Sequence record: NC_016571.1
Length of the DNA: 64,000 nucleotides
Strand: one strand, 5' to 3'
Shown: piece by piece, positions 1 to 64,000 of the stretch
Numbering within the stretch: the first letter of the stretch is position 1
How the letters are laid out: each line of letters begins with the position of its first letter
Notes under the pieces: model-generated
Seen by the model: the letters and a program-made list of their open reading frames with translations, nothing else
The model's database searches: none
What the model was told of the DNA's origin: nothing
Position numbers and translations under genes: made by a program

Positions 1-3000
1 GTTACCTGAGAGGTGAACTCTTTACCATCAACCTCAAAGGTCAGGTTAAATGTGGTCTTAACGTCACGAGCCGTTGTTTCGGCTGTTTCAACATACCACA
101 GTTTTCCACCTTCGGTATCCGCAGTGATGTAAGTGTTAGGGACCATCTCAACTTTCTTGAGTTTGTCACTAGCATCTTCGCCGGCTGCGTTGGTGATGGT
201 AAATGGTAATTCATCACCAGACTGCCAGATAGAAGTGGAGATAGGTTTGTCGGTGTAAACCAGATCTTTAATCAGGTTAGGTTGAACAGTAACATTGATA
301 TCCATGGTGTCAGATTTACCGCCATAAGTGACAGTCATCTTAACAGGATAGCTCGTTTCCTGAAGAACCTCTTTGATTATCTTACACGTTACATCGGTAT
401 CAGTTAAGAAACCTTTGCGCTCCAGGATATCGGCCGGAGCAAACGTATAAGTGATCCCAGTTGTAGCTGGTTTCAGTTCAGCGCCATTCCAGGTCAACTG
501 GATAGGGATGTTAACGTCTTTGGTTTCAACCCCAGTGACATCTTGAGATTCAGGTGTTACTGCAAGAACATCATCCCATACCTCAACTTCTGGTAACCAC
601 GCATCCCAGTTTAGATGTTTGGTATTGGCAGGGTAGCCCCAGTTATTGGCGGCTTTAACCGCAATAGACGGGTGGTGGGTACCGACTGTCTTACCAACGA
701 TATTGATACGGCGGCCTTCACTGAGACCATATGGCATTACTTCATAAAGAACACCACCATCCGCTCCATTGGAGTTGGATGGATCTGGAGGACTGAGTGT
801 GTCACTAGTAGCATCTTTGCCGCGATCAGTAATGACCACATTCAACATGCTGTTCTGACCAACCTTAAGTCTGAGTTTCTCCCAACGATCGACAGAGTTC
901 GCATGAGGGCTCATCTTGAAGGCAACACCATCCCAGGCCGGAAGGTTGAATGTACCTGTTCCACTGTAGTCAGTATTGACACCGTCCACCACTAACTTAA
1001 AGTTAAATGTAACCTGAGTGGATTTAGGTGCAGTGTCAGCATAAAGAACAGCCCATGCCTTTTTGTTCACAGCAGGGGAGGTATCTGGTTTAACATAATC
1101 GTTAGCCGTTACCTTAAGTTCCGTTATCTGGGAAGTTACATCTGTTCCAGCCAACGTCACTGTAAACGGAGGAACATCACCCATCTGCCACATCGCTACC
1201 GTAATTGGGTTGTCAGTGATGACAGGAACAATCTTACTTGCTCTGAGCTTAAACTCAACAACCTGAGTCTCCCCAATCGGATACTGAACTTTCATGGAAA
1301 CACTAACGTCTCCAAGTTCACCCATACCTTTAGCATTAAAGCTATAAGTACCGTCTTCCGTTTCCTTAACAGGAGAGGTGTCGGTGGTGAAGCCTTTACC
1401 TGTAACAGTAAGTTCGGTAATTTCAATGGCGTTAATAGGAGTGGTGACTGCTCCCTGTTCCTGGGTTAACTTAAAGATAACCTTAGTCACAGAGTTGTTA
1501 AAGTAGTTGATCTTATTATCAGTAGGTGTTGCTACAAATGGGGAAGCTTCAACAATAACTGGAGTAAAGGTTCCCGGTACTGAAGCGTAACCCGTACCTT
1601 CACCATTCTTACCTTGTTTTGGTGAGACCATTCCAACTATTTCAAATCGGAATTTCTTATACGGCATCACAGGTAGGTCGATTTGGACCACACCTTGCTG
1701 GTTAGCAGTATGCCCACCAAAGGTAATGTCTTCACCAATTTTAGCGTCAGTTGCTACATCATAGAGACGTCCAACAAGACCATCGGACTTAGCCCCATTA
1801 ACAGTCCACAGAGGACCTTCCCCATAAGTAGGTTGAGACAGTTTCAATCTCAAGGATTGCGCTACGTTAGGAGTTATAGGGTCAAGCAATTCCATTGGAA
1901 TAGAAGAAGGGGTTAATGCAAATACAGTAACACCACCTGCTATACCAATACTCGGATTATCGTCTACCGCGTAAGTGGCTTTCCATAAGAAACCAACATC
2001 TTTAGCGATAGGTCCATTTAAACGTACAGTCCACGAGTTCCCGCTCTTACCCACAATGGTGATGTTTGGAGGAGTACTCGGGTCAGATGCACTTACTGAC
2101 ACTGTCAGTGTCAGGTTAGCATTCCCATTAGGAATGGCGGCGCCCTTATACGTGATTACTGGCGATACCAAAATAGTATCTCCAGCATTACCGCTCAGCA
2201 AACGTTCATATGTGTTAGGGAATTGAATACTCAACCCAGTTCCAGTATCTACCAGACACAGGACCCCGAACTGAGTTAACAGCTCGCCTTGTGTATCTCT
2301 GACAACTACGTTCTTTCTACTATTACTGATATCAGTGAAAGTCATTGAGACTTTTCTAGCATCATCGCCTACTACAACGTCAGTAGCACCAGATACGCCA
2401 TTACCAGGTTGATTCAGTAGCGCGGTGTCAGTAACGTATTCTGAAGGGTTAACCAGGATATTTCTTTTATAAAGGGAATAAGTAAATTCACCGGACTGGT
2501 TTACCGAGCTAATTACTGGAGTGTCATTCCCACCATGGATGCGTGCCTCGTAATCGGCTTTCGTCCATTTCTTAATGGTAACAGGAACATCTGCGGTTAA
2601 CGTATATGGTTTACCTGCGTGTGTACCTGATACTGTAAATTTGAATGTGCTTACTACGTCATCGCTATCAGCAGTGATGGCGGTGAACATCATGTTATTT
2701 GTTTTTGCGAGATAACTGGTATGAGTACCAGCATTATCAACGATACTATCAATAGCGAATCCGGAAGTAAGATCCCGGCCAGAGACCGGGAGAATTACTC
2801 GGAACGGTGCTTGATAGGCTGAGCCTGCCTCGACTTCGATCGGTTTGACTTCTACGATAGTAGGTTCTTCAGCTAATGCCCGCTGAACGATATTCAGCGG
2901 GACTTCATAGCTAATGAGACCCATGTACGTAAAGGTCAAGTTGAGCGAGTACGTTGCGTCTTCATCCGGGAATCCATTAAAGCCGTAGGTGATAGTATCT

Positions 3001-3116
3001 TCACCGATTTCCTTAATGAACACGTTCGGGTTGGACTCAAGTACTATAACAAGGTTTGGATCCTTGTTGCTCAACTTTTTACCGTCAACCATCAGGCTTT
3101 GTTTCATCTTAGCCAT
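1..3116 (-). CDS. Giant Ig-like/beta-sandwich repeat virion fibre protein (partial; runs off window start, >1038 aa)
   Basis: Not in the ORF track because its stop lies outside the window. ATG at 3116 with AAGGAA RBS. Translates MAKMKQSLMVDGKKLSNKDPNL... and, at spot-checked positions near base 1, ...SIWQSGDELPFTIT...KTTFNLTFEVDGKEFTSQV, the same repeat motifs as the 4079-aa protein. Confidence 0.88.
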   Translation of the reverse strand, partial: MAKMKQSLMVDGKKLSNKDPNLVIVLESNPNVFIKEIGEDTITYGFNGFPDEDATYSLNLTFTYMGLISYEVPLNIVQRALAEEPTIVEVKPIEVEAGSAYQAPFRVILPVSGRDLTSGFAIDSIVDNAGTHTSYLAKTNNMMFTAITADSDDVVSTFKFTVSGTHAGKPYTLTADVPVTIKKWTKADYEARIHGGNDTPVISSVNQSGEFTYSLYKRNILVNPSEYVTDTALLNQPGNGVSGATDVVVGDDARKVSMTFTDISNSRKNVVVRDTQGELLTQFGVLCLVDTGTGLSIQFPNTYERLLSGNAGDTILVSPVITYKGAAIPNGNANLTLTVSVSASDPSTPPNITIVGKSGNSWTVRLNGPIAKDVGFLWKATYAVDDNPSIGIAGGVTVFALTPSSIPMELLDPITPNVAQSLRLKLSQPTYGEGPLWTVNGAKSDGLVGRLYDVATDAKIGEDITFGGHTANQQGVVQIDLPVMPYKKFRFEIVGMVSPKQGKNGEGTGYASVPGTFTPVIVEASPFVATPTDNKINYFNNSVTKVIFKLTQEQGAVTTPINAIEITELTVTGKGFTTDTSPVKETEDGTYSFNAKGMGELGDVSVSMKVQYPIGETQVVEFKLRASKIVPVITDNPITVAMWQMGDVPPFTVTLAGTDVTSQITELKVTANDYVKPDTSPAVNKKAWAVLYADTAPKSTQVTFNFKLVVDGVNTDYSGTGTFNLPAWDGVAFKMSPHANSVDRWEKLRLKVGQNSMLNVVITDRGKDATSDTLSPPDPSNSNGADGGVLYEVMPYGLSEGRRINIVGKTVGTHHPSIAVKAANNWGYPANTKHLNWDAWLPEVEVWDDVLAVTPESQDVTGVETKDVNIPIQLTWNGAELKPATTGITYTFAPADILERKGFLTDTDVTCKIIKEVLQETSYPVKMTVTYGGKSDTMDINVTVQPNLIKDLVYTDKPISTSIWQSGDELPFTITNAAGEDASDKLKKVEMVPNTYITADTEGGKLWYVETAETTARDVKTTFNLTFEVDGKEFTSQV

Positions 3117-3149
3117 TAGTTACAGTTCCTTTATTACAGGGTTGCTAGT

Positions 3150-6100
3150 TTAAGCGGATACTGATTGCTTAACCGTAGCAGGGTGATATACGTCACCAAT
3201 GACGTCAGTCTCGAAATCATCGGAAGGAGTTAAGGTTGCCGGGAGTATACGAACGTTGAGTGTTACGTCAGCGAAGTCACTACCCTCGATAGCGTTACCT
3301 GAATCCACGATAGCTTTAACTCTAACTGTGATGTCTTCAGTACCAACAACATCGCCAGTGTAAGTCAAGAGCAGACCATCGTCAGTTGCTTTCTCTACCT
3401 TGGTAACGGTGATAATACCTTTACCATCAATAGTAGCAATGTCGACAGTTGTATCAGGGTACAGTTTGCCATCACCAAAAGATCCGCCGATGTGAATCTG
3501 ACCGGTCTTACCTACAACTCCTACGCTGTCTTCGGCGACAGGTTTCAGGAGCTTACCGTTCCAACCCTTGACAGTGAACTTCACAGTTTGCTTCAAGGTT
3601 ACCAGGTCAATACCAGTACCATAGGTAACGGTAAATTCTGGCATCACGGTACTTTCTGCCGTGGCTGCATCGTAGACTTCCCAAGTGTTACCTTCGCCTT
3701 TACGTACGTAGCTATTGGCGGAGATCCCAGTGAGAGTACAATCAGCAGTAATATCATTTCCTTTGAACATTACTTTAAATGGCAGTTCGCCTTTATCCCA
3801 GATCTTAGCTACAACGTCTTGGACGTCAGTAATTTCTGGAGTCGCAGCTGGTTGCTGGGTCACTGACAGGTCAAACTTCCCACTATAAATAGGTGGAGTT
3901 TTCGCCGCTACTGTTGTTGATATAACAGTGTGAACCGCAGAATCGACATCTGCCAAGAATCTGACTTTAAAACTATCGACTTTACCAGAACCCGGCACAT
4001 ATTCGATAACCCCAGCTGGTAAGAACGTAATTCCATTTTTCGCTTCAGAGTAATCCAGCCTTGTGTTACTGGTGTAACCAATCACATTAACAGTAAGTTC
4101 GTCACCCAACTTACCAGTGACAGCATTAGGTCCCTCTATGAAGATGTATGCAGGGCTGCTGTATATACTTATCGGTACTCGTATTTTAGCCTGCTGTTTA
4201 GGATCGGTAGAGCCAGTTACCTTAGCTGTAACATCAATCCAAGAAGCAGCATGGGCATTCCTATTCGGAGTGAATTGGTAAATCAACGCCGGACCAGTAC
4301 CAGCATACACAGTAGGACCTGACATCGATCCTCCCTGACCTAACGCGACATGAGTTAATGAGGAAACAGGTTCTCCTTTATAGATACCGGCCACTCTCAA
4401 TGTTGCATTATTCCCACCGCCACTGGAAACCGCCATGGTGTTTCCGTTGTTTCCATCTCCGGTCACTCTCAAGACTAATTCAATTCCATCATACTTCCCG
4501 ATGTTGAACAGAACTTTTTGAGTCGGAGACTTCGTTACTTTACCGCTATTAACAGTAATGGTGTAGGTTACTTCCTCAGTCACTGCCTGTGTTTGATCAC
4601 CAGCAATAATCTTCCATGGCTTAGTGATTAGAGGACCAGCCTCAACACGGTTGTTAGGAGACACCACAGAAATACCAGTAATCCATTTAGCTGGAATCTC
4701 ATTACCACCAATCGCAGTTTTCACTTTGAATGGTAATTCAGTACCTTTATCCCAAACCTTCCCATCGATAGATTTAACATCAGTGACAATGAAGTTACCA
4801 TCCCAAGCTTTCAGATGGAACGTTACATCAGTACTGAGGTTAACTGCGGAAGCACCAGAAGGAACAGACACAGTCATCTTAACTACGACATCTGTATCAG
4901 CTGCTGGAGCATTCAGCACTTGCCATTTACCATCTACCAGACCAATGTAATCATTGGCTGAAATAGTGGTCAATGTCACAGTTGATGTTTTATCAACACC
5001 ATCTAAAGTCACTTTGAATGGCAGAGGTCCAGTATCACCCAGAGACGCGGTGACTTCCTGAACATCTTCTACTTCTGGGAAAGTGATGTTACTGATCTGA
5101 GTAGCAGCAACAGTGAACCATGCGAACTTATCTTCACCACCGACTTTACCAAACCCGATAAGAGCATCCTTGGTTATCTTAGGATCGGTAGTCAGCTCGC
5201 TTTCGAACCAAACGCTAATTTGGGTGGTAGTTACGTTGGCACCATTACTGGTGATCAACGGTCCTTTAACCCAGCTCGCACCACCATGTGTCAGGACAAC
5301 AGGGGTGAGTCCGTAGCGGATAGAGAATGCTAACGGATACTTCAGCGCATTGGTAGGTGAGTAACGACCTTCTACAGCAGTTGGTTGTACCACGTCAGTA
5401 CGAGGGTAATACTTGTCGGAATAATACACGTAGCAAGGGAGTTTAACCTTCACGTAGTCAACGTTCTCAACTGCGTTTGGATCATTCTCTTTGCTCAGTA
5501 ACCCGAACAGGAAATACCCGTCCTCGCTCGCCATCATATCCGTAGCGCCTGCTGTAGTGTACACAGGTTGGAATGACGGACTAGCTCCGGCTCCGGCACC
5601 TTGCAGTTTCAGGGTATGACCAGGCATGGTTATGTTTTTAGCCCAGACGCCGTACTTAACGCCTAGGTCAGCAGCGACCATTGCTCTGGTACGATAGGAC
5701 CCTTTAACGTAGAAAGTACCTTGAGCGCCAACGGTAGTAACCATCCCACCATTAAACGCATTAGGGGTATGGAGTTCAACCGCAAACTCTTTACCGTCAT
5801 ATGGCCTGATGGTAAACTGACTGGTTACCTCAAGAGTGACATCTTTAAATCCATCATTAAACACAGCAATAAACGTAACTGGCGTAACTACCCCAGCGGC
5901 CGTACCGTTGTATACTTCCCAGACGACAGTTCTAGGGTTTGCTGGATTATAATCAGGGTTTGTTCTGACATAATCATTTTGTTTAACGGTAACTGATTTG
6001 TACTGGTTTAGGGAGACAGCTTTACCGTTATGTTCAATATCGAACAGCGCGGCACCTATTTGCCAGACGTCAACAGTTGGATTCGTTATGTTCTTAGGTA

Positions 6101-9100
6101 TGGTGGTGTCACCAGCGCCTGTACCTTTAATGAGAACTTCCTGATCCCATTCGATAGTAGCGTTGATTAATCTAGCATTGTAATAAGGGAGATTCAATCT
6201 CATCTTAACAACAATGACTTGATCTTCACCACGGTTATCCGCAAGGATTTTAATTCTTGCAGTAGTGGGTGTTACTGGCGCAGCTGTTTTTAGTACCTCA
6301 ACCAAAGTTCCATTGGTAAGAACACTGAAACCAAATTGGTTACTCTGTGCTCCAGGCAAGCTGTTTCGCTCAATGTTGAGACCCATACTTAACGGAATAG
6401 GGATATCAACAATATCGTCCTTTTTACCTTCTACCTGTACAGGCGGAATGTTATCAGGGAACCAATACAGCTTCTCCTCATACCCCACCATTTCACTGGT
6501 TTCTTCAATGATTACCTTGTTCTTCTCAGGATCTGGATCAGCATCTGGTCCGGTATAATAAACCGGATACCGTACTTTACCAATAAACTGACTGATTACT
6601 TTAAAGGAGAATACACCCCAGTTAGCCGGGCTGTTAGACCCACGGGTAGCAAACTGCAAGCCTGGGTTCAATTGCTCGAACTCAGCTTTAGGAATATCCC
6701 ATGTTGACAGGTTATTCATACTAACACTTCTTCCCTTATATTCCAACAGCAGGGACATACCTCCTGTCTGGTTATAAGGAATTTGCCTATTGCCAACACC
6801 GCTAAAGTTAGTCACTACCAGATCTTTACCATCCCAAGCTTCGATGGTAAACGGAACCTCTGCTTCCATAGGGAATGAGCGAACACCGTCAGTGAATGTG
6901 AAGATATACTTCGCAGTCAGCTGCTTCTCAGTTGGATCTGCTTTCACACATGTCCAAAGAGCACTAGGGTCCTTTTTATACTCAAGGTATCCGTCTGATT
7001 CGAGAACGGCATCATTCATCCAACCAGTGGTATAGGTCGGGGTAATTACCTGACCCTGATAACTAACTTTAAATCCAGCAGCACCACCACTCTTATACAT
7101 CCTGGTAGTTTGCGGAGTTATCTCCACAATTTCGGGAACTGGATCAACACCACCAGTACCTTTGATCAATACCTTTTGATCATACTCAAGAGTATAGGTT
7201 CTCCCAGATACAGGAGACCATGACAAGCGAATAGGTAAGACAGTCTCAATATCGGAACCAGTGTTGTTATACGCGATTTTGATAGTGAAGAAGTCAAGAC
7301 CTTTATCGTTAGTGCCGGTGCTGATCGTAGCAAGTGCGGTATTCAGACTGGTGACAGTAAATGTCTCGCCAGCTGTGTTGCCCGCCATGTTGACTTGGAT
7401 TGCAGGACCGAACATTAAACCATTGGTAGGAACTTTAACCGATGCCTGATATGCACCTGAAACCTCAGCTGGAGGAAGATCATCTTTCCATGTCAACTTA
7501 GGATCAAAGGCAACATACTTGACAGGTATCTCGGCGGAGTTCTTTTTGTCGGTACCCAATGGATATCCGTTAATCGGAGACGTGTTAGCAGAGTTCCAAT
7601 TCCACTCTAACCCTAACTTACCAAGATGCTCCCCTACCTTGTTGGCTTTAAGCTGTGCGTTTACTGAAGTACCATTACCACCGCCTGACTTCCAAGTATA
7701 GATTCCATCAGACGTAGAGTTAATTTTACTTTGGTTAACAAGAGCCGATGCGTTAGATATAGGAGCGTTAGTAGCGACTAGTGTGTTAGGTACGTAATTT
7801 GCACCAAGTGCTCTCCCCACAAGAACGACGGAACCTGAATAACTATCAGCGGCGCTATAAGGGAATGCAATGATTAAATTACCATCTTGGTCGTATACCG
7901 CAGGTTTTGCTTGACCACCGACGTTCTGATGGAACGCCTGAAGCGTTTGGACTTCAATCTTGAATTGGATTTGGTCCCAAGCAACAGTGCTAACCTTCTG
8001 AACAACAGTTAGATCTTTAGTCCCATAACGGGCAGAAGTTCTAACTTTGAAGGTCAACTCAACTTCTGAATCTGCGACGTCACACTTAAGCAGTAACCAC
8101 GTAGGTCCGGCTGTCCAAGCTACACCACCCCAACTACCCGCTGAAGCGCCCGCAGTACCAACGTTCAGTTTGGCAACAGCCTCGGTATTTTCGTCACCAA
8201 TGATTCCATTAGGGCCTGCAACGGAAATCAAAGTAACGTCAGTGGCTGTAATGTCTACATCACCGGACATCACTTTAAATGGCAGGTTATAACGACGGAA
8301 GACCAGTTTCGGATCACCAGGGTTCGGAACAGTCTCCAACTCAGGAGTCATCGTTACAGCTGGCTTCACACGGTTTACAGCATCGCGACCTTCTTCAGCC
8401 GGTAAAAGCTCGGTATACCAAACAAAGTTCATCACACCGTTATAACTGAGTTTAGTCTTCAGTTTCAGGTAAGTGATTCCGGCGTCTACTCTCTGACCCA
8501 TGACTTCAAAGTACTTAGTCAATGGTTCATTAAGGTTAGCCGTCTTTGTCTCGTCTACTGCAAGGTAACCTGTCAAGTGAGGTTTGCCGTACAGAGCTAA
8601 TCCGAATGGAACTTCAAACTCCTCACCGACCTTCTTAGTAAGTTGAGTGAATGTATTCGGGGTACACGTAAATTGCGCAATCGGTCCCGGCCAGTTCCAG
8701 TTGGTATCAATAGCAGCCGTGCCATCCACCCAACCACCACGGAATGGTGCTTTGAAAGTGAATACGTGATCTTTGTAAGATCCGGCTGTGTCGCCTGGGG
8801 CTTTACCTATGATGAATAACTGGTTCTTTGATGTCGCTGGGAAATCTGGGTTCAGTATCATCCAACCGAACTGGTCTGGCGTAGGAGTCAGCGTGAGGAA
8901 TTGACATTGCTCACTAATATCAACGCCATTAGCTCTGATCCAGTTAGGGATCTTGACAGACTTATATAAGCTATCATAAATCGAGAAACCGCCAGATCTT
9001 GGCTGCCAGCGTGGATAGTCATCCGGGTCCTGAATCTGAACACGTTGTTCAGCAGTTCCTTTATGCACACGGTTAGTAGCCGGGTTGGTGTACACGAACT

Positions 9101-12100
9101 CCAACAGAGTTCCGAAGATCTCTTTTGGTTTATCCAGAGGAGCTGTGATCTCGTAGGTCATGTCAGTAGCAGAACGAGCAGTAATTCTGAAGATATCCTC
9201 ATTGGCCGGTGTAATGGTCAAATCAGGATCGTTCAGAGGGATGCTCTTACCAGATAACACAACACGGTTGTTACCTGAGCTACGGATGTCCTGGTTACCA
9301 GCTAAGATTGGGTTCGTCAGTCCAGTGATTACCAGTGGAGGTGTGACTATTTCCAAATCAAAGTTAACAACAGCATAGTCCAAATCAGCAACACCAGGAG
9401 TAGGTCCGCCAGCACGTCTGAACGTGATAGGGATCGTCTCTTTGCCAGGATCCAGAGCACGGCAGGTATAGGTAGTCGTAGTACCGTTAGTGGTAACGGA
9501 CTTAACTTCCATCAGCCCTTTCCAATCGGTTAATGTTTCATCGATCAGGTTAGTGGTCTGAATAGTGGCACGGTAGCGCTGACTAACGGTGAAAGTAAAA
9601 TCAGTATCAACGTTAGGGGTAGCTGGGTTACCTGCTGTGAATGCAACGCGGAATGTTCTTCCATCCCAAGGTTCAACCCACCAGAAGGTATCGATGTCAG
9701 CAGTGTACTCCCAGTTACGATACGTCGCGTAGAAACGGAACGGAACGACCTGGTTAGCAATACCACCTACTTCAGAACCTTCGACAGTACACTGACGAGT
9801 CAGCGTGTTGTCAATCCATACGTATTTGCCTTTACCCGTTTCGGTATAGTCGATACGCTGTAATGGATATGTGGTGTTAACAATAGTAGTATCAGCACAA
9901 GTCAGGATCGGAGAAACAACCTGTGAAGACCACATTGTCTTAGGTGTTACTGAGCTACCAAATGTGTTACCACTGAGCGCTGTCGGCTTAGGCGTCGTAT
10001 AGCTCATTGGAATTTCAATACGTCTGGTGTAGTTCGTACCACCAAATCTGTACGTCACATTTAAGAAGTCAGACACGTTAACAGTTTGGCCTGGAGCAAC
10101 TGGACCGAACAGTTCATAGTCGAATGAGTCAGCATGCCACGTTTTAGGATTCAGAACAAATGCGTTAGGCATTGTAGAGGCGCCAGTCTCACGAGTGATC
10201 GTCAGGTTCCCAGCAGCAATCTCTTTCTGAATATCCAAAGGTAACAGACCGAACAACAGTTCGAGTTTGTAAGTACCTGTGTCTTTGTGAGTCCCTGTTA
10301 ACAGGTTATCACGTTCACCTACTTCTAACGTCAGTTCACCCAGAACACGAGTATCAAGAGTTAACTCTACAACGTCACGTGGTTTAGGATTAGTACCGGC
10401 GTCAGGAGACCAGAAGACTACCTTAGTCTGAGCAACACCACCTTTCTTACCAGTAAAGGTAATCTCGTGGAGAATGCCATTGACGATAGCTTGCTTCACT
10501 TCCACTTGTGCTGGAATGGTTGACAGGTCTTGTTTAAAGGTAGCGCGAGAACCAACGTTCTGATCTTTATAGACAGGGCGGAAACTCAAGGTCACATCAG
10601 AGTCAATACCAGTTTCGATCTTACTCGGCGTGGCAATAACTTTAAACCGTACAGAGGTAGAGCCTGTGATGCGGAATGTGGCTTCAAATGCGATGACTTG
10701 CAGTTCAGCAACAGCGTCTACTTTATAGTAAGCGCGCATCGGAATGACTTGATTACCTGTGGTCGGTTCAGCACCAATGATTTCATAACCACGTGGTGGG
10801 GTCAGTTCCACATACCTGTTATCCGGGGTGACCAGTTCAAAGTGGTCAATGGCTACCGCTGATTCAGGTGTTTTAAGACCTTGCCAGAAGCTACCTTTAT
10901 CCCAGATGTTAACAGCATGGTAATCATCGTTGTTGGTTACTTCAACTTCACCCATGGTAATTTTGGCTGTGAAATTGAAAGATGCAGTCTTAGGTGTTGG
11001 AGCACCTACTTCGTACTCGATGTCGAGTACGAAGTTAAAGGTTTCAATACCACCAGGAACGTTGGAACGCTCACCTTTGATATAGATACCGTTAGAAGAC
11101 TTACCACCAACAGAAACGTAGTTATCACCTGCTCCATTCAGACCAGTGATTGTGTACTTCAAACCAGGGGCGTTCGCAGGGAGGTCATACTCACCATACT
11201 TCAGATTCAAAGTAAGGAGGTCGGTACCTTTCCAGAACATCTCTGTCTTATCACCATGATCGCCTAAGGTAAAGACTTCATCGCTTGAAACAGACTTGAC
11301 TGGAACTGTTAACGTTAACTGGTCCATGCCTTCCACTGGAGTAGCTCCAGCAGTTGCCATTTTAAATACAAACTTAGCAGTGTCTTCTGCTTGACCTACC
11401 AGGGTGTAAGTTACCTTACCAGTCTCTGGGTCATACGGAAGAACAGCCAGGTTCTTTGGAATCACAGTGTTGGTGTCATCAAGGACTGATTCAGTATACG
11501 GCTTACCTTTGTAAGTAAACTCGAACTGAAGGTCACCCGCCATACCAGCTTTACCATCTAACTTCAATGGTGCAACTTCACCTTTATAGTCAATACCGTC
11601 GAACTTAGCGATATCGAACAACACAGATGCGTCAATGGTTCTTCTTAAACCACCATTGTCATAAGTCAGCGTTAATGGTAATGACGCCTCGATTGGTTGG
11701 GTTTTGGAACCCTGAACAACGTACCAACCTTGTGGTTCTTCAAATGCAATATAAGGACTCGTACCACGTGGAACGTATTCCTGAATCTCCACGTTAAGAC
11801 CACGTTCATCGGCCAGACGAATTTTAATATCGCCATAGTCGTAAACGTTAACGTTCTCAACTGGGTTACGTTGAATCTCTACACGAGAGATACGAATCGT
11901 CCCAACCTGATCAAGAACTACGGTCTGCGGCTGACCAGTACCAACATCATTCCAAACGAGAGTGATCGTTGTCGGATACGTGTAGTCAGTGTCTTCATCC
12001 CCGCCTGCATCGAGAGAAAGCAGCAGTGATTCACCACGCATTTCAACTACGGAGATCGGATCAGCATCACCAGCATCGAAAGTAACTGACAGATTAGCGT

Positions 12101-15100
12101 TAGTCAATTCGATTGGAGAGCCAGAGACATTGAGCACCAATGGATATTCGATTTGATCTTTGTAGAAGCCCTTAAACGTTTCTGGAGCTGTTACAACGTT
12201 CAGACCATCTGGCCACTGTACTTTAGTGGTGATAGGTGCTGAGATTGTTTCAGAGCCTTCTGTACGTTTAAACACCAGGTTCATCGGATATTCCCCACCA
12301 CGAGTAGTAGTGTAGTTAATCACGAAACCTTTACCTTCCACAAACATACCGTTATCTAACAGTTTGATTGTTTCAGGAATGGTGCTAGAAGCTAATACAA
12401 GTTCGATCTTGTCGGTTACGTCGTTACCTTTATATACAAAGTTGGCAACAATTTCACCACCTTCAGATGACTTAACATCGATGGCTTTTGGATCGTAATC
12501 AATACCGAAGGTAATCTGATCCCACTCGGCTAAGTTAAAGACAGCATCTGTCATGAACTCGCCTTTAGATTCACCAACTTCCCAGGTGATCTTTAAAGGA
12601 ACAGTAGTGGTGATAGCAGTTTTCTCAGCCCAAGTAACAGACCAGTTATAACGGTTCACACTGATGTAGGTATTGCCACCAGGGACAGTTACTGTTCTAG
12701 TTCCCGTTGTCCAGTCTTTCGTACCAGCCATAAGCTTGATAGGGAAAGAACCGGTATCCCAGATCTTGGCATCGATAGGTTGCTTATCGTATTCCAGTCT
12801 CAGAGGAGGGAAGGTAATCAGTGCAGGCATGATCAAGACTTGCTTGAACGTGTTGACTGGATTCAGTGGATCGGTATACTCAATGGTCAGTTCTGTACCG
12901 ACGTTATAAGTACGACCTACGAAACGCCACAGGTTGTCAATGACACGCAGGTGATCTTCTTCACGAGAAATAATCTCAACGTCAGAGACTTTAGTTTTGG
13001 TAATCTTCAGAATAGGATCGTTCAGAGGAACGTTAACACCTGCGAATTCAAATACAGGTTTGAACTGTCCTTCCTCTTCTACATTCATAGCCAAATTAGT
13101 TGGCCACTCAATTACCTTGAATGTACGAGCCTGTTCAATCACTGCACTAAACAGAACAACACCACGCTGCTCAGGTGCGGGTACCAGGATTTCCTTCTTA
13201 GCAAATGCGTAGCGGCCAGCGCCAGTACCTGCCTTCATCTTGGTATAGTCAAGTTCGAGATTACCAGTGGCATCATTGAACTTCAGCGCATTGAACTTCA
13301 GTTGTTCTGGAACAGAAGAGTTAGCGTCAACAATTCCGACCAGTTCTGAAATATCAACACCTTCTTCGAAGACCTTGAATTCCAGTTTGCCTTTCTCATC
13401 TGTTTTACCTGTGATGGAGAAACTAGATGGAACAGCAACAACCAGGGTGTTCTCGCCATCTTCCCCGCCACCACCTTGAGTATACTTTCTAACAACAAAG
13501 TCTTGCTCAAATGTAAAGCGAGTGTTAACGCCATCAATTACTACGAAGAACTCAAACTCAACTTTGACAGGTGTGTCTTCTGTCTTACTGGCCTGAAGCA
13601 CACGCCAGGTGTTGGGAGCTTTAGGTTCATTATAGATGTATCCGTTATCACCAACAACGGCCAGGTTCTTAACCAGTTCAGTTTGGTTCTCGCCATTCAA
13701 CATAAAGGTGAATGTAGTCTTACCAGTCTGGTAACGGTCAACGAACAGTGGTGTTGGACCTGGGACAACTTCATAGACAGAACGACGTTTGACTTCAACG
13801 TTGATCGTGTATTCCGGAGCATAGCGAACACCACGAGGGTCAACCCACGTTAATGTCTGTCTAAAGCTATCCAGAATAGATTGGCCGTCTATATCAGAAT
13901 CGCGTAACAGTTTGAAACGCACACCTTCATCGGTTACTTCGAGGAACTCGATTAAGCGTTTATCACCTTTGACTCCAAGTTTAATACCCAGTTCTTTAGG
14001 TGATACTACTTGAGGTTCTTCTTCATCAGGTAATCCGTAAACTGCCTGGATGATCATCAGACCTTCTTCGTCTTTATAGCCACGAAGTGAAGTCATGATG
14101 CTGGTAACACGGAAGGAAGGTTTGACTTCTGGTTTAACAACGATCATGTTCACAAAAGCCGGAGCTTTATAAAGTGTTCCTGAATCGCTGTACTGGAAGT
14201 CAGCACGATACAGCTCAGTATCTTTATCCCAGTTCACTGGTAGATTACCGGTGATTGCACCACGGTAAGTCATAGAGCCATCTGGTAGAGTCTCGACATA
14301 AGCCAAGTTACCATATTTCTTCTTAGACTCAAATTCAGTAGCTGGGATGTTCAGAGTAACTGGATTACCCTGGAAGAACGCCTGAACGTTAACTTCAACC
14401 ACGTCACCTTTAGATGCAGTGATCTCGGCAGGAGTCACCACAAAGGTCAAATCCAACTGTTCATCTTTCTCGATGATAACTTTGATACGGAAAGTCTTCT
14501 TAACCGGACGACCCATGTACATGTGAGTAACACGTACCACGATGAAGTCAGTCACTTCCTTATCAGTCGCACCGAAGATCGTTTCACCCTCAATGGACAG
14601 TTTGTCATCAGAACGTCTCGGAATGGTGTAACCCGAATCAGTAGTGATGTCAACCTGAGCAGTCATGGTGATATCTTCTACACCACCGAACCAATAGGTG
14701 TTCGGGATGTTGAAGTCTTTACCACGGCTAGAGGTGATTTCGGTTGGGAGGTTAGATGTAATCTCAGGGAGCATCGCTTCGGCTTTAACCAGTTCATAAA
14801 TGAACAGCGGGAATTCACCCATACCGAATGCCGGATCAGTTACCTTAACCGTACCGGATTCTAACGTATCGTAATCGATAGAGGTCAGAGACTCACGAGT
14901 AGAAGTATAGGTATTAAAGAACAGCCCACCGAAAGCTTTTTGCATGCCAGACATGGTCTTGGCGTTTTCTTGGTTGAGCAGAACACCGTAAGTATTCTTA
15001 TAAGTCAACCAAAGCAGTGTAGCTTCAACATCATCGTTTGCTTTAGCATATGCTTTAAGTTCGTCAACATCATTGATCTCAACAAAAGGAACAGCGAAGT

Positions 15101-15389
15101 CCTCAAGGATCTCTTTAATGGTAACGCGTTTAACTTCAACGTCAGCACGAGCAAAGCCAGTCTTACGAGATACGATACAAACACGGACGATACCATCCGG
15201 AAATGAGATTGGGTCTTCAATAACAAGATCACCCGCAATCAAACCGGTGTAACGTTGCCGAGCAAGTTCTAACTCGTCATTAGGATCATCGATCTCAAGG
15301 TCAGCAATACGCTGCTTCAGATATTTGATCACAGGAGTGAATAAAGGATCTTTAATCACTTTACTGTTGGTTCTTGTAATAATCGCCAT
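3150..15389 (-). CDS. 4079-aa giant virion fibre/adhesin-like protein: N-terminal anchor domain plus many ~100-aa beta-sandwich repeats
   Basis: Uninterrupted 12.2 kb ORF with phage codon usage. Recurrent motifs (kiWdkGxlPFkV..G.DiT; F.i..WDG; P..i.Gk.g; Yv....W.v) in a V/T/G/P-rich beta composition. Function is inferred. Confidence 0.85.
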   Translation of the reverse strand: MAIITRTNSKVIKDPLFTPVIKYLKQRIADLEIDDPNDELELARQRYTGLIAGDLVIEDPISFPDGIVRVCIVSRKTGFARADVEVKRVTIKEILEDFAVPFVEINDVDELKAYAKANDDVEATLLWLTYKNTYGVLLNQENAKTMSGMQKAFGGLFFNTYTSTRESLTSIDYDTLESGTVKVTDPAFGMGEFPLFIYELVKAEAMLPEITSNLPTEITSSRGKDFNIPNTYWFGGVEDITMTAQVDITTDSGYTIPRRSDDKLSIEGETIFGATDKEVTDFIVVRVTHMYMGRPVKKTFRIKVIIEKDEQLDLTFVVTPAEITASKGDVVEVNVQAFFQGNPVTLNIPATEFESKKKYGNLAYVETLPDGSMTYRGAITGNLPVNWDKDTELYRADFQYSDSGTLYKAPAFVNMIVVKPEVKPSFRVTSIMTSLRGYKDEEGLMIIQAVYGLPDEEEPQVVSPKELGIKLGVKGDKRLIEFLEVTDEGVRFKLLRDSDIDGQSILDSFRQTLTWVDPRGVRYAPEYTINVEVKRRSVYEVVPGPTPLFVDRYQTGKTTFTFMLNGENQTELVKNLAVVGDNGYIYNEPKAPNTWRVLQASKTEDTPVKVEFEFFVVIDGVNTRFTFEQDFVVRKYTQGGGGEDGENTLVVAVPSSFSITGKTDEKGKLEFKVFEEGVDISELVGIVDANSSVPEQLKFNALKFNDATGNLELDYTKMKAGTGAGRYAFAKKEILVPAPEQRGVVLFSAVIEQARTFKVIEWPTNLAMNVEEEGQFKPVFEFAGVNVPLNDPILKITKTKVSDVEIISREEDHLRVIDNLWRFVGRTYNVGTELTIEYTDPLNPVNTFKQVLIMPALITFPPLRLEYDKQPIDAKIWDTGSFPIKLMAGTKDWTTGTRTVTVPGGNTYISVNRYNWSVTWAEKTAITTTVPLKITWEVGESKGEFMTDAVFNLAEWDQITFGIDYDPKAIDVKSSEGGEIVANFVYKGNDVTDKIELVLASSTIPETIKLLDNGMFVEGKGFVINYTTTRGGEYPMNLVFKRTEGSETISAPITTKVQWPDGLNVVTAPETFKGFYKDQIEYPLVLNVSGSPIELTNANLSVTFDAGDADPISVVEMRGESLLLSLDAGGDEDTDYTYPTTITLVWNDVGTGQPQTVVLDQVGTIRISRVEIQRNPVENVNVYDYGDIKIRLADERGLNVEIQEYVPRGTSPYIAFEEPQGWYVVQGSKTQPIEASLPLTLTYDNGGLRRTIDASVLFDIAKFDGIDYKGEVAPLKLDGKAGMAGDLQFEFTYKGKPYTESVLDDTNTVIPKNLAVLPYDPETGKVTYTLVGQAEDTAKFVFKMATAGATPVEGMDQLTLTVPVKSVSSDEVFTLGDHGDKTEMFWKGTDLLTLNLKYGEYDLPANAPGLKYTITGLNGAGDNYVSVGGKSSNGIYIKGERSNVPGGIETFNFVLDIEYEVGAPTPKTASFNFTAKITMGEVEVTNNDDYHAVNIWDKGSFWQGLKTPESAVAIDHFELVTPDNRYVELTPPRGYEIIGAEPTTGNQVIPMRAYYKVDAVAELQVIAFEATFRITGSTSVRFKVIATPSKIETGIDSDVTLSFRPVYKDQNVGSRATFKQDLSTIPAQVEVKQAIVNGILHEITFTGKKGGVAQTKVVFWSPDAGTNPKPRDVVELTLDTRVLGELTLEVGERDNLLTGTHKDTGTYKLELLFGLLPLDIQKEIAAGNLTITRETGASTMPNAFVLNPKTWHADSFDYELFGPVAPGQTVNVSDFLNVTYRFGGTNYTRRIEIPMSYTTPKPTALSGNTFGSSVTPKTMWSSQVVSPILTCADTTIVNTTYPLQRIDYTETGKGKYVWIDNTLTRQCTVEGSEVGGIANQVVPFRFYATYRNWEYTADIDTFWWVEPWDGRTFRVAFTAGNPATPNVDTDFTFTVSQRYRATIQTTNLIDETLTDWKGLMEVKSVTTNGTTTTYTCRALDPGKETIPITFRRAGGPTPGVADLDYAVVNFDLEIVTPPLVITGLTNPILAGNQDIRSSGNNRVVLSGKSIPLNDPDLTITPANEDIFRITARSATDMTYEITAPLDKPKEIFGTLLEFVYTNPATNRVHKGTAEQRVQIQDPDDYPRWQPRSGGFSIYDSLYKSVKIPNWIRANGVDISEQCQFLTLTPTPDQFGWMILNPDFPATSKNQLFIIGKAPGDTAGSYKDHVFTFKAPFRGGWVDGTAAIDTNWNWPGPIAQFTCTPNTFTQLTKKVGEEFEVPFGLALYGKPHLTGYLAVDETKTANLNEPLTKYFEVMGQRVDAGITYLKLKTKLSYNGVMNFVWYTELLPAEEGRDAVNRVKPAVTMTPELETVPNPGDPKLVFRRYNLPFKVMSGDVDITATDVTLISVAGPNGIIGDENTEAVAKLNVGTAGASAGSWGGVAWTAGPTWLLLKCDVADSEVELTFKVRTSARYGTKDLTVVQKVSTVAWDQIQFKIEVQTLQAFHQNVGGQAKPAVYDQDGNLIIAFPYSAADSYSGSVVLVGRALGANYVPNTLVATNAPISNASALVNQSKINSTSDGIYTWKSGGGNGTSVNAQLKANKVGEHLGKLGLEWNWNSANTSPINGYPLGTDKKNSAEIPVKYVAFDPKLTWKDDLPPAEVSGAYQASVKVPTNGLMFGPAIQVNMAGNTAGETFTVTSLNTALATISTGTNDKGLDFFTIKIAYNNTGSDIETVLPIRLSWSPVSGRTYTLEYDQKVLIKGTGGVDPVPEIVEITPQTTRMYKSGGAAGFKVSYQGQVITPTYTTGWMNDAVLESDGYLEYKKDPSALWTCVKADPTEKQLTAKYIFTFTDGVRSFPMEAEVPFTIEAWDGKDLVVTNFSGVGNRQIPYNQTGGMSLLLEYKGRSVSMNNLSTWDIPKAEFEQLNPGLQFATRGSNSPANWGVFSFKVISQFIGKVRYPVYYTGPDADPDPEKNKVIIEETSEMVGYEEKLYWFPDNIPPVQVEGKKDDIVDIPIPLSMGLNIERNSLPGAQSNQFGFSVLTNGTLVEVLKTAAPVTPTTARIKILADNRGEDQVIVVKMRLNLPYYNARLINATIEWDQEVLIKGTGAGDTTIPKNITNPTVDVWQIGAALFDIEHNGKAVSLNQYKSVTVKQNDYVRTNPDYNPANPRTVVWEVYNGTAAGVVTPVTFIAVFNDGFKDVTLEVTSQFTIRPYDGKEFAVELHTPNAFNGGMVTTVGAQGTFYVKGSYRTRAMVAADLGVKYGVWAKNITMPGHTLKLQGAGAGASPSFQPVYTTAGATDMMASEDGYFLFGLLSKENDPNAVENVDYVKVKLPCYVYYSDKYYPRTDVVQPTAVEGRYSPTNALKYPLAFSIRYGLTPVVLTHGGASWVKGPLITSNGANVTTTQISVWFESELTTDPKITKDALIGFGKVGGEDKFAWFTVAATQISNITFPEVEDVQEVTASLGDTGPLPFKVTLDGVDKTSTVTLTTISANDYIGLVDGKWQVLNAPAADTDVVVKMTVSVPSGASAVNLSTDVTFHLKAWDGNFIVTDVKSIDGKVWDKGTELPFKVKTAIGGNEIPAKWITGISVVSPNNRVEAGPLITKPWKIIAGDQTQAVTEEVTYTITVNSGKVTKSPTQKVLFNIGKYDGIELVLRVTGDGNNGNTMAVSSGGGNNATLRVAGIYKGEPVSSLTHVALGQGGSMSGPTVYAGTGPALIYQFTPNRNAHAASWIDVTAKVTGSTDPKQQAKIRVPISIYSSPAYIFIEGPNAVTGKLGDELTVNVIGYTSNTRLDYSEAKNGITFLPAGVIEYVPGSGKVDSFKVRFLADVDSAVHTVISTTVAAKTPPIYSGKFDLSVTQQPAATPEITDVQDVVAKIWDKGELPFKVMFKGNDITADCTLTGISANSYVRKGEGNTWEVYDAATAESTVMPEFTVTYGTGIDLVTLKQTVKFTVKGWNGKLLKPVAEDSVGVVGKTGQIHIGGSFGDGKLYPDTTVDIATIDGKGIITVTKVEKATDDGLLLTYTGDVVGTEDITVRVKAIVDSGNAIEGSDFADVTLNVRILPATLTPSDDFETDVIGDVYHPATVKQSVSA

Positions 15390-15468
15390 GTTGGTCGATT
15401 CCTATATAAGTTGATATACTCTACACTAGTGTTTGAAGCAAAGTATTCGATACCCAGCACAGAAATAC

Positions 15469-15499
15469 AGAGTCTACCGGGGATGACCCGGTAGACTCT
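15469..15499 (-). terminator. Intrinsic terminator hairpin (CTAC/GTAG family)
   Basis: 13-bp perfect stem AGAGTCTACCGGG-gatga-CCCGGTAGACTCT just after the stop at 15509; GTATTTCT follows on the minus strand. Confidence 0.75.
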
Positions 15500-15508
15500 T
15501 ATATTAAG

Positions 15509-18500
15509 TTACACTTTTAATTTAAGCGTGGTTGGTTTATTAGCCTTACCAGATCGCACTTCAAGTTGAACTTCGAACTCAACCGGATGAGGGGGTGGGT
15601 ACTTAACTATCTTAATCGTTAATGTACGAGCCACAGAGTTAGATGAAACAGTCAGTCCAGCAAATGTACCAGACTGAGTAATGACCTTCCCAGAAACGTC
15701 CTCAGGTCCAATCTGAGTACCTTCATAAGTCGCTGGATAAACGTACACAACTTCGGTATCGGTTATCTGAACTTTAGGTGTTCCTAACACAAGACGGTTG
15801 TACGGTTTATTGATTCCGTAAACAATCACGTCTGCTTCATAACTAACACCGTCTTTGCTAATACCGCGAACTTTATGATGGACATCTTGTTTGTCATTCA
15901 GGAAGACGATAAACTCACCGTAAACCAGATTGGTAACAGGATCGATAGCCAGCTTACCTTTAGCCAATCTTACATCCTTGGAGGCAGTCCATATTACATC
16001 GCTAAGTTCATTACCCATATTGGTCCAGTATATTCTCAGGACATCCGTCTTAGGGATTATCTCGGAATATACTTGTTGGGTATAACCAACGTTATCTGTG
16101 TTAGCATAACCGGATCTCAGAATAACTTGGTTAGGTGCGCCTTCGATGCTCAGAGCGATATCAAATAGAATAGCTTCGGCATCCACACCAACCTTCTGAT
16201 TAAGTTTTAGAGTATCGCCAATTTGGACCAAATCAATAGGTTCCACTTTAGCTTTCTCACCACCAAACAGATAGTTGATCTTTTCGATCTTAGCAACACC
16301 CACTGAATTACCACGGGTATTCTTCAAGTCATAAGTAAATTCGAATGACCGAGTCGCATTATCCCATACTGGTTTCTTTGTGACCTCAACTGAAAACTTT
16401 GGTTCTTGAGGGGCCGAGCTCTCAATTACACCATCGAAAGAGATAGGGTAAACAGTAGTGTCCGGAGTAGGGAGCATGAATACGTTATTACCTGCGTAAT
16501 ACATATCCTTGCCACGGTTAATTACGGCAGGGAACTTAATGGTGAGTTCATTGCCCACTTGGTTCCACGATGCTACTGGTTCACCAGGAAGGTTATTCAC
16601 TTGCTCTTTCCAGATGCGCTGATTCATACTAATGTATTCAGCAGGAATAGAAGACCAGTCGCCAATCACCCAAGTAACTTCCAATGGTCTAGCTAGATCG
16701 TCACCTATCTTCATGCTTTTGAATTCAGCACGACCAGGAACATTATACTGCTCTTTAAATTCCAGAGTCAGTGTGTTCTTCTGGTCAACGATAAGTGATA
16801 ACGCTCCTTCGAGCACCTGAGATTTCAGTGGGTCATCCAGACGAATACGAATAGCGAAGGTTTTAAGTTCATCCACTGCGCGCATACTGACCAGTGTAGC
16901 GCCAGGGATATTAACATCGCCCAAGGTTACACTTTTGCTTTCACCTAGGTCATGTCTAACCACGCCAACACATATTTCTGTGTATCGGGTGCCCGACAAA
17001 ACAGGATGTGCTAAACCAGCATATTCTAATTCAGCCTCAAACTTAGGCTCTTGTTTGAATTCTACCGTAGCAAGTTTATCAGAGAAGTCAGTGACGTTAG
17101 TATCAGCAAAGCGAATATCAAGGGAGTAGTTACTTCCTGACCAATCCAGCTTACCTAACTCAACGGTCATTGTCACAGCGCCATTCTTAAATGCAAAATC
17201 AGAATAGTTGCGGATTCCCTTGTGTGGATAAATCTCTTCCACGCTCACTACGTCGGTGATGTTAGCTGTGGGCATCCCATCCGGAGTACGCAAACCGAAT
17301 GACAGCCTTACCCTATTACCATCTAACAGTTCAGATTTAACACCCGATACTAAATAAGGGTAGAAGTCAGAACCTATGGTAACATTGGTCTTAACTGACA
17401 TCGGAGGTAATCCATAATCAGGGGTATTGATCAGAGCTGTAAATTCAAACTCGTCTTTCATACCGCTTGGGATAACGTCAACGTAATAAGTCAGATTACC
17501 CTCTTCACTAGAGTACTCCCACTTTTTGACTAACACTCTTCCATTAGGGGTTGAGACTTCATTAGCCATTGTTACGTTGATTGGGTGCGTTCCATCTTCC
17601 CACTGTAGCTTGGTTGTTACGCCAAGAGTATTGTCATTGACCAGCTTAGACATCACTGGGGTAGAAGTTAATTCACCCTCACCGGGTTTCAGGAATAGCT
17701 CAACCTCATCGCTGAAAATAATAGAGCGACAGTTATCAGAAGCAAAAACAAGTCGACCACCGAGAAGTTTCTTAACAGGTCTAAGAGTACGAGCCGCCCC
17801 TCTGAACGTAATCTTAACCACGTTCGCACCAAGATGTTCGAGTTCTGTTTCATACTGAGAACCTTTATTCTCGGCAAGTTTAACTGTGCCGATTGGGTAC
17901 CCTCTTGAAAGTATGAGGGTCTCAACAACATCAGCTGTTTTGATTTCAGTGGCGATCGAATCGATAGCGAGGGATTTCAACACTACTTTCATATCGTAAA
18001 GGAAATCATTTCCTCTAAAGCTATAAATACCTAATGCTGAGAATTCGACATCACGACTATCATCTTGGCGGACATTCCACTGAAGGACTGTCTTGCCTTC
18101 TACAGATTTAACTGATGGAGATAAGATATCTCCCAGACCACGTGAAGTGAATGCATTACGCTGGTAATCATTCAACAGCGAAATAGGAACATTCAGTCCA
18201 GTTTCATCCGAAGTAACTGTAATCGGCAGATTGATTGTTTCGCCTTTAAAGAAAGGGGTACCGTACGCAATCTTACATTTTACTTGCTTAGGTGGGATCT
18301 GAACCAGCAGGCTAACAAAGTGAGGATCGAACTCATCGGCTGTGACTAACATACCCAGCTCATAATCCATTTTAATTAGATTATTTTCATTCACTTTAAT
18401 AGATGCACGAAGATCACCAGTAAGAGGATTGTAATCCACTTTAGAGACCTTAACAGAACCACTTGGTACATTGGTAGCCGATTTCAGAGTAAGCGGTATA

Positions 18501-19267
18501 GAGAGCTTCTCAGGGGGTTTACCTGTCGTACCCCAACGGAAGTTAGCTACAAATGTTAAAAGACCCTTTTCAATAAACCCACCAACCACACGAGACCGAA
18601 TCGTTCTGCTGCGAGGTACGGGACTTTTGACTTTAACATTGGTCGTGGTTTTAGTTTCTTCAACCGCTACTGGGAATTGGACATCGACATCAACCATGTT
18701 GCCCGTAAGCTTATCCATTTTGATGTTGACTGTTAGCTCACCGAGATTACTATCCCAAGTGTGCCAAACACCAGGACCGCTTACATCTACCCAAGCTCGT
18801 TTAGTTGGGCGACCGTCATCACGGGTGACACCAAGAACTACCTTTAATACCTCATCCGTAATACTGGATGAGATTCTCGTGACTTTAGGACCCAACTCGA
18901 GTTTGGACATGCGAGTCTTGAAAGTCAGTGTTGCGGTGTTGTCAGGAGTTTCAACAACCGTCTCGAACAGATATTCTAATACCTGGTCACTATTAGCGGA
19001 AGGTTGGATTTCCATAGTGAATGCAAACAAACCGCTCTCAGGTTTCCAATCAAACCAAATAGGGTATTTGGTTTTGTCTTTTGCATTAACCGTATTAATG
19101 AATGGGGTACGGACCACTGTCCCTTCTGGGATGGATCCTGTATCGTGTTTGATAATAGCGTGAAATGTTACTTGGTCTTTCTTGCTATTGGTTTCTACCT
19201 TTAACAGTTGGACCGAGAACGGTTCATTGGGATCTATCCCAACGCTACTCTCGTGACTAATGTTCAT
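15509..19267 (-). CDS. ~1252-aa beta-sandwich repeat virion protein (putative tail fibre/decoration)
   Basis: Long ORF with ~100-aa repeats (y.p.tG.L...i.v motif). Start moved from 19306 to the ATG at 19267, which has an AGGAG RBS; the ATG at 19306 abuts a hairpin. Confidence 0.75.
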   Translation of the reverse strand: MNISHESSVGIDPNEPFSVQLLKVETNSKKDQVTFHAIIKHDTGSIPEGTVVRTPFINTVNAKDKTKYPIWFDWKPESGLFAFTMEIQPSANSDQVLEYLFETVVETPDNTATLTFKTRMSKLELGPKVTRISSSITDEVLKVVLGVTRDDGRPTKRAWVDVSGPGVWHTWDSNLGELTVNIKMDKLTGNMVDVDVQFPVAVEETKTTTNVKVKSPVPRSRTIRSRVVGGFIEKGLLTFVANFRWGTTGKPPEKLSIPLTLKSATNVPSGSVKVSKVDYNPLTGDLRASIKVNENNLIKMDYELGMLVTADEFDPHFVSLLVQIPPKQVKCKIAYGTPFFKGETINLPITVTSDETGLNVPISLLNDYQRNAFTSRGLGDILSPSVKSVEGKTVLQWNVRQDDSRDVEFSALGIYSFRGNDFLYDMKVVLKSLAIDSIATEIKTADVVETLILSRGYPIGTVKLAENKGSQYETELEHLGANVVKITFRGAARTLRPVKKLLGGRLVFASDNCRSIIFSDEVELFLKPGEGELTSTPVMSKLVNDNTLGVTTKLQWEDGTHPINVTMANEVSTPNGRVLVKKWEYSSEEGNLTYYVDVIPSGMKDEFEFTALINTPDYGLPPMSVKTNVTIGSDFYPYLVSGVKSELLDGNRVRLSFGLRTPDGMPTANITDVVSVEEIYPHKGIRNYSDFAFKNGAVTMTVELGKLDWSGSNYSLDIRFADTNVTDFSDKLATVEFKQEPKFEAELEYAGLAHPVLSGTRYTEICVGVVRHDLGESKSVTLGDVNIPGATLVSMRAVDELKTFAIRIRLDDPLKSQVLEGALSLIVDQKNTLTLEFKEQYNVPGRAEFKSMKIGDDLARPLEVTWVIGDWSSIPAEYISMNQRIWKEQVNNLPGEPVASWNQVGNELTIKFPAVINRGKDMYYAGNNVFMLPTPDTTVYPISFDGVIESSAPQEPKFSVEVTKKPVWDNATRSFEFTYDLKNTRGNSVGVAKIEKINYLFGGEKAKVEPIDLVQIGDTLKLNQKVGVDAEAILFDIALSIEGAPNQVILRSGYANTDNVGYTQQVYSEIIPKTDVLRIYWTNMGNELSDVIWTASKDVRLAKGKLAIDPVTNLVYGEFIVFLNDKQDVHHKVRGISKDGVSYEADVIVYGINKPYNRLVLGTPKVQITDTEVVYVYPATYEGTQIGPEDVSGKVITQSGTFAGLTVSSNSVARTLTIKIVKYPPPHPVEFEVQLEVRSGKANKPTTLKLKV

Positions 19268-19348
19268 ACCAGCTCCTGGAGTAAAGAATCGTCTAAGGAC
19301 GGACATAGAATCTGAGAGCCACAGCCCCCAGATTCTAGTTGTAGTCTT

Positions 19349-21484
19349 TTATGAGTGCGGATAAGTCGCAGTGTGGAAGTACACACTGGTCAAATCATCT
19401 TGGTTACTAAAATAGAGACGATAATAGGTTTCGTTAGGATCCCAACCGATTAAACAGTAGAAGGTAACTGTTCTTTCATTTGGATTCTCTCTGCCCGATA
19501 TCCAGCCTGTTGTCAGACTGTCATTCCCGTAATTATAATCACGTTCCACAATCACTTTATCAGAAGTGATGCCGCCCTCAGGAAGTCTAAGGGTAAATTG
19601 CATCATTTTCTTTTCTGGATCGAACTGAGCAGTTATCTCGCCTACATCAACAGGGGTATATGTGAATTCGGTATCTATATCTACCTGTTCACCATTGACC
19701 TCTAATGTCACTCGTGTCAATCCACTCGCTGGGCGGTTGTAATCGACAATGTGCATATCCAGTACGGCAGCTGTACCAACGCCATCAGAGATAGGGGATA
19801 TATTACTGATGCTACTCCATATACCAGGCATCAGGTTCTTATTCTTCCACGTCGCTTGACCGTCAGTGATTCCATTTGCTTTGATCAGTTTGAATACACC
19901 ACGCTTACGGTAACGAGTCATACGTTCCCAGTTCACCACTACACCTTCTGGACCAGTATATCCATATCGATGTTCGAACCAGGTGGATGGTTGTTTAATG
20001 TATTCGTAAGCAGTAACTTTGACTGTACTCAATACCGTTTGAACATCCACTTCCGATAAGTTAGTGAATTTTAGTTCATACCCTTCGGTTGTTTGAGTTA
20101 TGTTGAATCTTTCACCAGATGTTTCATTCATTAACACCGTAGCATCGAAACCGATTCTTCCTTTGATTGGAGTTCTGGCTGGGTCGTTAAAGGTAATGGC
20201 TACTTTGGCTTTAAACAGATATTCCACTTCTGTTTTCTCAAGGGGTTCAGGAATAGCAATGATTCCAGTCGCACCTTCAGGCCAATTAAGATATCTGGCA
20301 CCACTACCAATTATCCAGTTAGAGGTATCACCATTTGCACCGTCAACTAAGAATGAGACATTAAACTCACCCAACTCATTAAACCCAGGACCATCAGTTA
20401 CCACAGTCAGTCGATCACTACTACCTGATAAACTAGTGACTACGGCTTCAAGATGAATATCTTCACCGCCTTCATTGTAGTCATAGAAGATCTTACCAGG
20501 TATTGTTAAGGTATTGGCCTGTACACCACCACCGAACCAATATTGACCTTGGATCTGTTTCCATACCGAAAGGTTACCGCAAGACATTGAGTTCCAGTTT
20601 GGTGGACTGTGATCAAATGACTTATCGAATTCAAACTCGACACCGTTGACAGTAACCTTTCCCTTTATCTCACGCTTGCCAGGATAGAAAGCCTTACGCT
20701 TTAATGTGAGTTTGAGTTTTGCAGTTTTACCATCTGGATTGATAACGAGTTCATCCGCATCAAAGTCAGGATGGGTGGCTGCAAGAACCCATTCAGCACC
20801 TTCAAGTTTCTTACCCAAAGTAAAGGTGAGTGTCGAGATACCAGCGACCATTTGTGAACGAGTGACGGTCATGTCATCTTCATCAGGTCCTATTGGACGA
20901 TACTGGTCTCTGATATACAGAGCGGCGTTCTGTATACCGAGTGAAAGGTCCTCAACAGAAACACTACCTGATGTCATGGACTCCGGATCATAATCAGCGG
21001 TTAATGCCCTGATCTTATCGAACTGGATATTCCCTAACAAATCAGGGATGGTGTTGATTAATGCTTCGGTTTGGATGATAACCCCAAACGTTTGATTCCA
21101 GTCGTTATAAATAACATAGGAATCAACATCTTGCTTATTGGACAATACCGCTCTTAGATCGTCCTGAGTTTCCATAATTGGAACATGAACTTCGAACTCG
21201 TCCAACATTTGTTTAAAGGTAACTGGGAAAATCTCAAGATCGTATCGTGCAAATCCTCGGTGGCGTGCAACGAAACATACTTGTAATCTTCCATCGGGGA
21301 AAGGACAAATAGATTCTATTTGAATATCTCTATATCCCATTCCACCATAACGCTTGACACATTGATCATACATGGCTTGGTTACCTTCAGCCAGGTATTT
21401 ATCCTGTATCTTCTTAAGCGCTATCTTAACACATGGCCAAGCAGGGTACTTGAGCAGTGTCGTAGAATCAAACACTTTATCCAT
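19349..21484 (-). CDS. ~711-aa virion fibre protein with the shared N-terminal anchor domain
   Basis: N-terminus resembles that of the 4079-aa protein (RYGG..RDIQIE..PFPDG..VCFVAR..GFARYDLE). Start at MDKVF has a GGAG RBS. Confidence 0.75.
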   Translation of the reverse strand: MDKVFDSTTLLKYPAWPCVKIALKKIQDKYLAEGNQAMYDQCVKRYGGMGYRDIQIESICPFPDGRLQVCFVARHRGFARYDLEIFPVTFKQMLDEFEVHVPIMETQDDLRAVLSNKQDVDSYVIYNDWNQTFGVIIQTEALINTIPDLLGNIQFDKIRALTADYDPESMTSGSVSVEDLSLGIQNAALYIRDQYRPIGPDEDDMTVTRSQMVAGISTLTFTLGKKLEGAEWVLAATHPDFDADELVINPDGKTAKLKLTLKRKAFYPGKREIKGKVTVNGVEFEFDKSFDHSPPNWNSMSCGNLSVWKQIQGQYWFGGGVQANTLTIPGKIFYDYNEGGEDIHLEAVVTSLSGSSDRLTVVTDGPGFNELGEFNVSFLVDGANGDTSNWIIGSGARYLNWPEGATGIIAIPEPLEKTEVEYLFKAKVAITFNDPARTPIKGRIGFDATVLMNETSGERFNITQTTEGYELKFTNLSEVDVQTVLSTVKVTAYEYIKQPSTWFEHRYGYTGPEGVVVNWERMTRYRKRGVFKLIKANGITDGQATWKNKNLMPGIWSSISNISPISDGVGTAAVLDMHIVDYNRPASGLTRVTLEVNGEQVDIDTEFTYTPVDVGEITAQFDPEKKMMQFTLRLPEGGITSDKVIVERDYNYGNDSLTTGWISGRENPNERTVTFYCLIGWDPNETYYRLYFSNQDDLTSVYFHTATYPHS

Positions 21485-21566
21485 CTTTACAACTCCAGAT
21501 TGGTTGTTGGTTACCCAAGGGGCATAGGATCCTCCCACACCCCGTTAGGGATGCAGGAGGCTATGG

Positions 21567-21821
21567 TTACAGGTCTATCTCAATATCACCCTTGGGCTTT
21601 ACACAACAAGGTAGGATCTCACCTTTGTTAATGAATGCTAGTGGTTCTCTTATCCATGTCACTTCTCCTTTGAGAAGCTTGCAACGACAAGAACCACAAT
21701 AACCTTCACGACATTGGTACTCCACCTCTACCTGATTGGCCTCTAGGGCAGCAAGTAAAGAAGGATGTTCTCCTTTTACTTCAACTTCTTTATCTAGCTT
21801 AAATAGCTTGATCAGACTCAT
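21567..21821 (-). CDS. yfaE: 2Fe-2S ferredoxin (YfaE-like), maintains the RNR beta cofactor
   Basis: EHPSLLAALE...EYQCREGYCGSCR...EPLAFI..GEILPCC matches E. coli YfaE. TAATG-coupled to nrdB as in the host operon. Confidence 0.93.
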   Translation of the reverse strand: MSLIKLFKLDKEVEVKGEHPSLLAALEANQVEVEYQCREGYCGSCRCKLLKGEVTWIREPLAFINKGEILPCCVKPKGDIEIDL

Positions 21822-22954
21822 TACAGTTGGAAATCACCGAACTCGGCAGTATCTACTTCTGAGTCGATCTGACCTACCAGGTAAGAAGAAACTTCTACTT
21901 CCTGAGGAGCAACCTGAACGTTGTCAGTTACCAGCCATGAGTTAATCCATGGAATTGGGTTAGAGTTGGTTTTGAATGGAAGATCCAAACCGATCGCCTG
22001 CATACGGATGTTGGTAATGTACTCAACATACTGGCAGAGGATCTCTTTGTTCAGACCGATCATTGAACCATCTTTGAACAGATAGTCAGCCCACTCTTTT
22101 TCTTGCTGAGCGGTAGCAACGAACATGTCGTATGACTCTTGACGACACTCTGCTGCAATCTCAGCCATCTCTGGATCATCTTTACCAGAGTTCATCAGGT
22201 TGATGATGTGCTGAGTACCAACCATGTGAAGTGCTTCGTCACGTGCGATCATTTTGATGATCTTAGCGTTACCTTCCATCAGCTTACGTTCGGCAAATGC
22301 GAATGAGCAAGCGAAGGATACGTAGAAACGAATAGCTTCAAGTGAGTTGATAGATTGCAGAGCCAGGTACAGTGCTTTCTTAATAGCACGAAGATTAACA
22401 TTAACCTTCTCGCCATTGACTACGTGGTCACCCAGACCCAGGTAATAGTACTGGTTGATCAAGGCAATCAGTTTGTCGTAGTAATGGGAAACAGATGCAG
22501 CACGTTTCTTGATATGTTCGTTATCTACAACGTCATCAAAGACAATGGAAGGATCGTTAACGATGTTCCTGATGATGTGAGTATAGCTACGACTGTGGAT
22601 GGTTTCAGAGAAGCCCCAGGTCTCAGCCCATGTTTCCAGCTCTGGGATAGAGCAGATCGGGAGTAATGCAACGTTTGGACCACGGCCCTGGATAGAGTCC
22701 AGTAGTGTCTGATATTTCAGGTTACTGATGAACAGGTGTTTCTCGTGATCTGGTAAAGCCATGTAGTCAATACGGTCACGGGAGACATCTACTTCTTCAG
22801 GACGCCAGAAGAAAGAAAGTTGTTTCTCAATGAGTTTCTCAAAGATCTCATACTTCTGTTGGTCGTAACGAGAAACGTTGACGTTTTGACCCAGGAACAT
22901 GTGTTCTTGTAATTGATCGTTTTTGTTTTGGTTGAAAGTTGAGTAACCTGACAT
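21821..22954 (-). CDS. nrdB: Ribonucleotide reductase class Ia beta subunit
   Basis: [30 protein letters not shown] (radical Tyr), [16 protein letters not shown] and the C-terminal [10 protein letters not shown]...FQL closely follow E. coli NrdB. Confidence 0.98.
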
Positions 22955-23183
22955 GTCTAATTCCTTGAAAAAGATTGGGATTGAATTTGTTTAGCTAATG
23001 ATGTAATCGTTGATAAAAACTTTACTGTCTAATGTAACAGTACTTTATTAATCCCTTCCCTATTATTTAGTTTAGATATCTCCGGTTAGGAGGGGGAAGG
23101 GGAGTTTGTTTAATAACGCGTTTACGAAGTAAACATCCTTTAATGTCCTTTCCCGGTGAGCAGCCTGATTCATTTGTATATGG

Positions 23184-23211
23184 TTTCAGACATATATTAT
23201 TTACGTGTATA
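23184..23211 (+). promoter_or_regulatory. Putative early (virion RNAP) promoter, copy 1
   Basis: TTTCAGACATATATTATTTACGTGTATA; the motif recurs 7 times upstream of plus-strand operons and resembles the phiKZ early TATTAC element. Confidence 0.75.
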
Positions 23212-23246
23212 ACATAAACCTATTCAAACTTATTAAGGATGTCATC

Positions 23247-23531
23247 ATGTCTAACTTCATCAAAAACGTAATTGCTAATATCTTCTTTATCTTAGGCTTG
23301 ATCATCGCCGGCATCCTGGGTTTATTTCTGGCTGCTTTTAAAGTGATCGTTATCGCGGCCAACTGTTACTGGAAAACAGTCTACACCATCAGCTCTTTCA
23401 TGCTTGAGCATTTTGGCGCTATCTTCTCAGTGATCATCATTGGTGTATTTGGTTACGCTATTCTCTCACCACGTGACCCTAACTTCATTTCTCAAGATGA
23501 CCCGCGTCATCCTTGCAACAACGAACTTTAA
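23247..23531 (+). CDS. Small membrane protein (paralog of the next gene)
   Basis: AAGGA RBS before MSNFIKNV (start corrected from 23205); hydrophobic helices. Confidence 0.8.
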   Translation: MSNFIKNVIANIFFILGLIIAGILGLFLAAFKVIVIAANCYWKTVYTISSFMLEHFGAIFSVIIIGVFGYAILSPRDPNFISQDDPRHPCNNEL

Positions 23532-23558
23532 TTAACCTATTTATAAGGAATCAAAATC

Positions 23559-23816
23559 ATGACTAACTTTATTCTGAACGTACTGTGGATCATCTTCCTG
23601 GCAGTTATCTCCATTGTCAACCTGTTCCATAAAGCTGTAGTTGCAGTGGGTGTTGCAATCGTAAATACTTTCTTCTGGATCGGTGATCACTTCATCGAAC
23701 TCTTCGCAGGGTTCCTGGTTGTGAGTGTAGGTTACCTGGTATTGAATCCACCTGTTGTTATTGAAGAGGAAGAAGTTGAAGAACCAGTTGACCTGGTTTT
23801 AGTCATCAATTTTTAA
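23559..23816 (+). CDS. Small membrane protein with acidic C-terminal tail
   Basis: AAGGA RBS; MTNFILNV...DHFIELF...GYLVLNP parallels the previous gene. Confidence 0.8.
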   Translation: MTNFILNVLWIIFLAVISIVNLFHKAVVAVGVAIVNTFFWIGDHFIELFAGFLVVSVGYLVLNPPVVIEEEEVEEPVDLVLVINF

Positions 23817-23851
23817 GAAACTATCAAAACCACTAAAGAAGGGAAATTGTA

Positions 23852-24151
23852 ATGAAGAAGTTGATCTTAGCTGTGTGCGTTCTGGCTACTGTAAGCGCTC
23901 AGGCTGCTGTTGATCCTCAGCCGACCCAGATGTGTCGGGTGGAAGTCTGTAACAAGCTGGAGCGCGTTACGTTAAGCGTCAGCAAGTGGATCTCTGACAG
24001 CATGGGTGAAACGTGTTTCGATATTACCATGCCGAAGTCTGAAGCCATTCCGGGTTCAGTACTCAGTTCAGAATCTCGTTGGTATCAGGGTAGTTTTAAC
24101 CCTACTAAGAAATCAGTTACCCGAGTCAGCCGTGTACTCGAGTGTCAATAA
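23852..24151 (+). CDS. Secreted/periplasmic protein, 4 Cys in the mature part
   Basis: Sec signal peptide MKKLILAVCVLATVSAQA with an AxA cleavage site. Confidence 0.8.
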   Translation: MKKLILAVCVLATVSAQAAVDPQPTQMCRVEVCNKLERVTLSVSKWISDSMGETCFDITMPKSEAIPGSVLSSESRWYQGSFNPTKKSVTRVSRVLECQ

Positions 24152-24201
24152 TTTAATCGCCCTCTGAAAGGAGGGCTTTCTTATTTGAAAAGGATATTAA
24201 A

Positions 24202-24669
24202 ATGAAATACGCATTAATCGCTCTGGCATTATCTACCGCTGTTCTGTCTTTCGGATCTCAGGCTAGTACCGATCCGCTGGATATCGTTGGCGATCGTTGT
24301 GCTCCAGGTGATGTGATCTTCTATGGCCAGAATGTGAAGCACACCAAAGAAGTTCTGATTTGCCAGTTGGGTACGAATATCTTCTACTCATTTGGTCGTA
24401 TTGGTCAAGAACCAGAGATGGTTGTTAAGTCTGATAACTCAGAATCTAAAGTAGAGATCTCTGATGGAAATGTTTGGTCAACCGATTACATCTATGTTCC
24501 TAACGTGGATGTAACTTATCGTGTTGGCCATACTGGCGACTTCATTCAAAACACCGAGGAAGAAGCCATCTACGTTTATAGCGAAGTTCGTGAAGAACCG
24601 ATTGCTGTGATTAAACTAGACCCTGCAACTGTGGTCAACGGAATTCGTTCCAACTTTGTCCCAAACTAA
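24202..24669 (+). CDS. Secreted/periplasmic protein
   Basis: Signal peptide MKYALIALALSTAVLSFGSQA; mature part has C..., KEVLIC, FYSFG..GQEPE; AAGGA RBS. Confidence 0.8.
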   Translation: MKYALIALALSTAVLSFGSQASTDPLDIVGDRCAPGDVIFYGQNVKHTKEVLICQLGTNIFYSFGRIGQEPEMVVKSDNSESKVEISDGNVWSTDYIYVPNVDVTYRVGHTGDFIQNTEEEAIYVYSEVREEPIAVIKLDPATVVNGIRSNFVPN

Positions 24670-24787
24670 ACATCTAACCTAATAGAGGTGGCAAAAATAA
24701 ATCGACTTACCAGTCGTTGAGAATACTTTTCATTATTCTTACAAAACTGTTTATCAATTTCAAACTTTAGTATAGAAGGAAAGAATC

Positions 24788-25177
24788 ATGAAAACTATTA
24801 TCGATATCATCCGTGCTTTGTTCCACAAACTGTGGGTATCTCCTAAACACGCTTTGGTTGTTGGTTTTATTCTTGCATTGACCAACAGCTTATTCCTGTT
24901 CTCTGCTTGGATCGTTATTTATGCATCTATGTATTATGGTCACAAGGTTGCTCTGGCTGCTTCGGATTATAATGATTACTCTCGGTATACGCCGTATGCT
25001 GAAGCCGACTTGCGTTTCAAAGATGCAATCACCCCGTCCTTCTTTAAAGCTCTGGCGATTTACGCAGCAGTCTTTACTGGTAACTTTTGGCTTATTCCTG
25101 TCTGTTACTTAATTACAGATAACAGCACTTGCTATGCTTACATCAACAGAGGTTTCCGTTATGTTATCGTTCTTTGA
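24788..25177 (+). CDS. Hypothetical membrane protein
   Basis: AAGGA RBS; two hydrophobic segments. Confidence 0.7.
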   Translation: MKTIIDIIRALFHKLWVSPKHALVVGFILALTNSLFLFSAWIVIYASMYYGHKVALAASDYNDYSRYTPYAEADLRFKDAITPSFFKALAIYAAVFTGNFWLIPVCYLITDNSTCYAYINRGFRYVIVL

Positions 25178-25493
25178 TCGCACAGCTCCTTTGTATGGGC
25201 TGCCGATCTACTGGTTCGCAGCTCAGTTCAATCCGGTATTAGCAGCGGCATTGTTCAACGTGTACTTAGTGATTGTTCTGATCACCCTGCTCAAAAAGAT
25301 CATGAAGGCTAATAAAGGTAAACCTCAGGAAGTGGCTAAGGTCAATACCGCTTCCTGGGTTTCTTCTATCGCTGTCATGTTAATTACCATTTGGGGTGTT
25401 GTTACGACATCCTCACTGTTCATTATTGCTGTGGGTGTAATTGTAGTGATGAGCATCGAAACTATCCGTAAACGAAAATTAGACAAGGAATAA
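25161..25493 (+). CDS. Hypothetical multi-pass membrane protein
   Basis: GAGG RBS before MLSFFDR (start corrected); about 4 hydrophobic segments. Confidence 0.7.
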   Translation: MLSFFDRTAPLYGLPIYWFAAQFNPVLAAALFNVYLVIVLITLLKKIMKANKGKPQEVAKVNTASWVSSIAVMLITIWGVVTTSSLFIIAVGVIVVMSIETIRKRKLDKE

Positions 25494-25496
25494 CAA

Positions 25497-25898
25497 ATGA
25501 ACGTCACCTTATACCTGGATACTCCAGAACATCACCCAACTTCTAAAATGCCACGAGCTATTCGTGAGCTTTGGTATTCCAATCGTCGGGAGGGTCTGCT
25601 TTCTTTGGTGGAAGGGTATGGTTGCCCCCACAGTGGTTGTGAACATCGTTTCCACTTCACTGCACCACGGGCTGATGTAGTGGCATGGTTGGACTTGTTT
25701 GTAGAAGAGTTCCCTGACTGTTCTCCAGAAGTGGCTATTCTGAAATCAAAGATTCGTATTGGTTTCGTACAAGGAATCGGCGTGGACTCCCGTGGGAATA
25801 TGCGCCTCGTATTAAAAACTATTCAGCGCCAAGTGGGATATAACGGTGAACTACTATCACGCCCATGGTTTTGGACACCTGAGTGGGAAGAAAAATAA
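25497..25898 (+). CDS. Hypothetical protein
   Basis: AAGGA RBS; operon-contiguous. Confidence 0.7.
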   Translation: MNVTLYLDTPEHHPTSKMPRAIRELWYSNRREGLLSLVEGYGCPHSGCEHRFHFTAPRADVVAWLDLFVEEFPDCSPEVAILKSKIRIGFVQGIGVDSRGNMRLVLKTIQRQVGYNGELLSRPWFWTPEWEEK

Positions 25899-25941
25899 AC
25901 CCATCCATATTTCTTACTAACAAACTCTTTGAGGTTAACAA

Positions 25942-26274
25942 ATGAAATACATTAGTTCTTTTATTCACGTCCCTACTACTGACGGTCAGTTGGCTCTCGA
26001 TGTAACAGCTATCACTTCCATCTCTGGTCATGCTGGTGAATACAAGTGTTGCGTGATGACTACTGGCCCTTCACCGGTCGTTGTTGATATGAACCGTGAT
26101 AAACTCATTGACATGGTGGAGCAACTTCGTCGCCAGATCTGGGAAAATCAGCAGAAGGGTAATGCGGTTGCGATCAATCTCTTAACAGAGATTGCTAAGA
26201 ACACGACACCAGAACCATCAATCACCCAGCAGTTAACTAAAACAGTTCACTTTGGGAATAACCATACAGGATAA
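25942..26274 (+). CDS. FlbD/LytTR-like small domain protein (paralog 1)
   Basis: GAGG RBS; LDVTAITSISG...VVVDMNRDKLIDMV pattern shared with the next two genes. Confidence 0.65.
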   Translation: MKYISSFIHVPTTDGQLALDVTAITSISGHAGEYKCCVMTTGPSPVVVDMNRDKLIDMVEQLRRQIWENQQKGNAVAINLLTEIAKNTTPEPSITQQLTKTVHFGNNHTG

Positions 26275-26278
26275 AAAA

Positions 26279-26689
26279 GTGAAAAGAGAAATCGAAGTAA
26301 ATCTGATAGATATGCTCGGTGATAACTCTTCTGGTACCACCCCAGAACTTATTAATATTGAAAATATTGCTACAGTGGGTAGCAATAATAATTTCAATAC
26401 AGGGACCATTCGTCTGGATGATGGTAAGGTTTACTATACCAAGGAAAGTTATAGTCAGCTCCGTGACAAGATTGAAGAAGCTAAAATTCTTCGTGAATGT
26501 TACACTGTGAAAATGAAGTCCGAGGGAAAGCGACCTAGTAATACCCACTACATCCCCCTCGAGTCAGTCGACCTCATTGAGGTTAACTCTGAAACTAACC
26601 ATGTAACATTATGGTGTAAAGGGACCCGCTTCAATACTGGCATGACTGGCATTGAACTTCGTAAAACTATCATCAAACTTCCAATGTAA
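26279..26689 (+). CDS. Tandem two-domain FlbD/LytTR-like protein (paralog 2)
   Basis: Probable GTG start after AGGA; LINIENIATV..TIRLDDGKVYYTKESYSQLRDKI, then a second repeat YIPLESVDLIE...GIELRKTI. Confidence 0.65.
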   Translation: MKREIEVNLIDMLGDNSSGTTPELINIENIATVGSNNNFNTGTIRLDDGKVYYTKESYSQLRDKIEEAKILRECYTVKMKSEGKRPSNTHYIPLESVDLIEVNSETNHVTLWCKGTRFNTGMTGIELRKTIIKLPM

Positions 26690-26698
26690 GGGATAGTA

Positions 26699-26917
26699 AT
26701 GGAAATCACAATTGATTTAGATGTTGATCGACACGGCGTATCATCCAAGATCGTTAAGGTTGAAGATATTGCTTGGATGTCCGGGCACGCTAGGCGACCA
26801 GGTTGCTACGTGACTATGAAGGATGGTTCTCGTTATAAATCCACTAACGATTCCATTGCCCTCCGTCAGCGTCTCGACCAAGCTAAAGCTAACGATACTA
26901 AGCCGCAGAGAGGTTAA
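26699..26917 (+). CDS. FlbD/LytTR-like protein (paralog 3)
   Basis: IVKVEDIAWMSG...VTMKDGSRYKSTNDSIALRQRL. Confidence 0.65.
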   Translation: MEITIDLDVDRHGVSSKIVKVEDIAWMSGHARRPGCYVTMKDGSRYKSTNDSIALRQRLDQAKANDTKPQRG

Positions 26918-26918
26918 T

Positions 26919-27086
26919 GTGAAGGGTGTATCTCGCCGGTCGTTGTTACTGTTTGCGGTGGGAAGATCCATTACACCAAAAGCAGTCGTTGTGGGCACAG
27001 TAACAGAAGTAATTTGTAAAGCCGTAATTGGGCCAGAGCTAACTTTGCTCACTAACTTTAGAAAGAGGTTGCAACATGTTAAGTAA
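26919..27086 (+). CDS. Small hypothetical protein
   Basis: GAGG RBS before a GTG; fills the operon gap. Confidence 0.45.
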   Translation: MKGVSRRSLLLFAVGRSITPKAVVVGTVTEVICKAVIGPELTLLTNFRKRLQHVK

Positions 27087-27531
27087 ATTTAAGTACAATC
27101 GCATTACGGGGATGTGGTCTCGTATCTTACTGCTTTCTGACGGTAAAAATAATCCTTACCAAAATGAGGTGATGTTAACTCCTGTTGAGTTGGCTGGCTA
27201 TCCTCGTACCTGGGATGAAGTAGCGGAACTGAATGTGGTTAAGTATTTCCATCAGCAGCTTCCTAACGACGTTAGTTACTACTCCGAACTCCCTTCTGAT
27301 ATTGAACACGAGATGCTGGAGAATCTTCCTTACCGTGTTTGGGATGTCTTAGTACAAAAAGATATTCCACTTATTCACGTAACTCTCCCATCTGGGTTTA
27401 TCGTGAAAGGGAAGGTCTGCGTATCGGGTTTCAAGGAACTTATGGAACCTCAGCACACTCTCGGTAGCGAAGCACTGGGTAACCAGTTGAAGTCGTCTCT
27501 CTTTGGTAAGGAAAGTAACGATGCTCAGTAA
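27076..27531 (+). CDS. Hypothetical protein (paralog of the next gene's N-terminus)
   Basis: GAGG RBS; MLSKFKYNRITGMWSRILL...LTPV...WDEV. Confidence 0.75.
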   Translation: MLSKFKYNRITGMWSRILLLSDGKNNPYQNEVMLTPVELAGYPRTWDEVAELNVVKYFHQQLPNDVSYYSELPSDIEHEMLENLPYRVWDVLVQKDIPLIHVTLPSGFIVKGKVCVSGFKELMEPQHTLGSEALGNQLKSSLFGKESNDAQ

Positions 27532-28321
27532 GAATAAAGATTGGTTCCGTTTTAATCGCTACTTCCGCTGTTGGGAGCGCGTGTTATTACGGGGTGGTGG
27601 TGACTATACTCATCAGGTCTCGGTTGACTTAACTCCGGTAAACGATACCCCTAATGAGTGGGATAAGGTACGCGAAGTAACCATCTCTCGCCGAGATATT
27701 CGTTTCGCAGCAAAACCTTTACTGGCACGTGACATCGTCTGGACGCATCATCTTCCAGATGAAGTGTATGACCAGATGGTTAAGAATCTCGGTAAAGATA
27801 AGGCTGATTTCTTAGTCCATGCTGATATCTACAAATTGGTGGATTGGAATGAATACTCTAAGTACTCATTCGGCGCGTCTTGTGCGTTACGCTTAGTTCG
27901 CCGTGATCTGACGGTTAACTTCCGTTCCATCCATACAGATGAGTATGGCACTCGTGAAATCTATCTGAAACCATCCCAGTTCCAGCTACACACGGATATC
28001 TCTATATCTCCTAACTGTGACATGGTTGGTGGAGTTGCCTTCACTAAAAGCTCCGAGGGCACTGGTAACTCGATGAACACGATTGTGATCTATTACGATC
28101 ATATCAATCAGCTGACTGCCATAGAGATCAAAGCCTGTATCCCAGAGAAGGAAGAACTGAATACTCGCATTATTGGTCGCCATGGCGAACGTTGGGATGA
28201 CCGTATTACTAACTATATGGATGAGTTAGTTTCGCTCGGTTATTTCAATGTTGGGAATATTGGCGTAGTGCGTGAAATATCCGCTAACGCCTGGACTCTA
28301 ATTCAATCGGGGAATATCTAA
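27521..28321 (+). CDS. Hypothetical protein with an N-terminal domain paralogous to the previous gene
   Basis: AAGGA RBS before MLSKNKDWFRFNRYFRCWERVLL...LTPV...WDKV. Confidence 0.75.
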   Translation: MLSKNKDWFRFNRYFRCWERVLLRGGGDYTHQVSVDLTPVNDTPNEWDKVREVTISRRDIRFAAKPLLARDIVWTHHLPDEVYDQMVKNLGKDKADFLVHADIYKLVDWNEYSKYSFGASCALRLVRRDLTVNFRSIHTDEYGTREIYLKPSQFQLHTDISISPNCDMVGGVAFTKSSEGTGNSMNTIVIYYDHINQLTAIEIKACIPEKEELNTRIIGRHGERWDDRITNYMDELVSLGYFNVGNIGVVREISANAWTLIQSGNI

Positions 28322-28773
28322 TGGATGAGCTTTATCATTTTGATTATGGCGTACTTATCACTTATGGTGAAGGGCCGTCGTGTAATGTAGCCGTGTTCCG
28401 TGATTACTGCTCTGATCCGGAAATGCTTACTTTTATCGGCGATCGTAAATTGAACTTCAACAATGTTCCATCCATTCCTGTTCCTAACTCATTTAAAGAG
28501 ATTAGCGAAGTGATCGATGGAGTAGAACGCACAACCAGTTTCTCACCAAGTCACGTTGCCCAAATACTGGATAAGCTGAACTGGGCTGGGTTCTGTTATC
28601 TCGAAAAGAATGATCAACGTAGAACAGCATTGGGAATTCTCCCTACGGTAATCTTTGTAGATACCGATCATTATATCGATTCAACCCACTGGGAAGAAAT
28701 CTCGACTCAACGCGCTATTGAGTTAATTAACCAACACACAACTCCTAAGAAGGAAGAGGAAAATGCAGCTTAA
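28321..28773 (+). CDS. Hypothetical protein
   Basis: TAATG coupling. Confidence 0.7.
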   Translation: MDELYHFDYGVLITYGEGPSCNVAVFRDYCSDPEMLTFIGDRKLNFNNVPSIPVPNSFKEISEVIDGVERTTSFSPSHVAQILDKLNWAGFCYLEKNDQRRTALGILPTVIFVDTDHYIDSTHWEEISTQRAIELINQHTTPKKEEENAA

Positions 28774-29221
28774 GTTTTTGTTTGGTACTGTTCGTGCTAT
28801 TCCTGAAGGATCAGAAGACATCATTGAAAATGTGAAGTTGAAAGACTTCCTGGCGTTGACCCGCAAGACAGATGTGTTCCAGCATTCTGATATGCGTTCG
28901 ATGGTGGTAATGGGTCTTTCCACTGGCGGGTTCGTTAAGAAACTCCATAACCCAGAAAGGATGGACTTCTACGGTGAATCAATTTCTTGTCGTGTCAGAA
29001 CTGATGAAAGCATGGATCCTATCTATGCTGAGTTAATCAAGACCGGGACCTGGTGGAAACATGAATTCCAACAGCACAAGAAAACGTTTACTATCTTCGG
29101 GGTAACCGAAGCTGGGTTTAAACCTTCTTCCGGGGTAAGTGAGTTGAATTGGGTTGAGACAACTCATGCCGACATGCTAGATATTGTAAGGGCTGAAGAC
29201 GAAGCGTCAAACGGCTGGTAA
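28763..29221 (+). CDS. Hypothetical protein
   Basis: GAGG RBS; last gene before a bidirectional terminator. Confidence 0.7.
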   Translation: MQLKFLFGTVRAIPEGSEDIIENVKLKDFLALTRKTDVFQHSDMRSMVVMGLSTGGFVKKLHNPERMDFYGESISCRVRTDESMDPIYAELIKTGTWWKHEFQQHKKTFTIFGVTEAGFKPSSGVSELNWVETTHADMLDIVRAEDEASNGW

Positions 29222-29230
29222 ACAAACATA

Positions 29231-29262
29231 AACTCTACTCACCCATTTGGGTGAGTAGAGTT
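29231..29262. terminator. Bidirectional terminator hairpin (CTAC/GTAG family)
   Basis: 14-bp perfect stem AACTCTACTCACCC-attt-GGGTGAGTAGAGTT between convergent genes. Confidence 0.85.
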
Positions 29263-29288
29263 GTTAACATATATGTTTTATTTTGGTT

Positions 29289-29891
29289 TTACGGTACTGC
29301 TTGAACGTCTTCGATAACATACAGATGTCCGGCCAAGGCATCTATATTGAGCGCAGTAATACCGAATACACCAGAGTTCCAACTTACCATATCAATTGGC
29401 TGGTAATCCGTTTCAATGGTATCCCAATAGATATCACCCATCAGCTTCATTGCGTTATCAGGGTTGACATCATCGCGCTCCATCACTAGTCCGTATTTGG
29501 ACGTTTCAGTAATGAAGACCACTCCAGCTTGCTGGTTACCATTTTTAATCGCACCAACTAAATCCATAGTAGTTGCATGAGTACGAATAGTGACTGCGAA
29601 CTCTTCAAAGATGAGAGATACGTCTACCTTCTCAACTTCAAAGTCGCCGCGCAGGAAACCAGTCTTACGGGATACGAAACAGGCAAGCTCGTTGCCATTA
29701 CTAAACGAAACCGGAGGCTCAATGATAACGTCTTCGGCTGTCAAGCCGGTATAACGTTTCTTCGCCAGTTCGAGTTCGCTACTAGGTCCTTGTGCTTCCA
29801 GTTTTCTTATGCGTTCTTCCATCCATTTACGAGCGGATAAGAATACAGGATCTTTGACCTTTTTATTGTTCACGCCTGTGACAACAATCAT
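29289..29891 (-). CDS. Stand-alone copy of the fibre N-terminal anchor domain (200 aa)
   Basis: KDP.F...RI..LE...ELELA..RYTGL.A.D..IE.P.SF..G...C.VSRKTGF.R.D.EV shared with the N-terminus of the 4079-aa protein. Confidence 0.85.
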   Translation of the reverse strand: MIVVTGVNNKKVKDPVFLSARKWMEERIRKLEAQGPSSELELAKKRYTGLTAEDVIIEPPVSFSNGNELACFVSRKTGFLRGDFEVEKVDVSLIFEEFAVTIRTHATTMDLVGAIKNGNQQAGVVFITETSKYGLVMERDDVNPDNAMKLMGDIYWDTIETDYQPIDMVSWNSGVFGITALNIDALAGHLYVIEDVQAVP

Positions 29892-29973
29892 GAGTCATTA
29901 CCTATAGGTGAAAATTAAAACGATTGGATATCCAAACGATTCAACCGTTATTTAATTTGTAATAAATTACAAG

Positions 29974-29994
29974 CAGATATTATCCTTATGTAGA
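29974..29994 (+). promoter_or_regulatory. Putative early promoter, copy 2
   Basis: CAGATATTATCCTTATGTAGA. Confidence 0.65.
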
Positions 29995-30026
29995 CAATAT
30001 TAATGAAGTTAATAGAGGATTAAAAT

Positions 30027-30464
30027 ATGGCTGTTCTGATTGATGGGATTACTTTGGATGTTGATCAACTTAGACGCATACAGATGTTGTACGGTTCAAT
30101 CGAAAAGATGAAGACCTATCCTTTCTGGATTGAGTGCCAACAGAAACATAAGTATTTAACTGACTTGATTGAGAACATCAAGATAGGTCGCCAAATGGAA
30201 AAAGATAATACTCCTCGTTGGAATATTTTATCGCGTTGGATAGTGAGTCCATTAGGTACCTGGGGGATGAATAAATTTATCATCCCTCGTATTGAGAAAC
30301 TCAAAGAAAAATATCAAACCCTACTCACCCTTCCAGCTGGGTTTGCTGTCTCCGCCGCCAATGAAGAGTTCGATAAGTTCATTGAAGAACTCGGTAATTT
30401 CATTGCTGTCACTAACAAAATAACTGGAATTAAGGACGACCCTTATGTCAAACCAAAAGCTTGA
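30027..30464 (+). CDS. Hypothetical protein
   Basis: GAGGA RBS; first gene after the promoter. Confidence 0.75.
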   Translation: MAVLIDGITLDVDQLRRIQMLYGSIEKMKTYPFWIECQQKHKYLTDLIENIKIGRQMEKDNTPRWNILSRWIVSPLGTWGMNKFIIPRIEKLKEKYQTLLTLPAGFAVSAANEEFDKFIEELGNFIAVTNKITGIKDDPYVKPKA

Positions 30465-30855
30465 TTTATCTAAACCATTTGTAGCTGATCGTTCAGAAAT
30501 TGCAGCTGATGTGATTAGCGATCTTTGTAACCATATCGAACACGCCCAGAGCATTTTCAAACTGGCTCCAATTTTTCATATTGGTAAGTTCTTCTCATCT
30601 CTCGGAATGAAACTGGATATTAAGAAGGCTGTCTCTGTTTCTTACCAGCTGCGCGAAATCAAGTTATGGTTGGCGGATGGCCAGAGAAGTAAAGACTTCA
30701 GTGATACACATGAATTATTATGTGAACTGAATGACCTCCTGGAAGAGAATAAGGAACTTCTGATCAGGGTGTTCGAGCCAGTTGCCATCGACTGTAATTT
30801 ACGGGTTGATGGGACAGAGTTATTTAACGCAACAACTTATGGAGGGCAGATATGA
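30445..30855 (+). CDS. Hypothetical protein
   Basis: AAGGA RBS; overlaps its neighbours. Confidence 0.7.
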   Translation: MSNQKLDLSKPFVADRSEIAADVISDLCNHIEHAQSIFKLAPIFHIGKFFSSLGMKLDIKKAVSVSYQLREIKLWLADGQRSKDFSDTHELLCELNDLLEENKELLIRVFEPVAIDCNLRVDGTELFNATTYGGQI

Positions 30856-31406
30856 ATACACTTTTCTGGGCCGATGGTCATGTTGATCATTTAGCAGCAG
30901 CGAAACGTAGAGGGTTTGAAACTCTTCGTGAATTCCAGGAGAAGTTTGCTGATGGGTGGTGTAGCAAGGCAAACAAGAACTCTATCGTCTACTGTGTGGG
31001 TGATATGGCTCTCTTCCATGAGGGATTAGTTTTCCTCAAGAAGTTACCTGGTAAGAAGATCTTGGTTATGGGCAACCATGACACCGAGCGTCAAAACGAT
31101 ACTCGCGATCTGTTAGAAGTTTATGATGAACTCGCTGGGTTCCATAAACATAAGAAGTCCCCATTGTACATCGGACATTGTCCAAGTCACCCGTCCCAGT
31201 TACGTGGCCGACTAATGGTACATGGGCATACTCATACGGACATTATTCCGGATGAGCGATACGTTAACGTCTGTTGGGATTTACTCCAAGACGGCCCCGT
31301 ATCGATTGAAGATATTGTGTCCGGGAAATATAAGTCCTGGCGTAAACCCGATTTATTTAAGGAGCATCAGCACCATGATAAAGTTCATCGACCGAATGTT
31401 AACTAG
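30852..31406 (+). CDS. Calcineurin-like metallophosphoesterase
   Basis: DGH, VGD, GNHD, H and HGHTH motifs in canonical order. Confidence 0.9.
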   Translation: MNTLFWADGHVDHLAAAKRRGFETLREFQEKFADGWCSKANKNSIVYCVGDMALFHEGLVFLKKLPGKKILVMGNHDTERQNDTRDLLEVYDELAGFHKHKKSPLYIGHCPSHPSQLRGRLMVHGHTHTDIIPDERYVNVCWDLLQDGPVSIEDIVSGKYKSWRKPDLFKEHQHHDKVHRPNVN

Positions 31407-31584
31407 CCTATATATCTATAGCACTGCATTCTGGTTTATCTCTCTGGGTTTGCACATCTTTAAGCCAAGCCCTAAAACATCAACTTTCTTCTTTGATGTC
31501 GCTGCACCAGTGACGTTAAGTGTGGTGGCTATCGCTATGTGTCACTGGGCTTACCATTACCGGAAACTGTTGAAAGGTAGTTAA
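31375..31584 (+). CDS. Small 2-TM membrane protein
   Basis: AAGGAG RBS before MIKFIDR (start corrected from 31222). Confidence 0.65.
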   Translation: MIKFIDRMLTSLYIYSTAFWFISLGLHIFKPSPKTSTFFFDVAAPVTLSVVAIAMCHWAYHYRKLLKGS

Positions 31585-31812
31585 ATGTTCATGCGCTTAA
31601 TGAAGTTGACCTACATCCTGTTAATACTTATGTTTGTGGGTCACTGGATTTATCTGAACGTTGGAACCATGGATGAGGAATTCCGTGGGTTTTTATTTAA
31701 GGTAAATGTAATACTAGGAATTGCTATTGCTTACCTAACCTACGCATTCATTATGAATAGCGTAGAAACAACCATCCAAACTGAAGAAGAGGATTTTCAT
31801 GAAAACTCGTAA
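31585..31812 (+). CDS. Small 2-TM membrane protein
   Basis: Two hydrophobic helices and an acidic tail. Confidence 0.7.
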   Translation: MFMRLMKLTYILLILMFVGHWIYLNVGTMDEEFRGFLFKVNVILGIAIAYLTYAFIMNSVETTIQTEEEDFHENS

Positions 31813-32044
31813 CGGCGAAACCGGTATCTCTAAACGTTTCAAGTGGATCTCCGGTATTTACACGGTAATCATCATTGCCATCATTCTGTACATCCTGGCT
31901 GCCGATTGGTTGAACTATGCGGCTAACCCTACACTGATCAAATACCATGACAACCTTTTGTTCCCACTTTGGGTACTGATGGTCGGTTATGAGTTCGGTG
32001 TGCGTCGCACCTACAAAAAGCTAACCGCCCGATGGAAACATTAA
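31799..32044 (+). CDS. Small 2-TM membrane protein
   Basis: GAGGA RBS; two hydrophobic helices. Confidence 0.7.
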   Translation: MKTRNGETGISKRFKWISGIYTVIIIAIILYILAADWLNYAANPTLIKYHDNLLFPLWVLMVGYEFGVRRTYKKLTARWKH

Positions 32045-32274
32045 AAGAACTGGGTAAACTGTTGGATGAGATGCTGACTAGATTGTCAGCACTTATCTTA
32101 ACCGTTGCGCTTGCAGGAACATTGTTCTGGCCAATAGGACCAGAAGAATGGTGGGATCGTTTCCTCAAGTATGTTTACATGGGAGTTGGTGGCGTGGCGA
32201 TATATTTGGTCGCCCCTATCATCTACTATTTCTTTAAAGCAGCTTATTACGACTGGAAATTAAAAAGGCTATGA
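32032..32274 (+). CDS. Small 2-TM membrane protein
   Basis: Two hydrophobic helices; overlaps the thyA start. Confidence 0.7.
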   Translation: METLKELGKLLDEMLTRLSALILTVALAGTLFWPIGPEEWWDRFLKYVYMGVGGVAIYLVAPIIYYFFKAAYYDWKLKRL

Positions 32275-33449
32275 AAAAGTATAATCGTTATGAAGCCTGG
32301 TACATGGACCAACTGGGTAACATCATTGAGAACGGGCAACGTCGTGGGGATCGTACAGGGACTGGTGTTATTTCACAGCCAAACCTCAGTTACACCCATG
32401 ACCTCCGTGAGTCGTACCCATTGATGTTTGGTCGTCAGTTTGTTTATGATCAACCCATCACTGAAATGATCTGGATGATGTCGGGTAGCTCCAATATCCA
32501 ATATCTGAAAGATAACGGTTGTCCTTTCTGGAATGGCTTTGCTGTTAAAGATGGTCAGGTGACTGAAGCTGATCTGACCCGCATGGAACGACTAAAGATC
32601 TTGGCTGACCAACGTGGGATGCCATTGAGTCAAGTCGGTACCTTATTCGGTAACATCCCTCTTGCAGAGATCGATGAAGAACTGGATAAGCAGCAGATTC
32701 CAAATATGGTAAATGCTGCTGTGGGTAAGATTGGTGAATTAGGTCCTGTGTATGGGGTTATGTGGCGTTACTGGCCAAACCCTGATGGAACTACATTCGA
32801 TCAGTTGGCGTACGCTCTGCGCGAGCTACAAAAGAACCCTAACAACCGTCGTATAGTAGTAGACTGCTGGAACCCAAGTTTCTTACCTGATCCGAAGATC
32901 AAACCCGCCGATAACGCAGCAAAAGGTAAAATGGCATTAACACCGTGTCACTTTGCTTTTGGTTTCTACACATGGGAAATTCCTTTCCATGAGCGGGCTG
33001 AACTTCTGATTAAAGAAATGGGTGCCGAAGGTAATAAATTCTACCCAATCCGTAACGAAGATCGTTCCGATTACGAACTTTTGTTTGAGATTCACGGTAT
33101 CCCTGAGTATTACCTGGATATCAACTTTACCATGCGTAGTAATGACTGGATTCTCGGTCAACCTGCTAACATGAACATGTATTCTGCAATGAACATTATG
33201 TTCGCCCAGCAGTGTAACATGGTTCCTCGCTTCGTTAACTATACGGGCTGGGATTCTCATGTTTACACCAACCATCTGGAAGGTGCTGCTGAATTGCAGA
33301 AACGTTGGGAAAGTGGGATTTACAAATACCAGACTGTTGGGATGCATACCAATAAAAAGGATGACCTCTTTGGTTACCATAAGTCTGATTTCCAATTAAT
33401 CGGTGACTATAATCCTGGAGAAAAGATTAAGTTCCCAATCGCAATTTAA
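32271..33449 (+). CDS. thyA: Thymidylate synthase with two large insertions
   Basis: DRTGTG, LGPVYG..WR, NPNNRR, catalytic PCH, RSND...GQPAN, DSHVY.NH. Confidence 0.93.
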   Translation: MKKYNRYEAWYMDQLGNIIENGQRRGDRTGTGVISQPNLSYTHDLRESYPLMFGRQFVYDQPITEMIWMMSGSSNIQYLKDNGCPFWNGFAVKDGQVTEADLTRMERLKILADQRGMPLSQVGTLFGNIPLAEIDEELDKQQIPNMVNAAVGKIGELGPVYGVMWRYWPNPDGTTFDQLAYALRELQKNPNNRRIVVDCWNPSFLPDPKIKPADNAAKGKMALTPCHFAFGFYTWEIPFHERAELLIKEMGAEGNKFYPIRNEDRSDYELLFEIHGIPEYYLDINFTMRSNDWILGQPANMNMYSAMNIMFAQQCNMVPRFVNYTGWDSHVYTNHLEGAAELQKRWESGIYKYQTVGMHTNKKDDLFGYHKSDFQLIGDYNPGEKIKFPIAI

Positions 33450-33455
33450 TTAACT

Positions 33456-33487
33456 AGGAACAGGGATCCATTAGGGTCCTTGTTCTT
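33456..33487 (+). terminator. Hairpin after thyA
   Basis: GGAACAGGGATCC-atta-GGGTCCTTGTTCT. Confidence 0.6.
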
Positions 33488-33499
33488 GAGGTATTGCAG

Positions 33500-33775
33500 A
33501 TGGACGTCTTACACGAAATTATAACACTCTGTACTGAAAACCCAGACGTAGCTTTTAACATGATCGTTTCAGTCATCTTCTTTTTAGGAATGGTTGATAC
33601 AGTTCATGAATATAGTTATCCTGGTGGTATCCCTGCGCGTGACCGTAACTTAGCCGGATATAAATTAAAAGCAGTCGGCTTCTTTACATTGATGTATATT
33701 GGTAATACTTTCCGCTACTTCGTTATCGCCGTTGCGGTAGTCTCCGTAGTCTCAACTATCTATCTCATTATGTAA
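33500..33775 (+). CDS. Small 2-TM membrane protein
   Basis: GAGGT RBS before the ATG at 33500. Confidence 0.7.
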   Translation: MDVLHEIITLCTENPDVAFNMIVSVIFFLGMVDTVHEYSYPGGIPARDRNLAGYKLKAVGFFTLMYIGNTFRYFVIAVAVVSVVSTIYLIM

Positions 33776-33784
33776 GGAATTAAA

Positions 33785-34675
33785 ATGGATCTCCAAGATA
33801 TTAAAAACGTTGCTGGTGTGGCTTATGTACAAACTCGCCTGCAAGCGTTGCTGGAACAGCTGAACCCATTGATCTTCTCGATCAACGAACCTATCGTCGT
33901 TGACGGGATGTGCGGGAATAATACAATCCAAGCATTAAGTAAGTTAGCTCATTTCTATTATGGTGTACATGTCGCACACCCAGCTATACACGAATATGTA
34001 TATGGAATGAACACCATACAGCAGTGGTACCGGAATTTCCATCATCAGGTCAGTGTGAATAATGTCACCACTATTGCTGATTTTGGTATTGCTTTCCACG
34101 ATCCGGAAATGGATGGTAAATGGGGTAAGGATACCAAGGCATGTTTCGACATTATCTTCTCCGACATCGCAGTGGGTAAGAGAAAAACCGGTGGGGCGGA
34201 TCCTAACAAACACGCCTTCCATACATTTTCTGTGGCCAGTCAGAATGACTCTAAATGGGTAGTGGAATCTGAAGCATTACTTCGTAGTGCATTGGCGGTA
34301 CCTGTAAACACCATGGTTTCTGTCTCTCTACTTACGCCTTACAACGTGGTTATCTTTGCGCGCGATATCTACGAAGGTAAACCACGTGGTGTTCTTGTTG
34401 CTCGTAAAATAACTGGTAACTGCTCAGTATCCAAGTTTGCCCAAGACGAATTATTCATTACTGGCCTGCACGTTAATCCTGATCTTGAGTGGGACGATGT
34501 TGCAGAAGGAATGATTAGTAAACTCCTGGAGGTGAGTAAATTTGGGGGAGTTAAGGAAATATCACACGCTCAAACTTTCCAGCGTGGTCCCATGTCTAAA
34601 AGAACAGAAGAACTTTTAGTCTCTAAGTTCTCATTCTACAAAACAGGTCACGGAACAGTAACGCGACGTGGTTAA
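33785..34675 (+). CDS. PG-binding-like N-terminal domain fused to a degenerate GNAT-like domain
   Basis: VVDGMCGNNTIQAL and MDGKWGKDTKA fit the PGBD DG..G..T..A motif; the C-terminal LFITGLHVNPD...MISKLL...FSFYK has a GNAT-like pattern. Confidence 0.6.
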   Translation: MDLQDIKNVAGVAYVQTRLQALLEQLNPLIFSINEPIVVDGMCGNNTIQALSKLAHFYYGVHVAHPAIHEYVYGMNTIQQWYRNFHHQVSVNNVTTIADFGIAFHDPEMDGKWGKDTKACFDIIFSDIAVGKRKTGGADPNKHAFHTFSVASQNDSKWVVESEALLRSALAVPVNTMVSVSLLTPYNVVIFARDIYEGKPRGVLVARKITGNCSVSKFAQDELFITGLHVNPDLEWDDVAEGMISKLLEVSKFGGVKEISHAQTFQRGPMSKRTEELLVSKFSFYKTGHGTVTRRG

Positions 34676-34682
34676 CATATTT

Positions 34683-34710
34683 CCCTCTACTCCTTAACGG
34701 GAGTAGAGGG
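34683..34710 (+). terminator. Terminator hairpin (CTAC/GTAG family)
   Basis: CCCTCTACTCCT-taac-GGGAGTAGAGGG followed by a T-rich tract. Confidence 0.8.
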
Positions 34711-34753
34711 TTATTGTTGTTCTTATTTTCTTTTGGATTTCAGTTGAAATAGA

Positions 34754-34780
34754 TTTCAGACCTATATTACCTAAGTGTAA
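34754..34780 (+). promoter_or_regulatory. Putative early promoter, copy 3
   Basis: TTTCAGACCTATATTACCTAAGTGTAA contains the exact phiKZ-type TATTAC. Confidence 0.8.
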
Positions 34781-34837
34781 ATACAATAAGTATTAGTTAG
34801 GCTAATACATTCACCTGCAAATTTAAGGAACAACATC

Positions 34838-35188
34838 ATGGCTAACAACTTCGCATTCGTAAACCACTATGAAACCCGTAACGCTGCTGGCGTTGCTTTC
34901 ATCAAATCTCGTCTGGTTGCTCTGATCAACTTCTCTTCTGAAGAGAAAGAAGATGAAATCGGTTCAGTAACTATGAACGCTATCCGCACGATCGCTCGTG
35001 TTGCTTTTGGTCGTATCCCATTCGGTCGCACTGAGTTCAAATCTAACTCAGTTGAAACCTTCCAGAACTGGTACAACGATTTCGCTGAAACTAACAATCT
35101 GAAATCCATCAAAGTTACTGGTGTATGGAACGAAGAAACTCAGATCGCTTTCGCTTCTATCGCTGATAAGTACGAGGGCACTCTGTAA
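34838..35188 (+). CDS. Stand-alone PGBD-like protein, paralog of the N-terminus of 33785..34675
   Basis: RNAAGVAFIKSRLVAL vs KNVAGVAYVQTRLQAL; FQNWYNDF vs IQQWYRNF; VTGVWNEET vs MDGKWGKDT. Strongly biased codon usage. Confidence 0.75.
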   Translation: MANNFAFVNHYETRNAAGVAFIKSRLVALINFSSEEKEDEIGSVTMNAIRTIARVAFGRIPFGRTEFKSNSVETFQNWYNDFAETNNLKSIKVTGVWNEETQIAFASIADKYEGTL

Positions 35189-35234
35189 TAAACAACGTAG
35201 TTAACTTAACCAAATTCTAATAAGGAATATCGAA

Positions 35235-35411
35235 ATGACTCCATTCATCAAATCTGTAATCATCACTGTAATTGTTATGGCTCTGATCATCATCGGAAAT
35301 GTATTCGGTACTCCTGCATTCATCGCTGCATCAGTAGCAGTTGCCGCTATCGCAGTAGTTCTGTCTTACTATGTGTTTGATGGAATGATGGCGGCATTCA
35401 GAAAGTGTTAA
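35235..35411 (+). CDS. 58-aa 2-TM membrane protein (missed by the ORF track)
   Basis: AAGGA RBS; MTPFIKSVIITVIVMALIIIGNVFGTPAFIAASVAVAAIAVVLSYYVFDGMMAAFRKC. Confidence 0.8.
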   Translation: MTPFIKSVIITVIVMALIIIGNVFGTPAFIAASVAVAAIAVVLSYYVFDGMMAAFRKC

Positions 35412-35416
35412 TAAGA

Positions 35417-35448
35417 ATCCCATCCTAGTTTAATACTAGCGATGGGAT
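35417..35448 (+). terminator. Terminator hairpin
   Basis: ATCCCATC.CTAGT...ACTAG.GATGGGAT followed by a T-rich tract. Confidence 0.65.
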
Positions 35449-35489
35449 AACTTGTTTACTTTATTTTATTTTTGTTTCAAGGATCCATA

Positions 35490-36179
35490 ATGGCTAAGAA
35501 AGTTTTACTTGCAGTTGACATGGATGACACGTTAACTGAAACTCGTCTTATAATACTGAAAGATATTTATAACCGACTTATCCAAAATGGTCGTTTAGCT
35601 GAAGCGACCTATGTTAATCAAAATTATCACATCTCTCCTTTACTCTGGAGTAAAGAAATGTGTGATGTTGTTTATGAGTACGTAATTGAGTCTGGCGATT
35701 TCATGTGGTGTGCGTCGCCCGCTAAATTAGTTAGAGACGGTCTGGCTGATTTACTGCGTGCATTCAGCGACCACCAATGGGGACCTTATTTTAAATCAGT
35801 TGTCTGTACGCACCGAGGATTCCATAAGAGCGGGTTACTGGCGACAACTGACTGGCTGATTCGTCACAACTGTGACGATGTGTTCTCTGAAGTTCATGCG
35901 TTAGATCCCAAAGAACATCCTAACAAGATTGACTTCTTGCGGAAAGTTTATCCTGATTACGAAATTCTGTTATTGGATGACAATCCATTCCATGATCCGC
36001 ATCTGGTTCATCCATACTCAGATGAAGTTCTGATTGTTGAAACAGAGCACGCCCTTCCTGGTTACGTTAATCAGGAGAAGTTTACAGACCTGGACGATCT
36101 GAAAGTCCGTATCATCCGCAAGATGTTTGGTCGGCGTGGATACGAGAAACTCATTAAACAGTATGCTGATATCGCATAA
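35490..36179 (+). CDS. HAD-superfamily hydrolase (5'(3')-deoxyribonucleotidase-like)
   Basis: LAVDMDDTL (DxDxT motif I), CTHRG (motif II), K and LLLDDNP (motif IV). Confidence 0.75.
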   Translation: MAKKVLLAVDMDDTLTETRLIILKDIYNRLIQNGRLAEATYVNQNYHISPLLWSKEMCDVVYEYVIESGDFMWCASPAKLVRDGLADLLRAFSDHQWGPYFKSVVCTHRGFHKSGLLATTDWLIRHNCDDVFSEVHALDPKEHPNKIDFLRKVYPDYEILLLDDNPFHDPHLVHPYSDEVLIVETEHALPGYVNQEKFTDLDDLKVRIIRKMFGRRGYEKLIKQYADIA

Positions 36180-36188
36180 GGAAACACC

Positions 36189-36671
36189 ATGGGTGTTGAA
36201 ATAAGAATCCTCACTAATGATGATCTAAGAACTATTCCCACCAGAATCAGTTCAGGGATTATTAAGTTGGTAAAAGGATTAACAGAAGTTGAGCAACCTT
36301 TAACCCGATTTGACTTTGAGCGTGTCCCAAGTGAGGTTGCTACCTATGGGCTAGATTTCTATCTTGCTCCTGGTAACATAATGACCATTGCTTTAAACAC
36401 AGTCACATCTGAAGTATTGGGGATGGTCATTAATAAGATCAATGACGTAGATCACTTGAAGGTATCTGCGTTATGGTATCTGTATATCGTTCCAGAGTGT
36501 CGTGGTAAAGGTCTTGGTAGACAGCTTATGGAATCTTCGGAAGAGATGTCTCGTCGCTTAGGAGCCAACTCAATGCTTCTGAGCGTATTACCCGATAACC
36601 TCTCTGCAATCGAGTTCTATAATGAACTTGGTTATAAACCACAATTAATCAATTTAGCTAAGGATCTCTAA
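36189..36671 (+). CDS. GNAT family N-acetyltransferase
   Basis: LYIVPECRGKGLGRQLM (motif A) and DNLSAIEFYNELGY (motif B). Confidence 0.92.
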   Translation: MGVEIRILTNDDLRTIPTRISSGIIKLVKGLTEVEQPLTRFDFERVPSEVATYGLDFYLAPGNIMTIALNTVTSEVLGMVINKINDVDHLKVSALWYLYIVPECRGKGLGRQLMESSEEMSRRLGANSMLLSVLPDNLSAIEFYNELGYKPQLINLAKDL

Positions 36672-37381
36672 TGAACCAGACCTTTTATAAGGTAAACACC
36701 TTCGCATCTCCACTTTCTTATTCGCTGATTTTGGCTGCTGATGAACGTGGCGGGATTGGGCTTGATAATGACCTCCCGTGGAAACTGGCAGGCGTTAACA
36801 ATAAGTCAGATATGCAATGGTTCCGTGATAAGACCAAAGGTAAGATCATCATCATGGGATATAACACCTGGGTGAGCATCGGCCGTAAACCTTTACCAGG
36901 TCGTTACAACGTGATCATTACTGAAAAGCACTATGACGAAGTCGGTAGTGATTTAAAGGCATGGGGTGAGGAATACTACAAAACAGAAAAGGGTCAAGCT
37001 TCACCGATTCACTCGGCTGTGTGTAAATCCCCTAGCCTTGCTGTCGCGTACCTTGAAAATACCTTAGGTTACGCAACCCGTGGTGGCGAGGTAATGGTTA
37101 TCGGTGGTGCTCGTATCTATGAAGCTTTCATGGAGTACGCATCCCGCATTTATCTGACCACTTTCGAAGGTGAGTTCAAAGCGGACACATTTGTTAAACT
37201 GGATCTAACTGATTTCGAATTACGGTACCGTGATACCATGGGAGTACTGGATCCTAAGTTTGAGATTTGGGATGTTACTGAGCAGGTTGCAAAACGTCCA
37301 GATTCAGAGATCATTCAAATCTCTTATGGTCTCAAAGAAGCCACAGGTTGGGTTGCTGATATTGTTAAGGATAAAGAATAA
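36671..37381 (+). CDS. dfr: Dihydrofolate reductase (with insertion)
   Basis: ILAADERGGIG.DN.LPW, DMQWFRDKT, IIMGYNTW.SI...PLPGR.N, VIGGA.IY. Confidence 0.95.
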   Translation: MNQTFYKVNTFASPLSYSLILAADERGGIGLDNDLPWKLAGVNNKSDMQWFRDKTKGKIIIMGYNTWVSIGRKPLPGRYNVIITEKHYDEVGSDLKAWGEEYYKTEKGQASPIHSAVCKSPSLAVAYLENTLGYATRGGEVMVIGGARIYEAFMEYASRIYLTTFEGEFKADTFVKLDLTDFELRYRDTMGVLDPKFEIWDVTEQVAKRPDSEIIQISYGLKEATGWVADIVKDKE

Positions 37382-37590
37382 TGTTTGTTATTCCAAATGA
37401 GCACGTTACTGCTGTAAAGGCAGATGAAATCTTTATCGTCTCTAAAATGGGACATGGGCGTGCTTCCTTGTGTGGAAGTAAACTCACTCTGGATGTTCCA
37501 GGTGAGGGACTGTATCTGGGAATGCGCTTTACGGCTACCGCCAACAACAGGGTTATTCCTGTGAGTAAAAAGAAGCCATTGTTTAAATGA
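37381..37590 (+). CDS. Small hypothetical protein
   Basis: TAATG coupling to dfr. Confidence 0.6.
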   Translation: MFVIPNEHVTAVKADEIFIVSKMGHGRASLCGSKLTLDVPGEGLYLGMRFTATANNRVIPVSKKKPLFK

Positions 37591-37598
37591 TAGTTGGG

Positions 37599-37618
37599 TG
37601 GGGAGCTTCGGCTCCTCA
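37599..37618 (+). terminator. Intrinsic terminator (UUCG loop)
   Basis: TGGGGAGC-ttcg-GCTCCTCA then TCCTTTTT. Confidence 0.8.
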
Positions 37619-37641
37619 TCCTTTTTGTCTTCCTTATTATT

Positions 37642-37669
37642 TTTCGGACAGATATTATCATCGTGTATA
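37642..37669 (+). promoter_or_regulatory. Putative early promoter, copy 4
   Basis: TTTCGGACAGATATTATCATCGTGTATA. Confidence 0.75.
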
Positions 37670-37702
37670 AGCTCAATAAAATTTTAATCTAAGGGTAATG
37701 AG

Positions 37703-37918
37703 ATGGAAAAGTTAGTCAACATTTTAGCGAGTCGTGGAGTTCTGATTACACTGGCGATTCTCATCGTGGTGATCAAGGGCGGAATGGCTGTATTCAGTAA
37801 TCAGGGATTTAGTCTGGCTGACTTTGGTATTGGCGGGGTCTGGGCTTTCACTATTTACTGTGTTCTTAAATTCGCTGTTAATTTCGCTAAAGGGTATATC
37901 ACTGGTAAAAGAGGATAA
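37703..37918 (+). CDS. Small 2-TM membrane protein
   Basis: Two hydrophobic helices. Confidence 0.7.
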   Translation: MEKLVNILASRGVLITLAILIVVIKGGMAVFSNQGFSLADFGIGGVWAFTIYCVLKFAVNFAKGYITGKRG

Positions 37919-37919
37919 C

Positions 37920-38576
37920 ATGTCCGAAGTTAAAGAAGTGGTTGAAAAGAAAGAACCTATAATCGCAGAAATTTCCATAAACAAGTCATTCAATCATGAT
38001 GACATTGTGACCCTGACCGAAACAATCAGAAAAGGTGTGGATAGCTTCGACACGCTTATCTTCTATATGAATAGCATGGGCGGTCAAATCAACACAGGTC
38101 TGGTATTCCGCGATATCGTCAATTCCTGGGATAAGAAAATAGTTTATATTTCTGAACTATTGAATGCCAGTTTGGCGACTGCACTTCCCCAATGCGGTGA
38201 TGTATTGCGTCTAGCTTATCCGACTTCCAGATTTATGCTACATGACAGCACTTATACCTATAAAGGTACACGAGCCGATGTAGCTAACCAAATGGAATAT
38301 ACCAGTCATGCCGATGACGTGTGGGATAATGCCTACATGGAAGGCATTGGGTTGACCAAGAAGGAATATGCCAAACTAGTTGCTTTCGATAACGTTATGT
38401 ATGCCAACAAGTTCATGATGTTGGGAACTAAAGGTGGCATCGATGGAATGATTCTTAAGCGACTCAATGTTGCCCAATATGTTTGTAATACGCGTACGGG
38501 TATCAAAATGATTGACGTTCGTTATCATACCCGCAACGATGTTCCTAATTTGCCCTTGTATAAAGAAGGTGAATGA
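37920..38576 (+). CDS. ClpP-like serine protease
   Basis: YMNSMGG..NTG (ClpP INSPGG), NASLA (catalytic Ser), RFMLHD (His), FDNVMYA (Asp; cf. RDNFMSA). GAGGA RBS before MSEVKE. Confidence 0.8.
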   Translation: MSEVKEVVEKKEPIIAEISINKSFNHDDIVTLTETIRKGVDSFDTLIFYMNSMGGQINTGLVFRDIVNSWDKKIVYISELLNASLATALPQCGDVLRLAYPTSRFMLHDSTYTYKGTRADVANQMEYTSHADDVWDNAYMEGIGLTKKEYAKLVAFDNVMYANKFMMLGTKGGIDGMILKRLNVAQYVCNTRTGIKMIDVRYHTRNDVPNLPLYKEGE

Positions 38577-39145
38577 TGGAACTACTTCACTGGTTAGCTG
38601 AACATCGAGTAGTGATTATTACCTCAATCTCCGCTTATCTACTGCTGGGTGTATTCTCACTCAGGTGGACGATAATGGGGCTGATTGGTTATCACAACGA
38701 TCCCAAGGGTAACTGGATGCTACTGGTGTTCATCGTTCTTTGGTGGATACCTGCCGGTTATCTTTTATGGGCTGTTATTTGCGGATATCTAAATAGCAAG
38801 TTCGAACCCAATAACAAAGTTAAAGTAGTCGAACAGTCAAATCAACCAACTCTCTTTGTTTGTGTTGGTAAGGGAGGGAACTATGAAGCTCTCGGATTTG
38901 GCACCCCATTAGGTTCCATGGCTATTGCTCCAAATGACTTAATGTACTTTGGGCTATCGCTGGGAGCCGGTACATGTCGAGATGAGAAACTGTCAGTCTA
39001 TGCAGCAGATCAGCTCGGCGTGTTTTATTATGAAGGTTCAGTCACCAATGATGAGAAGCGAGTCTTCTACATAGATGTCGGGACCAACAAAATGTATCAC
39101 AGAACTACCACAGATTTCTCACAACGCATGAAGCGTATTAAGTAA
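38573..39145 (+). CDS. Membrane-anchored protein with a C-terminal DUF1653-like domain
   Basis: Two N-terminal TM helices; KGGNYEALG...VY...MYHR...DF..R pattern recalls DUF1653. Confidence 0.55.
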   Translation: MMELLHWLAEHRVVIITSISAYLLLGVFSLRWTIMGLIGYHNDPKGNWMLLVFIVLWWIPAGYLLWAVICGYLNSKFEPNNKVKVVEQSNQPTLFVCVGKGGNYEALGFGTPLGSMAIAPNDLMYFGLSLGAGTCRDEKLSVYAADQLGVFYYEGSVTNDEKRVFYIDVGTNKMYHRTTTDFSQRMKRIK

Positions 39146-39192
39146 TCTGTTAACCAACCTCATTCATATCACCTATAGAAAGGAAATAACAA

Positions 39193-40755
39193 ATGTCTTC
39201 CATGTTAACTGAAATCTCTTTCACCAACAAAAACGACACCCGTGAAATCGTTGATGAAGTCGTAGAGAATGCATTTAGCTCTGTTTGTTCCACGATGGGT
39301 CCTAACGGGAACTACGTGGTGATCAACCAGCTTAACAGTCCGAAGGTAACTAAGGATGGTGTATCGGTAGCAAGAGCGCTGGACTTCAATGAAGCCCGTC
39401 GCAACATGATCGCTAAGATCATTACTGAACCGTCAATTAAAACCGATGCTGAAGTAGGTGATGGTACAACTACAACTGTGTTCATCACTTATCACCTGTA
39501 TCAGAAATTCAAAGACGCAATGTCGTTTGCAAATACCCGTTATCTGGATACCCTGATCAAACAGGTACTTCAGTATATCGGTACTCTGATTCAACCAGGT
39601 GAAATCGAAAGCGAAATGTTCCGCAACATGTTGCTGACTTCCTCTAACTATGAAGAAGAGATCGTTGATAAGATTCTGGATATCTATCGCGAACATAAGA
39701 ACCCGAACATCCATCTGGAAAAATCTCCGATGCTTCCAGCGGACGAAGTGAAGATGACCAAAGAAATCTATTTCGAAGGTTCCTTCCCAATTGAAACTCA
39801 GGTTCCAGCAAACGGCGCATATGTAGTCGGACCAGAGAAAGTCGGTGTAGTTTTGATCGATGGCTCTATCCGAGCTTATCCAACCCAGCTGATCAATGCA
39901 TTACTGAATCGTTTCATTGATAACCCTGTTGTTCTGATGGCTCGTAACTTTGAACCTGAAGTGATCGCTGCTATCAATAACGAAAACCAACGTCTGGGTA
40001 CCAGTCGTATCTTCGCTTATAAAGTGAATGCGGCAGGTCTGTTGGGCGCAGGCACAATCGATGATCTGGGTCGTCTTCTGAACATCGGTCCAGTATTCGA
40101 CGTCAACTCTGTTGATCCGGCTCTGGTGAAATATAACGACGTTACTCTGTGGTTGGGGCGTAAAGGGATCCTGCTGGATAAGTCTATTGAGGAGGTTGAG
40201 TCTCGTGCTGATTCTATCCTTGAAGGTCTGGATAACCGTTATGAAGCTCTGGGTATCATTGAGCGTCAAACACCGATCGGTCGTGAGTTGAATCGTCGTA
40301 TTGGTCGACTGCGTGCTAATAACGTGACCATCAAAGTAACTGGCGTAACTGTTTCTGATGCGTCCGAACGTTGGGCTCGTTATGAAGACGTTATGAAAGC
40401 AGCGCGTACCGGACAACAGTTTGGTGTGATCCCAGGTATCGGTTATGGCTATCTGATGGCTTCCAAATGGCTTGAGGCGAACGTTCCGCAACAATCTGAT
40501 GAGAAGCTTGAGAAATGTCGTATCGGCTTGATTGAAGTGTTACGTGCGCAATATGAGCACTTGACAGGTCATGACGGTAGTGCAGAAAACCCAATCTTTA
40601 TCGATCTGGTAACAGGACAGGAATCGGATACTCCGATGAATGTATACGATAACGCAGCGGCTACTATGATCGCTCTCGAAGGTGCTTGGCAAACCGCTAA
40701 GACCTTAGGTAAGATCAGTAACGTTATGGGTCGTTCTAATACAAACTACGCATAA
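39193..40755 (+). CDS. groEL: Phage-encoded GroEL-like chaperonin
   Basis: TMGPNG, VTKDGVSVA, GDGTTT, RYEDVMKA (D398-equivalent), GVIPG.G; no GGM tail. Confidence 0.95.
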   Translation: MSSMLTEISFTNKNDTREIVDEVVENAFSSVCSTMGPNGNYVVINQLNSPKVTKDGVSVARALDFNEARRNMIAKIITEPSIKTDAEVGDGTTTTVFITYHLYQKFKDAMSFANTRYLDTLIKQVLQYIGTLIQPGEIESEMFRNMLLTSSNYEEEIVDKILDIYREHKNPNIHLEKSPMLPADEVKMTKEIYFEGSFPIETQVPANGAYVVGPEKVGVVLIDGSIRAYPTQLINALLNRFIDNPVVLMARNFEPEVIAAINNENQRLGTSRIFAYKVNAAGLLGAGTIDDLGRLLNIGPVFDVNSVDPALVKYNDVTLWLGRKGILLDKSIEEVESRADSILEGLDNRYEALGIIERQTPIGRELNRRIGRLRANNVTIKVTGVTVSDASERWARYEDVMKAARTGQQFGVIPGIGYGYLMASKWLEANVPQQSDEKLEKCRIGLIEVLRAQYEHLTGHDGSAENPIFIDLVTGQESDTPMNVYDNAAATMIALEGAWQTAKTLGKISNVMGRSNTNYA

Positions 40756-40757
40756 TG

Positions 40758-40789
40758 GAGCTGGCCCGGGGGAAACCTCGGGTCGGCTT
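40758..40789 (+). terminator. Intrinsic terminator after groEL (GAAA loop)
   Basis: GAGCTGGCCCGGGG-gaaa-CCTCGGGTCGGCTT followed by a T-rich tract. Confidence 0.75.
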
Positions 40790-40821
40790 TATCTCTCACC
40801 TTTCTTTTTCTTTAAGTTAAT

Positions 40822-41106
40822 ATGAATAGTTCAAACGTTCGTCAACTACTTAAGCAGCATTTGGAAGCAGACGACTTCATGGTTCAAGTGTACCTGAACA
40901 ACAAGGATCCAGGCTTAAAGAATGAAGCGTTTTATTTATGCTTCCCTGTAGACTGTTCGGTAGATATTTTCAGAGTAGAAGGGAATCACTTAACTTATCA
41001 CAAGAAGGAATTAAGCTCTGACTTAGAGACCGATGATATTGAGCTTCACTGCTTATATATCGAGGAACATCATGCAGTCGAAAATAAAACTCAGGTGGGT
41101 ACTTAG
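40822..41106 (+). CDS. Hypothetical protein
   Basis: Fills the gap; weak RBS. Confidence 0.55.
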   Translation: MNSSNVRQLLKQHLEADDFMVQVYLNNKDPGLKNEAFYLCFPVDCSVDIFRVEGNHLTYHKKELSSDLETDDIELHCLYIEEHHAVENKTQVGT

Positions 41107-41127
41107 CTTAACCGAAGGAGTTTCACC

Positions 41128-41406
41128 ATGAACATGAAGAAGATAGCTGCGGCGAAGAGTGGGGGTAGAAAACTTCTGTTGAAGTCAGATACGTTGTTCC
41201 CTCTCATCTTCATGCTTATCGTGGTAACCTACGCTCTATCCCATGGTTACAGGATGTTTGCTGTTTTCAGTATGGGGTTGATCGTAGCAAGGATTGGGGA
41301 GATTATCTTTGAGATAAAGAGTAGTCTTTTCGATAAACCTTTTTTCCACTGTCTGTTGCTAATTGGAATTCCACTACAATACGGATGGAATGTGATTACC
41401 AACTAA
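41128..41406 (+). CDS. Small multi-pass membrane protein
   Basis: AAGGAG RBS; 3 hydrophobic segments. Confidence 0.7.
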   Translation: MNMKKIAAAKSGGRKLLLKSDTLFPLIFMLIVVTYALSHGYRMFAVFSMGLIVARIGEIIFEIKSSLFDKPFFHCLLLIGIPLQYGWNVITN

Positions 41407-41423
41407 ACAAGGGCAGGACTTGC

Positions 41424-42044
41424 ATGGCATCTCTTTACTTTTATTTCAGCACGATGAATGCTGGGAAATCAACGGGACTGTTACAGGCTAACTACAACTA
41501 CGGCGAGCGTGAGCTTGGAACGTTAGTTATGAAACCTGGAATTGATGACCGTGAGAACGGCGCTATTATCAAATCACGTATTGGGCTGGAATCACCTTGC
41601 CTGATGTTTGGTAAGGATGAGAATCTTTATGATCTTGTCTATGACCGAATTAAGGCGGGTGAAGAAATTAACTGTGTATTAATTGACGAAGCACAATTCA
41701 TGGAACCTATCCAGGTCACTCAGCTTGGGATGGTTGTGGATTGTCTTAAAGTCCCAGTGATGTGTTATGGTCTCCGTACTGATTTCCGTGGGGAACTTTT
41801 CCCCGGTAGTGCTAAGTTAATGGCTATCGCTAACGACATGTTCGAAGTGAGAACCATTTGTTGGTGCGGTAAACGTGCTCAACAAGTCCTGCGTCTTGAT
41901 GACCAGGGTAAGGTTATCCGTGAGGGCGATGTTGTCGTCACAGGGGGTAATGAGCGATACGTTTCTGTATGTCGTGAACATCATCGGTTAGGGATTATCC
42001 GCAAGGCTTCTAAAGTCAAGCAGATTCATTTCCACGAAAATTGA
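41424..42044 (+). CDS. tdk: Thymidine kinase (TK1-type)
   Basis: STMNAGKST, DEAQF, YGLRTDF, CWCG...YVSVCR Zn motif; closely follows E. coli Tdk. Confidence 0.97.
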   Translation: MASLYFYFSTMNAGKSTGLLQANYNYGERELGTLVMKPGIDDRENGAIIKSRIGLESPCLMFGKDENLYDLVYDRIKAGEEINCVLIDEAQFMEPIQVTQLGMVVDCLKVPVMCYGLRTDFRGELFPGSAKLMAIANDMFEVRTICWCGKRAQQVLRLDDQGKVIREGDVVVTGGNERYVSVCREHHRLGIIRKASKVKQIHFHEN

Positions 42045-42067
42045 GATCGATATTATCTAAGTGTATA
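42041..42067 (+). promoter_or_regulatory. Putative early promoter, copy 5
   Basis: TTGAGATCGATATTATCTAAGTGTATA, overlapping the tdk stop. Confidence 0.7.
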
Positions 42068-42097
42068 GAACATAAACTATTTACTTGGAGATATATC

Positions 42098-42496
42098 ATG
42101 AGCGACGTATATAAAGAAGCAGTAGCTGGCGGTATCCGTGGCGCAGCATCTTACCTGGCTGATAAAGTTACAGGCAAGAAAACAGTTGAACCTGAAGTTG
42201 AATTAACTTTAGAAGAAATGGCTGACCACAAACGCAATGCCAAGAAAAACTACCGTGGTGGTTGTATTGGTGTGGCTGGTGCAGTACTCCTGGAACTGAT
42301 GTCTCCTACTGGTTCTAAGACTTCAGCATTAGCCGCTGGCTTGGCCGGTGCATTTGTACTACATCACTCTAAAGGTGTCCTGGATGCGGCTCCGCAGAAC
42401 ACTGTGATTGCTACTACAGCAGGTGCAAGCGCTGGTTGGATCTCTATGGTCGTTGGCCGTACAATGGCTTCCTACTTCCCTGGTAACGGTGAGTAA
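42098..42496 (+). CDS. Gly/Ala-rich (glycine-zipper-like) hydrophobic protein
   Basis: GGAG RBS; GGCIGVAGA, ALAAGLAGA and AGASAG...VVG repeats. Confidence 0.75.
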   Translation: MSDVYKEAVAGGIRGAASYLADKVTGKKTVEPEVELTLEEMADHKRNAKKNYRGGCIGVAGAVLLELMSPTGSKTSALAAGLAGAFVLHHSKGVLDAAPQNTVIATTAGASAGWISMVVGRTMASYFPGNGE

Positions 42497-42502
42497 TAGA
42501 AC

Positions 42503-42522
42503 TGGCTACCTTCGGGTAGCCA
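42503..42522 (+). terminator. Terminator hairpin (CTAC/GTAG family)
   Basis: TGGCTACC-ttcg-GGTAGCCA followed by a long T tract. Confidence 0.8.
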
Positions 42523-42562
42523 ACTTCTTATTCTTATTTTTTTTTCTGTTCAAAGGTGCAAC

Positions 42563-42853
42563 ATGAAGATATCACATAAGTTAAGGGTGCTAATCTTATT
42601 GTTGGGTTTGGGAGTTACTTTTGTTGTATTAGGTAAAACAATCAAGCGTCATTATACTGATGCCCAGCTGATGCAACATTGTATTAACGTAAACAAAGGA
42701 GACATACTTCCCTACCCTGAAGGATGTATGAAACCTATTCGGATAAAGAACGACATATTCGAATTCATTAACGTTAATGGGCAAAAGGAAATGTATGTTG
42801 TTATAAAAATGAGAGATAGTACATTTCGTTATGCCAAGGTAAGAAATTCATAA
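42563..42853 (+). CDS. N-terminally membrane-anchored protein
   Basis: Basic N-terminus and a single TM helix, then a soluble domain with 2 Cys. Confidence 0.65.
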   Translation: MKISHKLRVLILLLGLGVTFVVLGKTIKRHYTDAQLMQHCINVNKGDILPYPEGCMKPIRIKNDIFEFINVNGQKEMYVVIKMRDSTFRYAKVRNS

Positions 42854-42914
42854 TTATCCTATGAAAGGTAATTTAAGCAGTTCCACTTTCTTTGCAATCA
42901 TGGAAATATAAACA

Positions 42915-43804
42915 ATGCCAACTTTGAAAACTCCTTTTCAGTACCTGCTTGATCTGACCGGTGCGTCTCGCATCAAAGCAGCTAAAGCAACTGGTGATGC
43001 AGCTGCTATCGCCAAAGCTGAACGTTTCTATCTGGGTCTGGATGAATCTGAATGTGAGTTCACTACTCCATGGCAGAATCCACTGGCCGGTAACAAATGG
43101 CAGGTTGATGTCACCGTTCGTACTCGTGGCTTCAAAATCCCTGGCCTGCGTTTCAACACCGGTACCCTGTCTCCAATGATCCGTCCTGGTGCAAACATCA
43201 TGGCTAACAAATCCTCTCTGGATCTGTCTACCGTGACTGGACTGTATCACGTTTATGAAAGTGATGCTGATCACCTGCTGATTCACCCGAACAGCAATAT
43301 CTACGAAGCCCTGAAAATGACCGGCTTTGTATTTGACACTTCTGCCTTTGAAGTGACCTGGTATCCAGAACGTGATAAAGATCAGAAAGCTGATGGCTAC
43401 GTTGATGTTAAACATCCGGTAGTTGCAGGTCGTCTGTTCCTGTCAGTAGTTCAGCGTGAAGTCTCTGGCGCACCTAACGTTCCTCCAGTTCTCCCGACTG
43501 ATGCTAAAAACATCATTGAAGGCAAGTCTGAAGAAACCGAGGTCCAGTTGGTGAAGGCATCCAGCTTCAAACCGTAGTCACTCAGGAAGGTGAAACCCTC
43601 CCTCCAGTCGATGAAAGCGTTGATGCTGAAACAGCTGCTATCCAGGCACTGTTGAATGAAGACAGCAAAAACGAAACCACTAAGCTGGCTGAAGACGCTG
43701 CGGACAAATCTGTAGCTGCTCAAGAAGCTGCTAAAGTTGTTCCTGCTCCTGCTCAGGAAGAAGCTCCGGCTGAAGCTCCTGTACAGCAGAAGAAAAAGAA
43801 ATAA
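42915..43804 (+). CDS. Putative virion protein, distant anchor-domain paralog; frame 0 stops at 43577 and a -1 frame continues as an Ala/Glu-rich tail to 43804
   Basis: RFYLGL..P..G...V.VR..GF weakly matches the anchor motif. The -1 frame GPVGEGIQLQTVVTQEG...APAEAPVQQKKKK has typical phage codon usage and ends just before a terminator. Confidence 0.65.
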
Positions 43805-43810
43805 TGTAAT

Positions 43811-43839
43811 CCCCTACCCCTCCGTAAGGAAGGGTAGGG
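43811..43839 (+). terminator. Terminator hairpin (CTAC/GTAG family; 29-mer identical to 62445..62473)
   Basis: CCCCTACCCCTCCGTAAGGAAGGGTAGGG then TTTTATGT. Confidence 0.8.
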
Positions 43840-43863
43840 TTTTATGTACTGTTGTAAAAAATT

Positions 43864-43886
43864 ATAAACAGATATTATTATGGTGT
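43864..43886 (+). promoter_or_regulatory. Putative early promoter, copy 6
   Basis: ATAAACAGATATTATTATGGTGT. Confidence 0.6.
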
Positions 43887-43928
43887 TGTAACAAACATAA
43901 ATTTATTAACCCACAGAAGGAAAAAGTG

Positions 43929-44423
43929 ATGTTTAATCTAATCAATACTGGTTCTTCCAAAGCTGATTACATTAATGCTGTAATTGCCGAAGTAGAGCGC
44001 ATCGCTGCATTGTCAAAAGAAGAAGCTTCCAAGGTAGGTAAGACGGCTACAATCAAACTGGTCCATGAAGTCCAGTTCGTTAAAACGGGTATCCGCTCCA
44101 ATGCACATATCCGCGCTAACACCACTTTCACTCGTGAGAATGGAAAGATTGATTGTCAGTCTGAAACTTTCGATCTGGAAGATGGTATTAATTACTCTCA
44201 TGATGTCTTTAACGAGATCATCGAGGATTGTACAGCTGCTGTTATCAACTGGATTGATATGGCGATAATCTGCGGTAATGACTTATCCCCTGATGACATT
44301 AACCACGAATTCCAGCAACGCCTAATTGTCGGATTACGTAGTGGCGGTGTATTTGAGAAAGTCACCAGCTCTGTAGTAGCATCTCAGGGGGTTATCCAGT
44401 CGGTAACCATTACGGTGGTATAA
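43929..44423 (+). CDS. Hypothetical protein (164 aa)
   Basis: AGAAGG RBS before MFNLIN; the track's extension to 43737 crosses a terminator and is unlikely. Confidence 0.75.
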   Translation: MFNLINTGSSKADYINAVIAEVERIAALSKEEASKVGKTATIKLVHEVQFVKTGIRSNAHIRANTTFTRENGKIDCQSETFDLEDGINYSHDVFNEIIEDCTAAVINWIDMAIICGNDLSPDDINHEFQQRLIVGLRSGGVFEKVTSSVVASQGVIQSVTITVV

Positions 44424-44960
44424 ATGGAATACAAACTTAGCCGGTACGGTGCCGTTTCCATGAATGGGGAAAACTTTGATGACCAGTCATTTACTGAGCC
44501 TCATGTCAAGTTGACTGTTCCTGGCGCAATTTCAGCGTGTACTGTAAAACTAGGTCCGTTGTTATATGTGACCACATTTTACCTTCGCGATGGTGAACAG
44601 CATTATGTAACGTTGTTTAAGTATCACGGTAAATGTAAACCACGTTGTGTAGAAATCAGTGAGCTTCTTGATATCCGATGTACCTCGGAAAAGAAACTCA
44701 TGATCTTTATCTTCGGTGTTCTATTAGGATTCGATCACGATCGTTTATCCAACCGGGACCGCAATACTTTACTGGCAGGTATTCGTTATAACCTTCCACC
44801 GGTATTTGTGGGGACAACTTTATTGCACGGTTTTGAACGTGGCTTTTATGTTAACAATGACCAACTGACGATCTTTACAAAAGTCAGTAAAGATGCGGGC
44901 GTTTTAATTCGCACAGGTTATTCTTTATTCTCTCGTAATATCAAGGACTCTTTAAAATGA
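44424..44960 (+). CDS. Hypothetical protein
   Basis: Abuts the previous stop. Confidence 0.7.
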   Translation: MEYKLSRYGAVSMNGENFDDQSFTEPHVKLTVPGAISACTVKLGPLLYVTTFYLRDGEQHYVTLFKYHGKCKPRCVEISELLDIRCTSEKKLMIFIFGVLLGFDHDRLSNRDRNTLLAGIRYNLPPVFVGTTLLHGFERGFYVNNDQLTIFTKVSKDAGVLIRTGYSLFSRNIKDSLK

Positions 44961-45865
44961 TCGACCAAATTATCTCAGCGCTGAAAATCTCTCTGAATGA
45001 ATGTAAGAAATTCGAGAACCCAGCGGAATACATTTATGAACTGAACATGGTTCTAAGTCGTTACAAAACAAACCTGTTCAACATGCTGGAAGATAAACAC
45101 AAGTATCTTCATGATCCTCGTGAGTTCTTCCAATTCCGCATTTCAACTTCATGGCGCACTAAACCTGGGTTTAGCCGTGTTACTACGTTGAAAGACAATT
45201 CTCCCATTATGCTTCAAGTAAATGGGTTCCAACCATTTGCAGGTGAGCGTAAGAACAAAGAGAAGATCTATAATAAGGCAGTCCGGATTGATGACGTTAT
45301 TGATCTGGAACGTATCATGTCTCTGAAGTCTGACCACTATTATTGCGGTCTGATGCAATCACCTGGATATGTTTCTGAAGAAGATGTGATTCTTACTCAG
45401 CTGGGTGCAGAGAAGTACGCTGAGATGTCAATGTATCTTAATCTGGATAAAACAGTTGATGACGTGATTGTGTTTTCCTTACAGCTGAACTCTGTTGTGC
45501 CTGACAGTGTGATGGCTAAACATAATGAAGCATCGGCAGCTGCAATTGCAGATAACCCAATGACTGCTAAGAAGCTGAGAACTCTTCAGGCATTGGCTAA
45601 GGTACACGAAGGAATGGAAGAACACCGCATTCCTAAAGATGTCAAGATGTATATGGATGGTAAGATTCCTAATCTTGATAGCGATAAGGAAAGTATCCCG
45701 ACCAATGTTGTTGATTCAATTTTTGGTGGTACAAAACAAGAAGCCGGTAGCATCTCTGCATCAGCTGTTAAAAAGACCGCACCCTTTCGGGCTAAAAATC
45801 ATCTTAGGCTGGCCAATTTAAATGGTGGTGTAGGAGCCTCCCGTAAGAAGAATAAATTCTGGTAA
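44957..45865 (+). CDS. Hypothetical protein with a basic C-terminal tail
   Basis: ATGA overlap; AAGGA RBS; ends RKKNKFW. Confidence 0.75.
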   Translation: MIDQIISALKISLNECKKFENPAEYIYELNMVLSRYKTNLFNMLEDKHKYLHDPREFFQFRISTSWRTKPGFSRVTTLKDNSPIMLQVNGFQPFAGERKNKEKIYNKAVRIDDVIDLERIMSLKSDHYYCGLMQSPGYVSEEDVILTQLGAEKYAEMSMYLNLDKTVDDVIVFSLQLNSVVPDSVMAKHNEASAAAIADNPMTAKKLRTLQALAKVHEGMEEHRIPKDVKMYMDGKIPNLDSDKESIPTNVVDSIFGGTKQEAGSISASAVKKTAPFRAKNHLRLANLNGGVGASRKKNKFW

Positions 45866-45902
45866 CATTAACATATATCGAGAATCTCGATAAGGAATAG
45901 AA

Positions 45903-46496
45903 ATGCAAGTTCTCCTCCATCGTTACTTCAATCACCTCAAACCCGATAATGGCTTTTATAACATCGGGGTCCATCCTCAAATGGATAACGTTTTAATCGT
46001 AACGTTAACAGATGAACAAGGCCGTGTTGGCATACCTGCTGACCGTTGGGCAATGGACGTCTATACTGATAAACTATCGGCTATTATTACAAGCGCTGAT
46101 AAATACGGGGTCTACTTCTCTCATTATTCCATCAGACGTATTAATGATGGTGATGAGGATGGTAGTTTCTCTTTATATGCTACATGGGAAGACCTGGGCA
46201 TTCATCCGAGTGCTGTTACAAAAGACATTCTCAATCGTTACCGTTCATACCTTCGTGATTACATCTATACGAAGTTCTTCAGACACATCTTGTCATTGGG
46301 TAGTCGTTCTCGCAGAATCGCACTACACTGGTTACACGACTCAGGGGACGATAATTACAGCACAGTCATGTGGCGTATTGATTCTCGCTATAAACTGATT
46401 CGAGAAGGTAACCTTTATAACGTTTATCTTTGTGACCGTCATCGCATGGTTACTCGGATAGAGGTTGAACGACTCACCGCGAATATGTTCCAATAA
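45903..46496 (+). CDS. Hypothetical protein
   Basis: AAGGA RBS. Confidence 0.7.
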   Translation: MQVLLHRYFNHLKPDNGFYNIGVHPQMDNVLIVTLTDEQGRVGIPADRWAMDVYTDKLSAIITSADKYGVYFSHYSIRRINDGDEDGSFSLYATWEDLGIHPSAVTKDILNRYRSYLRDYIYTKFFRHILSLGSRSRRIALHWLHDSGDDNYSTVMWRIDSRYKLIREGNLYNVYLCDRHRMVTRIEVERLTANMFQ

Positions 46497-46506
46497 CATA
46501 AAGAAC

Positions 46507-46536
46507 TCCTACTCTACCCAGTTGGGTAGAGTAGGA
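46507..46536. terminator. Bidirectional terminator (double CTAC/GTAG)
   Basis: TCCTACTCTACCC-agtt-GGGTAGAGTAGGA between convergent genes. Confidence 0.85.
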
Positions 46537-46555
46537 TTATTCTTGATTAAATTTT

Positions 46556-47194
46556 TTATGGGTTCAGTGCTTTCAACTGACCTTCTAACTCAGCGATATA
46601 TGCGTAGAGTTGCTGGTTCTCAACAGTAAGCTTTTCAGCACGTACCAAATCGGAAGGTTCTTCCACAATGGCCGTCTGTCTTGTCTTTTCCCATGCTTCG
46701 GCCTGTTCTTTAGAAACATACCCACGAGTAGGCATTGTTCCAAGAGATACCTTAGGGTTAGCAATCCCCATTGACTTCTTAACGTAGTTAGCGAAATGTT
46801 CAAGAGCTGCGTTAATACGATCACGAGTAGCTGGAGGACAAGCACCTAAGTCGGTGATGATACACATACGTTCATAAATAACACCGTCGACCAATGGGAA
46901 AGATTTAATATACGTGGATAACACATATACTGGTTCTCTCCCACGGCTAGTCAATGAAACGACAACAGCGTCATCACTGATAGCTTTAGCGACCATATCT
47001 TTATAGGTAGTCTCATCAACACCGGCTGGTGCAAAGACAGTTTTGAAAAGATCAACTTTAAGAGCCTGCATCTCCGGAACAGTACGCACAGCTTCGACCG
47101 TATAGAAGATCTTTGGATCGACTACGTTGGTGAATGGAGGTAGTGCTTCGAAACTACCTGCTGCGTACACTGCTGGGATGATGTTAGAACTCAT
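46556..47194 (-). CDS. Conserved phiKZ-like core protein (putative virion-associated)
   Basis: Coupled (ATGA overlap) to the 443-aa gene; C-terminal coiled coil. Function inferred from context only. Confidence 0.65.
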   Translation of the reverse strand: MSSNIIPAVYAAGSFEALPPFTNVVDPKIFYTVEAVRTVPEMQALKVDLFKTVFAPAGVDETTYKDMVAKAISDDAVVVSLTSRGREPVYVLSTYIKSFPLVDGVIYERMCIITDLGACPPATRDRINAALEHFANYVKKSMGIANPKVSLGTMPTRGYVSKEQAEAWEKTRQTAIVEEPSDLVRAEKLTVENQQLYAYIAELEGQLKALNP

Positions 47195-48522
47195 TCGACG
47201 ATAACTCCATCTTTAACGAACTGATAACGAGTGATCATAGTAATTTTGGATTTACTTGAACGGCGCGTAATATAGAGCTTACCGTCTTTCATCACACGCT
47301 GAATACCTTTAGGTGGCATCCCGTCTGGAGTCACCACTTCACCAGCAGCAAGCATCTCTTCCAAGTCCATAATGAACTTGGCCGTATCTTTGGACATCAT
47401 GCCCGCTTGAGAGTCGGTAGATGGTATTAGCTGATAGTCAGGGTAAATCTGAGATATCTTAGTACGATCCCCGTGGTTCTTAGGTTTACCCACAAAACCC
47501 ATTTTAGCAGACTTGTACAAATGCGGTACAATTTGCAGAGATTCTATGACCGCTGCTTCGCCCCACAGAGCACAATACTTGTTGGGTAATTCATCGCCAT
47601 CTTTAAAAGTAAAGATTGGTGAGTAAGTAGAACCAACCACAGTTTCGTTGATCAGACCCAGTTCATTCCAAAAAGGAACTACTGCGAACTCTAACGGGTT
47701 AAACAGATCAGGTATGATTTCTGCCCATTCGTCTTCGGTGTGTTTAGAGTTATTAAGGATACACTCCTTAATCTTCTCATACGTTTCTTCTTCAGCATCA
47801 GTCGGGTTACCATAATAGATAATGGTCCAGTGACCTTTGTTGAAGTTAGGTGTATTAACCACATCGTAGATATCGAAGGACATGACAATACGAGCAGTGT
47901 AAGGATTGGTATTCTCACCAATCAGTCCCTGTACTCGTGCCTCGATCTTATCCGTTGTTTCCAGAGCCAGACGTTGAGCAACTTGTTTATAGTTGTTGTC
48001 TGCCAGGAAGTCAATATCAGCAATGGCAATCGGATGAATAACATAAATTTCACGGTATGGGAATTCAACAGCGAAATATTCGTTAGCAATCCAAATCTTG
48101 AACTCATGAACCACGCCTGCAACGTCAAGCGTAAAGGAGATACTTGATGGCATCCAGATAGCATTATTGGTCACCATCACGTTGACATCTTTCCACACCC
48201 ATCCAGTTGTGTATGTCGCTTTCAGTAATTGTAAGCAACTCTGAGAGGAGTCGGTTGTTTTATTAGCTATGGCCTGTTGGTATAACCAATCCAACATGGT
48301 CAGAACCTTATCGGCATGAGCCTTAGGAATCTTCTCATACATGGAAGTTGCAGATACACCACGGAACGAGTAAAGATCAGCACCCTTTCCTTCCAGGAAA
48401 TATAAATCAGGTTCTTTAGAATAGGTCTTTGATCTATTCGTCAGTTCACCGATAGGGGAGTTAGAACCATTGATAATTAAATCATGGAACTCGCAAAAGC
48501 AACTGTACAGATTTGTTGACAT
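47191..48522 (-). CDS. Putative virion structural protein (phiKZ-like core)
   Basis: Long ORF in the core region; PIGELT...YSKE and PDLF.P.EF.VVP.W motifs recall phiKZ-like structural proteins (from memory, unverified). Confidence 0.6.
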   Translation of the reverse strand: MSTNLYSCFCEFHDLIINGSNSPIGELTNRSKTYSKEPDLYFLEGKGADLYSFRGVSATSMYEKIPKAHADKVLTMLDWLYQQAIANKTTDSSQSCLQLLKATYTTGWVWKDVNVMVTNNAIWMPSSISFTLDVAGVVHEFKIWIANEYFAVEFPYREIYVIHPIAIADIDFLADNNYKQVAQRLALETTDKIEARVQGLIGENTNPYTARIVMSFDIYDVVNTPNFNKGHWTIIYYGNPTDAEEETYEKIKECILNNSKHTEDEWAEIIPDLFNPLEFAVVPFWNELGLINETVVGSTYSPIFTFKDGDELPNKYCALWGEAAVIESLQIVPHLYKSAKMGFVGKPKNHGDRTKISQIYPDYQLIPSTDSQAGMMSKDTAKFIMDLEEMLAAGEVVTPDGMPPKGIQRVMKDGKLYITRRSSKSKITMITRYQFVKDGVIVE

Positions 48523-48574
48523 AGATTAACCTTTTAGATATAATAAGTCATATTCAAAAAGTGGTGGACACAGC

Positions 48575-48982
48575 ATGAACTTCTTTCTCAGGGAACTCAT
48601 CAACAGGGTAATCAGTTACCTGATTCGAGTTTCAAAAGGTGAAACGTACGAAGAGAAGATTGAACAGCTTCTTAAAAAAGCGTTACTGTTTGCAGCAATG
48701 GCTCTCATACTTTCCGCTACCATGACATCTAAATGGCTTGTAGCTGGTTGGTATCTGGATGACTTGGAAAGCTCGTTCGGTAAGATCGATACTTTCATGG
48801 GCACCCAGCAAGAGAACATGAACCAACTGTTCCGTATCAATGGAGACCAATATAACACCATCGTCAAACTCGAAAAAGAGAACAAGTCGATGTTAAGCGA
48901 TATCCGGTTCTTACTTGCCAACCAGAAGCAACTCGAAGAAGAAAACGAGAAGCTGAAGGCGAAGCAAAAGAAAGGAAAGTAA
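48575..48982 (+). CDS. Single-TM coiled-coil protein (possible spanin/holin-like lysis component)
   Basis: One TM helix followed by a long heptad coiled coil and a basic tail. Confidence 0.5.
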   Translation: MNFFLRELINRVISYLIRVSKGETYEEKIEQLLKKALLFAAMALILSATMTSKWLVAGWYLDDLESSFGKIDTFMGTQQENMNQLFRINGDQYNTIVKLEKENKSMLSDIRFLLANQKQLEEENEKLKAKQKKGK

Positions 48983-49027
48983 AATAAGACAAGGATGTCC
49001 ATCAGTTGTTAAATAACAAAATCAGGT

Positions 49028-50461
49028 ATGAGAAAAATAATGAACATCGTCTATTATATCGTGAGTTCATTCCTCAAGGACAAGAACGTGGGGATTTCCG
49101 GTGGTCATGGATATTCCTACGATCCTGCCAATGAGAGCAAGCGTAAGCTTCAAAAAGATGTACCAACAGTTTACGGTTACTTTGTAAATGGTAACTATCA
49201 AAATATCGCAGTGGATCAGATAGATATCTATAATGGTCGCGTTCTGAAACAACCTAATGAAACAGAAGCATTCCTTTTACACTTAGAAGCAATCATTAAC
49301 GAATGGTTGACTGACAAGAAAGAAGGCAATAAGCTTTTGGTTATCACAAACTGTGTCAAGGGACACAAGATGATAACTAATAACCGTCATCCAGAAGCAG
49401 TTAACGCTGAAGTATTCAAACGCGTTTATGATCTGTATGCTGAGCATAAGAAAGATATTATCATTGATGTCGAGTATCATGCCAAAGGCGGTGAAGGTCC
49501 TAAAGCTGCGACGAAGCAAACTGAGTTAGGTGAAGCACTCTCTAGCCTTCCTTCTGCTGATGAAGTTACACTGGATAAGTTGGACCTTAAGTCTTACAAG
49601 GATCCAGAGATCGATTTCAACAAGTTAGTGACAGCCACCCGTTGGTACTTCAACACCGGTGACAAATCTGACTTTGAAGAAGTTGATGATCGTGGTTACC
49701 GTAAATATACTTTTGGTCGTGTTGACCCGGATAAGCAGTATTACGGGAAAGCTACACCAGACGTTTATTATTCAACACTCTATACCAAGACACCAATTAA
49801 GGTTCTTGATAAGTTGTATAAGTTCTGTCAGAAGAATCGACCGAACCCTTACAACATCATGAGCGCTGGAAACTTGCCACACATCAAGTCTAAAGAGATC
49901 GCTCGTGTTATTGACACCATCCCTGGTACCTTTGGAAAGAAAGAGCTCATCGCTCCTATGACTCTTGGTAACACGGAGAACGCTGCATTAGTAGAGTTCA
50001 TCGACCCACCAGGTTTAAGTTATCGTATTCGTGACTTCCATCAACAACTGGACATGATTTATAAGTTCTTCCGTAAACGCGACGAGAACGGTGTGTACCA
50101 GAAGCACAAGTTTGTGGATATCACTGATTTGTTCTTTGTAACTGATGCTAAGGGTAAGACTAAAATTCACCCTGACTTCACCAACAACACTTTGAAAGTT
50201 CCAGTAGCCGTAGAAGCCCCTGGTTGTGTTAAGCCTGTTGTTATCAACCTCTCTATTAAGTATGACATCCCTGAGCGGAACTCACTCAATAGCCTGATTG
50301 TTAACAAGGTAGAAAACATCAAGGTCTACTTAGCTCTCGACTTTACCAATGATGCTGGTGTAGGATACTGTACTGTAGTTTCAACTCCAGAGTTTGACTA
50401 CATCCACTCCAACAGTATTGCCAACTTACGCGTTTATTCCATGAAGGAATTAGGTAAATAA
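49028..50461 (+). CDS. RNase H-like fold protein (phiKZ gp155-like), catalytic acids apparently altered
   Basis: GGHGYSY strand, NETEAFL helix, LVITNC strand and a C-terminal helix follow RNase HI order; located near RecA and the RNAP subunit as in phiKZ. Confidence 0.55.
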   Translation: MRKIMNIVYYIVSSFLKDKNVGISGGHGYSYDPANESKRKLQKDVPTVYGYFVNGNYQNIAVDQIDIYNGRVLKQPNETEAFLLHLEAIINEWLTDKKEGNKLLVITNCVKGHKMITNNRHPEAVNAEVFKRVYDLYAEHKKDIIIDVEYHAKGGEGPKAATKQTELGEALSSLPSADEVTLDKLDLKSYKDPEIDFNKLVTATRWYFNTGDKSDFEEVDDRGYRKYTFGRVDPDKQYYGKATPDVYYSTLYTKTPIKVLDKLYKFCQKNRPNPYNIMSAGNLPHIKSKEIARVIDTIPGTFGKKELIAPMTLGNTENAALVEFIDPPGLSYRIRDFHQQLDMIYKFFRKRDENGVYQKHKFVDITDLFFVTDAKGKTKIHPDFTNNTLKVPVAVEAPGCVKPVVINLSIKYDIPERNSLNSLIVNKVENIKVYLALDFTNDAGVGYCTVVSTPEFDYIHSNSIANLRVYSMKELGK

Positions 50462-50469
50462 TCATAAAT

Positions 50470-50500
50470 CCCCTACCCCTCCTAATGGAGTGGGTAGGGG
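50470..50500. terminator. Bidirectional terminator (CTAC/GTAG family)
   Basis: CATAAAT-CCCCTACCCCTCC-taat-GGAGTGGGTAGGGG-TTATG. Confidence 0.8.
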
Positions 50501-50518
50501 TTATGTTTGTCTTTATTT

Positions 50519-51607
50519 TTATCTTCCGTGAAGACTAATACGAGTCAGTTCTTCCAGTGCCGGAGTAATGCTACCACTGATTGTAGCTTTAGCGCGCTTA
50601 AAGATAGCCGCAGTGACTTCATCGATTGCATTGGTCTCAGTCTTACGCCATGCGGTATCGAGGTTAAGAACACCGTTACAGGCAGCCTCTACAGCTTTGA
50701 TCAATTCCTGAGTAACAGACACAGCACGATTGAGATCGCGATCACCTTCGTCGGTATTAGCAGCCATCTTATCTAAGTTGACTGTCGCTTTATCTTTACA
50801 CTCGGAAAGTGAAACACGGGCATTGATAAGGAAGCGGATGTTCTTCATCAAATCCTGATTACCAGCCAAGGTTTCTTCCATCGTGGATTTAACGATGTCG
50901 ATAGCAAACCCTAAACGATTACGTGTCTCTTCAGTTGGATCGATACGCTCGATCTCTTTCAGATGAGTCATAATCTGACCAGCAGCACGATCGACCACAC
51001 CTTTAACACGTGCTTCGATATTGGTAGATACCATTACCAATTTATCTTTAACATCGGCGTTGTTATCAATTTCATCGGCTGCTTCTTTTACCGCTGTTTT
51101 CTCTTCAGGAGCAAGACGACGTACTTGGTTACGAAGCTCATCAGTCTTCTTCTTGCGGAAAGCATTGTAATCAGAGAGCGCTGAAATGTTACCAGGTCCT
51201 TTAGGTGACTCATCAGTACCCTTAATGGCCTGATCTTGACCAGCCTTTAGAATGGACTCAGGGGTAGGTTTGTCACGCAGTTGCTTGAACATATTTTCGA
51301 CGGCTTTGACATCAGCTTCTTTTGGCTTGAACCAAGAACGAATGTAAGCGATCAACTGCTTAATGAACTCTTTGATCTTCACACCAGCTTTCTTCACACC
51401 GTCCATGAATCCTTCCTGGCCTGCCATTGCTTCCAAATCCAAATCGTTCAGCTTGAGTACAGTAGTGGTGTATTCAAGATCATCACCCAGAGGTCCATCA
51501 AAGTTGATGTCTTCGTGAAGTGTTTCAAAACCAGAAGTGAGTCTCACGACATGATCGAAATCACTCATAAGAGATTCAAAGCCAGCAGTGTCAAATGTAA
51601 TTTCCAT
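50519..51607 (-). CDS. Inner head/ejection protein (phiKZ internal-head type) with a cleavable acidic propeptide
   Basis: AGFE|S, SGFE|T and AGQE|G sites, then GFMDGVKKAGVKIKEFIKQLIAYIRSWF, an amphipathic helix typical of these proteins. Confidence 0.75.
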   Translation of the reverse strand: MEITFDTAGFESLMSDFDHVVRLTSGFETLHEDINFDGPLGDDLEYTTTVLKLNDLDLEAMAGQEGFMDGVKKAGVKIKEFIKQLIAYIRSWFKPKEADVKAVENMFKQLRDKPTPESILKAGQDQAIKGTDESPKGPGNISALSDYNAFRKKKTDELRNQVRRLAPEEKTAVKEAADEIDNNADVKDKLVMVSTNIEARVKGVVDRAAGQIMTHLKEIERIDPTEETRNRLGFAIDIVKSTMEETLAGNQDLMKNIRFLINARVSLSECKDKATVNLDKMAANTDEGDRDLNRAVSVTQELIKAVEAACNGVLNLDTAWRKTETNAIDEVTAAIFKRAKATISGSITPALEELTRISLHGR

Positions 51608-51647
51608 GTGAGTACCTTAAAGAGGTGGGAGTTACCCCACCTGTTAA

Positions 51648-53768
51648 TTAAAAGAGATCAGAGATAGTCGCGAACTTGAACTTAGGGTTGTGTTCGCAAT
51701 AAGGAGCATCAAGTTCCATGTCAGCCATGTACATTGAATAACTCTCGAATCCGAGGTAACTATTCAGATCGAATGAACCCATTGCTTTCAGTGAGATACC
51801 TGCAACGTCAGTAGGTAATCTACCACCACCCAACAAGACATCTACCTGTTCTTTACTCCACTCCATGATGTCGATGGAACGAGAAGTAATGTTTTCTTCT
51901 TTACCCGTATCCAAGTCAACCATGTAAATGAAACATTCTTCATCCTGACCTTTACGATAAATACGAGCGATGGTCTGCTTAAGTTCGTAAGATCTGAACG
52001 GGGCATTCATCAGAATGAGCTGGTTAGCCATTAATAACGGGTAACCTTCTTTCAGGGTGTTGTAGGTTGTAATGAGAGGGTTGAAATTAGGATCAGCCGC
52101 AAACTCATTAACTACCTTATCAATATCCTTACTGTTCTCACCATGCACCCAACCTGACTTAATTCCCAGCGTGTCGAAGTAATTTGTCAGTTCTTTAATG
52201 ACCTCGATGTAAGAGGTATAAATAACCGTCTTCTTCTTCACTGCATTGATCATCTCAGGGAGTTTAGCATGCTTAATGATGTCACGTACAGCTTCCATAC
52301 GAGACTTGCTCAGAACGCGTCCCAGGGCTTCTCCGCGTATCTTCAAGCTGAGGTATTTAACCGCTGACTTGATATGACGGAAGTACTTCAGATCTTCACC
52401 ACGTAATTCGTGTTCAATCTTGGTCTCCACCATTTTACAGTACTTGGATTTATCAGAGTCGGTAAAGTTGTTGTATCCATGCTTCTGGAAGTATTCAACA
52501 ATTTCGATATACTTGTCGAGTTGGGCTTCTTCAACTTTATCCCCAGAGATATACTGACGATACGATTTAATATATCTCCGCCAGTCGTTCTCATACTGAG
52601 GAAGGACTTTCTGATAGAACTGGATGCGTTCAGTGATGAAATCCATCATCTCAGCACGGATACTATTCAGGGTGTATTTATCAGCGCCAGGGAACGATAC
52701 AGGAACCAGGATAGGCTCAGGTGCTTTACCCATGCCCTCAACTTTGGTAATCGTATACTTGATACGGCCAAGACGGTGTGCGAGCATCTCGTTAAGGAAT
52801 GCGTTATCACGACCGTACATTTTGAGGAAGTCATCTCTGACATAATCATCGAAGAACTTATCGATGATAGTAAACAGAGCGAATGTTTCACGACCCTGTG
52901 CTTTAATCGGAGTACCCGACATAAACAGAACGTCAGAAACAAATGGGTGTGTAGCGAGTTCAATCAGACCCTGAGTCTGTTGTGACTTGTGCTCATTATA
53001 GTTGTGAGATTCATCAACGATAATTTTGATTGGTTCTTTACCATCTTTAGACATCTTGTTGACAAGGTTGTCGTACTCACCACGTCTCAAGTTCTCTTTA
53101 TAGATGATGAAGAATTCGCAGTCCAAATGGTTGAGAGGATCAGTACCATCAATAGAGGTCCATATTTTAGGAGCTTGCTTGAAGTACTTATTCGTCATCT
53201 CGTCAACCCAAGGTTTGTTAACCAAGTGTTTTGGTACCACGATGATGGTCTTATAGGGAGAGATCATTCTCGACCAAACTAGGCTGGTGTACGTTTTACC
53301 AGAACCCGGTTCTGCATCAAGTAAACAACCTCTTAACTGATATCCAAACTTGATACGAGAGTAATCCAGAAGGAACTCACGTTGATCAGGGAAAGGACTC
53401 AGTGTGAAATCACGCAGTGCTTTATTGAGATCATAAGGGGCATATTCCTGGAAGGTTGTTTGAATCCAAGTCTTTGCTTTGATCTCATCGAAGAGTTGCC
53501 GATACTTCAGCATTCCCACTCGATATCTGTTAACCTGTCGTTTATTCTTATTGTTGGTGAAGTGCTCTAAAATCCAAGCCAGTTCAACCATGAAGAAACG
53601 ATGGATTCTAAACTTGCGGTTATTTACTTTCTTGACAATACGGTTAAAGATAACTGACGTACCGAAGTTAGATCGCAGGTCTAATTCGAAGTCATTTAAA
53701 TTTATACCACTTACCTGATAGTAAGAACCAACACTTTCAACACTTGGCGAAAAGCTAAAAAAGTCCAT
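51648..53768 (-). CDS. SNF2-like superfamily 2 helicase/ATPase
   Basis: DAEPGSGKT (Walker A), IIVDESHN (DExH), MSGTP (III), QTIARIYRKGQ (VI). Start placed at MDFFSF; the track's 53846 start overlaps the divergent gene. Confidence 0.9.
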   Translation of the reverse strand: MDFFSFSPSVESVGSYYQVSGINLNDFELDLRSNFGTSVIFNRIVKKVNNRKFRIHRFFMVELAWILEHFTNNKNKRQVNRYRVGMLKYRQLFDEIKAKTWIQTTFQEYAPYDLNKALRDFTLSPFPDQREFLLDYSRIKFGYQLRGCLLDAEPGSGKTYTSLVWSRMISPYKTIIVVPKHLVNKPWVDEMTNKYFKQAPKIWTSIDGTDPLNHLDCEFFIIYKENLRRGEYDNLVNKMSKDGKEPIKIIVDESHNYNEHKSQQTQGLIELATHPFVSDVLFMSGTPIKAQGRETFALFTIIDKFFDDYVRDDFLKMYGRDNAFLNEMLAHRLGRIKYTITKVEGMGKAPEPILVPVSFPGADKYTLNSIRAEMMDFITERIQFYQKVLPQYENDWRRYIKSYRQYISGDKVEEAQLDKYIEIVEYFQKHGYNNFTDSDKSKYCKMVETKIEHELRGEDLKYFRHIKSAVKYLSLKIRGEALGRVLSKSRMEAVRDIIKHAKLPEMINAVKKKTVIYTSYIEVIKELTNYFDTLGIKSGWVHGENSKDIDKVVNEFAADPNFNPLITTYNTLKEGYPLLMANQLILMNAPFRSYELKQTIARIYRKGQDEECFIYMVDLDTGKEENITSRSIDIMEWSKEQVDVLLGGGRLPTDVAGISLKAMGSFDLNSYLGFESYSMYMADMELDAPYCEHNPKFKFATISDLF

Positions 53769-53783
53769 AATGGAGTGCCTTAA

Positions 53784-54890
53784 ATGAGCGAGAAACAAAA
53801 GATGTCCGATATTCAAAACCAAGCCAATCTGATTAAGCTGGCTCAATTCCTTCGCCTGGATGTGTTAGATAATGAAGTAATGGTTATCGAACATCAAGAA
53901 TGGCGTGATCGTTACAAAGTATCCCTGGCTGGAAATATCTGGTACGTCAAAACCCAAGCTGTCCCTCATTTCTGGTTGGCACTTGAGAAGGGCGACTATA
54001 ACTCTATCGGTGAATTGTCAGAAGGTAAAGACGAGCTGGTTAAATTCCGTCATGCTCCGTCTATCCAACTCATCGATCGTAACTTTGATCAAACAGGTCC
54101 TTTGTCCGAACTGATGGGTGAAGACTTCATCAACATCGATCGTCGCATGTCTGGTCTGGTTAACGCTGGTGCAGCGAACATCCGTGACATTGCCAAAATG
54201 ATCAATACTGAAATGGATCTGGTCAACAAAGATACTGACGTTGTTAAAGACTTCGATGGTATTCTGACTTTCAACACTCCGGTCGGTAAAGACTTCAAAC
54301 TGGAACTGTGTTTCGATAAAGTGAAACCTGTTGATGAAGGTAACGAAAAGATCGAGATCCAACGCACCCCTATTACCAAAGAAGACCAGGATACATATCT
54401 GCGTGGGACTGGTAAGAAAGTCGTTGATCGTCTGAATGAAGTTACCAAGCTGGTACAGTCTCTTCTGAATACACCTAAGGTTCAGTCTAACCCAGAGCTG
54501 CTCGACTATGCTGTACGAGCTGTAGAAGTTACCCTGACTATGGCGTTCCTGAACCAGACCATCACTTACATCTCCTTCGGTGGTGTTGATGATTGGCGCC
54601 CACAAGGCGAGACTACTCCTAACAATGAAGTCTGCATGAAAATCCTGGATGATGAAGTTGAACACCTGATCAAATTCCTGGATGACATTCCTAAACAGGA
54701 AGGTGTTGATGTGTACTCCATCGATATGGATACCTTTGCGATCTTCGGCCGTAACAATGACAACCGTGTGGTAACTCCTGCCCTGCAAGGTTATACTGGT
54801 GACATTCTGAAACGTTACTCTCGTGGTTTCGAACGACTGTTAGCAATCCGCATGGGTCTGTCCGATAACGCGCACTTCTTCAAGGCGTAA
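53784..54890 (+). CDS. Hypothetical protein (368 aa), probably highly expressed
   Basis: GGAG RBS; strongly biased codon usage. Confidence 0.8.
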   Translation: MSEKQKMSDIQNQANLIKLAQFLRLDVLDNEVMVIEHQEWRDRYKVSLAGNIWYVKTQAVPHFWLALEKGDYNSIGELSEGKDELVKFRHAPSIQLIDRNFDQTGPLSELMGEDFINIDRRMSGLVNAGAANIRDIAKMINTEMDLVNKDTDVVKDFDGILTFNTPVGKDFKLELCFDKVKPVDEGNEKIEIQRTPITKEDQDTYLRGTGKKVVDRLNEVTKLVQSLLNTPKVQSNPELLDYAVRAVEVTLTMAFLNQTITYISFGGVDDWRPQGETTPNNEVCMKILDDEVEHLIKFLDDIPKQEGVDVYSIDMDTFAIFGRNNDNRVVTPALQGYTGDILKRYSRGFERLLAIRMGLSDNAHFFKA

Positions 54891-54910
54891 TTTCAACAAA
54901 CAAACATATC

Positions 54911-54938
54911 GCTTAGCGAGGCCGAAACCTCGCTAAGC
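54911..54938. terminator. Bidirectional terminator
   Basis: GCTTAGCGAGG-ccgaaa-CCTCGCTAAGC flanked by ACATA and TTATG. Confidence 0.85.
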
Positions 54939-54949
54939 ATTTATGCTGT

Positions 54950-55726
54950 TTACAGTTTTTTAGCTTCATCGATCTGCAATTGCAGAATACGAGTCAGTTC
55001 ACTTAACTGGGCTACCATCATACCAGCAAAGGTAATGGTTTCTACCAGTTCAGAGATAGTGTCGTTCAGTAGACGGCTTGCGCTGTCATCCAGAACCATA
55101 TCGCCTGAGTCGATTTTCTTCTTCAGCAGGTTAACAACGTAAACCACCTGGTCAGCAGATTTAGACAGTACTTCTATATCACGTGATTTAAGTGTCTCAA
55201 CAACACGGTTGAAGTTCTGATCAACTTCCAGAGCAGTACCGAAGTTAGGGTACATCTGGTTCAAGGCACGAGTATAAACCTTGGTGTCTTCAAAGACCAG
55301 CTTAGCTTGTTGTTTGGTTTCATTAACCATGATCATCGCATCGACATTGCGAATCGAGTAAGGAACTTTACCCGTTGCTGCAATAGACTTGATGCCACGA
55401 TAAACAGCGTCAGTTTGAGACTGAGCTAATTTAACCAGAGGGACTGCTTTCAGCACGAAATCAACATACTCTTTAAACGACATTTTGTCGGCATTAAAGA
55501 ATACTGGAGATGGGATATGTTTGATAGAAACATCAAAGTAAACATTTCTGGCGGTGAGCTGTTTCCAAACTTCTTCACCTTTTACGGTGTGAATAGTTTT
55601 GTTAAAGTTCTTCGCGTTGAAGGAGTCGATCCCCAAGCTCAGTTCTTTAAAGAAGGATGTCAGACGCTCGCCAACTGTTAGCGCTTCTGCACCAACGATT
55701 GCATCAAGATCAAATGTAATAGACAT
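54950..55726 (-). CDS. Putative head/virion protein with a short propeptide
   Basis: MSITFDLDAIVGAE|A; the start resembles MEITFDTAGFE of the 362-aa protein. Confidence 0.65.
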   Translation of the reverse strand: MSITFDLDAIVGAEALTVGERLTSFFKELSLGIDSFNAKNFNKTIHTVKGEEVWKQLTARNVYFDVSIKHIPSPVFFNADKMSFKEYVDFVLKAVPLVKLAQSQTDAVYRGIKSIAATGKVPYSIRNVDAMIMVNETKQQAKLVFEDTKVYTRALNQMYPNFGTALEVDQNFNRVVETLKSRDIEVLSKSADQVVYVVNLLKKKIDSGDMVLDDSASRLLNDTISELVETITFAGMMVAQLSELTRILQLQIDEAKKL

Positions 55727-55793
55727 GCTATGGCAAACTCCATTAGTGTGTTTTCGAAACGATTCATAACATTTAAACAAAAAGGGTATATAG

Positions 55794-57269
55794 ATGCTGA
55801 CCGCATTGAATTTCTTAAAAGATTATGGTGCCGAATCCAACCTGCAAATCGGTTTGAACGTATCACCAATCTTCGACATGCTGACCACTAGCATGATTAA
55901 AGGCAAGGATGGGGTTTGGTATCAGAACGGTGGACTGATGCCTATCAACGGTTTGGCTGGCGGTAACAACACCCAGAAAACTGGTAAGACTGTTAAAGAC
56001 GTTGCAGCGCTGCTGTTCCGTTTTAAATCATCCGTCATTCTTTATGGTGATACTGAATCTACTCTGGACATTTCTCGTCTAGCAGAAGAAGTGGATCGCC
56101 TGTTTGGTGAAGAAGGTTACTTCGCTGAAAACATCGAAGATATCCGTTTCCACTACATGCCTAACTCCGCTGGTATCGATGGCACCGAACTACATAATAA
56201 AGTCATCGAGATCTATAAGACTATCCATGCACTGTCTGAATCAAAAGACAAAGCAGAACAAGAAGCTTATAAGCAACTGTTCCTGGATACTCCTTTCTGG
56301 AGCGCTAAGGCTAATAAGCACGTTCAGGTAATGCAACCTATTCTGTTCATCTGTGACTCCATCTCTGAAGTTCTGTTTGACAACCTGATGTTCAAACAGT
56401 TTGACGATGGTGATATGGATGAAGGCGGTAAGAAACGTACCCGTGACATGGAGATCGGTAACCTGCGTCGTATCTTGATGACAGATACCTGTATCCTTGG
56501 CCCACGTGTCGGTTTACGTTCTTACTGGATTGCTCAGTCCGCTGACGTTATTAACATGGATGGTCGTCCTAAAGAAAAAGACTCCACCTTCCTGCGTCAC
56601 AATAAGAAACTGGCTGCTCCGAAAGCGATGCTGAAATTACCACACATCGGTATCGAGATCATTAAGGGTACAGTTCTTAAGCAGACAGACCACTCTGTAA
56701 CTTATCCTCGCGGTAAAGATTCATTAACCTCTACCAACGCCAAGTCTAACCCAGAACTGGTTCAGTACTTCACTACGGTCTTCCGTAACAAGTCTGGTTC
56801 ATCTGGCGGTGATATTGCATTCGTTGCAAGTCAGGCTGAAGGTATCCTGGTTAACCTGTCAATGTACGACTCCCTGAAAGAGAACAAGTACTTTGGCCTG
56901 GATGGTAGTGCAGTGCGTCACTCTTGTGCATTACTGCCAGACGTTTCTATCACTCGTCCAACTGTTCGCGATATGATCGAAGGCCCAGATGCTAATCCTA
57001 AGCTTCAGCGTGCTATCGAGATTTGCTGGCAGCTGTGGTACGAACAAACATTCTGGGACAACTTCCCTGAGGAATGGAAAATCACTCCAGCTCAACTTTA
57101 CGAGAAAGGTAAAGAGCGCGGTCTGGATTGGGATGACGTTCTCGAAAACACAATCTACTTCTGGCACGATAACCATGAAGTGATTAAGAAACATACATTA
57201 ACTATCTACGAACTGATGGAAATCGTCGTGGGTGGTAAGAAACCATATTGGATCAAGGACAAGAAATAA
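55794..57269 (+). CDS. uvsX: RecA/UvsX-like recombinase (phiKZ gp152-like)
   Basis: P-loop GLAGGNNTQKT, ILYGDTES, Walker B LFICDSIS; lies two genes upstream of the RNAP beta fragment, similar to phiKZ. Confidence 0.75.
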   Translation: MLTALNFLKDYGAESNLQIGLNVSPIFDMLTTSMIKGKDGVWYQNGGLMPINGLAGGNNTQKTGKTVKDVAALLFRFKSSVILYGDTESTLDISRLAEEVDRLFGEEGYFAENIEDIRFHYMPNSAGIDGTELHNKVIEIYKTIHALSESKDKAEQEAYKQLFLDTPFWSAKANKHVQVMQPILFICDSISEVLFDNLMFKQFDDGDMDEGGKKRTRDMEIGNLRRILMTDTCILGPRVGLRSYWIAQSADVINMDGRPKEKDSTFLRHNKKLAAPKAMLKLPHIGIEIIKGTVLKQTDHSVTYPRGKDSLTSTNAKSNPELVQYFTTVFRNKSGSSGGDIAFVASQAEGILVNLSMYDSLKENKYFGLDGSAVRHSCALLPDVSITRPTVRDMIEGPDANPKLQRAIEICWQLWYEQTFWDNFPEEWKITPAQLYEKGKERGLDWDDVLENTIYFWHDNHEVIKKHTLTIYELMEIVVGGKKPYWIKDKK

Positions 57270-57631
57270 TGTCAGACTTCAGTTACGATTACTCGGTTCT
57301 TGTTGTAGCAGAGCCGGACTTTCTGAACAAAGGTAAAGATATCGAAGCTTACATGGATAAGCTTAATAAGTTCTTAACCAAACGAGCCGGTGAAAGTACA
57401 TTCCGTCCGGTAACAGTATCTGGTAACTACGGTTTGAACCTGGCTGTTAAGATCGAAGTAGATGATCGTAACAAAACTGCCTTCTCTAAATCAATTGCGG
57501 ATCATTTGATTCAATTTGATGACATTGTTCTGATCACGAACTTTGAGAAGGATCCGTACCTGGATGTGTTAACTGGTTTAGCGTCGGAACTCTCAAAGCC
57601 TGTAACTATTTACAACTATGAGATAAAGTAA
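57269..57631 (+). CDS. Hypothetical protein
   Basis: TAATG coupling to the previous gene. Confidence 0.75.
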   Translation: MSDFSYDYSVLVVAEPDFLNKGKDIEAYMDKLNKFLTKRAGESTFRPVTVSGNYGLNLAVKIEVDDRNKTAFSKSIADHLIQFDDIVLITNFEKDPYLDVLTGLASELSKPVTIYNYEIK

Positions 57632-58311
57632 TGTTAAAGAACCGCAAAGAGATTGAAAACGACATCCTGTCATTGGCAGAACGTTTTACTCAGGGCGGGG
57701 GAAACAAAGAACTTTATGCAGGGCTGTTTAAACAACTTGATGATGAGGGGTTTAAGCAGTTCTGGAATAAGGTTTGTGATAGTGGATTTATCCCGATGTT
57801 TGTGGATAACTTCGACATGAAGGAAGGCATCAACTATGACCATATGGTTAAGCTTGCTGTCTCCCTTGCTATCCCCCTGGAACAACAGTTGGTATTCACC
57901 GATCCAGATACAGGGTTAGAACATACCACCCCAGAGACAGCTCTGGTTGGTTGGGCAGAAGTTCGTAAACAGCGTCAGCTGCAAGCCAAGAAGTTTGGTG
58001 CATCCAAACATGACTATGAGACTGAAGACCTGACAGGGCAACCTACAGGCGCTTCTAAAGCAGGTGGTATCTCTAACCCAGAGATCCAAGTTCTGCTGAG
58101 TCTTGGTCTTCCTACATTGGCTAAAGAGTTAGCTGACGTTCGTGGTGGTGACGCAGGAGCGTATCGTGCATATAAGAACGATATCTTGACTTCTGGTGTT
58201 GCCACTACCGAATCTGCTCTACAACGTGGTACTGGTGTTAAGTCACTTCAGACTGCACATTACCTGTTACGTGCTCAGCACCTGGATAACAACCTGGCGG
58301 ACCGCGATTAA
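57631..58311 (+). CDS. Virion RNA polymerase beta subunit, C-terminal part (phiKZ gp149-like)
   Basis: RQRQLQAKK...DLTGQPTGASKAGGISNPE...ELADVRGGD parallels RpoB QQPLGGKAQFGGQRFGEME...EMLTVKSDD. Confidence 0.85.
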   Translation: MLKNRKEIENDILSLAERFTQGGGNKELYAGLFKQLDDEGFKQFWNKVCDSGFIPMFVDNFDMKEGINYDHMVKLAVSLAIPLEQQLVFTDPDTGLEHTTPETALVGWAEVRKQRQLQAKKFGASKHDYETEDLTGQPTGASKAGGISNPEIQVLLSLGLPTLAKELADVRGGDAGAYRAYKNDILTSGVATTESALQRGTGVKSLQTAHYLLRAQHLDNNLADRD

Positions 58312-58766
58312 TGGAAGAGAAGGATCCTATTGTCCTTCTGTTAAACTACATGGCCTCGGAGCTACATACCGAGGTCATTATTAACAGAGACAGCACAGAT
58401 TTCTGGGAGAAGGCGCAGGACTATATCTTTGATAACTCTTTGGTATCTTTCCGTGAAGGCATTGACACTTTGTCGGAAGCGATCAAGAAAGAAAAGGATA
58501 TGTACAACTACCTGTCGGCATTGGTGTTCCGTACCTTTGCTCAGCCATTCACCCTAACTGCACTTAAACAGTTTGCTGACGGTTTCGATGCCACAGCAAG
58601 TGACCCTATTCTGGGTGGGTTTAATTTCACCGCAGCAAAACTCACGAACATAGAGAAGCTTATGCTTTTCTTCACCGTCCACCGTAACAAGATCACCATT
58701 GCACTCTTTGAGCGCGATGAGTTGATTAACCTGGAAAAGAAAAGTAAGGGAAAAAGTAGCCGATGA
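58311..58766 (+). CDS. Hypothetical core protein
   Basis: TAATG coupling. Confidence 0.75.
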   Translation: MEEKDPIVLLLNYMASELHTEVIINRDSTDFWEKAQDYIFDNSLVSFREGIDTLSEAIKKEKDMYNYLSALVFRTFAQPFTLTALKQFADGFDATASDPILGGFNFTAAKLTNIEKLMLFFTVHRNKITIALFERDELINLEKKSKGKSSR

Positions 58767-59497
58767 ATATCGATTTGTTTACCAACGTGGGCTCCCTCTT
58801 TGATGAACGTCGAGGCATCATTACCAAAGTTGCCATTGAAAGTGGTAACACCAAGTTCGATTGGAACACTAACTTCAGCGAGATTTATGCACGTCGTCGT
58901 TTCGACTACTTTAATCAACCCGAGTTAGGTATTACGCAAGAGAAATATCTTGAGCGTTTTGCTAAGCGTTCCATTGAAGACTTTGCTGACCACACCCAAG
59001 CTTTCATTCGTCCAAGTAAACTAATTCACAACATGTTTAAAATTGTACGTGAGATAGAATTTGGCGTAGGACAAATGTTATCAGTATCAACTTTCTCGTT
59101 GACTGTCAATATTTATCCTTATGTGATCGAGGGTGAACTGTTAGATGAACTGGCTTCGACCATCCGTGGAGCGATTCCATTTAACATCTCTCTATCCTTT
59201 GTAGATTTCCCGTATGAGAAAATAACTCCTGCGGTACTTCATAGCTACCAGTACGTCTTCCTTTATGACTTCATGTGTACACCACACTACGAGGTATACT
59301 GGAAAGAATATCCGAAAGCGCAACCTTCCAATGTGAAGTTTATCATTCCGGATGTACTGGCAAAGAGCCCTGAAGAACTTCCCGAAGAAATGAGACGCGA
59401 AGAGCCGATCGAATTACTTGGAAAGATGAATGCAACTCAAGGCGGTAAAATTACCTGGGTGCCATATCCTAAAACCATATTCGACTATAAAGAATAA
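58763..59497 (+). CDS. Hypothetical core protein
   Basis: ATGA overlap; long ORF. Confidence 0.75.
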   Translation: MNIDLFTNVGSLFDERRGIITKVAIESGNTKFDWNTNFSEIYARRRFDYFNQPELGITQEKYLERFAKRSIEDFADHTQAFIRPSKLIHNMFKIVREIEFGVGQMLSVSTFSLTVNIYPYVIEGELLDELASTIRGAIPFNISLSFVDFPYEKITPAVLHSYQYVFLYDFMCTPHYEVYWKEYPKAQPSNVKFIIPDVLAKSPEELPEEMRREEPIELLGKMNATQGGKITWVPYPKTIFDYKE

Positions 59498-59502
59498 GGT
59501 CA

Positions 59503-59533
59503 ACCCCTGAGCCCTTCACGGGGCTCAGGGGGT
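59503..59533. terminator. Bidirectional terminator
   Basis: ACCCCTGAGCCC-ttcacg-GGGCTCAGGGG between convergent genes. Confidence 0.85.
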
Positions 59534-59553
59534 GTTTAACCTTTTGTTTGGTT

Positions 59554-60171
59554 TTATGACTCTGGGTCCCAAGGAGTATCCTCGGAATCATCTTTGTCTT
59601 CAGTTGTTCCGGTAACTCGGATATCTTCCAATTCTGCAAAGGAAGCTTCAATCTCTTTAGAGTCAACGATCTGGTGGCCTTGATACAACTCTTCACCTTT
59701 GATCTCATCGTCTGGGTTAACAGACAGGTTAATCATAGGAGCCATTGGATCAAGAATGATTGCTTGAGTGCCGTAGTTAGGAACAACAATGCGACCAGCT
59801 GTGATTTCATTAAGGGCGTTAGCAAACGTAGCAAAGTTAGCACGGTTGTCTTCCAGCTCTTTATCCTTCAGACGTTCTTTACGATCGTCACGTACGGCTT
59901 TCTCAAGCTGAGCCAGGATAGTGTTAATTGAGTCCAACAGCTTTGGATTGTTTGGTTTACTGATGTAGGTTTGGGTAGCGATATCCAGCACTAATGTTCT
60001 GTGCTTCTGAACGATGTTGATAAGTTCGTTCTCATTATCTTTATCCCCACGACCACCTGACAGAACAAACTGAATATCTTTAATCAGTTGGTCCTTGTCC
60101 TTCTCAGTCTTTAACTTTTCGTCTGACTGAGGAGCCGGATGAATTTCATCCCCGTAATCTTCGTATGCCAT
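59554..60171 (-). CDS. Hypothetical core protein with acidic termini
   Basis: GGAG RBS before MAYEDY (start corrected). Confidence 0.75.
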   Translation of the reverse strand: MAYEDYGDEIHPAPQSDEKLKTEKDKDQLIKDIQFVLSGGRGDKDNENELINIVQKHRTLVLDIATQTYISKPNNPKLLDSINTILAQLEKAVRDDRKERLKDKELEDNRANFATFANALNEITAGRIVVPNYGTQAIILDPMAPMINLSVNPDDEIKGEELYQGHQIVDSKEIEASFAELEDIRVTGTTEDKDDSEDTPWDPES

Positions 60172-60205
60172 GATATGCTCCAATACTTTTAATAAGACTA
60201 TTATA

Positions 60206-60231
60206 TTTCAGACAAATATTATCAAAGTAGA
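60206..60231 (+). promoter_or_regulatory. Putative early promoter, copy 7
   Basis: TTTCAGACAAATATTATCAAAGTAGA; the TTTCAGAC part is identical to copies 1 and 3. Confidence 0.65.
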
Positions 60232-60282
60232 TAAACGGAAATCTGTTTTAATAATATTCGTTATAGTCTCGAGGAAATTAAA

Positions 60283-60837
60283 ATGTTCTTTCAAAAGTTA
60301 TTAAACAAGATTCCATTCTTCCGCAATCGACAGATTAAGAAGATAAAAGAGGACCTTGTAGAAATTCAGCGCGACTTTGGTGAAGGGTTCTTTAACGACC
60401 GCTACATCATTAGTCTTCACAATATCCTAAATAACTCACTGATGGACTTCTCAGACGATTTAGTGAGTGGGTCATTGAACAAGTTCAGCTCGTACACAAA
60501 GTCGTCTATGAGTGCTCTGAAGCTCATAGATAAGCCCGAATTGAAGAAGACTAGATTAGAGAAAAGTAACATCGTTTCTTTGACTAAGGAAACCGACTAT
60601 TTCTCAGCCTGGTATTCTAATGAAGAATCTGTACGTGAGTTTATCGATAAAATGAGTCACTACATCGTAGCTCAGGTTTGGTTAGCAACCCCGAACCCAG
60701 ACTACGAGGCTCAGGAAAAGATAGACCATTATATAAGCGAACTAAATAATGAAGTATTTGACTCGCTAATCTACCGACTCCTTCTTGAGGATTTGGTTAG
60801 CATTGTATCATTCTACATAGAGAGTAAATATGAATGA
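60283..60837 (+). CDS. Hypothetical protein
   Basis: GAGGA RBS. Confidence 0.75.
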   Translation: MFFQKLLNKIPFFRNRQIKKIKEDLVEIQRDFGEGFFNDRYIISLHNILNNSLMDFSDDLVSGSLNKFSSYTKSSMSALKLIDKPELKKTRLEKSNIVSLTKETDYFSAWYSNEESVREFIDKMSHYIVAQVWLATPNPDYEAQEKIDHYISELNNEVFDSLIYRLLLEDLVSIVSFYIESKYE

Positions 60838-61240
60838 CAAAAAGAAAGCGTTGAGTTTTGGGAAGAACAAGAACTTTGTTCCCCCAGAGCAGCTTACCGA
60901 TGTACCTAGCCGTCTTTTCAGAAAGATCACCCAGGTACTCGATATCAACATGGCCAAATGGAAAACGTATCTGGATGATTACCTTCGTTGGATTCATCCC
61001 GACGACAGTGGTCCAGCTGCCGATGTTAAACGCAACCGTTCTACTGCTATGGGAAATATCCAAAGTACGTTATTCTTCTCTAAGACTCTGTCATGGAACA
61101 AGTTATTAATGGGATTGAAGATTGCCAAGATCGCAGAGATTGAAGTCATCTTTAAAATCAAAACAGAATCTGGTGAGGAACACGTCATCACCGAAAAGAC
61201 TATTCTGCGCAAATCCCCAAGGGGTAGTGGCGAAGACTGA
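60830..61240 (+). CDS. Hypothetical core protein
   Basis: Overlaps the previous gene; followed by a terminator. Confidence 0.75.
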   Translation: MNDKKKALSFGKNKNFVPPEQLTDVPSRLFRKITQVLDINMAKWKTYLDDYLRWIHPDDSGPAADVKRNRSTAMGNIQSTLFFSKTLSWNKLLMGLKIAKIAEIEVIFKIKTESGEEHVITEKTILRKSPRGSGED

Positions 61241-61247
61241 CGGAATG

Positions 61248-61271
61248 TTACTCTACCTTCGGGTAGAGTAA
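61248..61271 (+). terminator. Terminator hairpin (CTAC/GTAG family)
   Basis: TTACTCTACC-ttcg-GGTAGAGTAA. Confidence 0.8.
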
Positions 61272-61310
61272 CCACACCCTACTTACTTTATTTTTTTTTC
61301 AGGAATTGAC

Positions 61311-62438
61311 ATGACTCTCTTACAACGCAATGGTACGTTCCAAGGTGTTGATTTAAATAACACTTTGCAGCAAGCTAACCGCTCCATGGGTGAGGCGGTA
61401 TCTGGTTTAGATAAACAGCTAGTTAACCCATTCAAATCTATTACCGATGGGATACAGTCCGGTGTTGCATTAGTTAGTGAAAAGGAATCACAATTACTAA
61501 GCAATATCTCCAGCTATAAATCAGCAGCCATCGATGGGATCAATAACTCACTGAAGAACCTAACAGGTGGGTTATTTAACATCGGGGACATTGGCTCGAT
61601 TATCACGTATCAGGATGGGTTTAAAGTAGACACTAACCAGTTACTTCGTTTAGGAAGTAAAGGGCTAGGCTTTAACATCAACTCAATGATGGACTTGAAA
61701 CAAGAGATAGGTGATGGGTTCTTAAAGGAACTGGACTCCATGACCTTTGGATTAGCCTCTTCTGTATTTCGTGCAGACGGCACCAAGATCTCTTTAGCCG
61801 ATGACTGGAAGTTTGGAGTAGGTAACTCCATCATTGACTTCTTAGGTAAAGATGACCCAGAAGGATTCGGTACAGTAGTCAACGTGGCTGCTATGAACTC
61901 TATCCTTAATACCATGATCAACCAAACCGTCACCACAGGTATGTGGCAGGGCTATGGTAACTATGGTAACATGTACATCTTCGAATCAGATTACCATGGC
62001 GCATTGATTGATTCATTATCTATCGCTATTGGACGTGGTGATGCTAAATCTATCCAGACCATTTTGGATATCATTGCAGAAGAAGGTGTATTAAAGGTTA
62101 ATGCCAAATACCCTGATTTGATTGAACAGATGCTGGGTAACTTCACGTTCGGTAATGATGTTACTGCCGATCAGTATCCAGAGCTTACAGCGCTGCTCCT
62201 GAAGGTCTGTGTTACAGTTGCTGGACCTAACTGGTACAAATACCCTACTCAGTTTGGTGATGCCTATAAACTGTCTCTGGTTGGCTTTATCTCTGAAGAT
62301 GCTAAGACGTTACTGAATGAAGAAGAACCTCTCATTCCTTTACTCTGTTCATCTGGTATCTTTGTTGAACAACGAGCACAGGACGTGTTCTTATCTGATT
62401 TCCCTAAAGCCGTCGTATTCGACAAAACAACAACATAA
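61311..62438 (+). CDS. Putative virion structural protein
   Basis: AGGA RBS; G/S/D-rich; located in the core structural region. Function inferred. Confidence 0.6.
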   Translation: MTLLQRNGTFQGVDLNNTLQQANRSMGEAVSGLDKQLVNPFKSITDGIQSGVALVSEKESQLLSNISSYKSAAIDGINNSLKNLTGGLFNIGDIGSIITYQDGFKVDTNQLLRLGSKGLGFNINSMMDLKQEIGDGFLKELDSMTFGLASSVFRADGTKISLADDWKFGVGNSIIDFLGKDDPEGFGTVVNVAAMNSILNTMINQTVTTGMWQGYGNYGNMYIFESDYHGALIDSLSIAIGRGDAKSIQTILDIIAEEGVLKVNAKYPDLIEQMLGNFTFGNDVTADQYPELTALLLKVCVTVAGPNWYKYPTQFGDAYKLSLVGFISEDAKTLLNEEEPLIPLLCSSGIFVEQRAQDVFLSDFPKAVVFDKTTT

Positions 62439-62444
62439 ACATAA

Positions 62445-62473
62445 CCCCTACCCCTCCGTAAGGAAGGGTAGGG
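62445..62473. terminator. Bidirectional terminator (29-mer identical to 43811..43839)
   Basis: CCCCTACCCCTCCGTAAGGAAGGGTAGGG between convergent genes. Confidence 0.85.
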
Positions 62474-62494
62474 AGTATATGCTTTATTTTTTTT

Positions 62495-64000
62495 TTATCT
62501 GTTTAATGGACGACCAGTGAAGATACGAGAAATATCACCCACAATGGAGTCGTTCACCACACCTGCAACAGTGGCCGGGTTAAACATGTTCTGAACGTCG
62601 TTAGTGAAACGAGTTAAACGTTTGTTCAAGTCATTATAACGAAGTACTGTGTCCAGGTAGTCAACACCAGCAACACGGTTTACCCAATCGTTATATTTAC
62701 CGATGTCACCCAAGTAGCGAGAAGACTGCTTAGCAACGTTCAGTAAGTCAAGTGGGTTAGTCACACGTGCAATAGGAACAGACATTACTTTGTCCAGGTC
62801 AGCTACTGTTAAGTTAACACGGCAGTTACGTGGTTTCATATCAGTAGTCCAACCTAATGGACCGATACCGAATTCAATTGAACAGTTCTGCACAATACCA
62901 GTACGGATGATCGACTTACCACGTTGGAATACTTTCAGTAAGAAAGGTGACGTATAAGTAGAACCACCTGTTGAGAATGGCACCACGAATGGCATGATCA
63001 AACTCAATGGCAAGAACACGTTAGTTGCAATGGAATAAGGATGGGCGTACGGAGCTTCAAAATAGAAACTGAAGCTTTCACTATGTAAGTTGGTAGTAGA
63101 GTCAGACCAGTGTTCTGGAATGTCTACTTTGGAGTTACCTAACAAAGCAAGTGGAACGTTACCAATTACAGAACCTGCCGCTAAACCTGCTGCCGCATCT
63201 TTGATCTGGTTGACAAAGCCATCAATGATATCAATACCAGTAGCGCCGCCAGACATGTTAAACTTAAAGTCCTGTACCGCCTGGACCGTGTTGTTAAATG
63301 TCGCAGCAACCTGAGATTGAGTAGTGGATGATCCAAAGGAGTCAGATACAGAGCCAGTTCCTTCAGTACGGAACGTAACCCCATCTAAACCGCCATAGAA
63401 CCCGTCCATAAGCAGTTGTCCGACTTGACCGAACCAACTAGACTCATCGATGTCATTAACGTCAGAGAACGATCCTGGGAGTGTTCCTGACAGATCAGGA
63501 GATGCACCTGTGTTAGCGCCATCACTACTACCTGGGTTATTATTAACCCCGTAGGACTCCGCTCCGTATTTGGTTTGGAGATCTGTGATGGAAACACCTG
63601 GATTACCCGTAGCTTTAGCAGCGGATTCAGGTTTGATGTTAACACCGGCATCACGGCTAGTATATGCAGAGGCTACTTCAGGATAAGAGATTTCATCAAG
63701 ACCACGAGAAGCACCAACTGTTTTCAACTCTTCCATCAAGTAGTCGCGCGTATTCGTACCCGCAGCAAAACCACTGTTGGCGTTGACAAACCCAGAGTCC
63801 TTCATCAGACCAGTCAGTATGCCTTCGATCTCTCTATCTTTATCCTTAACTGTTTTAATGCCAGCACGATCATCCAAGTCCTTCACTTTCTTCATGAAGT
63901 AACGGAACTTACGAACACCACGAGTGGAGATCTTAAGAATGTCGATCGTACCATCTTTGTTAATCGCATCAGGGAAGAGACTGTGCATGTAAGAGATGTT
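62495..64000 (-). CDS. Putative baseplate/tail structural protein (partial; frame open to the window end)
   Basis: The frame stays open past the 63988 ATG to base 64000. C-terminal SPFLLKVFQRG..IRTGIVQNCSIEFG...W...PRNCRV.LT..DL resembles tube/baseplate-type beta folds. Confidence 0.6.
   Translation of the reverse strand, partial: NISYMHSLFPDAINKDGTIDILKISTRGVRKFRYFMKKVKDLDDRAGIKTVKDKDREIEGILTGLMKDSGFVNANSGFAAGTNTRDYLMEELKTVGASRGLDEISYPEVASAYTSRDAGVNIKPESAAKATGNPGVSITDLQTKYGAESYGVNNNPGSSDGANTGASPDLSGTLPGSFSDVNDIDESSWFGQVGQLLMDGFYGGLDGVTFRTEGTGSVSDSFGSSTTQSQVAATFNNTVQAVQDFKFNMSGGATGIDIIDGFVNQIKDAAAGLAAGSVIGNVPLALLGNSKVDIPEHWSDSTTNLHSESFSFYFEAPYAHPYSIATNVFLPLSLIMPFVVPFSTGGSTYTSPFLLKVFQRGKSIIRTGIVQNCSIEFGIGPLGWTTDMKPRNCRVNLTVADLDKVMSVPIARVTNPLDLLNVAKQSSRYLGDIGKYNDWVNRVAGVDYLDTVLRYNDLNKRLTRFTNDVQNMFNPATVAGVVNDSIVGDISRIFTGRPLNR

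Follow-up and report, generated by a model that had tools for sequence, protein, structure and literature searches.

The window analysed here, a stretch of 64,000 nucleotides, corresponds to record positions 186001-250000 of Pseudomonas phage OBP, with 100% identity. Its first part is occupied by two very large genes which, like all the features described below, lie on the minus strand. OBP_207 (3150..15389) encodes a protein of 4079 aa, according to both the list of open reading frames and the record annotation, and begins with a region that is shared with OBP_209, as judged by N-terminal similarity, after which Ig-like domains follow in tandem. The C-terminal end given for this protein in the earlier note on this DNA matches the open reading frame and its translation exactly. 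The first 1038 codons of OBP_206 fill positions 1..3116 (translation and record annotation); the record annotation shows that the gene extends past the start of the window and encodes 1859 aa in full. An equivalent junction precedes OBP_205 (939 aa), and read as one chain the three proteins would amount to 6877 residues; the previous figure was more than 5,100 residues, with gp206 taken to be about 1040 aa long. Scans of OBP_207 and OBP_206 against Pfam and PHROG identified no family at E <= 0.01, and nothing meaningful came up when the N-terminus of OBP_207 and the C-terminus of OBP_205 were compared with the sequences in the PDB. The annotations of neighbouring genes are hypothetical protein, ribonucleotide reductase and ferredoxin.

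The spacer between the two genes is 33 nt long (3117..3149) and can be read directly from the sequence. The OBP_207 stop codon TAA (3150-3152) is followed by an AAGGAA ribosome-binding site (3126-3131), a second in-frame TAA (3120-3122) and the ATG start codon of OBP_206 (3114-3116), an arrangement that had been described correctly, and a scan of the spacer found no terminator-like or promoter-like site inside it. A relative of 70% identity has a near-identical spacer of 31 nt, and the ribosome-binding site and ATG are conserved at the equivalent junctions of relatives. Across these junctions, in OBP and its relatives, spacers of 14, 15, 19, 20 and 31 nt are found. Because the spacer lengths, and hence the reading frames, vary in this way, the reading frame shared by OBP_207 and OBP_206 is a coincidence, and the significance formerly attached to it carries no weight.

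When the last 140 aa of OBP_207 are modelled with AlphaFold2 (AF2), the last complete Ig-like domain falls at approximately residues 3948-4050 (3240..3548). This leaves a C-terminal tail of 29 aa (3153..3239), which can be aligned with an uninterrupted internal segment of relatives in which the two genes are fused. The tail consists of the opening segment of a further domain, the strand A/A' region of about 20 residues, together with a copy of the strand that comes next. The body of that domain, without its opening segment, is found at residues 1-82 of OBP_206 (2871..3116), a module that is delimited by HMM matches and by its similarity to OBP_205, with 47% identity to OBP_205 residues 1-81 and little similarity elsewhere in the two proteins. 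It had been proposed that a KQS-containing strand is duplicated on either side of the gene boundary. This is borne out by the alignment, where the last 10 residues of OBP_207 (3153..3182) and the first 10 residues of OBP_206 (3087..3116) occupy the same ten columns (143-152) and correspond to a single 10-residue stretch of the fused relatives. The mean BLOSUM62 score of this overlap is 9.6, compared with -2.4 +/- 1.9 for shuffled tails, and none of 2000 shuffles reached the observed value.

Among 13 split and fused sequences there are nine invariant columns in the last 140 aa, three of which (F, G and Q) fall in the 29-aa tail, indicating that the tail is under constraint. The invariant Gln occupies the same column of the shared strand in tails, heads and fused proteins, and a Gln is also invariant in the last strand. 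Cognate pairs were inspected by eye for a code that would match tail types to head types, but no clean rule emerged.

Intact copies of the same domain subtype occur inside both proteins. An HMM detects the subtype at residues 779-841, 1084-1148 and 2043-2103 of OBP_207 and at residues 6-66, 320-375 and 873-934 of OBP_206, the first of the latter being the split domain itself. One of the intact copies spans approximately residues 2008-2130 of OBP_207 (9000..9368), where the HMM match (i-Evalue 6.6e-18) has the opening segment contiguous with it on its upstream side. Further copies span approximately residues 1050-1170 (11880..12242) and 745-865 (12795..13157) of OBP_207, and approximately residues 285-405 (1902..2264) and 838-960 (237..605) of OBP_206. 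Both of the internal copies that had been quoted previously are present in OBP_207, where they immediately precede residues 1084 and 2041. The internal paralogues, like the relatives with a single reading frame, thus carry contiguously the two parts that are separated at the 207/206 boundary, in agreement with the original suggestion of a domain split across two genes. Judged from these alignments, the gene boundary cuts through one Ig-like domain.

Related phages have the chain in three states. The boundary is split as in OBP in its three close relatives, in AH04, in Kc263 and in others. The 29-aa tail and the first ~80 aa of gp206 instead form one continuous stretch of a single open reading frame in Klebsiella phage N1M2, Serratia phage Yubaba and Pantoea phage Survivor, and in 13 metagenomic giants, and the fused relatives carry a single copy of the shared strand. 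Fused and identically split relatives therefore both exist, as the earlier note had envisaged, and there is also a third arrangement, in which N1M2, Yubaba, SXP01 and the 13 metagenomic giants are fused at the first junction and split ~110 aa later, within the next domain. Among the loci compared, those of pEt-SU and SXP01 were read by alignment only. Accordingly, BLASTP matches OBP_206 residues 4-110 to the last 107 aa of the Yubaba giant and residues 104-1858 to the Yubaba gene that follows. The 5094-aa protein of Survivor is uninterrupted at both sites. The three natural states of one chain provide an argument of the Rosetta-stone type for association of the separate proteins.

The second site corresponds to the start of the next OBP_206 domain, at residues ~85-115 (2772..2864), as defined by alignment, overlap statistics and BLASTP collinearity; it is continuous in OBP and serves as the alternative gene split site in the N1M2/Yubaba lineage. 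Here too the tail comprises an opening strand and, after a loop, a copy of the strand that follows, at which the head begins. The overlap covers 17 columns, of which 5-8 are identical in cognate pairs, PF is invariant in both strand copies, and the BLOSUM62 score is 25.7, compared with -13.3 +/- 2.5 for shuffles (0 of 2000 reaching it). A gap of about 20 nt separates the two genes, and the start codon of the second is ATG or GTG. By its sequence, junction 2 is a second, independent split with a layout like that of junction 1.

A tail and head pair was found at 18 checked gene boundaries in 13 genomes, including OBP 206/205, and at every one of them the tail precedes the head-bearing gene. In a search of 1.84 billion representative proteins, 53 protein clusters had a near-full-length profile match to the N-terminal module; it starts at residues 1-5 in 47 of them and is internal in the other six, which indicates that the boundary is a fixed and widely used joint. 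The head-bearing proteins range from 84 to 3124 aa, and the number of chain links varies between phages. A structure search of BFVD recovered only the same uncharacterised family, followed by generic Ig/BIG2 proteins.

The fused state was modelled with AF2 using a natural fused metagenomic orthologue as a single chain. The model consists of tandem Ig-like domains (pLDDT 93.1, pTM 0.80), and Foldseek matched it with a probability of 1.00 to titin Z1Z2, LdtMt2, intimin, LigA and filamin (1f00, 8gyr, 6sdb, 1wlh). The segment equivalent to the tail, residues 106-135, is predicted with pLDDT 95-98 and contains strands at 118-121, 128-130 and 133-135; the final strand of the preceding domain comes before it and the body of the following domain after it. 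In the split domain the last strand is present (strands 179-189 and 193-203). When the last 140 aa of gp207 were modelled alone at equal alignment depth, the last full domain had eight strands with pLDDT 83-95, its final strand falling at model residues 100-110, and the tail had pLDDT values of 75/71/62 and no strand of three or more residues. Similarly weak values (76/76/68) are seen for the natural junction-2 tail with which the fused model ends. The models thus predict that the tail becomes ordered only when the body of the split domain is present. From the comparison of pLDDT and strands, rather than of contacts, it would appear to pack on the downstream and not on the upstream domain.

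Taken together, these observations can be accommodated by a scheme in which OBP_207, OBP_206 and OBP_205 would be successive segments of one very long Ig-like string that is made as separate polypeptides, with every gene boundary falling within an Ig-like domain. The upstream protein would end in the opening segment, the A/A' region, with the next strand copied behind it; the downstream protein would open with that next strand and contain the remainder of the sandwich. Once both had been translated separately, the tail of the upstream protein would dock into the domain that is left incomplete at the N-terminus of the downstream protein. The fold of the fused relatives would thereby be restored, giving non-covalent, end-to-end joining in the gene order 207 -> 206 -> 205. 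We infer the physical association of the proteins, and the exact placement of the strands in trans, from the comparisons above; either of the two strand copies might sit in the sheet. We consider end-to-end assembly by completion of the split domain in trans to be the best explanation and, on balance, a probable one. The earlier proposal that the two proteins assemble through a shared beta-sandwich is in part supported: paralogues, fused relatives and AF2 models agree that the boundary cuts one domain, the binding itself being putative. One feature is not accounted for by simple complementation, namely the retention of the next strand on both proteins, with the invariant Gln in each copy.

This feature is the starting point for a different view of the joint, in which the tail binds the head without simply filling an empty strand slot, either as a hairpin, made of the opening strand and the tail's own copy of the next one, that adds to an edge of the head domain or by displacing the first strand of the head, so that the joint would be real but its geometry unlike that of the fused fold. 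The copies of the shared strand are both conserved at the first junction, down to the Gln, and the strand is doubled at the second site too with its PF pair retained; an idle spare copy would be expected to decay over such divergence (about 30% identity). However, the fused relatives, with a single copy, are predicted to fold confidently, and one copy is therefore enough for the fold. We regard such a geometry as unlikely, if worth keeping in mind. A lower probability still attaches to the view that there is no assembly role, the proteins being independent, the head folding without its opening strand, and the tail being a flexible extension with another function or none. The poor order of the tail when modelled alone, the widely differing lengths of the proteins that bear heads and micrographs of N1M2 without visible fibres would fit with this. 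It is harder to reconcile with a tail that holds a third of the invariant columns of the last 140 aa and that precedes a head-bearing gene at all the boundaries checked, with the existence of fused orthologues, and with a boundary whose position differs by one domain from lineage to lineage in proteins that remain collinear.

The tail and head might also be kept mainly as recombination boundaries for the swapping of distal segments, with any protein joint secondary. In line with this, no other part of these divergent proteins is as well conserved as the head, as seen for OBP_206 and OBP_205 over 81 aa, it begins the members of 47 clusters of very varied length, and the number of links in the chain differs among phages. 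The conservation observed, though, is that of protein sequence, in genomes that are only about 30% identical, and a recombination boundary would be compatible with a structural joint rather than opposed to it; as the main explanation we find it very unlikely. Least credible, to the point of being almost negligible, is that the two reading frames are joined in translation by stop read-through or ribosomal bypass to give one polypeptide. The shared frame in OBP and the similar short peptide on either side would suit such an event, but OBP has two TAA stops, the ribosome-binding site and ATG are conserved, the spacers of relatives put the genes in differing frames, and at junction 2 the downstream gene has its own start codon. 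Read-through or bypass of the T4 gene 60 type was therefore rejected, given spacers and frames that vary (14-33 nt) and independent initiation signals that are conserved. A covalent isopeptide or ester lock is improbable, since inspection of the tails revealed no invariant Lys or Thr that could serve as partner.

If trans-completion of the split domain operates as we suppose, it would represent a naturally occurring split Ig-like domain that chains different giant proteins, and would explain how phages could have Ig-like filaments far longer than any one gene product. A more ambitious version, which we advance only tentatively, is that the tail and head form a natural, portable split-domain connector, in which the C-terminal tail donates the opening strand or strands and the duplicated strand mediates chaperone-free strand exchange; jumbo phages would in this way build filaments of ~5,000-7,000 residues and re-cut and re-fuse the chain at different domains in the course of evolution. 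A joint of the kind inferred would also supply an annotation rule for unannotated gene arrays, by which a head module coming after a tail motif denotes one chain, and natural cases of a protein cut inside a domain, apparently via strand duplication, and later re-fused. The paired fused and split orthologues of this family offer an unusually clean comparative system for domain fission.

In chaperone-usher pili, an Ig-like subunit that is missing one strand is completed by a strand from its neighbour, giving a non-covalent filament; strands are donated in an analogous way in other pili of bacteria and archaea. The strand that is absent is the C-terminal G strand, the donated strand is an N-terminal extension of another small pilin of the same or a similar kind, and a periplasmic chaperone and an usher are involved. 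The analogy with donor-strand exchange drawn in the earlier note holds as a functional resemblance at most, in that both would have an incomplete Ig-like domain and, in our proposal, a strand donated by the neighbouring polypeptide. It does not extend to the arrangement of the strands: according to the model and alignment, OBP_206 lacks the N-terminal A/A' region and retains its last strand, the candidate donor is a tail, the last 29 aa of a different giant multidomain protein, and both partners carry a copy of one strand. Sequence homology is likewise absent (no Pfam match). Strand donation in OBP would have a polarity opposite to that in pili and be chaperone-free, and full-text searches of a limited set of papers for such a joint in phage fibres listed nothing relevant.

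The long tail fibre of T4 (gp34-gp35-gp36-gp37) is built from the products of consecutive genes, which form consecutive segments joined non-covalently end to end in gene order. The gene order of OBP and its collinearity with fused relatives fit this pattern, with a fibre on the virion being putative. T4 has trimeric fibrous folds, dedicated chaperones and joints between whole proteins, whereas the OBP model has Ig-like beads and a domain cut in two, and searches of Pfam, PHROG and PDB sequences showed no homology between the OBP proteins and gp34-37. In fold and beads-on-a-string architecture (AF2, Foldseek), the OBP family matches bacterial Ig-like (Big) repeat adhesins, among them intimin/invasin and LigA, and titin-like Ig arrays. 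Those are single polypeptides, however, and the OBP proteins have no Pfam Big-family match at E <= 0.01. In SpyTag/SpyCatcher and split ester-bond domains, a terminal Ig-like strand is supplied as a separate peptide and the fold re-forms with a covalent lock. These locks are isopeptide or ester bonds from defined residues, Lys with Asn/Asp or Thr with Gln, plus a catalytic acid; in the OBP family no invariant Lys/Asp/Asn or Thr is evident at the positions concerned. The papers on N1M2, Kc263 and phiKZ contain nothing on these giant repeat proteins; tail fibres were not seen in the micrographs of N1M2, and the resolved tail fibres of phiKZ are gp131-type proteins, which are unrelated. One of the relatives is annotated as an 'attaching and effacing protein'.

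The window matches positions 186001–250000 of the Pseudomonas phage OBP record (NC_016571.1) at 100% identity. The giant tandem Ig-like domain proteins gp207 and gp206 of this phage are encoded in a co-oriented array that, according to the record annotation, comprises OBP_209 (711 aa), OBP_208 (1252 aa), OBP_207 (4079 aa), OBP_206 (1859 aa), OBP_205 (939 aa), OBP_204 (230 aa) and OBP_203 (507 aa), with genes for a ribonucleotide reductase small subunit and a ferredoxin upstream. OBP_207 occupies window positions 3150–15389 on the minus strand, and OBP_206 starts at 3116 on the same strand and continues past the window start; neither product had a family match in Pfam or PHROG scans. The boundary read from the sequence is the one set out in the earlier note: the described gp207 ending of 29–30 residues is followed by TAA (3150–3152), after which a same-frame spacer of 33 nt carrying AAGGAA (3126–3131) and a second TAA (3120–3122) leads to the ATG of OBP_206 (3114–3116), all on the minus strand. 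No terminator-like or promoter-like match falls within this spacer.

The same note had held that a single repeat domain is divided between the two proteins, and as a reading of the sequence this is right, to judge from internal copies of the domain and from relatives in which it is fused. Both intact internal copies that it quoted were located in OBP_207, immediately before residues 1084 and 2041. An HMM of this domain subtype, iterated from natural sequences, matched the N-termini of OBP_206 and OBP_205, and internal copies at residues 779–841, 1084–1148 and 2043–2103 of OBP_207 and 320–375 and 873–934 of OBP_206. All of the internal copies have about 22 extra residues before the strand that opens gp206, and it is to these residues, plus a second copy of the first strand of gp206, that the 29-aa C-terminal tail of gp207 aligns. 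When 13 sequences, split and fused, were compared over the C-terminal 140 aa of gp207, nine columns proved invariant, three of them in the tail. Self-comparison of the array showed that residues 1–81 of OBP_206 and of OBP_205, the N-terminal head module, share 47% identity. OBP_207 and OBP_206 are also alike at their C-termini, so that this kind of junction occurs twice in OBP, at 207/206 and 206/205.

Relatives gathered by tblastn and from annotated records revealed arrays in eight phages, in each of which the array adjoins the reductase gene: Klebsiella phage N1M2, Serratia phages Yubaba and Sureiya, Erwinia phage AH04, Kosakonia phage Kc263, Pantoea phage Survivor, Edwardsiella phage pEt-SU and Shewanella phage SXP01. 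A further 20 relatives, all metagenomic, came from protein searches; for 12 of them the locus was examined. Both of the arrangements raised in the earlier note, a fused ORF and the same split, were found, together with a third. In the first state the boundary of the OBP_207/OBP_206 type (junction 1) is split, such that a long or giant protein ends in the tail and a head-bearing gene begins 14–33 nt later. The tail/head pair was verified at 18 boundaries in 13 genomes; junction 1 is split at OBP 207/206 and 206/205, at two sites each in the close relatives L015 and L024, in contigs L014 and L025, in AH04 and Kc263, and at Survivor 297/296 and 296/295, N1M2 161/160, Yubaba 810/800, pEt-SU 133/132 and SXP01 778/777, with one more tail after SXP01 gene 779. 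In the second state tail and head are continuous in one ORF with the shared strand in single copy, as in N1M2_162, YUB_820, 13 metagenomic giants and, at an internal position near residue 3280, a 5094-aa Survivor protein. In the third, found in the same fused giants of N1M2/Yubaba type and in SXP01, the ORF stops about 110 aa farther on, within the next domain (junction 2), a position through which OBP_206 and its orthologues, like the Survivor protein, run on without a break.

BLASTP matches confirm, at the sequence level, that the chains of OBP and its relatives are collinear. The fused module of YUB_820 begins (residue ~3270) where OBP_207 ends, its last 107 aa match OBP_206 residues 4–110, and YUB_810 matches OBP_206 residues 104–1858; the Survivor protein joins the OBP_207 end (to residue 3281) and the OBP_206 start (from 3274) in one chain.

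The annotated start of N1M2_161 (L002:16768; MN642089.1) appears to lie about 600 nt too far downstream (region L002:16144–16767): an AGGA precedes a GTG at L002:16165 from which the frame stays open, and the product beginning at this GTG agrees with the start calls in Yubaba and in eight related contigs. In SXP01 (PV593634.1), 4.6 kb between two annotated genes of the array are unannotated (L012:6579–11191), the upstream gene ending in a junction-1 tail, and the start of SXP_778, the next gene in the annotation, also looks misplaced, since it falls in the middle of a head module. A complete-looking jumbo-phage relative (L018; GCA_007314255.1, contig AAHPQS010000007.1, 267,347 bp) lies in the assembly of a Salmonella enterica serovar Saintpaul isolate, which suggests a carried or contaminating jumbo phage. 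In two metagenomic relatives (L017:823–2970 and L021:1–1589) the upstream ribonucleotide reductase small-subunit gene appears in the gene calls as two parts separated by an HNH endonuclease gene (PF13392), which could be an intron or homing-endonuclease insertion.

At both split sites a strand is duplicated. When tails and heads at junction 1 were aligned through the fused proteins, they overlapped in 10 columns, occupied by the C-terminal 10 residues of gp207 and the N-terminal 10 of gp206, with a mean BLOSUM62 score of 9.6 against −2.4 ± 1.9 for shuffled tails (0/2000). Tails and heads at junction 2 overlap in 17 columns, with 5–8 identities in cognate pairs, Pro-Phe invariant in both copies and a score of 25.7 against −13.3 ± 2.5 for shuffled sequences (0/2000). 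The alignments were made with MAFFT, which favours similarity, but their register is fixed by the continuous sequences, and on this footing two independent sites share one design: the opening strand region, a loop and one copy of the following strand lie in the upstream protein, and it is with its own copy of this following strand that the downstream protein begins. At junction 1 a Gln is invariant in both copies of the shared strand.

Structure prediction was applied to the last 236 aa of P0012, a metagenomic orthologue with tail and head in one ORF, using an 18-row alignment (mean pLDDT 93.1, pTM 0.80). The first domain of this model is a complete Ig-like domain with strands as far as residues 95–105, and strands of the second lie at 118–121, 128–130, 133–135, 138–140, 147–152, 157–162, 166–171, 179–189 and 193–203; the natural junction-2 tail, at the C-terminal end, is poorly defined (pLDDT 76/76/68). 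The gp207 tail corresponds to residues ~106–135 (pLDDT 95–98) and gp206 would start at ~126. In a model of the last 140 aa of OBP_207 alone, from an alignment of similar depth that included the fused rows, the last complete domain was well predicted (pLDDT 83–95), whereas the tail fell to 75/71/62 with no strand of at least three residues. Confidence and secondary structure thus indicate that, in prediction, the order of the tail depends on the body of the downstream domain. Foldseek matched the fused model to tandem Ig-like arrays (titin Z1Z2, LdtMt2 Ig-like domains, cadherins, intimin, LigA and filamin); among predicted viral structures it matched only the same uncharacterised family, followed by generic Ig/BIG2 proteins.

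Depending on the phage, the same chain is thus made as one, two or three polypeptides, with the cuts in different domains, and this is the classic ground for supposing that the separate products form a working assembly. The most economical mechanism, and one that we consider somewhat more likely than not, is that the C-terminal tail of the upstream protein would restore the Ig-like domain of the downstream head in trans. Read-through or bypass was rejected: the spacers differ in length and frame, and all the downstream genes have a ribosome-binding site and start codon of their own. The conserved strand doubling, for which simple completion in trans does not account, suggests either of two additional readings. 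It might be a trace of how the splits arise, through a short tandem duplication spanning one strand, the two copies then being parted by a newly evolved stop, ribosome-binding site and start; that both copies are kept, the invariant Gln included, argues that each still has a role. The same conservation would suit a hairpin or strand-exchange geometry at the joint, though we regard such a geometry as rather unlikely.

For completion of the head in trans, the nearest functional analogue is donor-strand complementation in pili. There it is the C-terminal strand that is missing, whereas the gp206 head lacks an N-terminal strand and the candidate donor is a C-terminal tail, so that on polarity the OBP joint, as read from sequence, falls outside that class. 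Among phages, the closest parallel is the long tail fibre of T4, in which the segments come from consecutive genes. The T4 segments are trimeric fibrous proteins that join as whole units, whereas the OBP boundary cuts one Ig-like domain in two. Full-text searches of a limited literature collection found nothing on strand complementation in phage fibres or on giant Ig-like proteins of jumbo phages.

With regard to these proteins as possible virion fibres, micrographs of N1M2 showed no tail fibres, while Kc263 is described as having 'visible fibers', and the resolved tail fibres of phiKZ are unrelated to these proteins. OBP_207 residues 19–197 resemble OBP_209 residues 17–191 (29% identity; window 13200–15389 and 19349–21538), and this shared N-terminal region may be an anchoring region. 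OBP_205 is similar in its last ~110 aa to the end of OBP_204 (32% identity; L001:9973–13518), and since this ending recurs in AH04, Kc263 and N1M2 it may represent a common distal tip.

A profile of the module body matched only 65 proteins among 1.84 billion representative proteins at E ≤ 0.001. Near-full-length matches numbered 53, of which 47 begin at residues 1–5 of proteins of 84 to 3124 aa; the remaining six are internal, five of them at about residue 3200–3300 of giants, the sixth in a protein of 1790 aa. These figures mark the joint as a fixed feature of a narrow clade of jumbo phages. The terminal link of the chain is very variable in length: in the close OBP relative L024 the gene after the OBP_206 orthologue (L024:22833–23441) has a junction-1 head yet encodes only 202 aa, compared with 939 aa for its OBP counterpart and 816 aa for that of another relative.

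Follow-up and report, generated by a model that had tools for sequence, protein, structure and literature searches.

The window analysed here, 64,000 nucleotides at record positions 186001-250000 of Pseudomonas phage OBP (NC_016571.1), carries a minus-strand cluster of giant genes. Two of them, OBP_207 (gp207; 3150..15389) and OBP_209 (gp209; 19349..21484), encode proteins of 4079 and 711 aa. A third minus-strand gene, OBP_226 (gp226; 29289..29891), encodes only 200 aa. These proteins have in common an N-terminal domain of ~200 aa, hereafter the head domain, which in gp226 stands alone (BLASTP, annotation and a structural model with pLDDT 94.2 and pTM 0.85). The first-pass annotation had proposed that the three N-termini are homologous, and pairwise BLASTP comparison with all 399 stop-to-stop ORFs of the window bears this out. 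The N-terminus of gp207 aligns with gp226 at 34% identity over 204 aa (E 6e-35) and with gp209 at 28% (E 1e-20), and gp209 aligns with gp226 at 25% (E 1e-13). The coordinates and motifs quoted in that annotation were all found in the window. Beyond these three proteins, no ORF of the window gave E < 0.1.

In gp207, identified as an ORF and in the record's annotation, the head domain spans residues ~1-205 (14775..15389, minus strand; family HMM E 1e-79) and shares 60-64% identity with the giants' N-termini from eight OBP-like phages. Orthologues of the whole protein in relatives are 3308-5283 aa long. Directly after the head comes the cargo (3150..14774, minus strand), rich in T, V and G and divided into about eleven super-repeats, each of roughly 325 residues. 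These repeats are invisible to plain BLAST self-comparison and were revealed only by comparing a 12-orthologue profile with itself, which yields off-diagonal matches displaced by about 327, 650, 950, 1260 and 1580 columns (E down to 2e-101). No Pfam, PHROG or PDB sequence match was found for gp207, apart from one marginal match to a carbohydrate-binding module (E 0.034).

The cargo of gp209 is easier to place. Its head domain (residues ~1-205; 20870-21484, minus strand) is followed by about 505 aa of all-beta material; the length of 711 aa counts from the annotated ATG, and an upstream GTG used by the mechanical ORF list gives 729 aa. The AlphaFold model (pLDDT 78.9) consists of an alpha/beta head like that of gp226 and then beta-sandwiches, and its best Foldseek matches are Ig-like domain arrays from titin, protocadherins, an RTX adhesin and S-layer proteins. 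Tandem beta-sandwich cargo of the Ig-like, Big or invasin type is thus recognised by fold in gp209, and by Pfam in the family member P0030 of another phage (three Invasin_D4 domains, 9e-32, and one Big_1 domain, 4e-9). For gp207, only the tandem super-repeats and the composition were seen. Overall, the cargo looks like elongated, all-beta, adhesin-type material.

The head domain had been thought to lead several fibre proteins at this locus. This holds for gp207 and gp209, the only two cargo-bearing proteins of OBP that it heads, and fails for the nearby giants gp205, gp206 and gp208, in which an HMM search did not detect it. Pieces of cargo are nevertheless exchanged in mosaic fashion among gp203-209 and their relatives, including the proteins without a head. 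OBP_208 (gp208; 1252 aa; 15509..19267, minus strand) belongs to the same gene cluster, and its residues 28-152 recur as cargo of the head-bearing P0030. OBP_206 (gp206; 1859 aa; 1..3116, minus strand, with its C-terminal part past the left end of the window) lies 33 nt downstream of gp207 in the same frame, and in some relatives it is fused to the giant; its residues 4-599 align with residues 3257-3854 of the 5283-aa member P0009. A ~80-aa N-terminus common to gp205 and gp206, with 'NKDP' resembling the 'KDP' of the head, was considered as a short form of the domain and rejected (hhalign <1%). In the fused giants it is one of the internal repeat units.

The stand-alone gp226 is a single minus-strand gene within a plus-strand block of small genes and nucleotide-metabolism genes. 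The same lone opposite-strand placement, in the same neighbourhood, occurs in all four relatives examined (N1M2, Kc263, Survivor and AerS_266). The protein keeps 52-64% identity across OBP-like phages, and a recognisable copy is present in most Aeromonas relatives. Directly 3' of its stop codon, between the convergent gp225 and gp226, lies a terminator-like hairpin with a 14-bp stem and a T-rich tail (29231..29262, minus strand). Given its conservation in relatives and its own strong terminator in OBP, gp226 is not a decayed fragment, and it forms a separate transcription unit. A stand-alone copy of this type is not evident in the D3, D6, D9 and LAh10 group, so that it is not universally required.

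A fourth, remote member is almost free of cargo. OBP_252 (gp252; 220 aa), together with OBP_253, occupies 42915..43804 on the plus strand. It has no BLAST match to the family, and an HMM built from gp207, gp209 and gp226 gives only E 5. A weak resemblance of this protein had been noticed in the first pass, and profile comparison substantiates it. When gp252 and six relatives were combined into a profile, it aligned by hhalign with a 26-member family profile at 96.4% probability (E 1.3e-9) over 161 collinear columns, and with a 76-member profile at 95.7% (E 9e-9) over 175 columns, so that the similarity runs across the whole domain. With the 76-member HMM, gp252 ranks fourth of 1227 OBP ORFs (E 1.6e-3; reciprocal search E 0.022), and this genome-wide search added no member beyond gp207, gp209, gp226 and gp252. 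A 220-aa BFVD entry, presumed from its length alone to be gp252, matches the gp226 model at TM 0.68 (E 4e-10). Homologues of gp252 in relatives are single genes of 260-308 aa, which one frameshift splits in the OBP record; the C-terminal part of the profile built from these relatives finds its match in OBP in an ORF of its own, downstream and in a different frame (E 2.7e-16). A gene of this type occurs once in each of 33 phage records, and gp252 also matches the N-terminus of phrog_27694 (1420 columns). Cargo in OBP ranges, as had been described, from none through a short tail and ~505 aa to ~3875 aa.

Searching the protein databases with the family profile returned only 76 matching clusters among 1.84 billion protein representatives. 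In 75 of the 76 the domain occupies residues ~1-200; the proteins measure between ~140 and 5283 aa overall, and their cargo anything from nothing to over 5000 aa. The domain occurs in the very 33 phage records that contain a gp252-type gene, all of them from OBP-like or Aeromonas jumbo phages and each with 2-5 copies. The domain is common to OBP and about twenty related phages and restricted to one phage clade. In Aeromonas phage D3, four consecutive genes each start with it. Cargo-less and cargo-bearing forms are intermixed in several clades of the domain tree, which indicates that cargo was gained or lost repeatedly. The proposed modular logic of a common head with variable cargo is borne out by the N-terminal position, the tandem genes of D3 and this mixing of forms. 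Gene order is also conserved, with nrdB followed by head-bearing genes and then by further giants. OBP, the one record of the 33 in which we looked for them, encodes a nuclear shell protein and PhuZ.

Sequence searches of Pfam, PHROGs and PDB with gp207, gp208, gp209, gp226, ten mid-length relatives and two family profiles gave nothing useful, the exceptions among all such searches being the phrog_27694 match of gp252 and the Invasin_D4 and Big_1 domains of P0030. In the 33 phage records, all family members are annotated as 'hypothetical' or doubtfully as 'adhesin'. We regard the head-domain family as undescribed, while the design of a shared head with variable cargo is already known in kind from DUF7941, discussed below. 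In a search for a late-promoter signature, a hairpin followed by YTATG was seen 30-60 nt upstream of the start of OBP internal-head-protein genes and of gp203, gp208, gp209 and gp252, and was absent at gp226 and gp207. TATG turns up by chance so often that this pattern carries no weight as a late-promoter signature.

Structure prediction, a check suggested at the outset, gave a compact alpha/beta fold for gp226 (pLDDT 94), and the same head is present in the gp209 model (BFVD TM 0.88). Foldseek comparison of the gp226 model with 350,542 PDB chains, the phiKZ atlas included, yielded nothing significant, and on the evidence of the predicted model the head fold is novel, with no solved relative. 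The most conserved stretch corresponds to gp226 residues 41-85. D83 is invariant (26 of 26 sequences), E58 is present in 25 of 26, and R46, Y47 and R75 are also near-invariant. Such conserved acidic and basic residues could alternatively serve catalysis. The opening ~12 residues of the head combine sequence conservation with low model confidence (pLDDT 65 and 33). The linker that follows the head does not vary within the giant lineage and, by eye, shows no conserved protease-type motif.

Based on these observations, we favour, at a probability of roughly 0.55, the reading that the head is a lineage-specific N-terminal assembly (attachment) module with exchangeable cargo, most plausibly on the virion surface. 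The ~200-residue alpha/beta head of OBP and the Aeromonas nucleus-forming jumbo phages would hold its protein onto a fixed partner, which most plausibly lies on the virion surface. Downstream of it, exchangeable cargo of Ig-like and other beta-sandwich repeats would form long, flexible strings of the adhesin type that touch the host surface reversibly. In this arrangement gp207 would string about eleven ~325-aa super-repeats together in one chain, and, judging from the typical size of an Ig domain, its length may be of the order of 100 nm or more. The conserved gp226 and gp252 may act as structural partners, using the same fold to occupy the same or a neighbouring site. Docking to one type of virion site, and a cargo-less copy that caps empty sites or tunes fibre stoichiometry, as the first pass proposed, are hypothetical. 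We infer the presence of the OBP family in virions, the site used and the role of the cargo-less copies. Several observations weigh against a virion location. The depositors left gp203-209, gp226 and gp252 as hypothetical, although they labelled many OBP genes 'putative virion structural protein'; gp226 and gp252 sit among early-looking metabolism genes; the giant genes come after nrdB and a ferredoxin gene that share their strand; and electron microscopy of the relative N1M2 revealed no tail fibres. Our search of the literature other than OBP's own genome and proteome paper found no virion proteome or structure for any phage of the OBP clade.

The closest parallel in design is DUF7941 (PF25613), a chimallivirus-specific module that occurs stand-alone or N-terminal to host-recognition cargo at the peripheral baseplate (Goslar, 2026; PMC13742148). 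It is present in Goslar gp22, gp23, gp86, gp92 and gp161 and in phiKZ gp126, gp127 and gp143, and has been proposed to tether flexible filaments to the virion and to self-associate head-to-tail; its stand-alone paralogues are high-copy filament formers, and phiKZ gp127 has been modelled in the outer baseplate (PMC13742148). The gp143 orthologue of 201phi2-1 is a virion protein proven by mass spectrometry. Like DUF7941, the OBP family is specific to nucleus-forming jumbo phages and is represented in each genome by several paralogues, of which some stand alone and others lie N-terminal to long cargo. Unlike DUF7941, the OBP head is a compact 200-aa domain that lacks the linker and C-terminal domain serving head-to-tail assembly. 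Membership in DUF7941 was rejected on the evidence of sequence and profiles. None of 26 family members matches PF25613 even at E 10, whereas the positive controls phiKZ gp126 (4e-9) and gp127 (1e-27) lie above the gathering score of 27 bits and phiKZ gp143 (18.3 bits, E 2e-3) lies below it. By hhalign, family profile A2 against phiKZ gp127 gives a probability of 0.1%, and the 76-member profile against a six-sequence gp143 family gives 0.6%. In fold comparisons with the gp226 model, the N-terminal domain of phiKZ gp127 (9xqd chain 0) ranks 46th among the 350,542 PDB chains with a non-significant E of 0.45 (TM 0.22/0.27), and the PhiPA3 gp143 orthologue in BFVD is likewise non-significant (E 0.037, TM 0.27/0.30). 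Local phmmer and jackhmmer searches with phiKZ gp126, gp127 and gp143 found no OBP match and are too weak to infer that OBP lacks DUF7941; searches for further gp127 relatives returned phiKZ-type copies only. No relationship of the OBP head to DUF7941 is demonstrable by sequence or profile, and the fold comparisons give faint, non-significant hints.

The parallel nonetheless raises the alternative that the head is itself a self-associating, head-to-tail polymerising module of the kind proposed for DUF7941. There would then be no one-to-one plug into a virion site; gp226 and gp252 would be an abundant filament backbone and gp207 and gp209 its decorated subunits. The shared architecture speaks for this, given what the stand-alone paralogues of DUF7941 do, as do the conserved but poorly modelled first ~12 residues, which would be expected of an arm docking on a neighbour, the low-complexity tail of gp252-type proteins, which resembles Goslar gp23, and the faint fold hints from phiKZ gp127 and the PhiPA3 gp143 orthologue. 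Those hints are not significant, however, no family member matches PF25613 where the phiKZ proteins do, the hhalign probabilities lie below 1%, and proteins of the gp226 type lack the very parts that mediate DUF7941 polymerisation, so we consider this alternative unlikely.

We give still less credence to the idea that the head is a folding or assembly aid, either an intramolecular chaperone or a targeting pro-piece, which is cut off or left behind, with stand-alone copies acting as chaperones in trans and absent from mature particles. It would suit the cargo-less genes, which lie among non-structural genes and near a phage GroEL and a ClpP-like gene, and OBP does have a head maturation protease; the family's genes also carry no structural annotation. 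Known fibre chaperone domains, however, are usually C-terminal, inspection of the invariant linker revealed no protease-type motif, and an N-terminal position with freely varying cargo is the usual signature of an anchor. Equally improbable is that these proteins are no virion parts at all, the head being an enzyme or binding domain in or on the infected cell and the giants secreted or cell-associated adhesins. The conserved residues of the head, D83 foremost, the adjoining nucleotide-metabolism genes and the novel fold are what such a role might look like, but no enzyme family was matched in Pfam, NCBI-style names, PHROGs or PDB, and no signal peptide or membrane segment was noticed by eye in the N-termini. 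Moreover, Ig-like arrays of phage proteins are typically exposed on virions, and fold relatives in Erwinia phage RisingSun, described below, are annotated as structural. The attachment module remains our preferred reading.

A bolder reading, speculative and quite unlikely, is that the family constitutes a second virion filament system in nucleus-forming jumbo phages, one that arose independently of DUF7941 or has diverged from it too far to be recognised. Paralogous heads would co-assemble as a mixed oligomeric anchor: a single subunit would bear the Ig-like tentacle, one chain of up to about 5000 residues, and gp226- and gp252-type proteins would fill the other positions. If true, the mixed anchor would fix one filament per site and reconcile a monomeric string with an attachment site that is symmetric. 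More generally, with the family recognised, the largest genes of the clade (up to 5283 codons) become easier to approach, and a likely host-adhesion apparatus apart from ordinary tailspikes is marked out. The head itself, with a confidently predicted fold and no solved relative, is a good target for structure determination.

Comparison with other known systems helps to place the proposed attachment module. Like tail-fibre and tailspike anchors, the OBP family combines a conserved N-terminus with an exchangeable distal part, in several copies per genome; conserved cargo-less copies are unusual for such anchors. The tailspikes gp1, gp2, gp5 and gp6 of AerS_266 share a ~60-aa N-terminus (PMC10673249), a different and shorter module than the OBP head. 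Tested as a possible form of the head domain, these N-termini do not match the family HMM, so both systems are present in one phage. Tailspike cargo consists of trimeric beta-helix enzymes, in contrast to the Ig-like repeat strings of the OBP family. In the latter respect the family resembles T4 Hoc, T5 pb10 and bacterial invasin, intimin and RTX adhesins, in which one anchoring domain likewise carries an outward Ig-like or Big string, but the OBP-family cargo is 10-40 times longer. Among the PDB hits listed, all at E >= 0.1, the head showed no fold match to solved anchors of decoration proteins.

A further likeness comes from Erwinia phage RisingSun, of the EL-like group, in which the array gp197-gp210 contains a ~160-190-aa N-terminal module. 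As in the OBP family, this module is stand-alone in some proteins (gp205, gp206) and cargo-bearing in others (gp197, gp201, gp207), with gp197 and gp201 annotated as putative virion structural proteins. RisingSun gp197 matches the gp226 model by Foldseek at TM 0.53 (E 1e-5), while hhalign of the RisingSun module against the OBP family is marginal (E 0.01-0.016, probability 3-4%). Unlike that of OBP gp207, the RisingSun cargo is short, at a few hundred residues. The design of DUF7941, a module both stand-alone and cargo-bearing, recurs in the OBP family with an unrelated-looking fold, and this recurrence bears on how jumbo phages make large, exchangeable host-recognition structures.

Pseudomonas phage OBP is a nucleus-forming jumbo phage, as its genes for a nuclear shell protein and the tubulin PhuZ show; identity of window 28000-32000 with OBP 214000-218000 (100%) places the window at OBP 186001-250000. 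Four genes in it, all labelled 'hypothetical protein' by the depositors and in RefSeq, encode a family defined by a ~200-aa domain (the head): OBP_207 (3150-15389, minus strand; 4079 aa), OBP_209 (19349-21484, minus; 711 aa), OBP_226 (29289-29891, minus; 200 aa) and OBP_252 (42915-43577, plus; 220 aa). The N-terminal motifs quoted in the first-pass annotation are present in the sequence, and searches against all 399 window ORFs bear out the homology that it saw between gp207, gp209 and gp226. The gp207 N-terminus is matched by gp226 (E 6e-35, 34% identity over 204 aa) and gp209 (E 1e-20, 28%), and gp209 matches gp226 (E 1e-13, 25%); no further ORF in this set matches the heads with E <0.1. Neither BLAST nor an HMM built from the three heads detects gp252. 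Profile comparison shows that the weak resemblance noted for this protein is genuine: gp252 and six relatives, combined in one profile, align with the 26-member family profile at 96.4% probability (E 1.3e-9, 161 collinear columns) and with a 76-member profile at 95.7% (E 9e-9, 175 columns). The OBP genome has 1227 ORFs; a scan of them all shows exactly these four family members and no fifth.

In relatives, OBP_252 and the small OBP_253 (together 42915-43804, plus) form one gene of 260-308 aa. In the OBP record a single frameshift interrupts the reading frame; judging by the sequence, it may be a genuine break, a programmed shift or the product of a sequencing error. A 180-aa ORF antisense to gp252 (42873-43415, minus) is without support and probably spurious.

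The AlphaFold model of the head (26-sequence alignment) is a compact mixed alpha/beta domain (pLDDT 94.2, pTM 0.85), with uncertainty confined to the first ~10 residues. Conservation in the 26 sequences is strongest across gp226 residues 41-85 (R46, Y47, D54, I57, E58, G66, C71, F72, R75, G78, F79, D83), where D83 is invariant and E58 occurs in 25. No PDB chain is significantly similar to it (350,542 compared by Foldseek; best E 0.1, all TM <0.25). The significant BFVD matches are exclusively jumbo-phage proteins: family members (gp209, TM 0.88), a set from Erwinia phages RisingSun and Joad, and a 220-aa entry (TM 0.68 to the gp226 model) presumed from equal length alone to be gp252.

Scored against 1.84 billion representative proteins, the three-head profile matches only 76 (64 with E 1e-10 or better), and the head lies at residues ~1-200 in 75 of them. 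They range from ~25 stand-alone proteins (138-226 aa) through a few of 355-535 aa, ~17 of 678-1095 aa and six of 1346-2174 aa to ~20 giants of 2412-5283 aa. In a phage collection, gp226, the gp207 head and the gp209 head each match the same 33 records (~20 phages), at 2-4 places per record, and every one of these records also has one copy of the gp252-type gene. The carriers are OBP-like phages (OBP, Kc263, N1M2, AH04, Yubaba, Sureiya, SXP01, Survivor, pEt-SU) and Aeromonas jumbo phages (PS1, PS2, CF8, AVP1, ACP1, pAEv1810, AhC3_1, AerS_266, ZPAH34, D3, D6, D9, LAh10).

Behind the head, the cargo is diverse. In the gp209 model (pLDDT 78.9), the head seen in gp226 is followed by ~505 residues of beta-sandwiches. 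Foldseek matches the model to Ig-like arrays, among them titin I65-I70, protocadherins, S-layer proteins and a repeat of an Aeromonas RTX adhesin. The domains recognised in a 2119-aa family member (P0030) are Invasin_D4, in three copies (9e-32), and Big_1 (4e-9); OBP gp205 has a sub-threshold Invasin_D3 match. For gp207 there is no match in Pfam, PHROG or the PDB, and BLAST reveals no repeats. Aligned with itself, the profile of twelve gp207 orthologues gives off-diagonal alignments shifted by ~327, 650, 950, 1260 and 1580 columns (E down to 2e-101) with onset at ~column 233; gp207 is therefore a head followed by ~eleven super-repeats of ~325 residues. One marginal profile match (E 0.034), to the solved carbohydrate-binding module 2w3j, lies distally in the giant (positions ~2979-3072 of the orthologue alignment).

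The gene cluster is mosaic. OBP gp206 lies 33 nt downstream of gp207 in the same frame, and in a 5283-aa protein (P0009) the gp206 and gp207 equivalents are one polypeptide. A ~80-aa unit that opens both gp205 and gp206 (47% identical; window 1-3149, minus; L002:10699-19117) is internal in the giants of other phages, at about residue 3200-3340. Thus, the points at which giant genes are split or fused seem to differ between phages. Pieces like gp208 and gp209 serve as cargo behind heads in other phages, and gp204, gp205 and two giants (P0004, P0012) have in common a ~120-aa C-terminal module (L002:9973-13518), which may be a common distal tip. In Klebsiella phage N1M2 (L005:20001-34769), N1M2_162, a giant of 3375 aa, shares its frame with the following gene, N1M2_161, and a gp206-like alignment spans the unannotated 625-nt gap that separates the two; the pair resembles a single fused reading frame with at least one in-frame stop.

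Gene order is conserved, from nrdB (at times with a ferredoxin gene) through the head-bearing genes to more giant genes. Cargo-bearing members number one each in N1M2 and AerS_266, two each in OBP and Survivor, and four in tandem in D3 (678, 1077, 2794 and 1077 aa). The D3 nrdB (L007:4146-5455) is annotated as two pieces with a small ORF in between, which may be a sign of an intervening element. In OBP, N1M2, Kc263, Survivor and AerS_266, the stand-alone gene stands by itself on the opposite strand, surrounded by small genes and genes of nucleotide metabolism; OBP gp226 has a terminator with a 14-bp stem directly 3' of it. No gp226-type copy is evident in the D3, D6, D9 and LAh10 group. The duplication is old, since stand-alone copies are 52-64% identical across OBP-like phages, against only 34% identity between gp226 and gp207 of its own genome. 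A neighbour-joining tree of heads resolves a giant lineage (including ~1060-aa Aeromonas proteins), the gp226 lineage, a second stand-alone lineage, the gp209 lineage and a mixed clade. Cargo-bearing and cargo-less forms are interleaved, so cargo was gained or lost several times.

A terminator-like hairpin and, after it, a YTATG motif stand 30-60 nt upstream of the start codon of OBP internal-head-protein genes (record 92600-100300) and also upstream of gp203, gp208, gp209 and gp252 (window 19268-19348, 21485-21566 and 42800-42914), and are absent at gp226 and gp207; this may be a late-promoter arrangement, though not a statistically secure one.

The evidence fits a head that acts as an N-terminal assembly or attachment module for exchangeable, elongated, adhesin-like cargo. 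The first-pass observation is thus confirmed and extended. Its interpretation, a plug-in system docking different fibres to one type of virion site, is partly supported: the N-terminal head with exchangeable cargo stands, whereas presence in the virion and the site are inferred only. The site could be the baseplate periphery, by analogy with DUF7941 (below), or alternatively the collar or capsid. Several things count against a virion location: these genes bear no structural label in the depositors' annotation, gp226 and gp252 are placed among non-structural genes, and electron microscopy of N1M2 showed no fibres. We found no virion proteome in the literature for any member of the OBP/Aeromonas clade. 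One main rival is a non-virion function. Another holds that the head is an assembly aid, either removed or acting in trans. For the cargo-less paralogues, the cap proposed for gp226 is one of several possible roles. More speculatively, paralogous heads might form a mixed oligomeric anchor, which would account for the co-occurrence of long-type and gp252-type genes in 33 of 33 records, with the gp226 type in most.

Other modules of similar layout are known. The AerS_266 tailspikes gp1, gp2, gp5 and gp6 (L023:45-9588; pectin-lyase-like or glycosidase cargo) have a common ~60-aa N-terminus, through which its authors inferred attachment (PMC10673249). This is a different module, unrelated to the head, and AerS_266 also encodes a 1066-aa 'adhesin' with a head and a stand-alone head; it therefore has ordinary tailspikes and, separately, head-bearing proteins. 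The RisingSun fold relatives belong to an array of fourteen paralogous genes (gp197-gp210; L022:1-13757) with two interleaved modules; some of the products carry the annotation 'putative virion structural protein'. As in the OBP family, an N-terminal module (~160-190 aa) is common to stand-alone (gp205, gp206) and cargo-bearing proteins (gp197, gp201, gp207), and this module is remotely related in fold to the OBP head, though profile support for the link is only marginal.

The remaining main rival gives the head a polymerising role like that of DUF7941 (PF25613). The phage Goslar study of November 2026 describes DUF7941 as a chimallivirus-specific module that assembles head-to-tail into filaments, and locates it at the peripheral baseplate; it occurs in high-copy stand-alone proteins and N-terminal to cargo of carbohydrate-binding, glycoside-hydrolase or LRR type (PMC13742148). 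The OBP family has the same stand-alone and N-terminal layout. No member matches PF25613 even at E 10 (of the controls, phiKZ gp126 and gp127 score above the gathering score and gp143 below, 18.3 bits vs 27), and hhalign gives <1% probability against phiKZ gp127 and the gp143 family. Within the 50 best PDB fold matches of the head, phage proteins are represented by a single chain, phiKZ gp127 (9xqd chain 0), a match that is not significant (E 0.45, TM 0.22-0.27), and the PhiPA3 orthologue of gp143 gives a similarly faint BFVD match. On these results the OBP family cannot be filed as a DUF7941 member, yet it is DUF7941-like in architecture. The head family is new to description, but its design principle is already known.
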